Part shown: positions 1 to 64,000 of the stretch, one piece after another
Layout: every line of letters begins with the position of its first letter
How positions within the stretch are numbered: the stretch's first letter is position 1
Source of the DNA: Paraphysomonas bandaiensis
Lineage: Eukaryota > Protista > Chrysophyceae
Direction: 5' to 3'
DNA length: 64,000 nt
Assembly (NCBI GenBank): GCA_965644295.1
Contig: CBFFRP010000319.1
Coordinates: 115,610-179,609, forward strand
Made by a program: the position numbers and the translations under genes
The notes under the pieces: model-generated
Databases searched by the model: none
What the model saw: only the letters and a program-made list of their open reading frames with translations
Told to the model about the DNA's origin: nothing

Positions 1-2257
1 AATTAGAGGTAGTGAAGGCAGATGCAGCGACTACAGCTGCTGTGTATGAAGAAAATATTGCTTCTTTGCAGAACAAGGTGGAGTTACTTTCTAATGAATT
101 GAAAAGTTTACATAAACAACATGAAATTGAGTTGAGAAGCGAAGTAGAGTCCATGGAAAAGGATATTCGAGAAAAAGATATGGAGCTTTCTCGCTTGACT
201 TCGTTAACAAAAGATTACGAAACCGTGTGTGCCAAAATGGATAGTGTTACAGAGGAAAATAAAACCCTCAAACAAAAGCAGCTTCTATTAGAGTCACTGC
301 CCAATCAAGCTGAAGTGGTTTCCAACCAGAAGAAACAAATTCACAAGTATGATACATATTCTTTATCTTTTCCACGTACACAGTTTTCTAGTATGACGTT
401 ATGTATGAATGAGTAATGCTTCACTTCTCCATATTCGTACTAATTGATAAACTTCAACGTAGGCTCGAAGTTGAGACTCGTCAGCTACACCAAGTTATTG
501 CTCAGCTTCGCAATGCCCGCCGAAACAACCAAGAGACAGTGGATAGTGCCCTAGCGGATCGACAATCCCAGAGTGAGCTGTTAGAGCGCCAAAAGCAGGA
601 GATAGTAGAGCTGAAGGATTCTTTGGAAAAGTTGCGACATTGTGATGATGAGAGGAACACTTTGAATAGTGAGGTACATATAACACACGAAAGTATTGAG
701 AGTATATGTGGGAACGTAGATATTGCCTCAGTTTCTCCCCTTATGTGACATTTACAATGGTTTTTAGGTAGTAAGGCTCCGCGATGTACTGTCGAGTATT
801 CGCTCAGAGTACGATAATAAGTTGATGCACTTGGAACAAATGTTAGTAGATACTCAGCAAGAACTATCCGATGCAAACCGGACAAGATATGACGTCGAGA
901 GTCAGTTGGAAGCCACAATCTCGGATTTTCTGATTGCGAAACAAGATTTGTCCCTCAAATCAGCGGAGTTGGAGAATTTGCACCGAGTGATCAGTGGAAT
1001 AGAAAAAGAGAAGACTGCTGCTATAAAACGAAGTGAAGAGGGGTTCGACGAACGAGTAAAGAAGCTTAAACAGGAGTGGGTAACAAGGCTCGATGAACTG
1101 AGAGAGGAACATGAGGGAAACATATGCATGATACGAAAACAACTGGTGGAAGCCAAACTGCGTATTCAGGATGAAGAACTACTGCGTCGAAAAATGGAGA
1201 TAGATATGACAGCGGAGAAAAAGAAAATGCACAAGACCCTTGAAAATGCTCTGAGTCAGTTGCAGAATTCTCAGGAAGACTGTGTTGACAGAGTGCTTGT
1301 AAAAAATTTAATCGTCACGTACTTTCAGCAGAAGAGGTAATTAATGTCACACGTCACATTATACACTACTGGTACACATGTTTTTACATTAATATGCATC
1401 GGTGTGCATAATTCGCTGATAATGAATGCCTAACGTACATTTCCTTCTCATCTAGGTCAATGGAAGTTCTGGAACTCATAGCAAAAGTTCTCGGGTTTAC
1501 GGAATCCGACCGTGTGACGACAGGGCTTCAAGTGGCGTCGGGGTCATTATTGGGTTCACTTTTTCAGTCATTTGCTAGTCCTCTCAAGGCGGTCACTCTT
1601 CCATCCCCAAAACCTGTAGATATCGAGGTGCATTTTTTTTCATATATGTCGCTATATACATGATTGCGTTCGGCGCTCGAATATTTCGCATCATTCCTGA
1701 TACTGTTGTAGGGAGAAAATTTAGCTGAAATGTGGTTGAATTTTTTGATTCACGAAAGCGATGGAAATGCTGCGTCAGACTCACAGAAGCCTAATCCACC
1801 GACTGTGAAACCTATTCCAGGTAATTACATTGCTCACAAGTGTAGTGTTTCCGTATATACGATGGTGCAGTATGAATTATGAAACCTGTGCTGCTGTTTA
1901 ATCATTTGATGGTATACAGATAAACCAACGTCACCGAGTATGAGTTCTGTTAGTTTGAGCCGTAGTGGGAGCTCGGATTCGGAGCGGTCGGCACCATTGT
2001 CGCCTCGTCGCTCATACACCAGTCTCTCCCATCACACACTGACAGGGACATCTGCTCCTCCCTCTGGGTCGCGCAGAATGACTGGCATCCGAAATGTTCC
2101 CATAGATATTAGTATACCTCCCGCGGTTTCTCCTTCCCGCAGCAATACCTCATCACCTGGTGATCCTACTGCCTTTAAGTTAGTCCCACAGTCTCCTGTC
2201 TTTTCGCCTTCCCTGGATGGGGGTAATGATGGAGCTGGCTCGCGGATTTCTAGTTAG
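1..2257 (+). CDS. Coiled-coil golgin with C-terminal GRAB domain and GA1 motif (GMAP-210/Rud3-like), 5' end outside window; exons <1-346, 463-673, 768-1336, 1456-1627, 1712-1820, 1920-2257
   Basis: GT-AG introns join the coiled-coil ORFs in frame. The spliced product reads DRVLVKNLIVTYFQQKR-SMEVLELIAKVLGFTESDR (GRAB-like), then GENLAEMWLNFLIHE (GA1-like), then a Ser/Pro-rich tail ending TAG at 2257. Confidence 0.8.
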
Positions 2258-4222
2258 TTTAGTTGGTACATTTCAATGCTCTAAGTAGTGGACGTACTAC
2301 AGAATTGTTTACGAATGAAGTGGAGTGTCTGTTTAAGTTGTGGAGAATTAATTCTGTGTTGTGTATTACGCGTTGTTTTGAATAGCTGTTCGTAATTTCA
2401 CTTGAAAGAAGTACAATGCGGTGAGTAAATTTTCTGTAGCAGTGTGCTTGGTAACGACCTCTCAAACACATTAGGGAGGTTGAAGACACCATTTCGTACT
2501 TTCATTGAAAAATAACTGTGAACCCATCACTGCGTAAGATTAGCAAACAATGTCAACCCTATCAACCAATATTTTACAAACTAGACAGAAGTGATCTTAT
2601 ACTGTCAATATATTACAGATAGTGACCTAATTCATATTTTTCATTATAGTTTTAACCACGGACAATAAGGAGGCTATATCGTTCCGCGCTCAAAATTTTA
2701 AAATTCAGACAATGGATGATACTCCTTATCCCTAGGTTAAAGTGTAGTTTATCCTCATGATGTTGAAAACTGAATATTAGATTGTGCAGCTATTTTAGTT
2801 GCCTGCTTGCTGTAATAAGAAATAACCGTTTCCTGTGATTAACATTAATGTTGAGTTCTGCTATATGAGAGCAATTGAAAGCTGTAGTTGTAAGGTATTT
2901 AAATTACTGTAGTATACAGTTGTAGTCTAGTTAATCGTATTGTGAGAATGAATGACGATAAGCATATAGCGGTAAAACGGAATATAGTGACGATGCAAGT
3001 TGTAGTGACGATGTAAGATCGTCGTACGAGAAATGAGTGGTAGTGGAGACAGCATGATATTGATGAATGATAAGAGATGTTGATTATAATTTATAATTCT
3101 CAGCATTGAGTATAAGTTACCTTCTGTTGTTAAGTTAATACTTCTCATATAATGTCAAACCTTGATAATTAAGAAAACAAATAAGAATTCATATTGTTTC
3201 AAATTAAAGGTATGTATACAGTATACTGGCCGTGTATGCTTTGGTAATAACAATTGCACTATAGAGCTACTCAAACAATAACCCAAATTTATATATATAA
3301 TAGCTACAACAAATGCACTCCTACTACAGAAGGATACTGAGGGAATAGCAACTGCGAGGTGTTGAAATTCGTACATAAGTGTGAGGATGAATGTGAACAG
3401 TTTTAGTCGCACGAAAGGCTTCTTATTGCCTTAATTTGCATCATCATTACATTTATATACAATGGGCTTAACCTCTGCTAGTGCACCTGATTAAATGACG
3501 TGTGTATGATATGAGGCACACGATATCCCCATAAGCACAATGCGACCCAAACCCAGAAAGAACTGGATACCACTACCCGTTACCACCTATACAGCATCAG
3601 ATATGGTACTAGACTCTCCTGAAATATTCTTGAAGTTGTTTCGAAGTCCTGGCTATGAAGATAGATCGCTTGTACTGATATCATTATGATCTTCTACTGC
3701 AGTTGAAGGATGGAATACAACTTAGAGTGTTTGATGGAATACTGAAGTTGAATGTCTACATTTGACCGGTGCTGATGTGAGCGCTCTGTTAAGCCAAAAT
3801 CAGGTGTAAAACGTTCTTTAGACAAAATGGGGATAAGTTCATATATTATGGTTTTAAACGACTGTATTAGTCAGATGTCAGATAAGGGTTATAATTTAAA
3901 ACCTTTAAGTTACTCGCAAATAAGCAAAGCGTAACACTGTAAAGTTTATGTTTGTTAGTATATTCTGTTGGCATATTAATGTTACTTAGATTACTTGTCA
4001 GAATAACTGTTGTATTAATAATTTCTACAACATTTAAGTATACTACAATATTTTAGTATAATATGTCATATTTTAACATTTATATTATTATATTATTACA
4101 AAATATCAGCTTCATGACTTACTTATAATAGACTGCTACGGAAATGTAAATATAGCACAAGTCCTAATTGATATCACAATGCTGAACACTCTACTATCAT
4201 ATTACTCCCTAGGACAATGTGT

Positions 4223-4996
4223 TCACGCCCGTTTTCGGGAACTGACTTCAGCCTCGACTGCTTGATACCACTTCTGTAAGCCATTGACTTCTTTCATTGC
4301 ATATTCGAAAGTAGGAAGCTCATTGATTCCTCGTAAAACACCGAATACTAATAAATCAGGGACAGTAACTCGATCACCATGCAAATATGTATTTGCACCC
4401 ACTGCCTGTACCCATTCATTGAGAAGCTGACGCAACTCCTCCCTCTCGTTACCAATCCCGTACTTTTTTTTAACTTTCGTGTGCACAGCAAACATTGCCA
4501 CTGGACTTACATATCTGTTCAGTAATTTCTGTGGTAAAGACCAAGAGTCGACATTATCCACATACTGGAATGATTTAAACGACTCTCCAAAGCTCCTAGT
4601 AATATTACAATACAACACAGTAGATAGCTTCTTCTCTGTCCAATCCATCCATTGGTCAGTATCATCTGTCCATTCCACAGTCTGTCCTTCAGCTCCAGTG
4701 ATAAGATCTTTAGAATCACGTACATACTGTATGATTGTCTTGGAATCAGTTAGTACATTCTCACCAATAGTTGCAACAGGAACTGATTTTGAACCTGAAA
4801 ATTTAATTTGATCTTTTGAAAGTGGGTTTACTTCAATGGTTTTATAATCTATACCAGAGTAATCAAAGTATGACTTTACACGATTACAAAATGGGCATGT
4901 AGCATATTGATAAAGTGTGATTGTAGTGGAATTATATCGTAGAATATTCCTAGAAAAAGGAATTCTTGATAAGATTCTTTGTTTATTGAATATCAT
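4223..4996 (-). CDS. Prostaglandin E synthase 2-like glutaredoxin/GST protein, probable mitochondrial presequence
   Basis: TLYQYATCPFCNRVKSYFDY..EVNP (CPFC glutaredoxin motif), VP and DS motifs, and a GST-C region (YLHGDRVTVPDLLVFGVL). ATG 4996 begins an Arg-rich, acid-free N-terminus (MIFNKQRILSRIPFSR). Confidence 0.88.
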   Translation of the reverse strand: MIFNKQRILSRIPFSRNILRYNSTTITLYQYATCPFCNRVKSYFDYSGIDYKTIEVNPLSKDQIKFSGSKSVPVATIGENVLTDSKTIIQYVRDSKDLITGAEGQTVEWTDDTDQWMDWTEKKLSTVLYCNITRSFGESFKSFQYVDNVDSWSLPQKLLNRYVSPVAMFAVHTKVKKKYGIGNEREELRQLLNEWVQAVGANTYLHGDRVTVPDLLVFGVLRGINELPTFEYAMKEVNGLQKWYQAVEAEVSSRKRA

Positions 4997-5510
4997 TCTA
5001 TATATGGGTGTTAAGGGGGTTGTATGAGGTGTGTGTTGGTTAATAGCATCACATGGCTGTACACTACAAGCAAGTACCTCATTGAGAACACATATAGAAG
5101 GTATACACACTACCATACTACGGTACCATACTATCATATAGTGCTGCTGTATATGTATGTACGTATGTACAGTTCTGTGTCCAGAGTACTCCGTATGGAA
5201 TACTGTGCATAATTATACTGCTGTATATCACTGTATTTTGAGTCTATTATCCACCCATCATTTCTGATGCTAAACGTGTGGTCCACAGGAGCTTCCACAG
5301 CACTCACTCGACATATCAAAACAAACTATTATCATTATTAAACCAGAGTGTCTTGTAGAAATCACACTGCAAGATATTCAAATGAAAGGCTCATGTTGGA
5401 AGAAGCATTGAACCTCAATGGCCTGAGCGTGTCATGAATCGATGATGGAAATCTCAGCAAGGTAACTGAACGATTATTTACTATATATACAATGACACTG
5501 GCATCACATC

Positions 5511-5687
5511 CCATTGATGACTATGATTAATTTCACTTTTGACGACATCATTTGTGGGTCAATTAGACATGCATGGACTGAGGGATGGTGTTATTGTGTC
5601 TGTTATTAATAAACCCAATGATGATTATGATTAATATCACTCTGACGACACCATTTATGGGTCATTTAGACATGCATGGACTTAGGG
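5511..5687. repeat. Imperfect direct duplication of a ~73-bp unit, period ~104 bp
   Basis: ccattgatgactatgattaatttcac...ttagacatgcatggactgaggg at 5511 recurs as ccaatgatgattatgattaatatcac...ttagacatgcatggacttaggg at ~5615. Confidence 0.8.
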
Positions 5688-7152
5688 TTTAATTGTTTGT
5701 TATTGGAAACTTTGTAATTGACGTGTTCACCTTATTAACATTTTCTTATAGTGTGAAGATACTACTGTGAGGGCATACGGCGAGTATTTCCACTTGTAAA
5801 ACTCATGGTGAGTAAACATTCTGTTCACACATTCGTTGTTTATATATCCCGATGATTAAAAACAAAATACCATACGATACACTGCATAAAATGCATTGTA
5901 CTGGGGTCATGAGATTTCTGCCTAAGGGATTTCATATGATTACTTTCAACATGCCGCTGTTGTTGGACTGTGTTTAAATTTACGTTGTTTGTAGGACCTG
6001 TGCTTCACTTGTACCTGTTGAAGGAGACGTCCCCGCCGAGTAGTCTGCCTCCATAATCGATCATTGTGAGTACTTTGATATGTGCAACACCTTTACCTGC
6101 CTATTGCAGTCTATTCTGCCACAGATGTCATCTTTTCTGTGATGATTACTTCTATTTGCCATGGACTGCAGACATTATACGATATTTTAGGAACCTAGTA
6201 GTGATATGCGTGACCTACCGAGGGCCAAAAATGTCATACATCTGCTTATACACACTATTTCTTCTTTTACAACTCAACTTATATTACTTATCCACAGGAT
6301 TAGCTGGCGGTAACTATGTGTAGCAGTCTCAGACTCTCTTCGTTATGGAGTTAGCAGCTATTTCCCACAGTAAAATCGTTATCGCATTTGGTAATGTTGG
6401 ACACCTAGTTTCGCTTTCTTCTTCTTTGAATTCGATATGAATTTCTTTATTTTCTTCTCTGTGAATCTTCTCTAGTTGAATAAAGTCAATAATTCTGTTG
6501 GTCTACAAAATTTCGTATCATATCTACCAACAAATGAATAAATAGTTGTTTTTGCACAACTATTCAGTAATAAGATCTTTATAATGTTATTGTTAAAAAC
6601 GCTAGTACTCAACTGTATTCTTGTTAGAAAGTCGTAGTAGAAAAAACAAGTTCTTATAAATGTTGACTTAGTCAACACTTTTAGAATCCAAGGCTACTTT
6701 ATGCATTTAGTTAGCGTACACATAATATATCTGTGGGCTTTGCTGGTTGTACAGTTTGGAATAAGAGACGGTTTTAAAGAGTTAATGATATGCTTCGAAT
6801 TAATTCAGAGAAGCCGGAAAGAGTTGACTGTAGTCTTGGTTATCTCATATCTGATAAAAAATAGAATTATTAAAAGATAATAAATGATCGGAAATGATCA
6901 TCGCAATTTTAACTCCTTGATTATAGAGATAGTTCATTGTTCAGTTACTTAAGTTTAGCCACCCTAACGTCAAGCTTTTGATATCACAAACTCATAAACG
7001 TCTTTCGTAGCTGTTTAAAGTTCAAAGAGCTCTGAGGACTAGTAGTAATCATACTAACAGTCAAATATATCCAAGATGTAGTTGAAATAGTGCTTTTTAC
7101 AAGTTTTAACTGATACATGGCATAATAACAAATCAAACTAATGTGAACAAAG

Positions 7153-7764
7153 TTAGTTTTCTCTCGGTTGATCTACATTTGAAGGTGCAGCGGGTTGTGC
7201 AGCTCTCAATATCCCGGCAATGGCAAGAAAAGCTCCACCAACGCCTAATACTCCCCCTGATACAAGAAACGCACCAGTTCCAATAGCAGTAGCGGACGTC
7301 GCACTCGCTGTCGATATTGCACTGACAGCTAAGCCAGTGGTCCCTAGAATTGTCCCCACATAGCCAATATGAGTCAGCCCCCCGTACGGTACTTGGTCAC
7401 CTTGAGTAGCTAAAGTAAGGTCTCGTTTCAATGATTCAATATTAGTTCTTTCTATTTTATTATTCAATTCGCTGATTTGTAACTCAGTTTTTTTCTGAGC
7501 ATTTTCCATAAATGAAATCTGGGCCTTGGCCGCATCAAACTCATGTTTTCGTCCAGCATTAAAACTTTCTTGAACAACTTTATTACCCAATTGCCCCAGC
7601 CCTTTGAACGAATTCGACATTGTACTAAACATGAAGTCCAACGACTTTGTTGCCATAGAATATTGGGCTTTTTCTTCATCAGTTGCGTTATTGTACCAGT
7701 GGAAGGCAGAGCCTGCTGACAATGTGCTTCCGAGAGCAACTGTTTTCAATGGGAATCGAATCAT
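7153..7764 (-). CDS. Intronless orphan protein (~203 aa): coiled coil plus long Gly/Ala-rich hydrophobic C-terminal hairpin
   Basis: Uninterrupted ORF, ATG at 7764 preceded by GAGGGTAATA. C-terminal IGYVGTILGTTGLAVSAI...GAFLVSGGVLGVGGAFLAIAGIL. Confidence 0.6.
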   Translation of the reverse strand: MIRFPLKTVALGSTLSAGSAFHWYNNATDEEKAQYSMATKSLDFMFSTMSNSFKGLGQLGNKVVQESFNAGRKHEFDAAKAQISFMENAQKKTELQISELNNKIERTNIESLKRDLTLATQGDQVPYGGLTHIGYVGTILGTTGLAVSAISTASATSATAIGTGAFLVSGGVLGVGGAFLAIAGILRAAQPAAPSNVDQPREN

Positions 7765-8376
7765 TATTACCCTCAAGATATCCCTCAATCTAAAGCGATA
7801 GATGTCGGCTAGATAACTTACTTGTATATATATAACAATAGAATAATGTCATATACTGCTGGTTGGGTAATACGCCGACCCATATACAGCGTACTTTATA
7901 CTGTATGTACTGTGTACTGCAGTATATATATACTGCTGTGTATGTTTTCATATACAAATATATGAAGGAGCGGTTTTAGCGATAGAATGGAATATCTACA
8001 TATGGTATAGATGGTATAAGTGACAAAAAAACTGACTTTTGAGGCTAAATATCCAAATTTTAAGATTACTGTACCCCTAAACCACTAGTATATACAACCA
8101 TATATAGATTTTCGTTTAAAAAACCGTCAAGCCATATGGATGGACTGGAGAGTAGTTTATATAACCTGCCTGTGGTACTATATCTTGATTATACGTATAA
8201 TCCTATAGGTAATATTTTGGCGAGTGAGAAAGTCGTAATACCATATACATATACATACATATATATATATAATCATTTAAACTACAAGCAAATTACAAAG
8301 TCGGATATAATTGAATAAATATACCTGGTGTTGTATATCTCTGTATGAGTATTTCCCTATAAACACTGAGGTTGAT

Positions 8377-9612
8377 ATGGACTTGTTTTCTATCAGTAAT
8401 TATTCAGTGGGTCTCGATATATGCAGCGCTTTGGGTATTCCGACAAGACCTGTTCTGGAGGATGCTATCACAACAGTAACAAAGCGAACTATAGAAAATG
8501 GTGCGCGCTCTTTTTCTGAACCTGTGAAGCCAAAGCCTGCATCATCTTGTCAAGAAATAATAAGCAACTATTCTGGTGGCGAGCCTCCGAAGCCTCCTTT
8601 CTCTAGCGGCTCTCCAATATCTCCTTCCAAAGGGGCATCAGATTTTTATAAAAGAGAAAATTTATACACTCAAGCTCAGGTTTTCAATGATGTCAAGAAC
8701 GGAATTCAAAGGCGCATAAACACTGAAAGCGACTCCGAGCAATTGGAAGGCCACATCGCAACATTACAGCAACAGATAGCACTTATAAAGAAATATGAAT
8801 ATCGAATCTTAGATCTACTTGAAAATCCGAGTATTGCAAGTGAGATTAAAGACAAAATATTTCTAGCAAAAAGTAGAGCCAAGACTCTTTTTACCAGACT
8901 TAATGAATCTGGAACTATTGATCTTCGATCTGCTGTTCCGGAGGAACAGCAGCGGTCTTGCATGGAGCGTGGAAAGTTTCAAGCTCTTCTTGAAAGTGTA
9001 TTACCTGAAGCTGAGGGCTTTATATCGTCTGTTGATCTCTATAATCAGATGAAGCAAGAAGAGCGTCTTCTTTTGGCGCACCCAGAAAGCTTTGCCCCAA
9101 TGCTTTCCATAATTCATTTAGCCAGCGAAGTTGAAACGAAACAGTCGGATCGAGCTGTTATATCAGTTTCTTTTTACCCTGTCTTAAAAAGTACGGCGAT
9201 GCAAAACTTACGTATTGCCATTCCAGCTATTCAGAAGCTCTCCGAACATAGAAAACAAGATTTGGATTCGCTTCATCAAGACCCTTCCAAAACATCGGAA
9301 CTGCTGAACCAGTGTCGAGATACTAGAAATGCGATTTCCTTGTACTCTGATGCATTAGAAAAAGTTCCATTTCGCAAAGAGCTGGAAAGTGAAATAATTT
9401 TACTTGGAAAAGAAATATCGTATCTGGAGCAGTCTGTAATTTTCATTGAAAGTCAAATTCGATCTGAGAAAAATATTGCTTATTTAGTCGCTGCTGGTCG
9501 TGGGGTGGTCATTGGGGCTGGACTAACGGCCGCTATTGCCATACCTGTCATAGGCAGCTCTATGATTGTCTCCTCAGTGTTGTGGCTATTTAATTCTAGA
9601 AGATATAGATGA
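8377..9612 (+). CDS. Intronless orphan protein (~411 aa): helical/coiled-coil body with C-terminal hydrophobic membrane segment(s)
   Basis: 1.2-kb open frame, ATG at 8377 preceded by GAGGTTGAT. C-terminal IAYLVAAGRGVVIGAGLTAAIAIPVIGSSMIVSSVLWLF followed by a basic RRYR tail. Confidence 0.7.
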   Translation: MDLFSISNYSVGLDICSALGIPTRPVLEDAITTVTKRTIENGARSFSEPVKPKPASSCQEIISNYSGGEPPKPPFSSGSPISPSKGASDFYKRENLYTQAQVFNDVKNGIQRRINTESDSEQLEGHIATLQQQIALIKKYEYRILDLLENPSIASEIKDKIFLAKSRAKTLFTRLNESGTIDLRSAVPEEQQRSCMERGKFQALLESVLPEAEGFISSVDLYNQMKQEERLLLAHPESFAPMLSIIHLASEVETKQSDRAVISVSFYPVLKSTAMQNLRIAIPAIQKLSEHRKQDLDSLHQDPSKTSELLNQCRDTRNAISLYSDALEKVPFRKELESEIILLGKEISYLEQSVIFIESQIRSEKNIAYLVAAGRGVVIGAGLTAAIAIPVIGSSMIVSSVLWLFNSRRYR

Positions 9613-9895
9613 ATGTTTAATGCCAGTGTTATTTGGTCCTTCTCTTATAATATGGGGAGACAAAGACTGGCTGGATTGAATACTAAATCGTCGTCAAAAT
9701 AATGTAGTAAAGTTTCACAATGAAGTACAATTTTGTGATTAAATTGATATGCGTGCATTGATTTAAATATAATAAGCTGTTAACTAGAATCGCCTCTTTT
9801 ATTCCAATTTAAATGAAATAGCTAATAAGTGTAATGAAAAGCTACGAAAAAACAAAAGTAATAAAAACTTATATAAACTGCTTACACTATATATT

Positions 9896-10388
9896 CACCA
9901 GGGCTGTGTAACAATTAATTGTCAATTATTGGCATTGCCACAAGTGAAATTTGGACAGCAAGTAATAATTTATCAAAAAATTCTTCAATTAATCGTCAAA
10001 ACACACAACACGACGATGAAAAAAAGTCATTTTCCTTTCTTTTCATCTAACATTTATTTCAGCTAATATGAGTATTTTAAGTATTAGTTATTACACATAA
10101 TTATAAGTCATAAGTGGCACAAACTACATATAGCTAGTTAAAGGTTTAAACTTAATATTAATTGGGTAGTGAATGTCTTACATTTAGTCAGAAATAACAT
10201 CGCAAAACAAGTTAACTAAATACTGCTTAACTCTGATATCCTATAATCTAACGCTACGAAAGCTACTTATGCGTCACCGCAAGTACAAAGATGCAACCAC
10301 TTTTGCTCTTTATTAATTGGGACAGCCAGTAATAATTTCAATTATAATTAACTACAACAAGCGCCAATTAATTGTTGCGCCTGGTGAC
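9896..10388. mobile_element. Candidate degenerate MITE (~490 bp), possibly hAT-like
   Basis: Imperfect inverted ends CACCAGGGCTGTGTAACAATTAATTG and CAATTAATTGTTGCGCCTGGTG. The 8-mer attcacca occurs at both edges (9893-9900, 10389-10396). Internal 10211-10290 resembles 15581-15650. Confidence 0.4.
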
Positions 10389-10524
10389 ATTCACCAATGA
10401 TACAGCTCTAAGTAAAATAAGAGAGCAATATATTGCAATGACAGTATTATTGTATTATTAGTCGTAATACGTATATCGTATCAAATCAAGCCACCTTAGT
10501 CTGTTAAGGGAGTAGACAATTAAC

Positions 10525-11040
10525 TCGTACAATGCTGTATTTACCATGAGATACACGGTCAGATATTGCATATGCTGTAGGAATTGTTGTCTCGTTATGT
10601 TGCTATGCCAATACTGGCTGTGTGTAAACTTATGACTTACTTGTTTACTATGTTTAAGGAATCTGATTTGGCACTGACGCTGACTAGGCAGGTGATTTAG
10701 TTACTTGACTATCGATTATCGTATATATTATTTTTGTCGCCGGAAGTCCACTTACATAATTATACAGGTTATGTCATCACTCATTTAAAGCAAATATCAA
10801 GCCATGTATGCCTTAGTATGCAAGAATTGGTGTGGCTTCTGGGAGTGTTGGGCAACAAGAACTTCGATTGTGCAAACCCACCTATTTTTTCGGATATAGC
10901 CAAAGTACCCGTGGCTCAACACTTAATCCGTATTTTATTAACGCTCAAAACATATCGAGATCAAATACCACTGCGTACGTGAACATGTAGAGCATGATAG
11001 ACCGTTCAACACTGTATCATGTTGGGACATCTTTACAAAA
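10525..11040 (+). mobile_element. Degenerate Ty1/copia retrotransposon fragment (RT C-terminus plus RNase H)
   Basis: Across frameshifts and stops: TRSDIAYAVG..SRY, TDAD*AGDLVT*LSIIVYIIFVAGSPLT* (copia DADWAGD..TRRS..GY...AGGPISW), QELVWLLGVL and RSKHIEIKYHCVREHVE, in canonical order. Confidence 0.85.
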
Positions 11041-11455
11041 CTATATGTATTGTAGTATAAGTGAAGCGTCAAAAAGTGTATCTAGGTGAGGATCAGATTT
11101 AATGGAGGTCACCACATGATGCAGAAGACTATGGTGAGGCTATTTAAATGTCGGAGTCATGCATACACCAGCTATCCTTATTAGATTTTGGTGGTTGCGT
11201 ATATGGCAGTTATGTCTCATACACACACAGCGGAAGGGGGAGAAAGTTCTTCGAAATAATGTGAAAATTCTATCCATAGCTTTGAATTGAGAGAGAGGGT
11301 TGAGTAATGATATTTAACGCTTTTGAATTATAACCGATACTTGAAATATACAGTAAATAGAGTTGGCATAATGTGAGGTTACGAATTGTTACGTGTTACG
11401 AATAAAAGTCTATCTACAGCCCTCTTTCCTAACTGCTGTCTTCAGTGATTCCGAA

Positions 11456-12231
11456 TCAAGAGTGGCGCCTTCGCTTTTTACTACCTTGATCATCCTGCTC
11501 TGAAACTCTTTTCTCGGCACTGTCAGCGCAAGAACTGATGGGTAAATAAGATAAAACTGCTTTCACCCAAAGAGCTTTCCCGAGACCTTCCATTCCAGCA
11601 CCCCACCCTTCGAGCTGTCCTTCGACCTCCTTCAACCGGTTTCGCATACATTCATACGCCCGCATGTTGTAGTCCCGCTTCTTTCCACTAGCAGCTTCCA
11701 AAGCCTCGTCAGACATAAAAGGGACAGTTTCAAAGATGGGAGCCACGATGGCAGATGCGGTGGCTAGAATTGTGATGTACAGCACACAGCGTTATGAGCT
11801 GCATTATATAACCACTACAACACACCTGGACCAACTCCGCGCAATTCCTGCAGCTTTAGCATGCACTCTTTCCACTTGGAGTCTTCTATAAAAGCAAAAG
11901 CTGCAGCGGAAACAGATGCTACCCGCGCCCCATCGTTCTGACCCACCAACCCTAGAAGGGCTGGCCTATTCTTACCTCGCAACAACTTCCACTTCATAAC
12001 CTTTACAAGTTCTTCTTTCGTTATGCTCATTGGCACTCTACTTCTGACTGTCTCCTTATAATCGTTCCATAGCCACTTGTCTAGATCAATCAGCTCCTTC
12101 TTGCTCTTGGACTCTGCCATTGCAGCTACAGCATCTTCATATCGACCGAGTTCATTACGCCATTCACTTATATCTGTCGATTCTAGTAGGCTTCTTGCAA
12201 CAGTTGATCCCTGACGAAGCATTGCACTCAA
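11456..12231 (-). CDS. Amun-like / HhH DNA-glycosylase-fold protein, two exons (intron 11764-11825)
   Basis: A 62-nt GT-AG intron restores LRGVGPATASAI (helix-hairpin-helix). Family-typical motifs LDKW, ITKEELVKVMKWKLLRGKNRPAL and PFMSDEA are present. Confidence 0.8.
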
Positions 12232-13632
12232 TTTTAAAAAGGAAACTTACTGTTGTATATGAATGAATGAGTACCTTAATTAGTATCCCTTAAAAACTAT
12301 AGTGGTGCTGTTTTGTGATGGGACAAATAGCTCAAACCGGCGGTTTTTTGGGATTTTTCGTGAAATACAGGGGTTTCTTACACTACTCCATGTTAATATC
12401 CTCCATAAGCCACAAGATATGGACAGTGCGTGTGTTGCTGGATAATGTCTAGATGTTAGCTATGCAAGCTAAGCTGGTGTGATGATATGGTCGTCCTGCT
12501 CAATGACTAATACTAATGTTGCCTGGGGAGATATACCTTATTATCTCTATTCTTTAGTGGATATTTAGCCAGCCTGTGAACGCTATTCAAAGTGTCGATG
12601 TCACATATGTATCAAAGCTATTAAATACAAGGCATTGTGTCATATATATATTCTTGTAGAGGGTAACTCGAGGTAGAGGAGAAGTCCTCTTTTGAGTTTT
12701 GAATGAAGAAGAAAAGAGATGGTGAATATAATGGTAGTAACAATTATGAATCGGCATGTACGAAATATCTTATGAATTGGGTGTGGAGTAAAGTTGTATG
12801 TGTATGTGTATACTGAGCCATGTTATTTTTATTACAACTCTACACCAGTGGTACTATTGCTAACACTACAATACCATAACATATATATCGTTGTTTATAT
12901 GGGTTTGAGGTTAAATTGTCGTTAATTTAATATCTCAATTGTCACGTTGATAACATATTTTATTGTAATACTCTTGTCAACATGTTTCGAATACAATAAT
13001 AAGTTTAAAAGTGAATTTCACCGACAAAACACGACATCTACAGTGGAGGTAGCAACAGATCTATATGATCGTAAAATAATAAATACGAATTGCAATTGTG
13101 TTTTTCTACGACACTGAATTATGTATTCTCTTATATCTCAATGATCTGGATAATGAAAACAGAACCACAAAACTGTAGCCGATACTATATCACATATGAA
13201 GGTTACGTCATCATTTATATCATAATATGGTACACTCTACTTCATTGTCTACAGTCCATATATACTTTGTAAGATTACATAATTGTACTATGTCAAGGAG
13301 AAAAGAGATAGTAAAATAACCATATATATTTAATTGTTACTGTAGCATACTTCCAATTGTAGCCATGACTCAGAACATATTGATAGTCCTTGTCATACTC
13401 AAGAAAGTGTTTCAACGAATGACGAGCTCGCTTGGATGTAAAGAGCCAAATGTGGCCTATGTATGCTTTTTCATCATATTACTTCAAGCAGTGCAAAAAC
13501 TAATTCACATGATCGCAATTCGATCTCTTCCAAACCTTGAAGCTTAGGTTCCAATATGATTCAGGCATCTCTCAATGGTTGCCACTTATGCTCTAGCGTT
13601 ACACAGGTCAGACATACTACGGATACATGTTT

Positions 13633-14440
13633 TTATTTCGCAGTCCCATTTTCCGTTTTCGTTGTCCAATGCTTGGGTAGTACATACGGAAAGTGGACCC
13701 GAGAGAGTGGATCATAACGAGCCCCATGACGATTCCATTGCTTCATTAAGCTTAACGCGCTCATTAACGATGTCTTACGTGGAAATTTTGAGTAGCTTCC
13801 CTCTTCACGTTCATTCGACCGTTTTCCACGTAATCGTGGTACACTTTCAACTTTCTCCGTGACGCACTCCGGTGATGGTGATGGTTGAAGTGAAGTCGGC
13901 AGAGTTGACTCAGCACTTTTAGATGAAGATATATTTTTCGTATTACATTTTGTAAGTACTTTAATTGGAGTCGTCAAAGATGCTGATATGTCATTTTGGT
14001 CTGGGCAAAACGCTTCCAGTACAAATCGTCGGTTCCCATGTTGTCTCGAGATAGTTCTAAAACGAATTCTGAAGAATGCGACGCCATTGCTATCAATGAC
14101 ATCTTTGGAGTGTGTTGTGTCCACTTCGATTACTGAAGCATCGAGATTTGTTTCCGTTTCGCCTTCATATTTGCAACGTACCTCAACTCTTATCTAGAAT
14201 ACTTTTAGGTCAGGAATGTGCTCTACTATGATACAGTATGCTTACCCCTGACATATTTTCGTCAATAATGATCTTCTCATTGTTTTGGTCCCTCAGACTC
14301 ACAGAGAACCGGATCCCCGTGTCCTTCCCACCCATATCTCTGAACAATACATTTCGATATTCATCAAGTATTCTGTTCGATGATAAGGCATGATGAATTG
14401 TAAAATCACTAATGCTGAGTTTCATTGAGTTCATTGACAT
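13633..14440 (-). CDS. Hypothetical protein with putative Ig/p53-like beta-sandwich DNA-binding domain, two exons (intron 14194-14245)
   Basis: A 52-nt GTAAG..TAG intron joins the two ORFs in frame. Motif GVAFFRIRFRTISRQHGNRRFVL...TTPIKVLTK is followed by a Ser/Pro-rich region and basic RLRGKR. Confidence 0.65.
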
Positions 14441-14676
14441 CCTCTATATGATTTTATATAGTGGTAAGGACTGAACCACTTCATCTCATTCTCCAACTCT
14501 AGCTTTCCACAATTTCAGAAAGTCTACATGACAGACAGTCTTATGTACCGGTATGAACGTACAGCAGTGGACTTGTAGTGAAAAAGAATTTCATCAAACA
14601 AGAATGTTTTTTTTTGTACACAATCGTCCACTATGGCTGTGTACACCATGTACACTCCTACAAGACCATACAGTGG

Positions 14677-14720
14677 AATACCATATCAACATACAGACAA
14701 TACCATATCAACATACAGAC
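14677..14720. repeat. 22-bp tandem duplication
   Basis: aataccatatcaacatacagac occurs twice in tandem. Confidence 0.85.
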
Positions 14721-16274
14721 AGGTACACGACACTGCTGGATAAATGAACAGCCATGCAGAGATGTGGTGCATCAGAAGCACTCAACTCTTTTTATAGAAG
14801 TTGTCAATATGACAGTTACTATCTTATGATGACCTACTTATCTTCACGTGTGGGTTGTTTCAGAGGGAAAGAAGTGCTTCATTCCACTTGACGAGGACAT
14901 ATGGCAGACGATACAAGATATATCGAAAGGTGTACTCCAGTTGTTACATTATGCAGATGTTGAAGACAAAATGTTTGATAATGAAGTAGATTTCTGAGTA
15001 GATGTGGGCCTTTCAATAATAGCATGTCCCGGTGCTTACATCCACGTGATATTTATAAAAGAAGGATTGTGCAGTGGACGATTTTTGCTACATTAAGGAG
15101 AATTTACTTCCACCTGGAGAGGATTGAGTGATAGATGTCGAATTCCTTCAAAGTAAGGTGTACACGCAAGCAAACGAATATGTAATTACTTTAACGGTAA
15201 TTGACATACGATATGAAGTGTTGAAATACGTACTAAGTTGTCATAAAATTGCGTTCACAAGGTTGTTTGCTACAAGTATTTGTTTTCCTGTCTAAATTAC
15301 TCTTACTATTTGTAAATAATACATTAAAAGATTAGAAGATGCTCTATAATTCCACCGATTATAATATTAGGACTACTGTGAATTAATTTGCGAGTTCACA
15401 CTACAATTTGGGGGTTGTAATACTAATGTACGTAAAACTTTACTGACTTAGGAGCATAATATAGTAACTTTAGCACAAACGTTTATCTCAACACGAAACT
15501 AAAAAACACAACCACCCGCGTACCAATACGGTTTATGCTTACCACTAGCAAGAGTCAGAACTAATGTAGCATTGCAATTTCTTAACTAACTAATGCTTAA
15601 CTTTGATATCATACAATTTAACACTTGTGCATCACCGCAAGAACCAAGTGAGTGAGAAGAATGTTGTTATACCTTATATCTATGCATATACCTGACAACT
15701 GCTAATAACTTCTATAATGTTGATTTTTGAGTCCTTAAGATGAACAGCCCGGATGCCTGTTTATTTCTCAGGGCACAAAGGCGTCTAAACAAGTGACACT
15801 TATTCGTGTCCCTTGCACTCCGCAACACACATGCATTTGGCTATAAGTGGGCAGAGAATTATCTGCAGACACTATATGCGGCTCACGTTAGTTTCCCGAA
15901 TAAAACTCTTCGGTACTTATCCCCCAGATCACCACAAAAAGTGCGAGTTGAACTTTGTCGAGGGTACTGAATATTTTATAGAAATGAATCTAGAGGTAAA
16001 TTTATTCACTTTTATTGTCGTGTGGAAAAGTAGTGATATTTTGACACACAACAACGACGACAAGAGAAAGAAGGGAAAAATCTATATTCTCAATGCATGG
16101 TTTATTGTTCTATAGAATAGTATAATCGCCAACAACTACTAGCTGATATCTAATATTTTTAGGTGCATCACATACAAGTTCACTACGATGTCATAAAGCC
16201 ATAAACCAATCAGGATACGTAGTACTTTGTAATACTATAGGCAGCAAATGATCTCAAATAAATATACCCCTTAC

Positions 16275-17277
16275 TTAATCAAATAATCCACCGGGAGCAC
16301 CTACACTACGTTTCTTCACGTGTATTCCAGCTCTCCCCCCGCTACTGGGGGAGGAACCATCCGTGGAATTACTCCTAGCGCCCCCTCGGTGTGAACTATA
16401 CGAGGAGGGCTTGCTAATTCTACGTCTCGGGTCAGCATTATCCCGGTCGTAGGTCACATATACAACTGCAACAAGGCCACAAAATAACACGATCGCCATT
16501 AGGAACATCGCCTTAATGCCAAGTGGTAAATCGTCTTCTCTAACTGCTCGCCATTTGTATACCATTTCGAACGGCGGGGGATATAAGCTATCCAAGTCTT
16601 TGTCTGCGAAAAGGTATAAATAACAGGATATCATTGTTGACATACTAATATAGAGACGTATAATAAAATGTAACGTACGTCATTGAACGTAATATAACTG
16701 GGCTCATGCCGACAATATAACGAGAAAGTGTTCAAACGAGAACACATGAACTTACATTCAACTTTATGCCTCACACGCACTATTTCATGATTGTCATGTT
16801 CCAGTATCACGATAAGTTTGTCAATATATTGATGAGTGTGCGCTTGGTAGAGGTGCACTGAGGGGATAACCAATTGGTTATTAGAAAAAGTGAACGACCT
16901 GATACGAACAAAATAGATAGAACAGTATTAACCACTACTACAGAAGAATTCTAAAGTAAGGCGTACATTCGGATATCTTTTGTTGAATCCCATATTACAT
17001 CACGGGTATTTTCATTTTCGCGCGGTAAATTGGGTTTTGACAGCACTGTGTCATCCCTAAGAAATAGAGGCATTTCGTTAATAGATAACTCTATCCAGGG
17101 CGTTTTCCACTGCATTATACAAAATAAATCAGGAAAAATAAGAGACAATGGCAGTAATACCCCAGCATGAACTGTTTGTGTATGCGTGACAATGCGATCA
17201 TCAGCGAGGAGCCCGCTGACAGGACAACATAAAACGAACAAAACCATACCCAAAACACTCATACTACACATTGTCAT
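16275..17277 (-). CDS. Uncharacterised type I membrane protein, multi-exon (exact junctions not resolved)
   Basis: Signal peptide (SVLGMVLFVLCCPVSG), several short ORF segments bounded by splice-like signals, and last exon YKWRAVREDDLPLGIKAMFLMAIVLFCGLVAVVY (TM) with a Ser/Arg/Gly cytosolic tail. Confidence 0.7.
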
Positions 17278-17461
17278 CTTTGTTTGGATAACAATTTACT
17301 TGGGGCTAACTTAACTTGCTGCCAATAGATAATGAAGCATTGACGTTTATATTATTCATTATTCATATACCCTGCTGCACTCCTCTTTTCATGTCTTTCT
17401 ATACCATAAAAACAAGGGTTTTTTCAGTTCAATAGTCAAAAAGTCAATGATCCAGTTTTAG

Positions 17462-17467
17462 AAAAAA
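17462..17467 (-). terminator. Pol III oligo-dT terminator of tRNA-Ile
   Basis: T6 run on the minus strand a few nt downstream of the tRNA 3' end. Confidence 0.7.
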
Positions 17468-17472
17468 GGAAA

Positions 17473-17546
17473 TGCTCAATCGGGGGCTCGAACCCAGGAC
17501 CTTAGGTTTATTAGACCTACGCTCTGACCAACTGAGCTAATCGAGC
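17473..17546 (-). tRNA. tRNA-Ile, anticodon AAT
   Basis: GCTCGATTAGCTCAGTTGGTCAGAGCGTAGGTCT-AAT-AAACCTAAGGTCCTGGGTTCGAGCCCCCGATTGAGCA folds as a cloverleaf with TAGGT/ACCTA anticodon stem, D-arm and GTTCGA T-loop. Confidence 0.95.
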
Positions 17547-17813
17547 ACTTGATGATAACACTAAATAGAATAGGTAATATAATAGAATTACATTTATATT
17601 GTTTAACAGTTAAGAAAAACGAATTAAAGAAAGTTAAAGCATGACATCCAATCATATTCAAGTAAAGTCTAATAGAAGAAAACATGTGGTATGAAGAGTT
17701 TCTATATAGACGCAAGAGGTATGCATTCACCAGATTTTGAGAGACTCTGATTAGACCTGGAATGAAAGACAAAAACATAAGAGTCAGTAGAAGTTACTTT
17801 AATAGGAAGTAAC

Positions 17814-20800
17814 ATGGCTTCATTAGATATTCTTATAGCTGTATTAGTAACTGTTGGAGTAGCTATATTGTGTGCTGCACTGTTTAAGAAATGGAGACAT
17901 TGTATGGAAGTGAAGAAACTTCAAGAATCTCGATTAAAATGGAAGAAAGAACATCGAAATACACTTACTGGCAATTTTGTTATGACATATTCAACACCTA
18001 TAAGTGATACATATGATATTCAATCGAGTGCACTACTGGGTAAAGGAACTTTTGGAGTTGTTGTTGTTGGATATCATAAAGAATCGAAGGTTCAATATGC
18101 TATTAAGTTAGTCAATACAAGCAGTGGGAAGAGAAAGAGAATAGAGAGAGAGTATAAGTTACTAAAAGACATTGATCACCCAAATATTGTGAGGTTATTT
18201 GCTGTGTATGACACACCATCTGAGGTATGGAAAGTAGTAGATATAGAGGTATATGATATCTTGATATACCTGAAAGGTGCAAGTGTTTTTCTAAGCTAAC
18301 TCATATATCACACTTCTGTATATATTAAGTGGTAGTGTATATCGTATAGATGTGGTATGACCCGTATTACACGATTCAGACACTCCGAAATGTCTGCTGA
18401 CGCATGTGTATTCAGGTTGGATTTGTAATGGAGTTGTGCACCGGCGGATCTGTTTCTTCTTGGATAGAGCGACTGCAGTACAGCTCAAAGAAAGGTCTTC
18501 CTGAGGCTACGGTTAAGAACACTATTAGACAACTTATGAGTGCTATAGCCCATATGCACACAAGAGGAATTTGTCACAGGTACTATAATCCTATATATAC
18601 AACACGTCATACTATCTAGGTCAGTGTATATATTAGAAAGCAGAATAGTTAGCATATGACAGGGAGTTGAGTTGGAAAAAGTGTTCATTTGTTATGAGTT
18701 GTTGTATCGAGAATCGTAGTTATGAAGCCGACATCCAACTGTATGTATATTTTGTAGAATACTGCTGTCTATGTGGAGGCATCTATAGCTCATACATGTT
18801 GATCAAGCTGTAATTACTATGTTCTTGCCTCACATTATATCAGAGATATAAAACTGCAAAACATTATGCGAGAGCATGCTGGATGGAATGCTCAGATTAA
18901 ATTGATTGATTTTGGTCTAGGTACTCGGTTTATAGGTATGTTTAATCAAAATTGCGGTGTTATATGTACTTGATGTGGCTATTATATATCGCTTTTGTCA
19001 ACATATATGACAAATTGTGTATACAACATATTCTCTACATTCTGGTTGCCTTTTCCTACACCAATTTAACAGTCTATGGATGAATTATCAGGTGCAACCC
19101 CAATGAAAACTAGGTGCGGGACGTTATACGCTACTGCTCCTGAAGTGCTGAGGGAATCTTACGACGAAAGATGTGATGTGTGGAGTGCTGGAGTTGTGAC
19201 ATATACTCTACTGACAGGACGAAAACCATTTGAGGCCCTCTTATTGGGTATGGAGATATACTTGTATAGCCCTGGTGTATTGTGTGTCATCGTGTATACT
19301 CTGTAATGTTGCGTTGACACTTGTGAAGTAAGCAATGGGCTTCAGTAACACAGTGTAATACATTCTAAACTAGCAATGTATCACTCGTACAGTACCTTCG
19401 TAGGCAATATATGTCCCTTAAAGTATACGTTTTGTTGTTTATTCGCTTTGTCTTAGGTGGTGACAATTCCGATGGAAAGTGCTCAGTAATGACGAATATA
19501 CTCATGGGGCGATGTAACTATCGTAATAAGGACTGGAAGAAGCTTTCTAATGATGCATTTGACTTTACAAGGGGCCTTCTGACCCACGACTACAAGGTGC
19601 ATATGCACACTAGACTGGTGTAGGGAATATATGGCAATGTGATACCACCATTTGAATATAATATTGTTGGAAATATATTACATACTGTTTCTTATTCTGT
19701 GTATTTCTACAGGATAGGTGGTCAGCCCAGGAGGCTCTCAAACACCCGTGGCTTGATGATAATAGGAGCATTGGTCATGAAAATTCAGATGATGAGGTGG
19801 CACTTTATTCCTATTATAATTCTGATTTATATCCTTTTGCGCTAACGTATTCGATCTGTTTACATATTTCGTTGAAGTTTTGTGCTGTCAGTTAATGTGT
19901 ATTGTTCTGGTTAGGTCAGTGACACTGAGGAGAGAGAGAAAGAGGCCACAGCCCGCACTCGTCGATTTTCCTCTGCGTCTGTTATGTCAGACTCCTCAGT
20001 GGTTCTAGCAGACTCCCCCAACTGCTCCTCTCCTCTTACTCCCAATGCTCTGCTCAATTTAAAACGGCAGAAGGACGTTTCAGTTTTACACTCGACGTCA
20101 ATGATGGCAATGGCCTATAATATGCCCCTTGATAAAGCTGTTGATAGAAGAGCTTTTTTTCAGTCATTTGATCAAGACAATAATGGCACGCTGTCGAGAG
20201 AAGAATTTCGTCAGGTAATCATTTTACTCTATGTTGCCATGTGTAATGAATATATTAATATATTTCATACATTTATTGTAGTCTGGTGTTTATGAAACAC
20301 TACAAATGCGTGATTGTGTGCGTTCTATATTTGGATATGAGTTGCTATATCATTGGAAATGGCTCTAATTGTAATACGGTCGTTCTTCATAGGCTATGTT
20401 GGCGTGTAATCCACCAAATTGTTCAGAACAGCTCAGCAGCAATGATATCGACAGTATATTCAGTGCTGTTGATGTGAATGGTGACAATCAGATTTCTTTC
20501 ACTGAATTTTTGGCCGCTACTCTGGATCCCAGAGATTTTGATATTCAATCAATTAACACTGCGTTTCATTTACTTGATACTGACAACAAAGGTACAGTGG
20601 CTGAAAGTATTTTGTATTAAGGCTATAGATTGACTTACGCTGATTGGTAATGTAGCATTGACAATGTGTATGACAATACGTATTTTGGTATCAGAACCAT
20701 TTTCGATCGGTTTTAATCTTATGACAGGGTACATAACCTTCAATGACATGGAACGCGTGTTAAGTGTGACTTCTGCAGCGAGGAAGCGCTCTGTTCTAAT

Positions 20801-22101
20801 GTCACAAACGAATACACGCAGTGATAGCAGAAAGCATATTTACCAGCCCTCAAGTAGTAGTAAAGCTCTAGGGCATGATGATAGCGATGAATTTTCGGGT
20901 GACAAAGGTAAGTGGATATTTGGAGTTGTTTTGTAAGAATTGAACGTTTGACATGTAGCTGGATATCCGAGCTCTACGCAGGCTGCAGCCCGTATACGTG
21001 GACGGTCCCATTCATTAGGAAATATATTTAAGAGGTATTTACATCGCGTTTATAGCTTACAATTAGGCCGTACATATGTTTGTATTCGATGTCATACCGT
21101 TTGTCTGAATGGCGATTAGTCATGAGATATAAGTAGTTATATTGTCATACTAACACATATCTACTTCAATAAATATACCGCATATATGGAATCGTAGAAT
21201 AATATATCACTTGTTGTTATGTTAGTGACTACAATTCGTCGTTAATATAACATATTCTCTCTACTCAGGTCTAATGCGGTAATTGATGTCCTCCCTTCCG
21301 CTTCCCAGCGAAGGTTTTCATTAACGAATGCCCCCCTCTCTCCACTCGTGTCCCTTGGAATCAGCTCCTGCAGTGGGGACAGCCAACACTCGAATAATGA
21401 AATTAAAATTCATAGACGAAAAACATCTTCCATTCTTCCCATACTGTCTTCGAAAAGTTCCCCCATGATGCTCTACAGTAAATCTATTACCAACAAACCT
21501 CCTCCAGGTAAGATTGCCTAAGCAATATATCACAGTATGTCACGGGCTTATGTCTTTCCGTTTCCGTGTACAGAACTTGATTCAACTACCGCTGAACAAA
21601 TTCAGAAGGCGATGAAGTTATTTGATAAAACTGGAGATGGTGTCGTCTCATATGCGGGTATAAATCAATCGTCAATGCATATTTTGCCAAACTGTCACAG
21701 TCATGCTATGTCCACGTTATAATGATTGTATATAGTGCAATTTTAACAAATGAAATGTGAAATTTATTTTTGTTCGATAGATTTTCTACTAGCTCTGACA
21801 GACAATGGAACTCCTTATTATAAGCCAGGTGTGTATACAAACGCTGCGATATTTTGCTTTAGTCATGATGTACTGTACTAATTACACTTAAACTAACGGT
21901 CTTGCAGATGTTGAGTCTGCGGATGCCACTTCGTCGAATGTCTATCCAGTTGGAAGAGAAAGTTCCAGTATGTATTCACGCACGAATAGTGGATCTAAAC
22001 GATGTGGAAGTCGAGATATAGTGCGTGCTCAGTCAGCTGTGTATTTAACGAAGCATGAAGAAAGAAGCCAGAGTAGCATCTCCGGGGAGGCGATTTCTTG
22101 A
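17814..22101 (+). CDS. Calcium-dependent protein kinase (CDPK-like) with N-terminal membrane anchor, many exons
   Basis: [20 protein letters not shown]|[20 protein letters not shown] and DVWSAGV lie across GT-AG exons. Four EF-hand loops follow: [48 protein letters not shown]. Last exon ends TGA at 22101. Confidence 0.88.
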
Positions 22102-22235
22102 TATGTAAAATAAACAATGGCACATTTGTGTATATCCAGTTATCGTGTTCGTCATAACTGTCATATTTTGTCGAGAGTCCTGTGTATTCTTTTTTGACAT
22201 TAAATGTTACCTATTGTATGATTATGGTGGCTCGG

Positions 22236-22307
22236 CTATTAAAATCGTATTGAAATAGGTTATTTATATCTCGACTATTAAATCGTATTGAAATAGGTTA
22301 TTTATAT
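22236..22307. repeat. ~34-bp tandem duplication
   Basis: ctatta(a)aatcgtattgaaataggttatttatat occurs twice. Confidence 0.8.
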
Positions 22308-22594
22308 ATGCTATATGCTTACAATAAATGATTATTTCTTCGTTTAAGTACATTATTATTCTTAATCCTTATTGAGAAACGCTCATTTTATACTAGATCA
22401 CAGAGAGAATTTGTCGTAAGACTAGATAGATTTATTAATATCGTTTACACGAAGTTGTGATAACCAACACTAACTCATTATAATCCCTGCATAATATCCT
22501 ACATATGCGAACCTCTCGTTACTGAACATATCTTGAACGATCAAACTATTTCAGTTTCTCAATATCATCACAGCATTTGTACATCACTATATTT

Positions 22595-23399
22595 CAGGGA
22601 TAGGGAACAATATATTGCAATACTATTGTTAGATAGCGTTCCATCAATAGTATTGATGGATTTTTTAAACCGGTCCTACAATACAATTACAATATATTGC
22701 AATATATTGTCAATGTATTGCGATATATTAGTTTGACTAATCAGTAGGTAAACACATCCGTAGATTTCATTTTTAGTATTAGCCATTAAGATCACATGAT
22801 AACCAAACCAACTGCTGCTTATAGCTACTAAAAATCCACCTCGTCCTCATCCTCTGAGCCATCATCGGTGAGGTCGACATCACCATATTCATCCACAGAA
22901 TTAATTGAAATATGCTAGTATCCGGCCATAACTGTCGAATAGCTTTCTAAAACAACAGCATATTAAGTAAGATGGATACTTTTGCGCAACACTGATATAA
23001 TATGTTTAGCTGTGCTGAACAGACGTTCCCATGTATCGGAAGTACATACCAGGGCCAAGGGCCAGGCAACCGTTAACGACTCGTGGATCTGTACGTTTCT
23101 TAATTTTTTTAGCTGACTGAAGATTTTTAGTCGCATAGTCAACATCAGCTTCATTATCCTTTGTAATGTTGTAATCAATTTCTCGTTATTTATATCCATT
23201 TTGCACCCTTCAGTTGAGAATCTTCTCTTATATGACTATCATAATATTGATTGCAATATATTGCAATAGTATTGTGAGCTCTTTTAGCAGAAACACTATT
23301 GATGGAATATTTGACCAGTCCACCAATCAATATATTTTACAATATATTGCAATATATTGTACAATGTATTGCAATACAATATATTGTTCCCTATCCCTG
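22595..23399 (-). mobile_element. Non-autonomous hAT DNA transposon (805 bp) with perfect TIRs and 8-bp TSD
   Basis: TIR CAGGGATAGGGAACAATATATTG ... CAATATATTGTTCCCTATCCCTG, and TSD CTATATTT at 22587-22594 and 23400-23407. Internal minus-strand relic TSDTWERLFSTAKHIISVLRKSI..NMLLF*KAIRQLW matches the hAT C-terminal dimerisation domain. Confidence 0.95.
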
Positions 23400-23741
23400 C
23401 TATATTTCACTGTATTCTCGTACATTGTCTTGAAGTGACATACTGAATATACTAGAATAAGATCCATATTCTAATAATCCTGGCTGTTAGTATAGAGGTT
23501 TCACAGTAGCACTTCACTTTCTCTGAGATGGCTAGATTGGAACTCCTTTAGTTTTGACAATCAGTAATTGCAATGTTGTTACATTGACACGAGTTCACCA
23601 AATTACCTAACTAGGAATAGTTATATATGCCACCCTGTAAGGTAAGAGATAATACAGGTATGTAGTGTATGTACTTTCGCACTATACGAGAAAAGGAGAG
23701 TATAAGGTCGGCAAAGAAGGGTGGGAAACATTAGAACGCCG

Positions 23742-25468
23742 TTAAGTTTCTAATCTACCGTTACATATAGAGTCACTGTCATAAAAATAAATACCCCATC
23801 GTCTCATTTCATGTGTATCATCTAATAAGTCAATCGGTGGTTCATATCTCATCTCTTTCAGCAGCATCGTCATATATTTCACGAATGTTTTGTTGATTCG
23901 AAATAAATTCCTTGGTACGATGTAGCTCGGTTGCTTCATACGTTCCCGTGTAGTCATACCCATATACAAAGACTGAATATGATACACCAATAGCGATATC
24001 ACAAAAAGCAATTGAATAAAACACCAAATCATAAAATAAGCCAGGAACTTACTCTCCGGTTTGTAGATACGCACATAACAAATAGATGAATAGAGAAATA
24101 TGGGAATATACACAACCATGGAAACTAGATACAGTGTAAAATATAGATAGTTGCCACGATGAATACAGCTCCACAAAAAGTAGCAATAATGGTCGAATGT
24201 TAATACGCAAGTATTGAGTTCCTTGCAATGCCCCGCACGAAGTGGTAGCTGAACGCGACATCGGTGACAAACGGGGACACGACTTGTAGTTTCATCAGCA
24301 TTACGTAATGCACTTGACAGGTAATAGTGATATATATCGTGCAGGGATTTAGCGTATCGATTCTGGCATAACTGAGGTAAAGGGGAAGGAGGCGTAAAGT
24401 ACACGACCAGAAAACTCCACCACATGAAGATTTGTCCAATCAAATTTACGAAAATGAGGACTGAGGAAGGGTATCGATATTCGTCACCGAACCGACAGGA
24501 GATGAAAACAATGAAGTAGCAAACTGACAATACAATTGACGACACAAAACACCGAAAAGGAAGCTTTGACAACTCTGAACTATTTTTTCCAAACAATTTA
24601 GAATAAAGTTTGAAGCTGTATGTAAGGGAGGAGGAGATGCATCCTCGACAAGACAGAGGCCTCACAGATTTCCAACTGAACGCTGGAAAATAGTGTCGTA
24701 AAATTTCACGAAAGCCAACAGACAGTCGTTGGCACGTATAGCTGCAAGATGTACCACCGCACTGGGATCTGTGTGTCGGCAGCAACTTGACTGCATTACA
24801 ACACACACTATCGCGTCGTTTAGATATATCGTTTTGCTCTGGAGTGACAGGAGATCTTATGCAGCTTTGATGCGGAGATGAAATACCCATAAGATGAGGG
24901 TACCACTTCTTCATGAAGGCAATGACCTGCACACGATTCGAACAATTTACACTGATGAACTATCACTGCGGTATACACTAAACTGGACATCGATGCAGTA
25001 GCATTATATCAGTAAACAAACTCATAATCACCGCAACAATAGTAACATATATACAGCAATGAAACACACCTGAGGATGTGGTTTCACGCGAGTAATAATC
25101 TCCACAGGAGTTCTACCCATTTGATCTGGTTTATAAAGTACTGTTTCCTCTATAAACGACATGATGGATATGATCTCTATACGTCCAAGTATAAGTGCCC
25201 AATGAAACGCAGCTAATCCTTTATATTCATTATATAAGATGTCTATAAGAAGATATGCGTTACCTTGTTGATCATAATCATATATATGATCTCGTATGTT
25301 CTGTGTGTGTAGTAATAGAATAACAATATCAATATGATTGTTAAGAACTGCTCTGATGAGAGGAGTGATACCGTTAGAGTCTACTTCATGGTTATGGTTA
25401 TTGTATTCTCCTGAGATTAATAAACGAATTACTTTGATAGTGTTTCCAGATTCACAAGCTTGTTGCAT
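23742..25468 (-). CDS. Ankyrin-repeat DHHC-family palmitoyltransferase (Akr1/ZDHHC17-like, DHYC variant); introns 25219-25263 and 24927-25069
   Basis: Ankyrin motifs (GITPLIRAV, GLAAFHWA, GRTPVE), TM helices, CHRC..LRAGHCKELNTCVLTFDHYC..CIHRGNY and a TTRE motif. GT-AG introns keep the frame. Confidence 0.88.
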
Positions 25469-25511
25469 GATGATATAGTGATGACATTGGAATCATATAT
25501 ACTTGATCTGG

Positions 25512-25785
25512 GTATGTGTATGTATGTATGTATGTATGTATGTATGTATGTATGTATGTATGTATGTATGTATGTATGTATGTATGTATGTATGTATGTA
25601 TGTATGTATGTATGTATGTATGTATGTATGTATGTATGTATGTATGTATGTATGTATGTATGTATGTATGTATGTATGTTTGTATGTATGTATGTATGTA
25701 TGTATGTATGTATGTATGTATGTATGTATGTATGTATGTATGTATGTATATGTATGTATGTATATGTATGTATGTATATGTATGT
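25512..25785. repeat. (GTAT)n microsatellite, ~270 bp
   Basis: Near-perfect tetranucleotide run just upstream of the palmitoyltransferase start. Confidence 0.98.
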
Positions 25786-26823
25786 AGAACGATCATATGT
25801 ATCTATCAGTATCTATTAGATTATGTAATTTAGTATGTTGCTTTGTAGCCACACTAACGACACTCGTTCTCTTCTCTGATGCCATTAGATGTCCTTTCAA
25901 CATACATTACATCACAAACCTTAAAAGCATATAACAAACTGTACATGATAATAAGTATCTGATATCTTTGCATTTTATAGGCCCTTGTTGCCTTGTTGCA
26001 CTCGTAGCTAGTTAGTTATCCGAGTAGGGTTAATACTCCATTTGGTCCTCAGTAATATCACTGATATATATATATGATTTGAACGTAACTTATATATGTT
26101 GGGTTTTCTTATCGTATCGGCAGTCAGCATCTTAGTTTTCGGGAATATATTGAAGCAAAATTTATCTACATTACTGGAGTACAACTACGGCTGGAATACA
26201 GATAATTATTGTCTCAATATTATAGGCATCTATGAACAAAAATATACAAAGGATGCCAATACGATGTCGATGTTATTTTCTTTCAGTTTGATTGTGTGTG
26301 ATGGTTGGAGGACGTCACAGCTTTATCAAAACTGTTAGCAGAATGGTGCAGGTATCCTTTGTTAGGAGGCAGATGCCAAAGTTTTATGATGATGTTTGCT
26401 TTTTTAGTAGTTAAGTCAATTAGATGTGTATGTTTGGTGATGGTTGTAAAATTGTCATAGTATCGTCATTATTGAAAGTTCGTGTATGTCGTGTAGATTG
26501 AAGAGACAGTGTAGGCACTGGTACTGTCCTGGAGGTAATACTGAAATACCTGCGAGGTGAGAATCTATGAAGGTACAGTTCCATAATTTCATGGATAGAT
26601 TGTGATAATGTTATAGGTCAGGACATCGCCGCTGACGGATCAAAGGATGAGTAATTGGAAAAATTTAATTAGCTAAGGTGTAGCTAGTCTTTGTTTGCGA
26701 GTGTAGTTCGTTTTCATGTGATTTTTATGACTAGTACTAAAAATGGAATATACACATGTCTTTAGCAGCTAATTCTAGTACTTTAGACCGGCTAGAAGAT
26801 TGTTGCAATATTATATATGAGAT

Positions 26824-26866
26824 GTTATCTTACAATACTATTGCGATATATTGTTCCCTAGCCCTA
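26824..26866. mobile_element. Solo diverged terminus of the same hAT family as 22595-23399
   Basis: gttatcttacaatactattgcgatatattgttccctagcccta matches the reverse complement of the element's left end (gctatctaacaatagtattgcaatatattgttccctatccctg) with few mismatches. Confidence 0.7.
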
Positions 26867-27190
26867 CTGTATATATTCAGTTGAAAGAGTGATCCATGCT
26901 AAATGGCATACCGTCCTCTGAAAATTCAATAGTAGCGTCACATCAGAGCCTGACGAGAAGAATAAAGAATTTTAAAAACGAACACATATTACATATTTTG
27001 CGAGTGAAATGAACGCTGCAAACCGCACTCTTATCGAAATGCTATAGGCCATAATTCTACAGTATAGATATCAGTCATACGATTCTTCGCCATCACTGAA
27101 CAATATTCATTGATAAAATGAGCAGCGCACACCGCGTATATCGACTATGAGGCTGCTAAGAGAATACATATTTATCCACCAAAAACATTA

Positions 27191-29786
27191 TCATAATTCA
27201 ATCCTTCCATGCTCTGGAATAGTCACAGTTGTTGACATAATATTGTCAAATTTCGTGATATCAATAGGTTTCCCCAAAACCGTATCGGCTCCACAGTTAA
27301 TAAAATATAAAACATCGTCTGGCATTACGTTTCCAGTTACACCTACAATTTTCAAAGATTTAAATCCTAAACTCCTGATCATTTGAGTTGCTTCCGGTCC
27401 GTTCATCTAAAAAGGAGAGTTACAACAGTAATTGACATAAACTACGATCAGCTCTTACATGGGGCATTTGATAGTCCATTAAAATGCATTCATATCTATA
27501 GGCAGCATCAGATTTCATGATGCGGACACATTCGGCACCGTCTTCTGCTTCATCACACACATAACCTCGCTTCGTCAGCAGACGACAGAGGAGCTTACGA
27601 TTGGATGCCGCATCGTCCACAACTAGTACTCTCATGCCGCTATTGATGACCCTGTCGCATGATGACGGCACGGCTGGTGGAACAACAGGCCCCTTTTGAG
27701 ACGCCTCTTGGGATAACGTGGTCAATTCCACCAGAGGAAGCTCGATGTAGAACGTAGACCCTAATCCTACACCTTCGGATGAAACCCATATTTGCCCATT
27801 GTGAATTGTTATTATGCCTTTGGTTATCCAAAGCCCAAGACCACTTCCGTTTCCCATCTGGAGCGTATTAGCGTTCAATTGAGTTCCTTCATTAAATAGG
27901 CGTGCTTGGTCCTCTAGCAGTATCCCTGGACCAGAGTCTGCCACCGAAATGAGAACAGATCCAGATTGCTTAGCTTCCCGATTCGCATTTTCTTCGGTCA
28001 AAGCTTTTTTTGACAATAGTCCGTGCTCGACCCATTTAGCAGATACACGCACAACTTCACCCCGAGGACTAAATTTAAGAGCATTGGAAATCAGATTTCG
28101 TACAGCTTGGCTAAGACGAATAAAATCTCCCATAACATGGAGAGAAGACAAGTAATTTCTACGTGAAACAGAATGATAAGCATAAAAAGCCTCGCAATCG
28201 AACGCTATAACGACACCAGCTTCTATGGCTTGTAATTTAAAAGAATCGACTATACTCCGCAGAAGTTCCCATATCGCAACCGGTTTGACTTCGATTTTAA
28301 GTTTTCCTGCCTCAATTTTATCGTACTGTAAAAGGTCATTGAGCACAGATACAGCGGTGTCTGTGCTGCATTGAATGTCATTTATCAATGAGCTCAATTC
28401 GTCGCATTTCGCACAGGGTTGACAGTATTCATCCACCTCGTCCTCTGAATTACCCTTGGTTTTCAAAGTCGACTCGCTCAACACTTCATGAACTAAACGA
28501 AGGCCCATTTTTGCAGTGTTCAATGGCGTCCGAATCTCGTGCGACACAAATCTTACGAATTGGCGTTTCGCTTGAAGAACTTGGTCCTTCTGTGAGTTTT
28601 CATCTTTCGACACGCGGTCGTAAACAAAGAATAAGATAGTGGTAAACGCTACTACCGCCAGACTGACAGCAGACACTGCAAGAGGGGTGGACGTATGATA
28701 CTTATCATAAAATGCATGCGTTGGATATATGAGCATGGTATACGTGGTCGAGTCCAAACTGTCCGTGTCTATTTTGACTTGCATTTCTCTTTTCATTGGG
28801 TCAAACTTTTTGTCGTGTAGGTCCCCCGAGCCCTTTAGCACAGCTTTATCACGATGCAGCCGGAAAGTATATTGCTGCGTCTGGGTAGAAATCACACAAT
28901 CCACTTGATCTATCTTATCTGGCAATAGTTCGACAAATAACGAATCCCAGTTAAATGCGGCGATCGTATAACCCACAATCGCACTGCTGTTGTGATAAGG
29001 CATCACAGGTGAAAAAAGCAGTGAGTTAGGCCGATAGCTCTCATCACTAATATGTTGGATTATATCAGTTAGGTGAGAGCAACTGGAGTTACCAGCCTGG
29101 ACGCACTCATATACTCGGTCAATAGCCGCACCACGTATAGGTTCGGAGTGAAGATTGTAGAGCATAGCCTTCGTGGATGACGGAAAGGCACTCAAGAGGA
29201 TAGGGACCAACACATCATACTCACTGTGATTACTCTCTCCTGTCGTATCATGATATCTCTCGCTATTAGAATTCAGCGAAAATACACCGAAGCCAAATGG
29301 AGACATACCAGCATCATCCGGAAGTTCTGAGTCTGCAGCAAATACCTCTTTTGCATATGCCTCAAAACTAGATACATCGTCAGGCCATACTATCGGCGCT
29401 AACGTCACTCGCACATTAGACATATCATTCATATTGTCGTTCATTGCATAATAACCCTGAGTCGAAGCATTCGGCCAGTTATATATGTGTGGATGTGCAT
29501 GACCCACAAACTGACCCATTGATTTAGCAGCTACCTCTACACGCTTCACTGATGACTCAATACCCGAATAAATATCTTCAGTGAGACTCTCAAATTGTGA
29601 TTTATAAACTTCATTTTCAGCTTGCCATAATAACATATAAGAAAATATTGTCAATAATATAACTGTAGCGACAAGTGAGAGACCCACTAATAGTGATAAG
29701 TAGAATACACGGCTTGTTATTAACCAGTGACACTTACTCCTCTCTGTTGATATATCCATCACTTTCTTTGATGGAAAGAGACGCAT
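27191..29786 (-). CDS. Hybrid sensor histidine kinase (TM - CHASE-like sensor - TM - HisKA - HATPase - receiver); intron 27407-27458
   Basis: H-box FVSHEIRTPLN, N-box NLISNALKF, G1 DSGPGI, G2 GSGLGL, and receiver VLVVDD...ILMDYQMPH|MNGPE...VTGN...KP joined by a 52-nt GTAAG..TAG intron. Confidence 0.93.
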
Positions 29787-30109
29787 AGTTGATAGAAGTA
29801 CACACTCTCAAAAGAGAGGTACAAGATATAGTAACCGCTTCTTCGTATGTACACTCTCTCTCACTATATATATATATAGACATGTTGTAACATCTACACA
29901 GTCAGTGTATGTACATGTATGTATATCTCCTACACATCAATAGGAATTCCTACACATCCACAATCCAAAAAAAAATACTGTATGATTGAGTGTGTATGTG
30001 TGTATTTATATACTATAAATGCCGTTTTCACAGTACGAACTGAAACATTCATATCGTCATCATCATAGTCTAACTTCAACATACGACATCATATTGTTCC
30101 GCAAATACA

Positions 30110-30640
30110 GATTTCAGATATCTGGATATTCATGATTTTTTAATATAAAAATTCTATAAAAAACTGAGAAAATTGAAAAATGTAATATAAAAATCCATCA
30201 ATATCTGAAAACATAATAATTTTAAAGTCCTGTACTGTGTACACTATGTACAAACTAGTAAGACAATTAGTGCTACGACTGATCTGTGGATGCAGTAGTT
30301 TCTGTGATATCTATGGGGCTTAAATCAACCAGCTTCCTATCCATTCACATACTGTATATATCCACTTACTCTATGAATGACTCGTCTACAAACAAACACA
30401 AGCGACAGCCTTCTGATTAAGATCAAACCCAATCAAATTCAATAATTTGGATGATATCAGTTGATCCTGAAGCGAATATGTCCCAAACAGGAAAGTTGTG
30501 TCCTCATGATTTATATGGTACATGACTTCAATCACTTCATAAAAACTCAATTTTCACATTCATAATTTTCAGAAATCCAGTTTTGATTAAACTTTTAATG
30601 AAAAAAATCGATGAAATCTAGAAATCATGCTGAAAAGTAG
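30110..30640. repeat. Degenerate inverted repeat pair (~70-90 bp arms), possible old MITE
   Basis: ttcagatatctggatattcatgattttttaatataaaattctataaaaaactg at ~30113 aligns loosely with the reverse complement of 30575-30635. The region is AT-rich, so chance similarity is possible. Confidence 0.4.
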
Positions 30641-31043
30641 TATCGTATTAATCTTCGGTCTTAATCTGAAGATGTATGTGTATGTAGATACTGCTATATG
30701 TCACAACTCCATAGTCTATTTGCAGTCACTGTGCAATGAATGGACCTCCCTGCAACTGCAGCCTTTCCCTGATAATAGATACCACCAGTATCTGTGATAA
30801 ACCGTATATTATGACGTTGTGTATCTGATATACATGCCTCAGGAGCTCTATAATAATTATGGTACTGTGTGTTGTTATAGTCTTTAGATCCTCAGAAAGA
30901 CCACTAAACGTGATGGCTGAGTTTATGTTAACGTACTGTGGCTGTATATCAATTTACTTTTCCGTATATGTAATCCACTTCGTAATAAGTATTTCAGTTT
31001 AACATCCGTCTGTTGAAGTCGAAAAAACTACCACAATAGCTTT

Positions 31044-31770
31044 CAGGGCCTGCCTGGTAACAATATATTGCCAGCAAAAATGAAGAATAATAATATTTTA
31101 AAGACCAATAAATAATAATAAATATATTGATATATTTTGGGCACTAAGAAGTAAACATTTACTCGATCGGTAGTAACTAGTCTACTACAACATGATGATG
31201 AAAGTCCAATAGCAATGCAGCAACTAGTACTCTAAGTATTCCAACTCTTCGTCACTGTCGTCCTCATTCTCGTCGTGATTGGACAGCTCATCATCAATGA
31301 CCTGTTGCACTCTTTGCGGTCCACAACTGCTTGTTGAACCGAAGGAACAGCAGCGGTTCGAGGCGTCGTGGGGTCATTCCTTGTCGCAAGCGTGTCATGA
31401 TAATCTTGGCTCTGCTGAACCAACGCTCTACAACGTTAGTTGAACTGAATATGTGCTTGGTCGATCGATACTGCGTGTCAAGCTATCGTCGTAACTTCTT
31501 GCTGGCTCTGTGGCTTTTCTTACATTTGCCACTTCGACGGCCCTATCCAGTGATTCAGCTTCTTCTGCATCTTTTCGAAATTTCTAGAAGAAAAAACTTT
31601 TTGTTGCCTTGCTTCCAGGAAGTAATTCCAACGCCTTGTGTTCAATGAATATAAAGCAAATGACGATCGAATAGTCTGGAATCGAATAATAGTTTTGGTG
31701 TTGTGACCGAAATGGGCGGATATGGCGATCATTTTTATGGCATCTTGCTTATTGACTGTTTACACTGGCA
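31044..31770 (-). mobile_element. hAT transposase 3' remnant with one TIR-like end
   Basis: Minus-strand frame at ~31473-31310 reads QYRSTKHIFSSTNVVERWFSRAKIIMTRLRQGMTPRRLEPLLFLRFNKQLW (hAT dimerisation domain), with stops upstream. CAGGGCCTGCCTGGTAACAATATATTG at 31044 resembles the TIR at 22595. Confidence 0.85.
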
Positions 31771-32269
31771 TGCTCTTAATGATTATAAGATAATTATATT
31801 CGTCAGTCTTCAGTAGTATGAGGACGACAGCATACTTTTAACAGTTTGAAATTTACTACAGTATTTGGTGAATATCATAACCGCTACAACATCATAACCA
31901 AGAGGATTACAGTGTCAGAAAATTTTTGTTGTTTGAGTATGTAGTATGTAGTACTGGGACGGTGTAGGTCGAAGCCGTAATGGAAGCAATGTCGACTAAG
32001 TAAGAATAGAGTACTAGAATAAGAAAAGCAAGCAATGTCAGATGTACACCCTTCTGATTTCTTTTATATAATATAATAGGAGCTAGTAGATAGTGCTTTG
32101 TGACAATTCATAGTAGATTTTATGTACTCTAAAATGCCAAAAATATTCGAAATGAAACGCAATTATTATAAACATAGCATCAGATTAATAATACTGTCGA
32201 AAAGAGAAAATTAAAATTAGTCTCAATCAAAAAGTCACGATTCCGTACATATATTCAGAGAAAGAAATA

Positions 32270-35200
32270 TCAAAGAAGAACTGTTGGAAGAGATGTTGGG
32301 GACAGCGTCACAGATGGCGCTTGAGATGGGTAGGCTGTTAAGGTTCCCACATATCCATGACATAGTACACATGTCGCGGGTCCTGTGCCCTTCCCAATTA
32401 TCAACACCGATACTCTCTCACCCGTTGCATGGATCGTCTCCTCGTCCAAACATTGGTCTTCTTGAGTTATCATATTCAACCCCGTTGTACTCACAGAAAA
32501 TGCTCGTAAACCCGTACTATCAGATAAACTCGTTGATGTAGTCACCGTACCAAATACGCCCGGTGATGAAACGTACTCATTGGCAAAATCAATATGTAAT
32601 AAGTCATTAGTTACACCTGTGAATTGATGAGTCTCAAACGTCCACCCCTCCGCACATGTCACTGATGACCCAAACTCAAATGTCATATACGAAAGTGTCT
32701 CAGGCTCCAACATCACATAGTAACTTGGATCAGCAGAGTCGTGGGGCTGAAGTACATACTTACCGAAACGCCTCGCGATGTTAAATCCACGAGGGATCAA
32801 TAAACGGTCATACACTACAGTCTGAAGCTGAAGTATCACACCCACATCAACATCAATGTCATATGTACACAAAGCATCCGGTGACTCGCAACCACTCGGA
32901 TAATTGATCCGAACAAAATTGTCGCGATTCGTTACATCACCATCCTGCCGTGTTATTGGACCACTACCGACAAAAAAGTAATGACCCGACAGCTCATAAG
33001 CACCGTGCTCAGCAACTAACCAAGACAAGTGCAATGGTGGAGATATCACCGTCGGTACAGTCCACTCCTTCGAACAGAAACTGTCATTTGCCTGATACAA
33101 ACGTACTTCAAATGACACCCGACCAGAAAACACTTCCACATTGCGAACACGAGCTATTGCGGGATACCCCTCATCAGATGTATCTCCGGGTATGTCAGGA
33201 AGACTCACAAACACACTCGCGTCATCAAATGACGACAATGTTGTACTCAGTGACACCCACACTTGGTCATCCACATCCACAGATCCGATCTCCAACCATT
33301 CAGATGAAAGCATTGTATCAGATATTACATCCACTATTTCCTCATCCACACCGTCATCACAGGCATCAGTAACTGGTAGTGTCGGTAGCACCGTAGGAAT
33401 GACGGATGGTAAAGCGCTAGGAATATTCGTAGGCATAACTGTGGGACACCTGGATGGAATAACAGTTGGGATCACTGTAGGTGTCACAGATGGAGATACA
33501 GAAGGAAGCTGTGTGGGACATGCCGTCGGACTCGATGTGGGAGTCTTGCTTGGGGAAGGTGTTGGGCTCAATACAACTGGAGATGATGCAGGCGAGAGAG
33601 TGGGGCGTGAAGTCGGGGATCGGGTTGGGTCAGATGTTGGTACCTCTGTTGGAATAGGAGTAGGAGAGACTGTTGGAAGAGATGTTGGGGACAGCGTCAC
33701 AGATGGCGCTTGAGATGGGTAGGCTGTTAAGGTTCCCACATATCCATGACATAGTACACATGTCGCGGGACCTGTGCCCTTCCCAATTATCAACACCGAT
33801 ACTCTCTCACCAGTTGCATGGATCGTCTCCTCGTCCAAACATTGGTCTTCTTGAGTTATCATATTCAACCCCGTTGTACTCACAGAAAATACTCGTAAAC
33901 CCGTACTATCAGATAAACTCGTTGATGTAGTCACCGTACCAAATACGCCCGGTGATGAAACATACTCATTGGCAAAATCAATATGTAATAAGTCATTAGT
34001 TACACCTGTGAATTGATGAGTCTCAAACGTCCACCCCTCCGCACATGTCACTGATGACCCAAACTCAAATGTCATATACGAAAGTGTCTCAGGCTCCAAC
34101 ATCACATAGTAACTTGGATCAGCAGAGTCGTGGGGCTGAAGTACATACTTACCGAAACGCCTCGCGATGTTAAATCCACGAGGGATCAATAAACGGTCAT
34201 ACACTACAGTCTGAAGCTGAAGTATCACACCCACATCAACATCAATGTCATATGTACACAAAGCATCCGGTGACTCGCAACCACTCGGATAATTGATCCG
34301 AACAAAATTGTCGCGATTCGTTACATCACCATCCTGCCGTGTTATTGGACCACTACCGACAAAAAAGTAATGACCCGACAGCTCATAAGCACCATGCTCA
34401 GCAACTAACCAAGACAAGTGCAATGGTGGAGATATCACCGTCGGTACAGTCCACTCCTTCGAACAGAAACTATCATTTGCCTGATACAAACGTACTTCAA
34501 ATGACACCCGACCAGAAAACACTTCCACATTGCGAACACGAGCTATTGCGGGATACCCCTCATCAGATGTATCTCCGGGTATGTCAGGAAGACTCACAAA
34601 CACACTCGCGTCATCAAATGACGACAATGTTGTACTCAGTGACACCCACATTTGGTCATCCACATCCACAGATCCGATCTCCAACCATTCAGATGAAAGC
34701 ATTGTATCAGATATTACATCCACTATTTCCTCATCCACACCGTCATCACAGGCATCAGTAACTGGTAGTGTCGGTAGCACCGTAGGAATGACGGATGGTA
34801 AAGCGCTAGGAATATTCGTAGGCATAACTGTGGGACACCTGGATGGAATAACAGTTGGGGTCACTGTAGGCTTCACAGATGGAGGTACAGAAGGAAGTTG
34901 TGTGGGACATGCCGTCGGACTCGACGTGGGAGTCCTGCTTGGGGAAGGTGTTGGGCTCAATACAACTGGAGATGATGCAGGCGAGAGAGTGGGGCGTGAA
35001 GTCGGGGATCGGGTTGGGTCAGATGTTGGTACCTCTGTTGGAAAAGGAGTAGGAGAGACTGTTGGAAGAGATGTTGGGGACAGCGTCACAGATGGCGCTT
35101 GAGATGGGTAGGCTGTTAAGGTTCCCACATATCCATGACATAATACACATGTCGCGGGACCTGTGCCCTTCCCAATTATCAACACCGATACTCTCTCACC

Positions 35201-38200
35201 AGTTGCATGGATCGTCTCCTCGTCCAAACATTGGTCTTCTTGAGTTATCATATTCAACCCCGTTGTACTCACAGAAAATACTCGTAAACCCGTACTATCA
35301 GATAAACTCGTTGATGTAGTCACCGTACCAAATACGCCCGGTGATGAAACATACTCATTGGCAAAATCAATATGTAATAAGTCATTAGTTACACCTGTGA
35401 ATTGATGAGTCTCAAATGTCCACCCCTCCGCACATGTCACTGATGACCCAAACTCAAATGTCATATACGAAAGTGTCTCAGGCTCCAACATCACATAGTA
35501 ACTTGGATCAGCAGAGTCGTGGGGCTGAAGTACATACTTACCGAAACGCCTCGCGATGTTAAATCCACGAGGGATCAATAAACGGTCATACACTACAGTC
35601 TGAAGCTGAAGTATCACACCCACATCAACATCAATGTCATATGCACACAAAGCATCCGGTGACTCGCAACCACTCGGATAATTGATCCGAACAAAATTGT
35701 CGCGATTCGTTACATCACCATCCTGCCGTGTTATTGGACCACTACCGACAAAAAAGTAATGACCTGACAGCTCATAAGCACCGTGCTCAGCAACTAACCA
35801 AGACAAGTGCAATGGTGGAGATATCACCGTCGGTACAGTCCACTCCTTCGAACAGAAACTGTCATTTGCCTGATACAAACGCACTTCAAATGACACCCGA
35901 CCAGAAAACACTTCCACATTGCGAACACGAGCTATTGCGGGATATCCCTCATCAGATGTATCTCCGGGTATGTCAGGAAGACTCACAAACACACTCACGT
36001 CATCAAATGACGACAATGTTGTACTCAGTGACACCCACATTTGGTCATCCACATCCACAGATCCGATCTCCAACCATTCAGATGAAAGCATAGTGTCAGA
36101 TATTACATCCACTATTTCCTCATCCACACCGTCATCACAGGCATCAGTAACTGGTAGTGTCGGTAGCACCGTAGGAATGACGGATGGTAAAGCGCTAGGA
36201 ATATTCGTAGGCATAACTGTGGGACACCTGGATGGAATAACAGTTGGGGTCACTGTAGGCTTCACAGATGGAGGTACAGAAGGAAGTTGTGTGGGACATG
36301 CCGTCGGACTCGACGTGGGAGTCCTGCTTGGGGAAGGTGTTGGGCTCAATACAACTGGAGATGATGCAGGCGAGAGAGTGGGGCGTGAAGTCGGGGATCG
36401 GGTTGGGTCAGATGTTGGTACCTCTGTTGGAATAGGAGTAGGAGAGACTGTTGGAAGAGATGTTGGGGACAGCGTCACAGATGGCGCTTGAGATGGGTAG
36501 GCTGTTAAGGTTCCCACATATCCATGACATAGTACACATGTCGCGGGACCTGTGCCCTTCCCAATTATCAACACCGATACTCTCTCACCAGTTGCATGGA
36601 TCGTCTCCTCGTCCAAACATTGGTCTTCTTGAGTTATCATATTCAACCCCGTTGTACTCACAGAAAATACTCGTAAACCCGTACTATCAGATAAACTCGT
36701 TGATGTAGTTACCGTACCAAATACGCCCGGTGATGAAACATACTCATTGGCAAAATCAATATGTAATAAGTCATTAGTTACACCTGTGAATTGATGAGTC
36801 TCAAACGTCCACCCCTCCGCACATGTCACTGATGACCCAAACTCAAATGTCATATACGAAAGTGTCTCAGGCTCCAACATCACATAGTAACTTGGATCAG
36901 CAGAGTCGTGGGGCTGAAGTACATACTTACCAAAACGCCTCGCGATGTTAAATCCACGAGGGATCAATAAACGGTCATACACTACAGTCTGAAGCTGAAG
37001 TATCACACCCACATCAACATCAATGTCATATGCACACAAAGCATCCGGTGACTCGCAACCACTCGGATAATTGATCCGAACAAAATTGTCGCGATTCGTT
37101 ACATCACCATCCTGCCGTGTTATTGGACCACTACCGACAAAAAAGTAATGACCCGACAGCTCATAAGCACCGTGCTCAGCAACTAACCAAGACAAGTGCA
37201 ATGGTGGAGATATCACCGTCGGTACAGTCCACTCCTTCGAACAGAAACTATCATTTGCCTGATACAAACGTACTTCAAATGACACCCGACCAGAAAACAC
37301 TTCCACATTGCGAACACGAGCTATTGCGGGATATCCCTCATCAGATGTATCTCCGGGTATGTCAGGAAGACTCACAAACACACTCGCGTCATCAAATGAC
37401 GACAATGTTGTACTCAGTGACACCCACATTTGGTCATCCACATCCACAGATCCGATCTCCAACCATTCAGACGAAAGCATTGTATCAGATATTACATCCA
37501 CTATTTCCTCATCCACGCCGTCATCACAGGCATCAGTAACTGGTAGTGTCGGTAGCACCGTAGGAATGACGGATGGTAAAGCGCTAGGAATATTCGTAGG
37601 CATAACTGTGGGACACCTGGATGGAATAACAGTTGGGATCACTGTAGGTGTCACAGATGGAGGTACAGAAGGAAGTTGTGTGGGACATGCCGTCGGACTC
37701 GACGTGGGAGTCCTGCTTGGGGAAGGTGTTGGGCTCAATACAACTGGAGATGATGCAGGCGAGAGAGTGGGGCGTGAAGTCGGGGATCGGGTTGGGTCAG
37801 ATGTTGGTACCTCTGTTGGAAAAGGAGTAGGAGAGACTGTTGGAAGAGATGTTGGGGACAGCGTCACAGATGGCGCTTGAGATGGGTAGGCTGTTAAGGT
37901 TCCCACATATCCATGACATAATACACATGTCGCGGGACCTGTGCCCTTCCCAATTATCAACACCGATACTCTCTCACCAGTTGCATGGATCGTCTCCTCG
38001 TCCAAACATTGGTCTTCTTGAGTTATCATATTCAACCCCGTTGTACTCACAGAAAATACTCGTAAACCCGTACTATCAGATAAACTCGTTGATGTAGTCA
38101 CCGTACCAAATACGCCCGGTGATGAAACATACTCATTGGCAAAATCAATATGTAATAAGTCATTAGTTACACCTGTGAATTGATGAGTCTCAAACGTCCA

Positions 38201-41200
38201 CCCCTCCGCACATGTCACTGATGACCCAAACTCAAATGTCATATACGAAAGTGTCTCAGGCTCCAACATCACATAGTAACTTGGATCAGCAGAGTCGTGG
38301 GGCTGAAGTACATACTTACCGAAACGCCTCGCGATGTTAAATCCACGAGGGATCAATAAACGGTCATACACTACAGTCTGAAGCTGAAGTATCACACCCA
38401 CATCAACATCAATGTCATATGTACACAAAGCATCCGATGACTCGCAACCACTCGGATAATTGATCCGAACAAAATTGTCGCGATTCGTTACATCACCATC
38501 CTGCCGTGTTATTGGACCACTACCGACAAAAAAGTAATGACCCGACAGCTCATAAGCACCATGCTCAGCAACTAACCAAGACAAGTGCAATGGTGGAGAT
38601 ATCACCGTCGGTACAGTCCACTCCTTCGAACAGAAACTATCATTTGCCTGATACAAACGTACTTCAAATGACACCCGACCAGAAAACACTTCCACATTGC
38701 GAACACGAGCTATTGCGGGATACCCCTCATCAGATGTATCTCCGGGTATGTCAGGAAGACTCACAAACACACTCGCGTCATCAAATGACGATAATGTTGT
38801 ACTCAGTGACACCCACACTTGGTCATCCACATCCACAGATCCGATCTCCAACCATTCAGATGAAAGCATAGTGTCAGATATTACATCCACTATCTCCACA
38901 TCATGTGCATTATTACATATAGTCGTGGGTTCAGCCGATGGAGTAGTCGGATTTAACGTTGGTGGAATAGTCTGAAGTTGTGTTAGTGGGTAACTTGGTG
39001 ACGTAGACGGTACTGACGATGGAGCAGGTGTTGGAGATGAAGTAGGAAAGAGAGTAGGTAAAGAAGTCGGGTTTATACTAGGACCCGTTGTAGGATTTGA
39101 AGTGGACGGGCCAAACGTTGGATAGAAAGACGGAAACGCAGTCGGATTTCCAGAGGGCGTAACAATAGAAGGTTCAGACGAAACAGGAGATAGACTAGGA
39201 CTCTCGGACACCTTCGTCGACAACATACCATAACATAATACACATGTCGCGGGTCTTGTGCCCTTCCCAATTATCAACACCGATACTCTTTCACCCGTTG
39301 CATGGATCGTCTCCTCGTCCAAACATTGGTCTTCTTGAGTTATCATATTCAACCCCGTTGTACTCACAGAAAATACTCGTAAACCCGTACTATCAGATAA
39401 ACTCGTTGATGTAGTTACCGTACCAAATACGCCCGGTGATGAAACATACTCATTGGCAAAATCAATATGTAATAAGTCATTAGTTACACCTGTGAATTGA
39501 TGAGTCTCAAACGTCCACCCCTCCGCACATGTCACTGATGACCCAAACTCAAATGTCATATACGAAAGTGTCTCAGGCTCCAACATCACATAGTAACTTG
39601 GATCAGCAGAGTCGTGGGGCTGAAGTACATACTTACCGAAACGCCTCGCGATGTTAAATCCACGAGGGATCAATAAACGGTCATACACTACAGTCTGAAG
39701 CTGAAGTATCACACCCACATCAACATCAATGTCATATGCACACAAAGCATCCGATGACTCGCAACCACTCGGATAATTGATCCGAACAAAATTGTCGCGA
39801 TTCGTTACATCACCATCCTGCCGTGTTATTGGACCACTACCAACAAAAAAGTAATGACCCGACAGCTCATAAGCACCATGCTCAGCAACTAACCAAGACA
39901 AGTGCAATGGTGGAGATATCACCGTCGGTACAGTCCACTCCTTCGAACAGAAACTGTCATTTGCCTGATACAAACGTACTTCAAATGACACCCGACCAGA
40001 AAACACTTCCACATTGCGAACACGAGCTATTGCGGGATATCCCTCATCAGATGTATCTCCGGGTATGTCAGGAAGACTCACAAACACACTCGCATTGTAA
40101 AAGATGGTTTGTTTTGTTGAAAGTGCTAGCCATACTTCATCGTTAACTTCAGCAAATCCTATTTCTAACCAACTATTCGATAGAGCTCTTTTTGTAATAT
40201 AGTTTCTCATCTCCGTGTCAACGCCATTGTGACATATAGTAGTCGGATTCGAAGTGGGTTGTGTTGGCACAAAGGTGGGAAATAATGTCGGAATCGCTGT
40301 AGGGTCTACAGATGGGATTGATGTTGGTAAGGAAGTAGGCATTGCAGTCGGTTTCGCAATCGGCACATTCGTTGGCACACACGATGGATACGACGATGGA
40401 TTGAAGGAAGGAACTGCACTGGGCTCTTCGGACGGAACACATGTCGGCTTCGACGACGGGACAAACGTAGGAAAAGCAACCGGTAATGAACTTGGAACCC
40501 CGGTCGGTATAGTTGGAATGCCACTAGGAAGATAGGATGGCTTACTCGTGGTAGGGATATGAGTTGGGAGAGTAGTTGGATTACTACTGGGGTCAACAGA
40601 AGGAAAGCAACTCGGAATCTCAGTTGGGCCACTTGACGGAACATACGACGGGACTGATGATGGTTCACCCGATGGATTCAACGTCGGATATACAGTGGGA
40701 AGTGATGTCGGTACACCTGAAGGATTACATGAAGGCACATCCGTCGGAATATACGAAGGTTGAGAGGATGGTGCATTACTCGGTGTACCCGTAGGATACA
40801 ATGATGGCTGAGCACTTGGTAACGAAGAAGGCAAACAAGATGGGACAGCAGTTGGTTCACTTGACGGAACATACGACGGGACTGATGATGGTTCACCCGA
40901 TGGATTCAACGTCGGATATAAAGTGGGAAGTGATGTCGGTACACCTGAAGGATTACATGAAGGCACATCCGTCGGAATATACGATGGTTGAGAGGATGGT
41001 GCATTACTCGGTGTACCCGTAGGATACAATGATGGCTGAGCACTTGGTAACGAAGAAGGCAAACAAGATGGGACAGCAGTTGGTTCACTTGACGGAACAT
41101 ACGACGGGACTGATGATGGTTCACCCGATGGATTCAACGTCGGATATAAAGTGGGAAGTGATGTCGGTACACCTGAAGGATTACATGAAGGCACATCCGT

Positions 41201-44200
41201 CGGAATATACGAAGGTTGAGAGGATGGTGCATTACTCGGTGTACCCGTAGGATACAATGATGGCTGAGCACTTGGTAACGAAGAAGGCAAACAAGATGGG
41301 ACAGCAGTTGGTTCACTTGACGGAACATACGACGGGACTGATGATGGTTCACCCGATGGATTCAACGTCGGATATACAGTGGGAAGTGATGTCGGTACAC
41401 CTGAAGGATTACATGAAGGCACATCCGTCGGAATATACGAAGGTTGAGAGGATGGTGCATTACTCGGTGTACCCGTAGGATACAATGATGGCTGAGCACT
41501 TGGTAACGAAGAAGGCAAACAAGATGGGACAGCAGTTGGTTCACTTGACGGAACATACGACGGGACTGATGATGGTTCACCCGATGGATTCAACGTCGGA
41601 TATAAAGTGGGAAGTGATGTCGGTACACCTGAAGGATTACATGAAGGCACATCCGTCGGAATATACGATGGTTGAGAGGATGGTGCATTACTTGGTGTAC
41701 CCGTAGGATACAATGATGGCTGAGCACTTGGTAACGAAGAAGGCAAACAAGATGGGACAGCAGTTGGTTCACTTGACGGAACATACGACGGGACTGATGA
41801 TGGTTCACCCGATGGATTCAACGTCGGATATACAGTGGGAAGTGATGTCGGTACACCTGAAGGATTACATGAAGGCACATCCGTCGGAATATACGATGGT
41901 TGAGAGGATGGTGCATTACTTGGTGTACCCGTAGGATACAATGATGGCTGAGCACTTGGTAACGAAGAAGGCAAACAAGATGGGACAGCAGTTGGTTCAC
42001 TTGACGGAACATACGACGGGACTGATGATGGTTCACCCGATGGATTCAACGTCGGATATACAGTGGGAAGTGATGTCGGTACACCTGAAGGATTACATGA
42101 AGGCACATCCGTCGGAATATACGATGGTTGAGAGGATGGTGCATTACTTGGTGTACCCGTAGGATACAATGATGGCTGAGCACTTGGTAACGAAGAAGGC
42201 AAACAAGATGGGACAACAGTTGGTTCACTTGACGGAACATACGACGGGACTGATGATGGTTCACCCGATGGATTCAACGTCGGATATACAGTGGGAAGTG
42301 ATGTCGGTACACCTGAAGGATTACATGAAGGCACATCCGTCGGAATATACGATGGTTGAGAGGATGGTGCATTACTCGGTGTACCCGTAGGATACAATGA
42401 TGGCTGAGCACTTGGTAACGAAGAAGGCAAACAAGATGGGACAACAGTTGGTTCACTTGACGGAACATACGACGGGACTGATGATGGTTCACCCGATGGA
42501 TTCAACGTCGGATATACAGTGGGAAGTAATACTGGTAACTGTGTCTGTATGGATGTAGGAATAACAGTTGGATTCTTAGATGGATTTGCTGTTTGGGCAT
42601 ATGTAGGGTGGTCTGATGGAGCTATCGTCGGACTACTTGACCCAATTACGGCAGGATCCTTGCATTGGAAAAAACCATTACTTCCGCACAAATTACCGCG
42701 AGACACACAAGTCTCTTCACAACAATCACCTCCGTCCCAATCACACTCTGCTGTGTTCTTCTCTTCATAATCACACCATCCATCGCCAATCAAGTCGATA
42801 GCCTCGATATTACAGGTCGGAGGTGGGGTATATGGAGATGTCGGTACACCTGAAGGATTACATGAAGGCACATCCGTCGGAATATACGATGGTTGAGAGG
42901 ATGGTGCATTACTCGGTGTACCCGTAGGATACAATGATGGCTGAGCACTTGGTAACGAAGAAGGCAAACAAGATGGGACAGCAGTTGGTTCACTTGACGG
43001 AACATACGACGGGACTGATGATGGTTCACCCGATGGATTCAACGTCGGATATACAGTGGGAAGTGATGTCGATACACCTGAAGGACTACATGAAGGCACA
43101 TCCGTCGGAATATACGATGGTTGAGAGGATGGTGCATTACTCGGTGTACCCGTAGGATACAATGATGGCTGAGCACTTGGTAACGAAGAAGGCAAACAAG
43201 ATGGGACAGCAGTTGGTTCACTTGACGGAACATACGACGGGACTGATGATGGTTCACCCGATGGATTCAACGTCGGATATACAGTGGGAAGTGATGTCGA
43301 TACACCTGAAGGACTACATGAAGGCACATCCGTCGGAATATACGATGGTTGAGAGGATGGTGCATTACTCGGTGTACCCGTAGGATACAATGATGGCTGA
43401 GCACTTGGTAACGAAGAAGGCAAACAAGATGGGACAGCAGTTGGTTCACTTGACGGAACATACGACGGGACCGACGATGGTTCACCCGATGGATTCAACG
43501 TCGGATATAAAGTGGGAAGTGATGTCGGTACACCTGAAGGATTACATGAAGGCACATCCGTCGGAATATACGATGGTTGAGAGGATGGTGCATTACTTGG
43601 TGTACCCGTAGGATACAATGATGGCTGAGCACTTGGTAACGAAGAAGGCAAACAAGATGGGACAACAGTTGGTTCACCCGATGGATTCAACGTCGGATAT
43701 ACAGTGGGAAGTGATGTCGGTACACCTGAAGAATTACATGAAGGCACATCCGTCGGAATATACGATGGTTGAGAGGATGGTGCATTACTCGGTGTACCCG
43801 TAGGATACAATGATGGCTGAGCACTTGGTAACGAAGAAGGTAAACAAGATGGGACAGCAGTTGGTTCACCCGATGGATTCAACGTCGGATATAAAGTGGG
43901 AAGTGATGTCGGTACACCTGAAGGATTACATGAAGGCACATCCGTCGGAATATACGATGGTTGAGAGGATGGTGCATTACTTGGTGTACCCGTAGGATAC
44001 AATGATGGCTGAGCACTTGGTAACGAAGAAGGCAAACAAGATGGGACAGCAGTTGGTTCACTTGACGGAACATACGACGGGACTGATGATGGTTCACCCG
44101 ATGGATTCAACGTCGGATATACAGTGGGAAGTGATGTCGGTACACCTGAAGGATTACATGAAGGCACATCCGTCGGAATATACGATGGTTGAGAGGATGG

Positions 44201-47200
44201 TGCATTACTTGGTGTACCCGTAGGATACAATGATGGCTGAGCACTTGGTAACGAAGAAGGCAAACAAGATGGGACAGCAGTTGGTTCACTTGACGGAACA
44301 TACGACGGGACTGATGATGGTTCACCCGATGGATTCAACGTCGGATATACAGTGGGAAGTGATGTCGGTACACCTGAAGGATTACATGAAGGCACATCCG
44401 TCGGAATATACGATGGTTGAGAGGATGGTGCATTACTTGGTGTACCCGTAGGATACAATGATGGCTGAGCACTTGGTAACGAAGAAGGCAAACAAGATGG
44501 GACAACAGTTGGTTCACTTGACGGAACATACGACGGGACTGATGATGGTTCACCCGATGGATTCAACGTCGGATATACAGTGGGAAGTGATGTCGGTACA
44601 CCTGAAGGACTACATGAAGGCACATCCGTCGGAATATACGATGGTTGAGAGGATGGTGCATTACTCGGTGTACCCGTAGGATACAATGATGGCTGAGCAC
44701 TTGGTAACGAAGAAGGCAAACAAGATGGGACAACAGTTGGTTCACTTGACGGAACATACGACGGGACTGATGATGGTTCACCCGATGGATTCAACGTCGG
44801 ATATACAGTGGGAAGTAATACTGGTAACTGTGTCTGTATGGATGTAGGAATAACAGTTGGATTCTTAGATGGATTTGCTGTTTGGGCATATGTAGGGTGG
44901 TCTGATGGAGCTATCGTCGGACTACTTGACCCAATTACGGCAGGATCCTTGCATTGGAAAAAACCATTACTTCCGCACAAATTACCGCGAGACACACAAG
45001 TCTCTTCACAACAATCACCTCCGTCCCAATCACACTCTGCTGTGTTCTTCTCTTCATAATCACACCATCCATCGCCAATCAAGTCGATAGCCTCGATATT
45101 ACAGGTCGGAGGTGGGGTATATGGAGATGTCGGTACACCTGAAGGATTACATGAAGGCACATCCGTCGGAATATACGATGGTTGAGAGGATGGTGCATTA
45201 CTCGGTGTACCCGTAGGATACAATGATGGCTGAGCACTTGGTAACGAAGAAGGCAAACAAGATGGGACAGCAGTTGGTTCACTTGACGGAACATACGACG
45301 GGACTGATGATGGTTCACCCGATGGATTCAACGTCGGATATACAGTGGGAAGTGATGTCGATACACCTGAAGGATTACATGAAGGCACATCCGTCGGAAT
45401 ATACGATGGTTGAGAGGATGGTGCATTACTCGGTGTACCCGTAGGATACAATGATGGCTGAGCACTTGGTAACGAAGAAGGCAAACAAGATGGGACAGCA
45501 GTTGGTTCACTTGACGGAACATACGACGGGACCGACGATGGTTCACCCGATGGATTCAACGTCGGATATAAAGTGGGAAGTGATGTCGGTACACCTGAAG
45601 GATTACATGAAGGCACATCCGTCGGAATATACGATGGTTGAGAGGATGGTGCATTACTTGGTGTACCCGTAGGATACAATGATGGCTGAGCACTTGGTAA
45701 CGAAGAAGGCAAACAAGATGGGACAACAGTTGGTTCACCCGATGGATTCAACGTCGGATATACAGTGGGAAGTGATGTCGGTACACCTGAAGAATTACAT
45801 GAAGGCACATCCGTCGGAATATACGATGGTTGAGAGGATGGTGCATTACTCGGTGTACCCGTAGGATACAATGATGGCTGAGCACTTGGTAACGAAGAAG
45901 GTAAACAAGATGGGACAGCAGTTGGTTCACCCGATGGATTCAACGTCGGATATAAAGTGGGAAGTGATGTCGGTACACCTGAAGGATTACATGAAGGCAC
46001 ATCCGTCGGAATATACGATGGTTGAGAGGATGGTGCATTACTCGGTGTACCCGTAGGATACAATGATGGCTGAGCACTTGGTAACGAAGAAGGCAAACAA
46101 GATGGGACAGCAGTTGGTTCACTTGACGGAACATACGACGGGACTGATGATGGTTCACCCGATGGATTCAACGTCGGATATACAGTGGGAAGTGATGTCG
46201 GTACACCTGAAGGATTACATGAAGGCACATCCGTCGGAATATACGATGGTTGAGAGGATGGTGCATTACTCGGTGTACCCGTAGGATACAATGATGGCTG
46301 AGCACTTGGTAACGAAGAAGGCAAACAAGATGGGACAGCAGTTGGTTCACTTGACGGAACATACGACGGGACTGATGATGGTTCACCCGATGGATTCAAC
46401 GTCGGATATACAGTGGGAAGTGATGTCGGTACACCTGAAGGATTACATGAAGGCACATCCGTCGGAATATACGATGGTTGAGAGGATGGTGCATTACTCG
46501 GTGTACCCGTAGGATACAATGATGGCTGAGCACTTGGTAACGAAGAAGGCAAACAAGATGGGACAGCAGTTGGTTCACTTGACGGAACATACGACGGGAC
46601 TGATGATGGTTCACCCGATGGATTCAACGTCGGATATACAGTGGGAAGTGATGTCGGTACACCTGAAGGATTACATGAAGGCACATCCGTCGGAATATAC
46701 GATGGTTGAGAGGATGGTGCATTACTCGGTGTACCCGTAGGATACAATGATGGCTGAGCACTTGGTAACGAAGAAGGCAAACAAGATGGGACAGCAGTTG
46801 GTTCACCCGATGGATTCAACGTCGGATATACAGTGGGAAGTGATGTCGGTACACCTGAAGGACTACATGAAGGCACATCCGTCGGAATATACGATGGTTG
46901 AGAGGATGGTGCATTACTCGGTGTACCCGTAGGATACAATGATGGCTGAGCACTTGGTAACGAAGAAGGCAAACAAGATGGGACAGCAGTTGGTTCACTT
47001 GACGGAACATACGACGGGACTGATGATGGTTCACCCGATGGATTCAACGTCGGATATACAGTGGGAAGTGATGTCGGTACACCTGAAGGATTACATGAAG
47101 GCACATCCGTCGGAATATACGATGGTTGAGAGGATGGTGCATTACTCGGTGTACCCGTAGGATACAATGATGGCTGAGCACTTGGTAACGAAGAAGGCAA

Positions 47201-49459
47201 ACAAGATGGGACAGCTGTTGGTTCACTTGACGGAACATACGACGGGACTGATGATGGTTCACCCGATGGATTCAACGTCGGATATACAGTGGGAAGTGAT
47301 GTCGGTACACCTGAAGGATTACATGAAGGCACATCCGTCGGAATATACGATGGTTGAGAGGATGGTGCATTACTCGGTGTACCCGTAGGATACAATGATG
47401 GCTGAGCACTTGGTAACGAAGAAGGCAAACAAGATGGGACAACAGTTGGTTCACTTGACGGAACATACGACGGGACTGATGATGGTTCACCCGATGGATT
47501 CAACGTCGGATATACAGTGGGAAGTGATGTCGGTACACCTGAAGGATTACATGAAGGCACATCCGTCGGAATATACGATGGTTGAGAGGATGGTGCATTA
47601 CTCGGTGTACCCGTAGGATACAATGATGGCTGAGCACTTGGTAACGAAGAAGGCAAACAAGATGGGACAGCTGTTGGTTCACTTGACGGAACATACGACG
47701 GGACTGATGATGGTTCACCCGATGGATTCAACGTCGGATATAAAGTGGGAAGTGATGTCGGTACACCTGAAGGATTACATGAAGGCACATCCGTCGGAAT
47801 ATACGATGGTTGAGAGGATGGTGCATTACTCGGTGTAACCGTAGGATACAATGATGGCTGAGCACTTGGTAACGAAGAAGGCAAACAAGATGGGACAACA
47901 GTTGGTTCACTTGACGGAACATACGACGGGACTGATGATGGTTCACCCGATGGATTCAACGTCGGATATGCTGTGGGAAGTAATACTGGTAACTGTGTCG
48001 GTATGGATGTAGGAATAACAGTTGGATTCTTAGATGGATTTGCTGTTTGGGCATATGTAGGCCGGCCTGATGGTGCGATCGTCGGACTACTTGACCCAAT
48101 TACGGCAGGATCCTTGCATTGGAAAAAACCATTACTTCCGCACTCATAACCACGAGACACACAAGTCTCTTCACAACAATCACCTCCGTCCCAATCACAC
48201 TCTGCTGTGTTCTTTTCTTCATAATCACACCATCCATCGCCAATCAAGTCGATAGCCTCGATATTACAGGTTGGAGGTGGGGTATAAGGAGTAGTAGGCT
48301 GTGAAGTCGTTGGCAGTACAGAAGGCCGGTCTGATGGAGCTATCGTCGGACTACTTGACCCAATTACGGCAGGATCCTTGCATTGGAAAAAACCATTACT
48401 TCCGCACTCATAACCACGAGACACACAAGTCTCTTCACAACAATCACCTCCGTCCCAATCACACTCTGCTGTGTTCTTTTCTTCATAATCACACCATCCA
48501 TCGCCAATCAAGTCGATAGCCTCGATATTACAGGTTGGAGGTGGGGTATATGAAGTAGTAGGCTGTGAAGTCGTTGGATCTGCTGTGGGCTGGTCAGACG
48601 GAGCGATCGTCGGACTACTTGACCCAATTACGGCAGGATCCTTGCATTGGAAAAAACCATTACTTCCGCACTCATTACCGCGAGACACACAAGTCTCTTC
48701 ACAACAATCACCTCCGTCCCAATCACACTCTGCTGTGTTCTTCTCTTCATAATCACACCATCCATCGCCAATCAAGTCGATAGCCTCGATATTACAGGTC
48801 GGAGGTGGGGTATATGATGTCGTAGGCTCAGAAATCGTCGGATCTGCTGTGGGCTGGATCTCTGACGGAGCGATCGTCGGACTACTTGACCCAATTACGG
48901 CAGGATCCTTGCATTGGAAAAAACCATTACTTCCGCACTCATTACCGCGAGACACACAAGTCTCTTCACAACAATCACCTCCGTCCCAATCACACTCTGC
49001 TGTGTTCTTTTCTTCATAATCACACCATCCATCGCCAATCAAGTCGATAGCCTCGATATTACAGGTTGGAGGTGGGGTATACGGAGTAGTAGGCTGAGAA
49101 ATCGTCGGATCTGTGGGCTGGTCTGATGGAGCGATCGTCGGACTACTTGACCCAATTACGGCAGGATCCTTGCATTGGAAAAAACCATTACTTCCGCACT
49201 CATTACCGCGAGACACACAAGTCTCTTCACAACAATCACCTCCGTCCCAATCACACTCTGCTGTGTTCTTTTCTTCATAATCACACCATCCATCGCCAAT
49301 TAAATCTAGCCCATCTATAGTACACGAAGCAGGTGGGATGTAAGATTGAATAGCAACACCCCGCAGATGAATGGAACGATGAAGATGCGCTTGCTTTGCA
49401 TATACATAGACAGCGAGTTGATATAAAATATATATTATAAAGCAAATGCGGTCCTTCAT
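32270..49459 (-). CDS. Giant secreted modular protein (5729 aa, single ORF): signal peptide, 7 LNR-like repeats, ~30 Pro/Ser/Thr stalk repeats, 6 copies of a ~330-aa beta-rich domain
   Basis: 17.2-kb stop-free frame. Hydrophobic N-terminus MKDRICFIIYILYQLAVYVYA, IGDGWCD..NTAECDWDGGDCC repeats, 228-bp and 1389-bp coding repeat arrays. Ends abruptly mid-repeat. Confidence 0.92.
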   Translation of the reverse strand: MKDRICFIIYILYQLAVYVYAKQAHLHRSIHLRGVAIQSYIPPASCTIDGLDLIGDGWCDYEEKNTAECDWDGGDCCEETCVSRGNECGSNGFFQCKDPAVIGSSSPTIAPSDQPTDPTISQPTTPYTPPPTCNIEAIDLIGDGWCDYEEKNTAECDWDGGDCCEETCVSRGNECGSNGFFQCKDPAVIGSSSPTIAPSEIQPTADPTISEPTTSYTPPPTCNIEAIDLIGDGWCDYEEKNTAECDWDGGDCCEETCVSRGNECGSNGFFQCKDPAVIGSSSPTIAPSDQPTADPTTSQPTTSYTPPPTCNIEAIDLIGDGWCDYEEKNTAECDWDGGDCCEETCVSRGYECGSNGFFQCKDPAVIGSSSPTIAPSDRPSVLPTTSQPTTPYTPPPTCNIEAIDLIGDGWCDYEEKNTAECDWDGGDCCEETCVSRGYECGSNGFFQCKDPAVIGSSSPTIAPSGRPTYAQTANPSKNPTVIPTSIPTQLPVLLPTAYPTLNPSGEPSSVPSYVPSSEPTVVPSCLPSSLPSAQPSLYPTVTPSNAPSSQPSYIPTDVPSCNPSGVPTSLPTLYPTLNPSGEPSSVPSYVPSSEPTAVPSCLPSSLPSAQPSLYPTGTPSNAPSSQPSYIPTDVPSCNPSGVPTSLPTVYPTLNPSGEPSSVPSYVPSSEPTVVPSCLPSSLPSAQPSLYPTGTPSNAPSSQPSYIPTDVPSCNPSGVPTSLPTVYPTLNPSGEPSSVPSYVPSSEPTAVPSCLPSSLPSAQPSLYPTGTPSNAPSSQPSYIPTDVPSCNPSGVPTSLPTVYPTLNPSGEPSSVPSYVPSSEPTAVPSCLPSSLPSAQPSLYPTGTPSNAPSSQPSYIPTDVPSCSPSGVPTSLPTVYPTLNPSGEPTAVPSCLPSSLPSAQPSLYPTGTPSNAPSSQPSYIPTDVPSCNPSGVPTSLPTVYPTLNPSGEPSSVPSYVPSSEPTAVPSCLPSSLPSAQPSLYPTGTPSNAPSSQPSYIPTDVPSCNPSGVPTSLPTVYPTLNPSGEPSSVPSYVPSSEPTAVPSCLPSSLPSAQPSLYPTGTPSNAPSSQPSYIPTDVPSCNPSGVPTSLPTVYPTLNPSGEPSSVPSYVPSSEPTAVPSCLPSSLPSAQPSLYPTGTPSNAPSSQPSYIPTDVPSCNPSGVPTSLPTLYPTLNPSGEPTAVPSCLPSSLPSAQPSLYPTGTPSNAPSSQPSYIPTDVPSCNSSGVPTSLPTVYPTLNPSGEPTVVPSCLPSSLPSAQPSLYPTGTPSNAPSSQPSYIPTDVPSCNPSGVPTSLPTLYPTLNPSGEPSSVPSYVPSSEPTAVPSCLPSSLPSAQPSLYPTGTPSNAPSSQPSYIPTDVPSCNPSGVSTSLPTVYPTLNPSGEPSSVPSYVPSSEPTAVPSCLPSSLPSAQPSLYPTGTPSNAPSSQPSYIPTDVPSCNPSGVPTSPYTPPPTCNIEAIDLIGDGWCDYEEKNTAECDWDGGDCCEETCVSRGNLCGSNGFFQCKDPAVIGSSSPTIAPSDHPTYAQTANPSKNPTVIPTSIQTQLPVLLPTVYPTLNPSGEPSSVPSYVPSSEPTVVPSCLPSSLPSAQPSLYPTGTPSNAPSSQPSYIPTDVPSCSPSGVPTSLPTVYPTLNPSGEPSSVPSYVPSSEPTVVPSCLPSSLPSAQPSLYPTGTPSNAPSSQPSYIPTDVPSCNPSGVPTSLPTVYPTLNPSGEPSSVPSYVPSSEPTAVPSCLPSSLPSAQPSLYPTGTPSNAPSSQPSYIPTDVPSCNPSGVPTSLPTVYPTLNPSGEPSSVPSYVPSSEPTAVPSCLPSSLPSAQPSLYPTGTPSNAPSSQPSYIPTDVPSCNPSGVPTSLPTLYPTLNPSGEPTAVPSCLPSSLPSAQPSLYPTGTPSNAPSSQPSYIPTDVPSCNSSGVPTSLPTVYPTLNPSGEPTVVPSCLPSSLPSAQPSLYPTGTPSNAPSSQPSYIPTDVPSCNPSGVPTSLPTLYPTLNPSGEPSSVPSYVPSSEPTAVPSCLPSSLPSAQPSLYPTGTPSNAPSSQPSYIPTDVPSCSPSGVSTSLPTVYPTLNPSGEPSSVPSYVPSSEPTAVPSCLPSSLPSAQPSLYPTGTPSNAPSSQPSYIPTDVPSCSPSGVSTSLPTVYPTLNPSGEPSSVPSYVPSSEPTAVPSCLPSSLPSAQPSLYPTGTPSNAPSSQPSYIPTDVPSCNPSGVPTSPYTPPPTCNIEAIDLIGDGWCDYEEKNTAECDWDGGDCCEETCVSRGNLCGSNGFFQCKDPAVIGSSSPTIAPSDHPTYAQTANPSKNPTVIPTSIQTQLPVLLPTVYPTLNPSGEPSSVPSYVPSSEPTVVPSCLPSSLPSAQPSLYPTGTPSNAPSSQPSYIPTDVPSCNPSGVPTSLPTVYPTLNPSGEPSSVPSYVPSSEPTVVPSCLPSSLPSAQPSLYPTGTPSNAPSSQPSYIPTDVPSCNPSGVPTSLPTVYPTLNPSGEPSSVPSYVPSSEPTAVPSCLPSSLPSAQPSLYPTGTPSNAPSSQPSYIPTDVPSCNPSGVPTSLPTVYPTLNPSGEPSSVPSYVPSSEPTAVPSCLPSSLPSAQPSLYPTGTPSNAPSSQPSYIPTDVPSCNPSGVPTSLPTLYPTLNPSGEPSSVPSYVPSSEPTAVPSCLPSSLPSAQPSLYPTGTPSNAPSSQPSYIPTDVPSCNPSGVPTSLPTVYPTLNPSGEPSSVPSYVPSSEPTAVPSCLPSSLPSAQPSLYPTGTPSNAPSSQPSYIPTDVPSCNPSGVPTSLPTLYPTLNPSGEPSSVPSYVPSSEPTAVPSCLPSSLPSAQPSLYPTGTPSNAPSSQPSYIPTDVPSCNPSGVPTSLPTLYPTLNPSGEPSSVPSYVPSSEPTAVPSCLPSSLPSAQPSLYPTGTPSNAPSSQPSYIPTDVPSCNPSGVPTSLPTVYPTLNPSGEPSSVPSYVPSSGPTEIPSCFPSVDPSSNPTTLPTHIPTTSKPSYLPSGIPTIPTGVPSSLPVAFPTFVPSSKPTCVPSEEPSAVPSFNPSSYPSCVPTNVPIAKPTAMPTSLPTSIPSVDPTAIPTLFPTFVPTQPTSNPTTICHNGVDTEMRNYITKRALSNSWLEIGFAEVNDEVWLALSTKQTIFYNASVFVSLPDIPGDTSDEGYPAIARVRNVEVFSGRVSFEVRLYQANDSFCSKEWTVPTVISPPLHLSWLVAEHGAYELSGHYFFVGSGPITRQDGDVTNRDNFVRINYPSGCESSDALCAYDIDVDVGVILQLQTVVYDRLLIPRGFNIARRFGKYVLQPHDSADPSYYVMLEPETLSYMTFEFGSSVTCAEGWTFETHQFTGVTNDLLHIDFANEYVSSPGVFGTVTTSTSLSDSTGLRVFSVSTTGLNMITQEDQCLDEETIHATGERVSVLIIGKGTRPATCVLCYGMLSTKVSESPSLSPVSSEPSIVTPSGNPTAFPSFYPTFGPSTSNPTTGPSINPTSLPTLFPTSSPTPAPSSVPSTSPSYPLTQLQTIPPTLNPTTPSAEPTTICNNAHDVEIVDVISDTMLSSEWLEIGSVDVDDQVWVSLSTTLSSFDDASVFVSLPDIPGDTSDEGYPAIARVRNVEVFSGRVSFEVRLYQANDSFCSKEWTVPTVISPPLHLSWLVAEHGAYELSGHYFFVGSGPITRQDGDVTNRDNFVRINYPSGCESSDALCTYDIDVDVGVILQLQTVVYDRLLIPRGFNIARRFGKYVLQPHDSADPSYYVMLEPETLSYMTFEFGSSVTCAEGWTFETHQFTGVTNDLLHIDFANEYVSSPGVFGTVTTSTSLSDSTGLRVFSVSTTGLNMITQEDQCLDEETIHATGERVSVLIIGKGTGPATCVLCHGYVGTLTAYPSQAPSVTLSPTSLPTVSPTPFPTEVPTSDPTRSPTSRPTLSPASSPVVLSPTPSPSRTPTSSPTACPTQLPSVPPSVTPTVIPTVIPSRCPTVMPTNIPSALPSVIPTVLPTLPVTDACDDGVDEEIVDVISDTMLSSEWLEIGSVDVDDQMWVSLSTTLSSFDDASVFVSLPDIPGDTSDEGYPAIARVRNVEVFSGRVSFEVRLYQANDSFCSKEWTVPTVISPPLHLSWLVAEHGAYELSGHYFFVGSGPITRQDGDVTNRDNFVRINYPSGCESPDALCAYDIDVDVGVILQLQTVVYDRLLIPRGFNIARRFGKYVLQPHDSADPSYYVMLEPETLSYMTFEFGSSVTCAEGWTFETHQFTGVTNDLLHIDFANEYVSSPGVFGTVTTSTSLSDSTGLRVFSVSTTGLNMITQEDQCLDEETIHATGERVSVLIIGKGTGPATCVLCHGYVGTLTAYPSQAPSVTLSPTSLPTVSPTPIPTEVPTSDPTRSPTSRPTLSPASSPVVLSPTPSPSRTPTSSPTACPTQLPSVPPSVKPTVTPTVIPSRCPTVMPTNIPSALPSVIPTVLPTLPVTDACDDGVDEEIVDVISDTMLSSEWLEIGSVDVDDQMWVSLSTTLSSFDDVSVFVSLPDIPGDTSDEGYPAIARVRNVEVFSGRVSFEVRLYQANDSFCSKEWTVPTVISPPLHLSWLVAEHGAYELSGHYFFVGSGPITRQDGDVTNRDNFVRINYPSGCESPDALCAYDIDVDVGVILQLQTVVYDRLLIPRGFNIARRFGKYVLQPHDSADPSYYVMLEPETLSYMTFEFGSSVTCAEGWTFETHQFTGVTNDLLHIDFANEYVSSPGVFGTVTTSTSLSDSTGLRVFSVSTTGLNMITQEDQCLDEETIHATGERVSVLIIGKGTGPATCVLCHGYVGTLTAYPSQAPSVTLSPTSLPTVSPTPFPTEVPTSDPTRSPTSRPTLSPASSPVVLSPTPSPSRTPTSSPTACPTQLPSVPPSVKPTVTPTVIPSRCPTVMPTNIPSALPSVIPTVLPTLPVTDACDDGVDEEIVDVISDTMLSSEWLEIGSVDVDDQMWVSLSTTLSSFDDASVFVSLPDIPGDTSDEGYPAIARVRNVEVFSGRVSFEVRLYQANDSFCSKEWTVPTVISPPLHLSWLVAEHGAYELSGHYFFVGSGPITRQDGDVTNRDNFVRINYPSGCESPDALCTYDIDVDVGVILQLQTVVYDRLLIPRGFNIARRFGKYVLQPHDSADPSYYVMLEPETLSYMTFEFGSSVTCAEGWTFETHQFTGVTNDLLHIDFANEYVSSPGVFGTVTTSTSLSDSTGLRVFSVSTTGLNMITQEDQCLDEETIHATGERVSVLIIGKGTGPATCVLCHGYVGTLTAYPSQAPSVTLSPTSLPTVSPTPIPTEVPTSDPTRSPTSRPTLSPASSPVVLSPTPSPSKTPTSSPTACPTQLPSVSPSVTPTVIPTVIPSRCPTVMPTNIPSALPSVIPTVLPTLPVTDACDDGVDEEIVDVISDTMLSSEWLEIGSVDVDDQVWVSLSTTLSSFDDASVFVSLPDIPGDTSDEGYPAIARVRNVEVFSGRVSFEVRLYQANDSFCSKEWTVPTVISPPLHLSWLVAEHGAYELSGHYFFVGSGPITRQDGDVTNRDNFVRINYPSGCESPDALCTYDIDVDVGVILQLQTVVYDRLLIPRGFNIARRFGKYVLQPHDSADPSYYVMLEPETLSYMTFEFGSSVTCAEGWTFETHQFTGVTNDLLHIDFANEYVSSPGVFGTVTTSTSLSDSTGLRAFSVSTTGLNMITQEDQCLDEETIHATGERVSVLIIGKGTGPATCVLCHGYVGTLTAYPSQAPSVTLSPTSLPTVLL
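32281..40095 (-). repeat. Coding tandem array, 1389-bp (463-aa) period: ~330-aa domain plus Pro/Thr linker
   Basis: Shadow ORFs recur at 32284, 33673, 35062, 36451 and 37840 (exact 1389 spacing). A further domain copy with unique flanks lies at ~39235-40095. Confidence 0.97.
40630..47970 (-). repeat. Coding minisatellite, 228-bp (76-aa) unit with 192-bp variants, interrupted by two LNR cassettes 2289 bp apart
   Basis: Shadow ORFs spaced 228 or 192 bp apart. Identical LNR-containing blocks occur at ~42519 and ~44808. Confidence 0.97.
48060..49330 (-). repeat. Five tandem LNR-like Cys-rich repeats (~264-bp period)
   Basis: LIGDGWCDYEEKNTAECDWDGGDCCEETCVSRGxECGSNGFFQCKDP occurs five times. Confidence 0.95.
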
Positions 49460-50020
49460 ATATATAAATCACTGATAAATACAGTGATAACAATAATCTG
49501 CTACAATAGAGTTGAAGCAATAATGATTATAAGTCATGAATATTATCCTTAATTACTATCATCTACTCTGGTTTAGTCTTATCTATTGCTCATTACGCTG
49601 CATACTATAGCTATGTATGTACTATATCATGTGCTCTGTACATGTATGTGACCAATCATATTATTGGAGGTGTGGACTTCATTGCCTCGACTTCATCTTT
49701 CATAATTGAAAGTCGAAATTTTGGTATAAAACCTCAGAGAAATTTTATCCAATGAAATCATAGAAATAACTAATCATTTGATAAGGTGTGATGCCAGGAC
49801 AGTAGTGTGTACATAGTGTACGGCTATACATACCCCTGACCTGTTCTATATACATCGTGTACGTACCTATATCTAGATATACATATATATGAGGGAGATT
49901 TCATCCCATCTCCATTGTTACAAATGACCACAACAACTCATGACAGATATATATAACCAAAAACAATATTGATGACAGAATTATGTTATCTTTTATATCA
50001 GTATTGATTATACATGATAT
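49460..50020. promoter_or_regulatory. Candidate bidirectional promoter between the two giant genes
   Basis: 561-bp AT-rich gap between divergent ATGs. CCAAT-like (49652, 49749), ATTGG (49663) and TATA-like tracts are present, but the individual motifs are weak evidence. Confidence 0.5.
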
Positions 50021-53000
50021 ATGACACCTCTAATGCTGACTTTACTTCTTCTTTTGTGTTGTATAGCCATAAGAGGAGAATCAGACCAGTTTCGTTACTT
50101 CAAGCTTTCACTGTATCATTCTAATGCACATAGTTATCTTTTAAATAGCACAACTTTCTTAACGAAATCCATCAATAGACGTCCACATCGTTCGAATGGT
50201 CAATATGAGAGCGAACATTACTTAGCGTGTAATTCATACGTAACAGCTCGTGAAACGCTTTCAAATTTCAAGAGATTGTATGGTGATAGTAATGTAAAAA
50301 CAATTTACATGTCCCGAAACGAGAACATATCTTGTTTCATTGTTTATGCTGAATCATCAACCCGCACATCATATATATCGCCGTATCTGTCGTCATTGAA
50401 GACGTGGTCGCGTATACCACACGAATTCAAAGTGGCCGGCTCTCTTACATCAAGGTATGAGATGCTACGAAACGAAGAGTCCAAGTCATCTGTTGGATCA
50501 TCATGGACTAATGGTGTAAATAGCATTGCATTGGAGGTGATGTTTGGGTTGGGCGATGTGTCTAGAAACCATAAGACCGAATACATTCAGCAGAGAATTA
50601 GAAACATCAGATCAATACTCAACGGCGACGTTTCCAGTTATTTGCATGTCATGGCGTCGACTTATCGTGACACGTCGTCATTCAGCAATATGTGGACGTC
50701 ATCTTCTGATGAACTTTATGGCATTAGTTCAGACTCTGTAATTGAATCATGTCACTTTGAAAAGCTAGATGTTACAGCTACTTCTGGGTCCACGGTAGTT
50801 GTTAGCGATGCCAGGTTAAGCCAGAAAACCAAAAATAGTACGGGGCTTCATTCTATATCCAGAGCGAGCTGCTTGTCTGCTCTTGTTGCCGCGTTAGTAC
50901 ATACAGCAGGCTGTCTGCATGTCTCGGAACAGTCAGAAATTGAACTTTTTAACGACAACGTCAACACAGCATTACAGAGTGGAGAATTTGACGGAATGAA
51001 GATTTATCACAGCGCCGGACTACGAGGACATGGAGTAGTTGTTGGAATTGCAGGTATGGCCACTTTTCTGTGTATGTTGATTTTAATACTCGCATGTGTG
51101 TGATTTCATGCAGATACTGGTGTTGACGAATTGAGTTGCTTCTTCTCCAATGACGACTTGTCGTTAGTGGCGCGATCATCCCACTCCAGCCCTGTTACAG
51201 ATATGACCAAGCGTAAGATTATACAGTATGTTAACTATGCCGACTCATCTGATACGGAGTTTGGACACGGTACGCATGTGTGTGGGACACTGAACGGAGA
51301 GTATAGCTATTATCCTGATGGAGATGGAGTAGCTCCAGGCGCCAAAGTTGCTTTTTTTGATATATTTAATGAGGCATCTGGAGTAATAGACGTTGTGAGT
51401 GATCTGTACAATGATCTTTACCCTCCTGCCGCGTCGGCGGGTGCTACTCTACACTCCAATAGCTGGGGGGCGCTGTACAATGGTTATGATTCACGATGTG
51501 TTCAAACCGATGCATATCTCTATGAGAATCCTCAGTTTTTGGCATTATTTGCTGCTGGTAACTATGGTCCTGATGAGAGCACTCTGGTGGTGCCTGCTCA
51601 ATCGAAGAATGCAATTGCCGTTGGGTCTGGTGGAACTGGATATGGACAAGGTATCAACTTTGTCTCGTCATACAGCTCCGTTGGTCCGAGCTATGACAAC
51701 CGGTTTGGGATAGATGTTATTGTGCAGGGTTATGATATTTATTCTGCGTACGCATCTGGAACTGACACAGAATCTTGTTCTATCTTCTATATGTCGGGTA
51801 CATCCATGGCCACTCCAGCTGTTGCTGGTGCCGCTGCATTGATAACTCAATATTTCGTGGATCCGCTATTTTGGGAAGCGAATTGTAATCCGTTTTATTC
51901 AAACTGTCGTGCCTTTCAACCGTCCGGTTCACTGGTCAAGGCGATGATAATTCATTCCGGCAAGAGAATGGACCAAAATTACGATTTTCCTGGTACTGTT
52001 CAAGGATTTGGACGGGTGGACCTGTCTAGTGTTTTACTTATAGATGGAGTCACCAACTCGTATGACGTATTTATACAGGATGTTGTTGAATTATCCAGTG
52101 AGGGCATTGTGAGGTATATCGGTACTGTTACCAACGTGTCTATTCCTTTAAAAGTTACAATTGTATGGATGGACCCCACGAATTCTGTTTTTGCAGCGAA
52201 GCAATTACTGCATGATATCGACTTGCATGTTCTGGACCCTTTAGGTACAGAATGGCTTGGCAATGGAAGAAGTACTGATGAATACAACAATGTGGAAATG
52301 GTTTATATTGAGACCCCGATACACGGAAGTTATGTGATATCCATTAAATCAGGTGTCTTAACTGAATCAACAACTCAGAACATTTCAATAGTCGTCACAC
52401 TAGGTGGAACAATAACGGATACATATACCCCACCTCCAACCTGTAATATCGAGGCTATTGACTTGATTGGCGATGGATGGTGTGATTATGAAGAAAAGAA
52501 CACAGCAGAGTGTGATTGGGACGGAGGTGATTGTTGTGAAGAGACTTGTGTGTCTCGTGGTTATGAGTGCGGAAGTAATGGTTTTAACCAATGCAAAGAT
52601 CCTGCCGTAATTGGGTCAAGTAGTCCGACGATCGCTCCATCAGAGATCCAGCCCACAGCAGATCCGACGATTTCACAGCCTACTACTCCATATACCCCAC
52701 CTCCAACCTGTAATATCGAGGCTATCGACTTGATTGGCGATGGATGGTGTGATTATGAAGAGAAGAACACAGCAGAGTGTGATTGGGACGGAGGTGATTG
52801 TTGTGAAGAGACTTGTGTGTCTCGTGGTTATGAGTGCGGAAGTAATGGTTTTTTCCAATGCAAGGATCCTGCCGTAATTGGGTCAAGTAGTCCGACGATC
52901 GCTCCGTCTGACCAGCCCACAGCAGATCCAACGACTTCACAGCCTACTACTTCATATACCCCACCTCCAACCTGTAATATCGAGGCTATCGACTTGATTG

Positions 53001-56000
53001 GCGATGGATGGTGTGATTATGAAGAAAAGAACACAGCAGAGTGTGATTGGGACGGAGGTGATTGTTGTGAAGAGACTTGTGTGTCTCGTGGTTATGAGTG
53101 CGGAAGTAATGGTTTTTTCCAATGCAAGGATCCTGCCGTAATTGGGTCAAGTAGCCCGACGATCGCTCCGTCTGATCAGCCCACAGCAGATCCAACGACT
53201 TCACAGCCTACTACTTCATATACCCCACCTCCAACCTGTAATATCGAGGCTATCGACTTGATTGGCGATGGATGGTGTGATTATGAAGAAAAGAATACAG
53301 CAGAGTGTGATTGGGACGGAGGTGATTGTTGTGAAGAGACTTGTGTGTCTCGTGGTTATGAGTGCGGAAGTAATGGTTTTTTCCAATGCAAGGATCCTGC
53401 CGTAATTGGGTCAAGTAGTCCGACGATCGCTCCATCAGACCGGCCTTCTGTACTGCCAACGACTTCACAGCCTACCACTCCATATACCCCACCTCCAACC
53501 TGTAATATCGAGGCTATTGACTTGATTGGCGATGGATGGTGTGATTATGAAGAAAAGAATACAGCAGAGTGTGATTGGGACGGAGGTGATTGTTGTGAAG
53601 AGACTTGTGTGTCTCGTGGTTATGAGTGCGGAAGTAATGGTTTTTTCCAATGCAAGGATCCTGCCGTAATTGGGTCAAGTAGTCCGACGATCGCACCATC
53701 AGGCCGGCCTACATTTGATCAATCAGTGAATCCAACTGTGATTCCTACACAGTCTCCCACATCACAACCAACTGATGTTCCATCATTGGAGCCCACGAAG
53801 AGTCCAACTTCAAGCCCAACGCAAGTTCCAACACGTACACCGTCGTTGTCACCAACGCACTTTCCAACTGGTGGTCCAACTGGGGCTCCTACGAATCATC
53901 CTACTATGTTTCCAACAGTGGGTCCAACAGTAGGTCCAACATCTGTACCTAGTTTTTCTCCTTCAGTTTTTCCTACGATGAATCCATCGGTAAATCCAAC
54001 TGTGATTCCTACACAGCCTCCCACATCACAACCAACTGATGTTCCATCATTGGAGCCCACGAAGAGTCCAACTTCAAGCCCAACGCAAGTTCCAACACAT
54101 GCACCGTCGTTGTCACCAACGCACTTTCCAACTGGTGGTCCAACTGGGGCTCCTACGAATCATCCTACTATGTTTCCAACAGTGGGTCCAACAGTGGGTC
54201 CAACATCTGTACCTAGTTTTTCTCCTTCAGTTTTTCCTACGATGAATCCATCGGTAAATCCAACTGTGATTCCTACACAGCCTCCCACATCACAACCAAC
54301 TGATGTTCCATCATTGGAGCCCACGAAGAGTCCAACTTCAAGCCCAACGCAAGTTCCAACACGTGCACCGTCGTTGTCACCAACGCACTTTCCAACTGGT
54401 GGTCCAACTGCCGAGCCCACATTTTCTCCGTCTTCTATCCCAAGTTATGGACCGACACATTCGTTCGCACCCTCTTTTTCGGTGTGTTTTGATGGAGTTG
54501 ACGATGAAATTATCGATGTTGTTGTTGATGGATCATTGAAAAACGATTGGTTGGAGATCGGATCTGTGGATGTGGATGACCAAGTGTGGGTGTCACTGAG
54601 TACAACATTGTCGTCATTTGATGACGCGAGTGTGTTTGTGAGTCTTCCTGACATACCCGGAGATACATCTGATGAGGGGTATCCCGCAATAGCTCGTGTT
54701 CGCAATGTGGAAGTGTTTTCTGGTCGGGTGTCATTTGAAGTGCGTTTGTATCAGGCAAATGATAGTTTCTGTTCGAAGGAGTGGACTGTACCGACGGTGA
54801 TATCTCCACCATTGCACTTGTCTTGGTTAGTTGCTGAGCACGGTGCTTATGAGCTGTCGGGTCATTACTTTTTTGTCGGTAGTGGTCCAATAACACGGCA
54901 GGATGGTGATGTAACGAATCGCGACAATTTTGTTCGGATCAATTATCCGAGTGGTTGCGAGTCACCGGATGCTTTGTGTGCATATGACATTGATGTTGAT
55001 GTGGGTGTGATACTTCAGCTTCAGACTGTAGTGTATGACCGTTTATTGATCCCTCGTGGATTTAACATCGCGAGGCGTTTTGGTAAGTATGTACTTCAGC
55101 CCCACGACTCTGCTGATCCAAGTTACTATGTGATGTTGGAGCCTGAGACACTTTCGTATATGACTTTTGAGTTTGGGTCATCAGTGACATGTGCGGAGGG
55201 GTGGACGTTTGAGACTCATCAATTCACAGGTGTAACTAATGACTTATTACATATTGATTTTGCCAATGAGTATGTTTCATCACCGGGCGTATTTGGCGTA
55301 GTTGGTTCCTCTACAAGTTTGACGGATGGTACTGGTTTGCGCGCTTTTTCTGTCACCAGTACTGGTGTGAATATAATAACTCAAGAAGACCAATGTTTGG
55401 ACGAGGAGACGATCCATGCAACTGGCGAGACAGTCTACGTCTTTGTAATTGGTAAGAGTAAAGAACCCTTAGAATGTGTATTGTGTCGAGGTTATGCTGG
55501 CACATTGACTTCGAGTCCAACACTTATCCCGTCGACATCCCCGGCTATCCCATCTTCCACACCAACGCGATATCCGACATCTGTACCTAGTTCTTCTCCT
55601 TCGGTTTTTCCTACGATGAATCCATCGGTAAATCCAACTGTGATTCCTACACAGCCTCCCACATCACAACCAACTGATGTTCCATCATTGGAGCCCACGA
55701 AGAGTCCAACTTCAAGCCCAACGCAAGTTCCAACACGTGCACCGTCGTTGTCACCAACGCACTTTCCAACTGGTGGTCCAACTGGGGCTCCTACGAATCA
55801 TCCTACTATTTTTCCAACAGAGGGTCCAACATCTGTACCTAGTTTTTCTCCTTCAGTTTTTCCTACGATGAATCCATCGGTAAATCCAACTGTGATTCCT
55901 ACACAGCCTCCCACATCACAACCAACTGATGTTCCATCATTGGAGCCTACGAAGAGTCCAACTTCAAGCCCAACGCAAGTTCCAACACGTGCACCGTCGT

Positions 56001-59000
56001 TGTCACCAACGCACTTTCCAACTGGTGGTCCAACTGGGGCTCCTACAAATCATCCTACCATGTTTCCAACAGTGGGTCCAACAGTAGGTCCAACATCTGT
56101 ACCTAGTTTTTCTCCTTCAGTTTTTCCTACGATGAATCCATCGGTAAATCCAACTGTGATTCCTACACAGCCTCCCACATCACATCCAACTGATGCTCCA
56201 TCATTGGAGCCCACGAAGAGTCCAACTTCAAGCCCAACGCAAGTTCCAACACATGCACCGTCGTTGTCACCTACGATGAATCCATCGGTGAATCCAACTG
56301 TGATTCCTACACAGTCTCCCACATCACAACCAACTGATGTTCCATCATTGGAGCCCACGAAGAGTCCAACTTCAAGCCCAACGCAAGTTCCAACACGTAC
56401 ACCGTCGTTGTCACCAACGCACTTTCCAACTGGTGGTCCAACTGGGGCTCCTACGAATCATCCTACTATGTTTCCAACAGTGGGTCCAACAGTGGGTCCA
56501 ACATCTGTACCTAGTTTTTCTCCTTCAGCTTTTCCTACGATGAATCCATCGGTGAATCCAACAGTGGAACCCATGCAGCCCATTTTGAGCCCAACCGTAT
56601 GTCCCACACAACTTCCTTCTGTACCTCCATCTGTGAAGCCTACAGTGACCCCAACTGTTATTCCATCCAGGTGTCCCACAGTTATGCCTACGAATATTCC
56701 TAGCGCTTTACCATCCGTCATTCCTACGGTGCTACCGACACTACCAGTTACTGATGCCTGTGATGACGGTGTGGATGAGGAAATAGTGGATGTAATATCT
56801 GATACAATGCTTTCATCTGAGTGGTTGGAGATCGGATCTGTGGATGTGGATGACCAAGTGTGGGTGTCACTGAGTACAACATTGTCGTCATTTGATGATG
56901 CGAGTGTGTTTGTGAGTCTTCCTGACATACCCGGAGATACATCTGATGAGGGGTATCCCGCAATAGCTCGTGTTCGCAATGTGGAAGTGTTTTCTGGTCG
57001 GGTGTCATTTGAAGTGCGTTTGTATCAGGCAAATGATAGTTTTTGTTCGAAGGAGTGGACTGTACCGACGGTGATATCTCCACCATTGCACTTGTCTTGG
57101 TTAGTTGCTGAGCACGGTGCTTATGAGCTGTCGGGTCATTACTTTTTTGTCGGTAGTGGTCCAATAACACGGCAGGATGGTGATGTAACGAATCGCGACA
57201 ATTTTGTTCGGATCAATTATCCGAGTGGTTGCGAGTCACCGGATGCTTTGTGTGCATATGACATTGATGTTGATGTGGGTGTGATACTTCAGCTTCAGAC
57301 TGTAGTGTATGACCGTTTATTGATCCCTCGTGGATTTAACATCGCGAGGCGTTTTGGTAAGTATGTACTTCAGCCCCACGACTCTGCTGATCCAAGTTAC
57401 TATGTGATGTTGGAGCCTGAGACACTTTCGTATATGACTTTTGAGTTTGGGTCATCAGTGACATGTGCGGAGGGGTGGACGTTTGAGACTCATCAATTCA
57501 CAGGTGTAACTAATGACTTATTACATATTGATTTTGCCAATGAGTATGTTTCATCACCGGGCGTATTTGGTACGGTGACTACGTCAACAAGTTTATCTGA
57601 TAGTACAGGTTTACGAGTATTTTCTGTGAGTACAACGGGGTTGAATATGATAACTCAAGAAGACCAATGTTTGGACGAGGAGACGATCCATGCAACTGGT
57701 GAGAGAGTATCGGTATTGGTAATTGGGAAGGGGACAGGACCCGCGACATGTGTATTATGTCATGGATATGTGGGAACCTTAACAGCCTACCCATCTCAAG
57801 CGCCATCTGTGACGCTGTCCCCAACATCTCTTCCTACAGTCTCTCTTACTCCTATTCCAACAGAGGTACCAACATCTGACCCAACCCTATCCCCGACTTC
57901 ACGTCCCACTCTCTCGCCTGCATCATCTCCAGTTGTATTGAGCCCAACACCTTCCCCAAGCAGGACTCCCACGTCGAGTCCGACGGCATGTCCCACACAG
58001 CTTCCTTCTGTATCTCCATCTGTGACACCTACAGTGACCCCAACTGTTATTCCATCCAGGTGTCCCACAGTTATGCCTACGAATATTCCTAGCGCTTTAC
58101 CATCCGTCATTCCTACGGTGCTACCGACACTACCAGTTACTGATGCCTGTGATGACGGTGTGGATGAGGAAATAGTGGATGTAATATCTGATACAATGCT
58201 TTCATCTGAGTGGTTGGAGATCGGATCTGTGGATGTGGATGACCAAGTGTGGGTGTCACTGAGTACAACATTGTCGTCATTTGATGATGCGAGTGTGTTT
58301 GTGAGTCTTCCTGACATACCCGGAGATACATCTGATGAGGGGTATCCCGCAATAGCTCGTGTTCGCAATGTGGAAGTGTTTTCTGGTCGGGTGTCATTTG
58401 AAGTGCGTTTGTATCAGGCAAATGATAGTTTTTGTTCGAAGGAGTGGACTGTACCGACGGTGATATCTCCACCATTGCACTTGTCTTGGTTAGTTGCTGA
58501 GCACGGTGCTTATGAGCTGTCGGGTCATTACTTTTTTGTCGGTAGTGGTCCAATAACACGGCAGGATGGTGATGTAACGAATCGCGACAATTTTGTTCGG
58601 ATCAATTATCCGAGTGGTTGCGAGTCACCGGATGCTTTGTGTGCATATGACATTGATGTTGATGTGGGTGTGATACTTCAGCTTCAGACTGTAGTGTATG
58701 ACCGTTTATTGATCCCTCGTGGATTTAACATCGCGAGGCGTTTTGGTAAGTATGTACTTCAGCCCCACGACTCTGCTGATCCAAGTTACTATGTGATGTT
58801 GGAGCCTGAGACACTTTCGTATATGACTTTTGAGTTTGGGTCATCAGTGACATGTGCGGAGGGGTGGACGTTTGAGACTCATCAATTCGCAGGTGTAACT
58901 AATGACTTATTACATATTGATTTTGCCAATGAGTATGTTTCATCACCGGGCGTATTTGGTACGGTGACTACGTCAACAAGTTTATCTGATAGTACAGGTT

Positions 59001-62000
59001 TACGAGTATTTTCTGTGAGTACAACGGGGTTGAATATGATAACTCAAGAAGACCAATGTTTGGACGAGGAGACGATCCATGCAACTGGTGAGAGAGTATC
59101 GGTATTGGTAATTGGGAAGGGGACAGGACCCGCGACATGTGTATTATGTCATGGATATGTGGGAACCTTAACAGCCTACCCATCTCAAGCGCCATCTGTG
59201 ACGCTGTCCCCAACATCTCTTCCTACAGTCTCTCTTACTCCTATTCCAACAGAGGTACCAACATCTGACCCAACCCTATCCCCGACTTCACGTCCCACTC
59301 TCTCGCCTGCATCATCTCCAGTTGTATTGAGCCCAACACCTTCCCCAAGCAGGACTCCCACGTCGAGTCCGACGGCATGTCCCACACAGCTTCCTTCTGT
59401 ATCTCCATCTGTGACACCTACAGTGACCCCAACTGTTATTCCATCCAGGTGTCCCACAGTTATGCCTACGAATATTCCTAGCGCTTTACCATCCGTCATT
59501 CCTACGGTGCTACCGACACTACCAGTTACTGATGCCTGTGATGACGGTGTGGATGAGGAAATAGTGGATGTAATATCTGATACAATGCTTTCATCTGAAT
59601 GGTTGGAGATCGGATCTGTGGATGTGGATGACCAAGTGTGGGTGTCACTGAGTACAACATTGTCGTCATTTGATGACGCGAGTGTGTTTGTGAGTCTTCC
59701 TGACATACCCGGAGATACATCTGATGAGGGGTATCCCGCAATAGCTCGTGTTCGCAATGTGGAAGTGTTTTCTGGTCGGGTGTCATTTGAAGTGCGTTTG
59801 TATCAGGCAAATGATAGTTTCTGTTCGAAGGAGTGGACTGTACCGACGGTGATATCTCCACCATTGCACTTGTCTTGGTTAGTTGCTGAGCATGGTGCTT
59901 ATGAGCTGTCGGGTCATTACTTTTTTGTCGGTAGTGGTCCAATAACACGGCAGGATGGTGATGTAACGAATCGCGACAATTTTGTTCGGATCAATTATCC
60001 GAGTGGTTGCGAGTCACCGGATGCTTTGTGTGCATATGACATTGATGTTGATGTGGGTGTGATACTTCAGCTTCAGACTGTAGTGTATGACCGTTTATTG
60101 ATCCCTCGTGGATTTAACATCGCGAGGCGTTTTGGTAAGTATGTACTTCAGCCCCACGACTCTGCTGATCCAAGTTACTATGTGATGTTGGAGCCTGAGA
60201 CACTTTCGTATATGACTTTTGAGTTTGGGTCATCAGTGACATGTGCGGAGGGGTGGACGTTTGAGACTCATCAATTCGCAGGTGTAACTAATGACTTATT
60301 ACATATTGATTTTGCCAATGAGTATGTTTCATCACCGGGCGTATTTGGTACGGTGACTACGTCAACAAGTTTATCTGATAGTACAGGTTTACGAGTATTT
60401 TCTGTGAGTACAACGGGGTTGAATATGATAACTCAAGAAGACCAATGTTTGGACGAGGAGACGATCCATGCAACTGGTGAGAGAGTATCGGTATTGGTAA
60501 TTGGGAAGGGCACAGGACCCGCGACATGTGTATTATGTCATGGATATGTGGGAACCTTAACAGCCTACCCATCTCAAGCGCCATCTGTGACGCTGTCCCC
60601 AACATCTCTTCCTACAGTCTCTCTTACTCCTATTCCAACAGAGGTACCAACATCTGACCCAACCCTATCCCCGACTTCACGTCCCACTCTCTCGCCTGCA
60701 TCATCTCCAGTTGTATTGAGCCCAACACCTTCCCCAAGCAGGACTCCCACGTCGAGTCCGACGGCATGTCCCACACAGCTTCCTTCTGTACCTCCATCTG
60801 TGAAGCCTACAGTGACCCCAACTGTTATTCCATCCAGGTGTCCCACAGTTATGCCTACGAATATTCCTAGCGCTTTACCATCCGTCATTCCTACGGTGCT
60901 ACCGACACTACCAGTTACTGATGCCTGTGATGACGGTGTGGATGAGGAAATAGTGGATGTAATATCTGATACAATGCTTTCATCTGAATGGTTGGAGATC
61001 GGATCTGTGGATGTGGATGACCAAGTGTGGGTGTCACTGAGTACAACATTGTCGTCATTTGATGACGCGAGTGTGTTTGTGAGTCTTCCTGACATACCCG
61101 GAGATACATCTGATGAGGGATATCCTGCAATAGCTCGTGTTCGCAATGTGGAAGTGTTTTCTGGTCGGGTGTCATTTGAAGTGCGTTTGTATCAGGCAAA
61201 TGACAGTTTCTGTTCGAAGGAGTGGACTGTACCGACGGTGATATCTCCACCATTGCACTTGTCTTGGTTAGTTGCTGAGCATGGTGCTTATGAGCTGTCG
61301 GGTCATTACTTTTTTGTCGGTAGTGGTCCAATAACACGGCAGGATGGTGATGTAACGAATCGCGACAATTTTGTTCGGATCAATTATCCGAGTGGTTGCG
61401 AGTCACCGGATGCTTTGTGTGCATATGACATTGATGTTGATGTGGGTGTGATACTTCAGCTTCAGACTGTAGTGTATGACCGTTTATTGATCCCTCGTGG
61501 ATTTAACATCGCGAGGCGTTTTGGTAAGTATGTACTTCAGCCCCACGACTCTGCTGATCCAAGTTACTATGTGATGTTGGAGCCTGAGACACTTTCGTAT
61601 ATGACTTTTGAGTTTGGGTCATCAGTGACATGTGCGGAGGGGTGGACGTTTGAGACTCATCAATTCACAGGTGTAACTAATGACTTATTACATATTGATT
61701 TTGCCAATGAGTATGTTTCATCACCGGGCGTATTTGGTACGGTGACTACGTCAACAAGTTTATCTGATAGTACAGGTTTACGAGTATTTTCTGTGAGTAC
61801 AACGGGGTTGAATATGATAACTCAAGAAGACCAATGTTTGGACGAGGAGACGATCCATGCAACTGGTGAGAGAGTATCGGTATTGGTAATTGGGAAGGGC
61901 ACAGGACCCGCGACATGTGTATTATGTCATGGATATGTGGGAACCTTAACAGCCTACCCATCTCAAGCGCCATCTGTGACGCTGTCCCCAACATCTCTTC

Positions 62001-64000
62001 CTACAGTCTCTCTTACTCCTATTCCAACAGAGGTACCAACATCTGACCCAACCCTATCCCCGACTTCACGTCCCACTCTCTCGCCTGCATCATCTCCAGT
62101 TGTATTGAGCCCAACAGCTTCCCCAAGCAGGACTCCCACGTCGAGTCCGACGGCATGTCCCACACAGCTTCCTTCTGTACCTCCATCTGTGACACCTACA
62201 GTGACCCCAACTGTTATTCCATCCAGGTGTCCCACAGTTATGCCTACGAATATTCCTAGCGCTTTACCATCCGTCATTCCTACGGTGCTACCGACACTAC
62301 CAGTTACTGATGCCTGTGATGACGGTGTGGATGAGGAAATAGTGGATGTAATATCTGATACAATGCTTTCATCTGAATGGTTGGAGATCGGATCTGTGGA
62401 TGTGGATGACCAAGTGTGGGTGTCACTGAGTACAACATTGTCGTCATTTGATGACGCGAGTGTGTTTGTGAGTCTTCCTGACATACCCGGAGATACATCT
62501 GATGAGGGGTATCCCGCAATAGCTCGTGTTCGCAATGTGGAAGTGTTTTCTGGTCGGGTGTCATTTGAAGTGCGTTTGTATCAGGCAAATGATAGTTTCT
62601 GTTCGAAGGAGTGGACTGTACCGACGGTGATATCTCCACCATTGCACTTGTCTTGGTTAGTTGCTGAGCACGGTGCTTATGAGCTGTCGGGTCATTACTT
62701 TTTTGTCGGTAGTGGTCCAATAACACGGCAGGATGGTGATGTAACGAATCGCGACAATTTTGTTCGGATCAATTATCCGAGTGGTTGCGAGTCACCGGAT
62801 GCTTTGTGTGCATATGACATTGATGTTGATGTGGGTGTGATACTTCAGCTTCAGACTGTAGTGTATGACCGTTTATTGATCCCTCGTGGATTTAACATCG
62901 CGAGGCGTTTTGGTAAGTATGTACTTCAGCCCCACGACTCTGCTGATCCAAGTTACTATGTGATGTTGGAGCCTGAGACACTTTCGTATATGACTTTTGA
63001 GTTTGGGTCATCAGTGACATGTGCGGAGGGGTGGACGTTTGAGACTCATCAATTCACAGGTGTAACTAATGACTTATTACATATTGATTTTGCCAATGAG
63101 TATGTTTCATCACCGGGCGTATTTGGTACGGTGACTACGTCAACAAGTTTATCTGATAGTACAGGTTTACGAGTATTTTCTGTGAGTACAACGGGGTTGA
63201 ATATGATAACTCAAGAAGACCAATGTTTGGACGAGGAGACGATCCATGCAACTGGTGAGAGAGTATCGGTATTGGTAATTGGGAAGGGGACAGGACCCGC
63301 GACATGTGTATTATGTCATGGATATGTGGGAACCTTAACAGCCTACCCATCTCAAGCGCCATCTGTGACGCTGTCCCCAACATCTCTTCCTACAGTCTCT
63401 CTTACTCCTATTCCAACAGAGGTACCAACATCTGACCCAACCCTATCCCCGACTTCACGTCCCACTCTCTCGCCTGCATCATCTCCAGTTGTATTGAGCC
63501 CAACACCTTCCCCAAGCAGGACTCCCACGTCGAGTCCGACGGCATGTCCCACACAGCTTCCTTCTGTATCTCCATCTGTGACACCTACAGTGACCCCAAC
63601 TGTTATTCCATCCAGGTGTCCCACAGTTATGCCTACAGAATATTCCTAGCGCTTTACCATCCGTCATTCCTACGGTGCTACCGACACTACCAGTTACTGA
63701 TGCCTGTGATGACGGTGTGGATGAGGAAATAGTGGATGTAATATCTGATACAATGCTTTCATCTGAATGGTTGGAGATCGGATCTGTGGATGTGGATGAC
63801 CAAGTGTGGGTGTCACTGAGTACAACATTGTCGTCATTTGATGACGCGAGTGTGTTTGTGAGTCTTCCTGACATACCCGGAGATACATCTGATGAGGGGT
63901 ATCCCGCAATAGCTCGTGTTCGCAATGTGGAAGTGTTTTCTGGTCGGGTGTCATTTGAAGTGCGTTTGTATCAGGCAAATGATAGTTTCTGTTCGAAGGA
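50021..64000 (+). CDS. Giant secreted subtilisin (S8, KP-43/Tag-like) fused to 5 LNR-like repeats, Pro/Thr stalks and at least 7 copies of the ~330-aa domain; intron 51054-51113; apparent +1 frameshift at 63637; repeat continues off window
   Basis: Signal peptide MTPLMLTLLLLLCCIAIRG and a pro-region. A 60-nt GT-AG intron splits the catalytic Asp (GIA-D-TG). HGTHVCGT, FAAGN, SGTSMATP and QGFGRV follow, then a KP-43-type C-domain (LKVTIVWMDP..DIDL..NNVE). Confidence 0.92.
52420..53715 (+). repeat. Five tandem LNR-like repeats, near-identical inverted copies of 48060-49330
   Basis: Same peptide unit and shared linkers (SEIQPTADPT, DQPTADPTTSQ, DRPSVLPTTSQ, SGRPT) as the minus-strand gene. Confidence 0.95.
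53720..56565 (+). repeat. Pro/Thr/Ser stalk repeats (~264-bp unit with HFPTGGPTGAPTNHP) on both sides of the first domain copy (~54480-55500)
   Basis: Unit NPTVIPTQxPTSQPTDVPSLEPTKSPTSS... repeats at 53725, 53989, 54253 and across 55620-56560. It is absent from the minus-strand gene. Confidence 0.92.
56595..64000 (+). repeat. Coding tandem array, 1389-bp period, inverted near-identical counterpart of 32281-38895
   Basis: Shadow ORFs at 56748, 58137, 59526, 60915 and 62304 (1389 spacing) translate almost identically to those of the left array. Confidence 0.97.

What the first reader, a model, noticed from the sequence alone, without database searches (positions are those of the whole stretch)
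32270..64000. Head-to-head pair of giant secreted modular proteins, one with a subtilisin and one without: candidate undescribed protease-adhesin surface system
Seen: two divergent genes 561 bp apart, each with a signal peptide, share the order LNR-like x5, then Pro/Ser/Thr stalk, then tandem ~330-aa domains, with near-identical DNA in shared modules. Only the + gene has a pro-domain and complete S8 catalytic residues (D, H, N, S). Established: LNR repeats are Ca-binding modules that gate proteolysis in Notch and determine substrate specificity in pappalysins, and KP-43/Tag subtilases are secreted proteases. Inference: the two are co-expressed and form a long multivalent extracellular assembly (prey capture and digestion, or lorica, scale or cyst matrix). 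The protease would sit on a stalk, and the partner may be a scaffold, decoy or substrate. I do not recognise this architecture from any characterised family.
Basis: partly seen in the sequence, partly recalled or inferred. Interest (0 to 1): 0.92.

Follow-up and report, generated by a model that had tools for sequence, protein, structure and literature searches.

The report
Paired giant stalked proteins, new domain
Two huge neighbouring genes of a protist (probably a golden-alga-like stramenopile) encode secreted head–stalk–array proteins, one tipped with a working-looking protease, whose repeated 335-residue module belongs to an unnamed domain family that looks lectin-like and carries different heads in other organisms.

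Summary
Gene A (32270-49459, minus strand, 5729 aa) and gene B (50021 onward, plus strand, one 60-nt intron) start 561 bp apart. Both encode a signal peptide, five LNR-like units, a Pro/Thr/Ser stalk and six copies of a 335-aa module, sharing 6.6 kb of inverted DNA at 98.2% identity. Only B carries a KP-43-type subtilase with D/H/N/S; its Asp codon is formed by splicing.

Corrections: A has seven LNR units. B's stop at 63647 comes from one extra base at 63637, and an intact seventh module continues to the window end.

The 335-aa module has no Pfam or PDB sequence match. It defines an unnamed family of 233 clusters, including Paraphysomonas transcripts. The AlphaFold model is confident (pLDDT 95) and all-beta. 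Its first subdomain resembles H-type lectins best, though weakly.

Elsewhere the same stalk-plus-array carries other heads (two proteinase-K-type subtilases, or a Kelch propeller). Single copies sit at the outer tip of REJ and LRR membrane receptors. No other locus shows the head-to-head pairing.

Best reading: recently duplicated, gene-converted paralogues of a modular family in which a multivalent, probably glycan-binding, array tethers variable heads. A dedicated two-gene protease-partner system is not supported.

The parts
32270..49459 (-). Gene A: one ORF of 5729 aa. Order: signal peptide, 5 LNR-like units, long PT stalk holding 2 more LNR units, then 6 x 335-aa module. It ends in a PT linker with no transmembrane or anchor-like tail.
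48035..49337 (-). Gene A LNR-like array: 5 units with a 264-nt period.
   Evidence: Pfam Notch/LNR 56 bits, E 5.4e-15 on the whole array. TRF period 264. 95.7% identical to the array of B.
40238..48034 (-). Gene A Pro/Thr/Ser stalk: 76-aa (228-nt) repeats with two Cys each. Extra LNR units lie at 44870-45126 and 42581-42837.
   Evidence: Pfam PT repeat E 1.1e-41. TRF. LNR unit 20.2 bits. blastn.
32360..40237 (-). Gene A array of six 335-aa modules separated by ~128-aa PT linkers: A1 39233-40237, A2 37916-38920, A3 36527-37531, A4 35138-36142, A5 33749-34753, A6 32360-33364.
49460..50020 (.). 561-bp AT-rich divergent intergenic region between the two start codons. It may act as a shared promoter region; this was not tested.
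50021..51053 (+). Gene B exon 1: signal peptide and a long N-terminal pro-region. It ends with the first base of the catalytic Asp codon.
   Evidence: The pro-region is homologous to the N-terminus of a stand-alone S8 relative, P0159 (E 4e-12). It has no Pfam hit.
51054..51113 (+). 60-nt GT-AG intron. Splicing gives GIA-D-TGVD.
51114..52421 (+). KP-43-type subtilase (S8) catalytic domain plus C-terminal beta-barrel. H396 at 51266, N494 at 51560, S575 at 51803.
   Evidence: Pfam PF00082 E 2.4e-35. PDB 1wmd E 4e-43 over query residues 44-412..
52422..53734 (+). Gene B LNR-like array: 5 units.
   Evidence: Pfam Notch 51.8 bits. TRF period 264.
53735..63316 (+). Gene B PT stalks (88-aa repeats) and six 335-aa modules: B1 54482-55486, B2 56756-57760, B3 58145-59149, B4 59534-60538, B5 60923-61927, B6 62312-63316.
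63637..63649 (+). One extra base (A at 63637) compared with all other units. It shifts the frame and gives the TAG at 63647-63649.
63650..64000 (+). Continuation of the repeat in another frame: linker plus the start of a 7th module from 63702. It is 100% identical to units 3 and 5 and is cut by the window end.

Best explanation
A and B are recently duplicated, inverted paralogues that gene conversion keeps alike. They belong to a lineage-restricted, undescribed family of giant secreted head-stalk-array glycoproteins of a stramenopile-like protist.

Shown:
- Each protein has a signal peptide, an N-terminal head, a long Pro/Thr/Ser stalk and a C-terminal tandem array of a 335-aa all-beta module. 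In A the head is LNR-like units only. In B it is a pro-region, a KP-43-type subtilase with an intact D/H/N/S set, and LNR-like units.
- Neither protein has a membrane anchor.
- The module is under purifying selection in both genes.
- In other organisms the same stalk and array carry different heads.
- Single modules form the outermost part of REJ/PKD-type and LRR-type membrane receptors.

Inferred:
- The module consists of three H-type-lectin-like beta-sandwiches in one chain and binds a polymeric ligand, most likely a glycan.
- Six or more copies give a high-avidity tether.
- The tether fixes the protein by its C-terminal end to the cell's own coat or matrix, or less likely to a foreign glycan surface.
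- The O-glycosylated stalk then holds the head hundreds of nanometres away.
- B thus works as a tethered extracellular protease, like a bacterial cell-envelope proteinase. A is a protease-less fibril displaying Ca-binding LNR units.
- The head-to-head arrangement is a by-product of the duplication. The shared 561-bp region may still give common regulation.
For: - Architecture and catalytic residues.
- No transmembrane segment in A or B, while typical family members have one.
- Module copies are 99.1-99.9% identical within B and 98.6-99.3% within A, but about 98.2% between genes. The first copies have diverged to 87-92%.
- Synonymous differences outnumber nonsynonymous ones in the module, 12-17 against 3-9 per 335 codons.
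- The family exists elsewhere, with 233 clusters of which 73 have E<1e-30. It is expressed in Paraphysomonas (MMETSP1103).
- Heads vary. L002 has two S8 domains followed by six modules, present twice in tandem. L022 has a Kelch propeller followed by five modules.
- Single modules lie N-terminal to REJ or LRR regions followed by TM segments.
- Fold: the whole-module model has pLDDT 95.2. Local matches to H-type lectin domains and to phage and pyocin receptor-binding tips have probability 1.00. For subdomain 1 the five best PDB matches are all H-type lectins.
- An independent metagenome contig carries a unit at 98.8% identity.
- The logic of a triple-motif binding module anchoring variable heads is established for C. 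difficile CWB2 proteins: PMC4973711.
Against: - The lectin assignment is weak. Foldseek E-values are 0.12-0.3 and TM-scores 0.43-0.51. Pfam H_lectin was hit by only 1 of 51 members, at E 0.064.
- The three-fold internal repeat is not statistically secure (P 0.001 to 0.08). Only subdomain 1 was modelled on its own.
- No ligand, localisation or expression data exist.
- In the membrane receptors of the family the module points outward. That fits sensing foreign ligands at least as well as self-anchoring.
- Head variability was seen in contigs of only one other assembly (ERZ25071330).
- B carries a frameshift, so its true 3' end is unknown and it could be decaying.
Confidence: 0.5

Rival explanations
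1. One reading: A and B form a dedicated two-gene system. They are co-expressed from the shared 561-bp region, and A acts as scaffold, decoy or substrate of the B protease in one multivalent extracellular assembly.
For: - Divergent starts 561 bp apart.
- Identical LNR and module sets could allow hetero-association or a shared target.
- Both genes are under purifying selection.
Against: - The pairing is not seen in any related locus with readable flanks. L002 has two protease-bearing paralogues in tandem on one strand. L022, L001, L019-L021, L023, L025 and L026 show no partner.
- The 98% DNA identity is explained by recent duplication and conversion.
- The signal peptides and stalks are unrelated, so the pair is not an ancient co-evolved unit.
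Confidence: 0.2
2. Targeting rather than anchoring: the proteins are released. The module array works like the carbohydrate-binding modules of secreted enzymes, or like a phage tail-fibre tip. It binds foreign glycan surfaces such as bacterial prey or particles, and so delivers the protease (B) or agglutinates the target (A).
For: - No anchor sequence.
- Catalytic head, PT linker and binding module is the classic layout of secreted polysaccharide-degrading enzymes (established knowledge).
- Fold matches include phage receptor-binding proteins and pyocin fibres that bind bacterial surfaces.
- Relatives occur in the bacterivore Paraphysomonas.
- In the receptors of the family the module faces outward.
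Against: - Stalks of about 2600 aa (A) are hard to justify for a freely diffusing enzyme. They are typical of anchored surface fibrils.
- There are no binding data.
- The lifestyle of the window's organism is unknown.
Confidence: 0.2
3. Artefact or decaying locus: the inverted near-identical arrays are a mis-assembly of one repeat-rich gene, or B is a pseudogene.
For: - The frameshift at 63637.
- 1389-bp tandem units above 99% identical are hard to assemble.
- Copy numbers cannot be verified without reads.
Against: - The heads, signal peptides and stalk repeat types are unique to each gene.
- There are gene-specific fixed differences with a strong synonymous excess.
- Both long ORFs are otherwise intact over 17 kb and 12.5 kb.
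- The 358 nt after the frameshift are identical to other units, which points to a very recent change or a base-calling error.
- An independent metagenome contig confirms the unit.
Confidence: 0.08

Closest known systems
KP-43 oxidatively stable alkaline subtilase of Bacillus (PDB 1wmd) and SubHal (5fax); eukaryotic 'Tag'-type subtilases
   Same: The B protease aligns over the catalytic domain and the C-terminal beta-barrel, E 4e-43. It has the same D/H/N/S motifs. Its closest named relative is annotated tagC (49% identity).
   Different: B has a ~300-aa pro-region shared only with protist relatives. It is fused to LNR-like units, PT stalks and six or more modules. No protein of 2300-7300 aa with this combination was found.
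LNR modules of Notch and pappalysin-1 (Pfam PF00066)
   Same: The GDGxCD...N...C-DWDGGDC core with the acidic/Asn Ca-binding positions is present. The arrays score 52-56 bits. As in pappalysins, the units sit next to a protease.
   Different: Single units score 18-20 bits, below the 21.2-bit cut-off. One canonical Cys is replaced (CDYEEKN). Each unit has a 4-Cys extension. There is no PDB sequence match, no Notch-type negative regulatory region, and the fold was not tested.
H-type lectins (Helix pomatia/aspersa agglutinin, coral SLL-2; Pfam PF09458) and phage/pyocin fibre tips
   Same: For subdomain 1 of the module the five best PDB fold matches are all H-type lectins, followed by R-type pyocin fibres. 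The whole module matches viral H-type lectin and receptor-binding domains locally.
   Different: There is no significant sequence match, and E-values and TM-scores are weak. Known H-type lectins are ~100-aa chains that form homotrimers (my knowledge). Here three different sandwiches appear to lie in one 335-aa chain. The sugar-binding residues could not be mapped.
Clostridioides difficile cell-wall proteins with three CWB2 motifs (e.g. SlpA, Cwp2); PMC4973711
   Same: The working logic is the same: a constant triple-repeat binding module non-covalently tethers proteins with many different functional heads to a surface polysaccharide.
   Different: The fold, kingdom and scale are unrelated. This is an analogy only. 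No ligand is known here.
Bacterial cell-envelope proteinases (lactococcal PrtP, streptococcal C5a peptidase) and fungal or mucin-type stalked adhesins
   Same: An S8 protease or binding head is held away from the cell on a long spacer whose far end is fixed to the wall (established knowledge).
   Different: Those use LPXTG or GPI covalent anchors. Here there is no anchor signal, and anchoring by the module array is inferred.
Polycystin-1 / sea-urchin REJ receptors
   Same: Family members P0004, P0013, P0025 and P0068 carry the module at the N-terminal tip, upstream of REJ domains and TM segments. Animal REJ proteins carry C-type lectin domains at that position (my knowledge).
   Different: A and B themselves have no REJ domain and no TM segment.

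Membership tests
Peptidase S8 (subtilases) | Pfam PF00082 match above the gathering score | tested here: met
   122.7 bits against a 21.8-bit cut-off, E 2.4e-35
Peptidase S8 (subtilases) | Catalytic Asp-His-Ser in that order, plus the oxyanion Asn, in canonical motifs | tested here: met
   D345 in GIADTG (needs the 60-nt intron removed), H396 in GHGTH, N494 in AAGN, S575 in GTSMATP
KP-43-type subtilase subgroup | Homology extends through the extra C-terminal beta-barrel domain of KP-43 | tested here: met
   1wmd aligned 62-418 to query 44-412, E 4e-43
KP-43-type subtilase subgroup | Proteolytic activity and pro-peptide processing | not testable with these tools
   Needs expression and an assay
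LNR domain (PF00066) | Pfam score above the gathering cut-off | tested here: inconclusive
   Single units score 18.4 and 20.2 bits, below 21.2. Five-unit arrays score 56 and 51.8 bits.
LNR domain (PF00066) | Six conserved cysteines (three disulfides) in the ~36-aa core | tested here: not met
   Direct reading. The core reads C...GDGWCDYEEKNTAECDWDGGDC. The Cys of the canonical 'CDxxCN' is absent, and four further Cys follow in an extension.
LNR domain (PF00066) | Ca-coordinating Asp/Asn positions (D..N...DxDGGD) | tested here: met
   Present in all 12 units by direct reading. Ca binding itself was not tested.
H-type lectin (PF09458) | Sequence match to the family profile | tested here: not met
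   No hit for the window module. One of 51 family members hit at E 0.064.
H-type lectin (PF09458) | Six-stranded beta-sandwich fold superposable on HPA or SLL-2 | tested here: inconclusive
   Subdomain 1 model has pLDDT 87.8. The top 5 PDB hits are 4q56, 2cgy, 3wmp, 2ccv and 2ce6, with E 0.12-0.31, TMt 0.42-0.51 and probability 0.60-0.93. Subdomains 2 and 3 were not modelled alone.
H-type lectin (PF09458) | Trimeric arrangement and GalNAc binding | not testable with these tools
Needs a structure and a glycan array.
PT disordered repeat (PF04886) | Pfam match above the cut-off | tested here: met
   140.5 bits (A stalk) and 114.9 bits (B stalk) against 26.2
Conserved two-gene protease/partner system | Head-to-head linkage of a protease-bearing and a protease-less gene in related genomes | tested here: not met
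   Not seen in any of the loci with flanks. L002 has two protease-bearing copies in tandem.

The most novel reading that the evidence does not exclude
The 335-aa module is an undescribed domain family: a single-chain, pseudo-trimeric H-type-lectin-like glycan binder. Chrysophyte-like stramenopiles use it as a general extracellular platform in two ways. Tandem arrays on mucin-like stalks tether swappable heads (KP-43 subtilase plus LNR, proteinase-K-type subtilases, Kelch propeller). Single copies act as the sensing tip of PKD/REJ-type and LRR-type receptors. The window pair would then be a natural experiment: the same tether with and without a protease.
Probability: 0.35. Interest if true: 0.65.

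Novelty: new variant of a known kind. Interest (0 to 1): 0.5.

Why it matters
Little is known at the molecular level about the surface and matrix proteins of heterotrophic and mixotrophic stramenopile flagellates, which are major bacterivores.

This locus gives three things:
- A confidently foldable domain family with no Pfam name or solved relative. It is found in metagenomes (including TARA samples) and in Paraphysomonas transcripts.
- Evidence that the domain is reused both in giant head-stalk-array proteins and at the tip of PKD/REJ-like receptors.
- A rare eukaryotic fusion of a KP-43-type subtilase with LNR-like units.

If the module binds glycans, it would be a new lectin type. It would also be a handle on prey recognition, on attachment of the cell coat or scales, and on tethered extracellular proteolysis in these protists.

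The locus is not evidence for a new two-gene system.

Tried and rejected
- Pfam on the module and on all 51 aligned family members found nothing significant.
- PDB sequence searches with the whole-module and subdomain profiles, and with the LNR array, found nothing.
- Foldseek of the whole module against PDB gave no hit below E 1e-3. The best TM-scores were 0.27-0.36, to the PCSK9 C-terminal domain.
- The internal three-fold repeat tested by hhalign was suggestive only.
With 12 sequences it returned only 1-3 kb metagenome contigs, useless for context, and nothing in viral contigs.
- A search for giant proteins with a KP-43-type S8 domain found only unrelated bacterial-type architectures.
- Scans of 150 family proteins and of all fetched loci for S8 or LNR found only L002.
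- Cluster look-ups for names returned only 'hypothetical protein' and MMETSP transcript tags.
- Literature searches (LNR + subtilisin + diatom; H-type lectin + diatom; Paraphysomonas + lectin; chrysophyte + subtilisin) found no description of this architecture.
- Two tool calls failed on size limits or on frame and were re-sent corrected.
- Pfam 'hits' to TcdB_toxin_midN, CXXC_Zn-b_euk and RpoY on the LNR arrays have no individual significant stretch. They are summation artefacts of the repeats and were rejected.
- The antisense 190-aa ORFs inside the units are by-products of the repeat.
- The organism could not be named.


Full report
**1. Observation**

- The window has few long ORFs in bases 1-32000 and a GC content of about 0.37 there. 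It rises to 0.44-0.48 over the two giant ORFs.
- Gene A is a single ORF on the minus strand, 32270..49459, 5729 aa.
- Gene B starts at 50021. A 360-aa ORF ends at 51103 and a 4172-aa ORF follows in another frame.
- Reading the DNA shows a 60-nt GT-AG intron at 51054..51113. Removing it joins G|AT into an Asp codon and gives GVVVGIADTGVDELSCFF, the canonical subtilase Asp motif.
- Motif mapping gives the following layouts:
  - A: signal peptide, five LNR-like units, a very long Pro/Thr/Ser stalk with two further LNR-like units (aa 1449 and 2212), then six 335-aa modules.
  - B: signal peptide, a ~300-aa pro-region, an S8 domain, five LNR-like units, stalk, one module, a second stalk, then five more modules.
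- B's N-terminus passes a hydrophobicity scan. A's starts MKDR followed by a 17-residue hydrophobic core. Neither protein has any other TM-like segment.

**2. Shared DNA, and is it real?**

- The two genes share an inverted block of 6631 bp at 98.2% identity (A 38902..32273 against B 56774..63403). It is built from 1389-bp units, each a module plus a ~128-aa linker. The LNR arrays are 95.7% identical.
- Module copies are 99.1-99.9% identical within B (B2-B6) and 98.6-99.3% within A (A3-A6), but about 98.2% between the genes. The first copy of each array has diverged to 87-92%.
- This is the signature of concerted evolution inside each array plus a recent duplication or conversion between arrays. 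It is not a perfect palindromic assembly artefact.
- Between-gene differences in the module are mostly synonymous, 12-17 against 3-9 per 335 codons. Both copies are therefore under purifying selection, and the differences are not sequencing noise.
- A 1647-nt contig from an unrelated ENA metagenome assembly carries one unit at 98.8% identity.
- The signal peptides and the stalk repeat types (76-aa with two Cys in A, 88-aa in B) are unrelated.

**3. The end of B**

- The stop at 63647-63649 is caused by one extra A at 63637. B has CCTACAGAATATT where all other units of A and B have CCTACGAATATT.
- After it, the linker and a seventh module continue in another frame to base 64000. That stretch is 100% identical to the matching part of units 3 and 5.
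- So either this is a base-calling error and B runs off the window, or it is a very recent truncation.
- I read the pieces apart and did not join them.
- A ends naturally in a linker, followed by unique AT-rich sequence.

**4. The known parts**

- Protease.
  - Pfam Peptidase_S8, E 2.4e-35.
  - The best solved relatives are KP-43 (1wmd, E 4e-43) and SubHal, aligned through the C-terminal beta-barrel.
  - H396, N494 and S575 sit in GHGTH, AAGN and GTSMATP.
  - The closest named relatives are a 'tagC' entry filed under Symbiodinium (49%), then Ectocarpus, Guillardia and Blastocystis proteins.
  - The pro-region has no Pfam hit but is homologous to the N-terminus of a stand-alone 765-aa relative (E 4e-12). 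A free protease of this type therefore seems to have been fused to the rest.
- LNR-like units.
  - Single units score 18.4-20.2 bits, below Pfam's 21.2-bit cut-off. The arrays score 56 and 51.8 bits.
  - The Ca-binding D/N positions and DWDGGDC are present.
  - One canonical cysteine is missing, and each unit has a four-Cys extension.
  - 'LNR-like' is the right term.
- Stalks. They give strong PT-repeat matches.

**5. The 335-aa module**

- It has no Pfam hit and no PDB sequence hit, even for a 51-sequence profile at E<=10.
- An exhaustive HMMER search of 1.84 billion representatives found 233 clusters, 73 of them below 1e-30, at 25-56% identity. Several are multi-copy giants.
- None carries a functional name. 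Sources are ENA, JGI and Logan metagenomes, TARA samples and MMETSP.
- Two members are transcripts of MMETSP1103, taxon 36769, which is Paraphysomonas, a chrysophyte. The family is therefore expressed and stramenopile-associated.
- With the 51-sequence alignment, AlphaFold2 gives a very confident all-beta model (pLDDT 95.2, pTM 0.93).
- Foldseek against PDB finds nothing below E 1e-3.
- Against viral models there is one full-length match: an unnamed 784-aa protein, TM 0.64 over 332 columns, E 9e-11. There are also many ~90-136-column local matches with probability 1.00 to 'H-type lectin domain' proteins, gp53-like tail-fibre tips and receptor-binding proteins.
- I then modelled subdomain 1 alone (pLDDT 87.8). 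Its five best PDB matches are Helix aspersa and Helix pomatia agglutinin and the coral lectin SLL-2, followed by R-type pyocin fibres. The scores are weak: E 0.12-0.31, TM 0.42-0.51.
- Three consecutive sandwiches are suggested by three things:
  - the strand pattern;
  - a recurring sequence pattern, F..P.VF ... R ... (ND/HD/ED)(S/Q)x(C/D) ... E.v.(W/Y/L);
  - weak profile-profile similarity of parts 2 and 3 (P 0.001 local, 0.03 global).
- My reading that the module is a single-chain triple H-type-lectin-like unit is an inference of moderate strength, not a demonstrated membership.

**6. Context in relatives**

- Typical family members are signal peptide, one module, about 500 aa, then one TM segment near the C-terminus. 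Alternatively the module is followed by REJ domains and several TM segments, or by LRRs and a TM segment. In all of these the module is the outermost part of a surface receptor.
- L002, a 357-kb contig of assembly ERZ25071330:
  - A 1696-aa ORF with two proteinase-K-type S8 domains (28% identical to B's protease) is followed 15 nt later by a 2763-aa ORF with six modules on PT linkers. This is probably one gene with an intron.
  - A second such paralogue lies 3 kb downstream on the same strand.
- L022: a Kelch propeller head is followed by PT linkers and five modules.
- No LNR units, and no head-to-head protease-less partner, occur in any fetched locus.
- No giant protein with a KP-43-type domain and this layout is in the 5.8-billion-protein collection.
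- The stalk-plus-array is therefore a reusable chassis with exchangeable heads. The exact combination in the window is so far unique.

**7. Mechanism**

- Shown: secreted, anchor-less, head-stalk-array proteins, one with an intact protease; modules under selection; heads exchangeable; module outward-facing in receptors.
- Inferred: the array is a multivalent binder of a polymeric ligand, probably a glycan. It tethers the C-terminal end, and the O-glycosylated stalk projects the head.
- I favour tethering to the cell's own coat or matrix. Stalks of up to about 2600 aa are typical of anchored fibrils. The logic matches CWB2-anchored C. difficile proteins (PMC4973711), cell-envelope proteinases and fungal adhesins.
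- Delivery to foreign surfaces, meaning prey or particles, is a serious rival. Reasons are the phage- and pyocin-tip fold matches and the bacterivorous lifestyle of Paraphysomonas.
It lacks comparative support, and recent inverted duplication accounts for the pairing.

**8. Novelty and score**

- The protease, LNR-like units and PT stalks are known kinds.
- The 335-aa module is an undescribed family with a confident model and no solved relative.
- The chassis-with-heads organisation, and the KP-43 + LNR fusion, have not been described as far as the searches show.
- I rate it a new variant of a known kind (stalked, tethered extracellular proteins) with moderate interest, 0.5.

Noticed in passing
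window 63637-64000: A single extra base ends B's ORF. An intact seventh module, identical to units 3 and 5, continues in another frame, so the gene probably runs off the window.
   Followed up: yes
window 27420-29786 (-): A 788-aa ORF encodes a hybrid histidine kinase (HisKA, HATPase_c, start of a receiver domain). It lies directly downstream of gene A.
   Followed up: partly
window 23742-25468 (-): A DHHC palmitoyltransferase ORF (23742-24932) has an ankyrin-repeat ORF just upstream on the same strand (25031-25468). They are probably exons of one ankyrin-DHHC gene.
   Followed up: no
window 17472-17547 (-): tRNA-Ile with anticodon AAT, the eukaryotic type. It sits next to a protein-kinase fragment ORF at 17814-18299.
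   Followed up: no
window 4223-5137 (-) and 19984-20292 (+): A GST/glutaredoxin-like ORF and an EF-hand ORF. The rest of bases 1-32000 has only short broken ORFs, consistent with intron-rich eukaryotic genes.
   Followed up: no
window 33141-37880 (+) and 56458-62535 (-): Regularly spaced 190-aa (one of 173 aa) antisense ORFs with TTG starts lie inside every 1389-bp unit. They are by-products of the repeat and not genes.
   Followed up: partly
window 40238-48034 (-): A's stalk is made of 76-aa PT repeats with two regularly spaced cysteines each, and of a ~2.3-kb super-repeat that carries an LNR unit twice (44870-45126, 42581-42837). The cysteines could cross-link stalks.
   Followed up: partly
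L002:4896-28292: Two tandem paralogues in another protist assembly (ERZ25071330). Each has two proteinase-K-type S8 domains and EGF-like hits, followed by six modules. This looks like an independent fusion of a different subtilase type to the same array.
   Followed up: partly
L022:1500-10981: A Kelch beta-propeller head sits on PT linkers with five modules.
   Followed up: partly
BFVD entry UPI001E6AE1CA_1: An unnamed 784-aa viral protein model matches the whole 335-aa module (TM 0.64, E 9e-11). A virus may carry the same domain. No relative was found in IMG/VR contigs by sequence.
   Followed up: partly
L024 (ENA ERZ17294013, 1647 nt): A short-read metagenome contig is 98.8% identical to A's repeat unit. 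The source organism or a close relative therefore occurs in that sample.
   Followed up: partly
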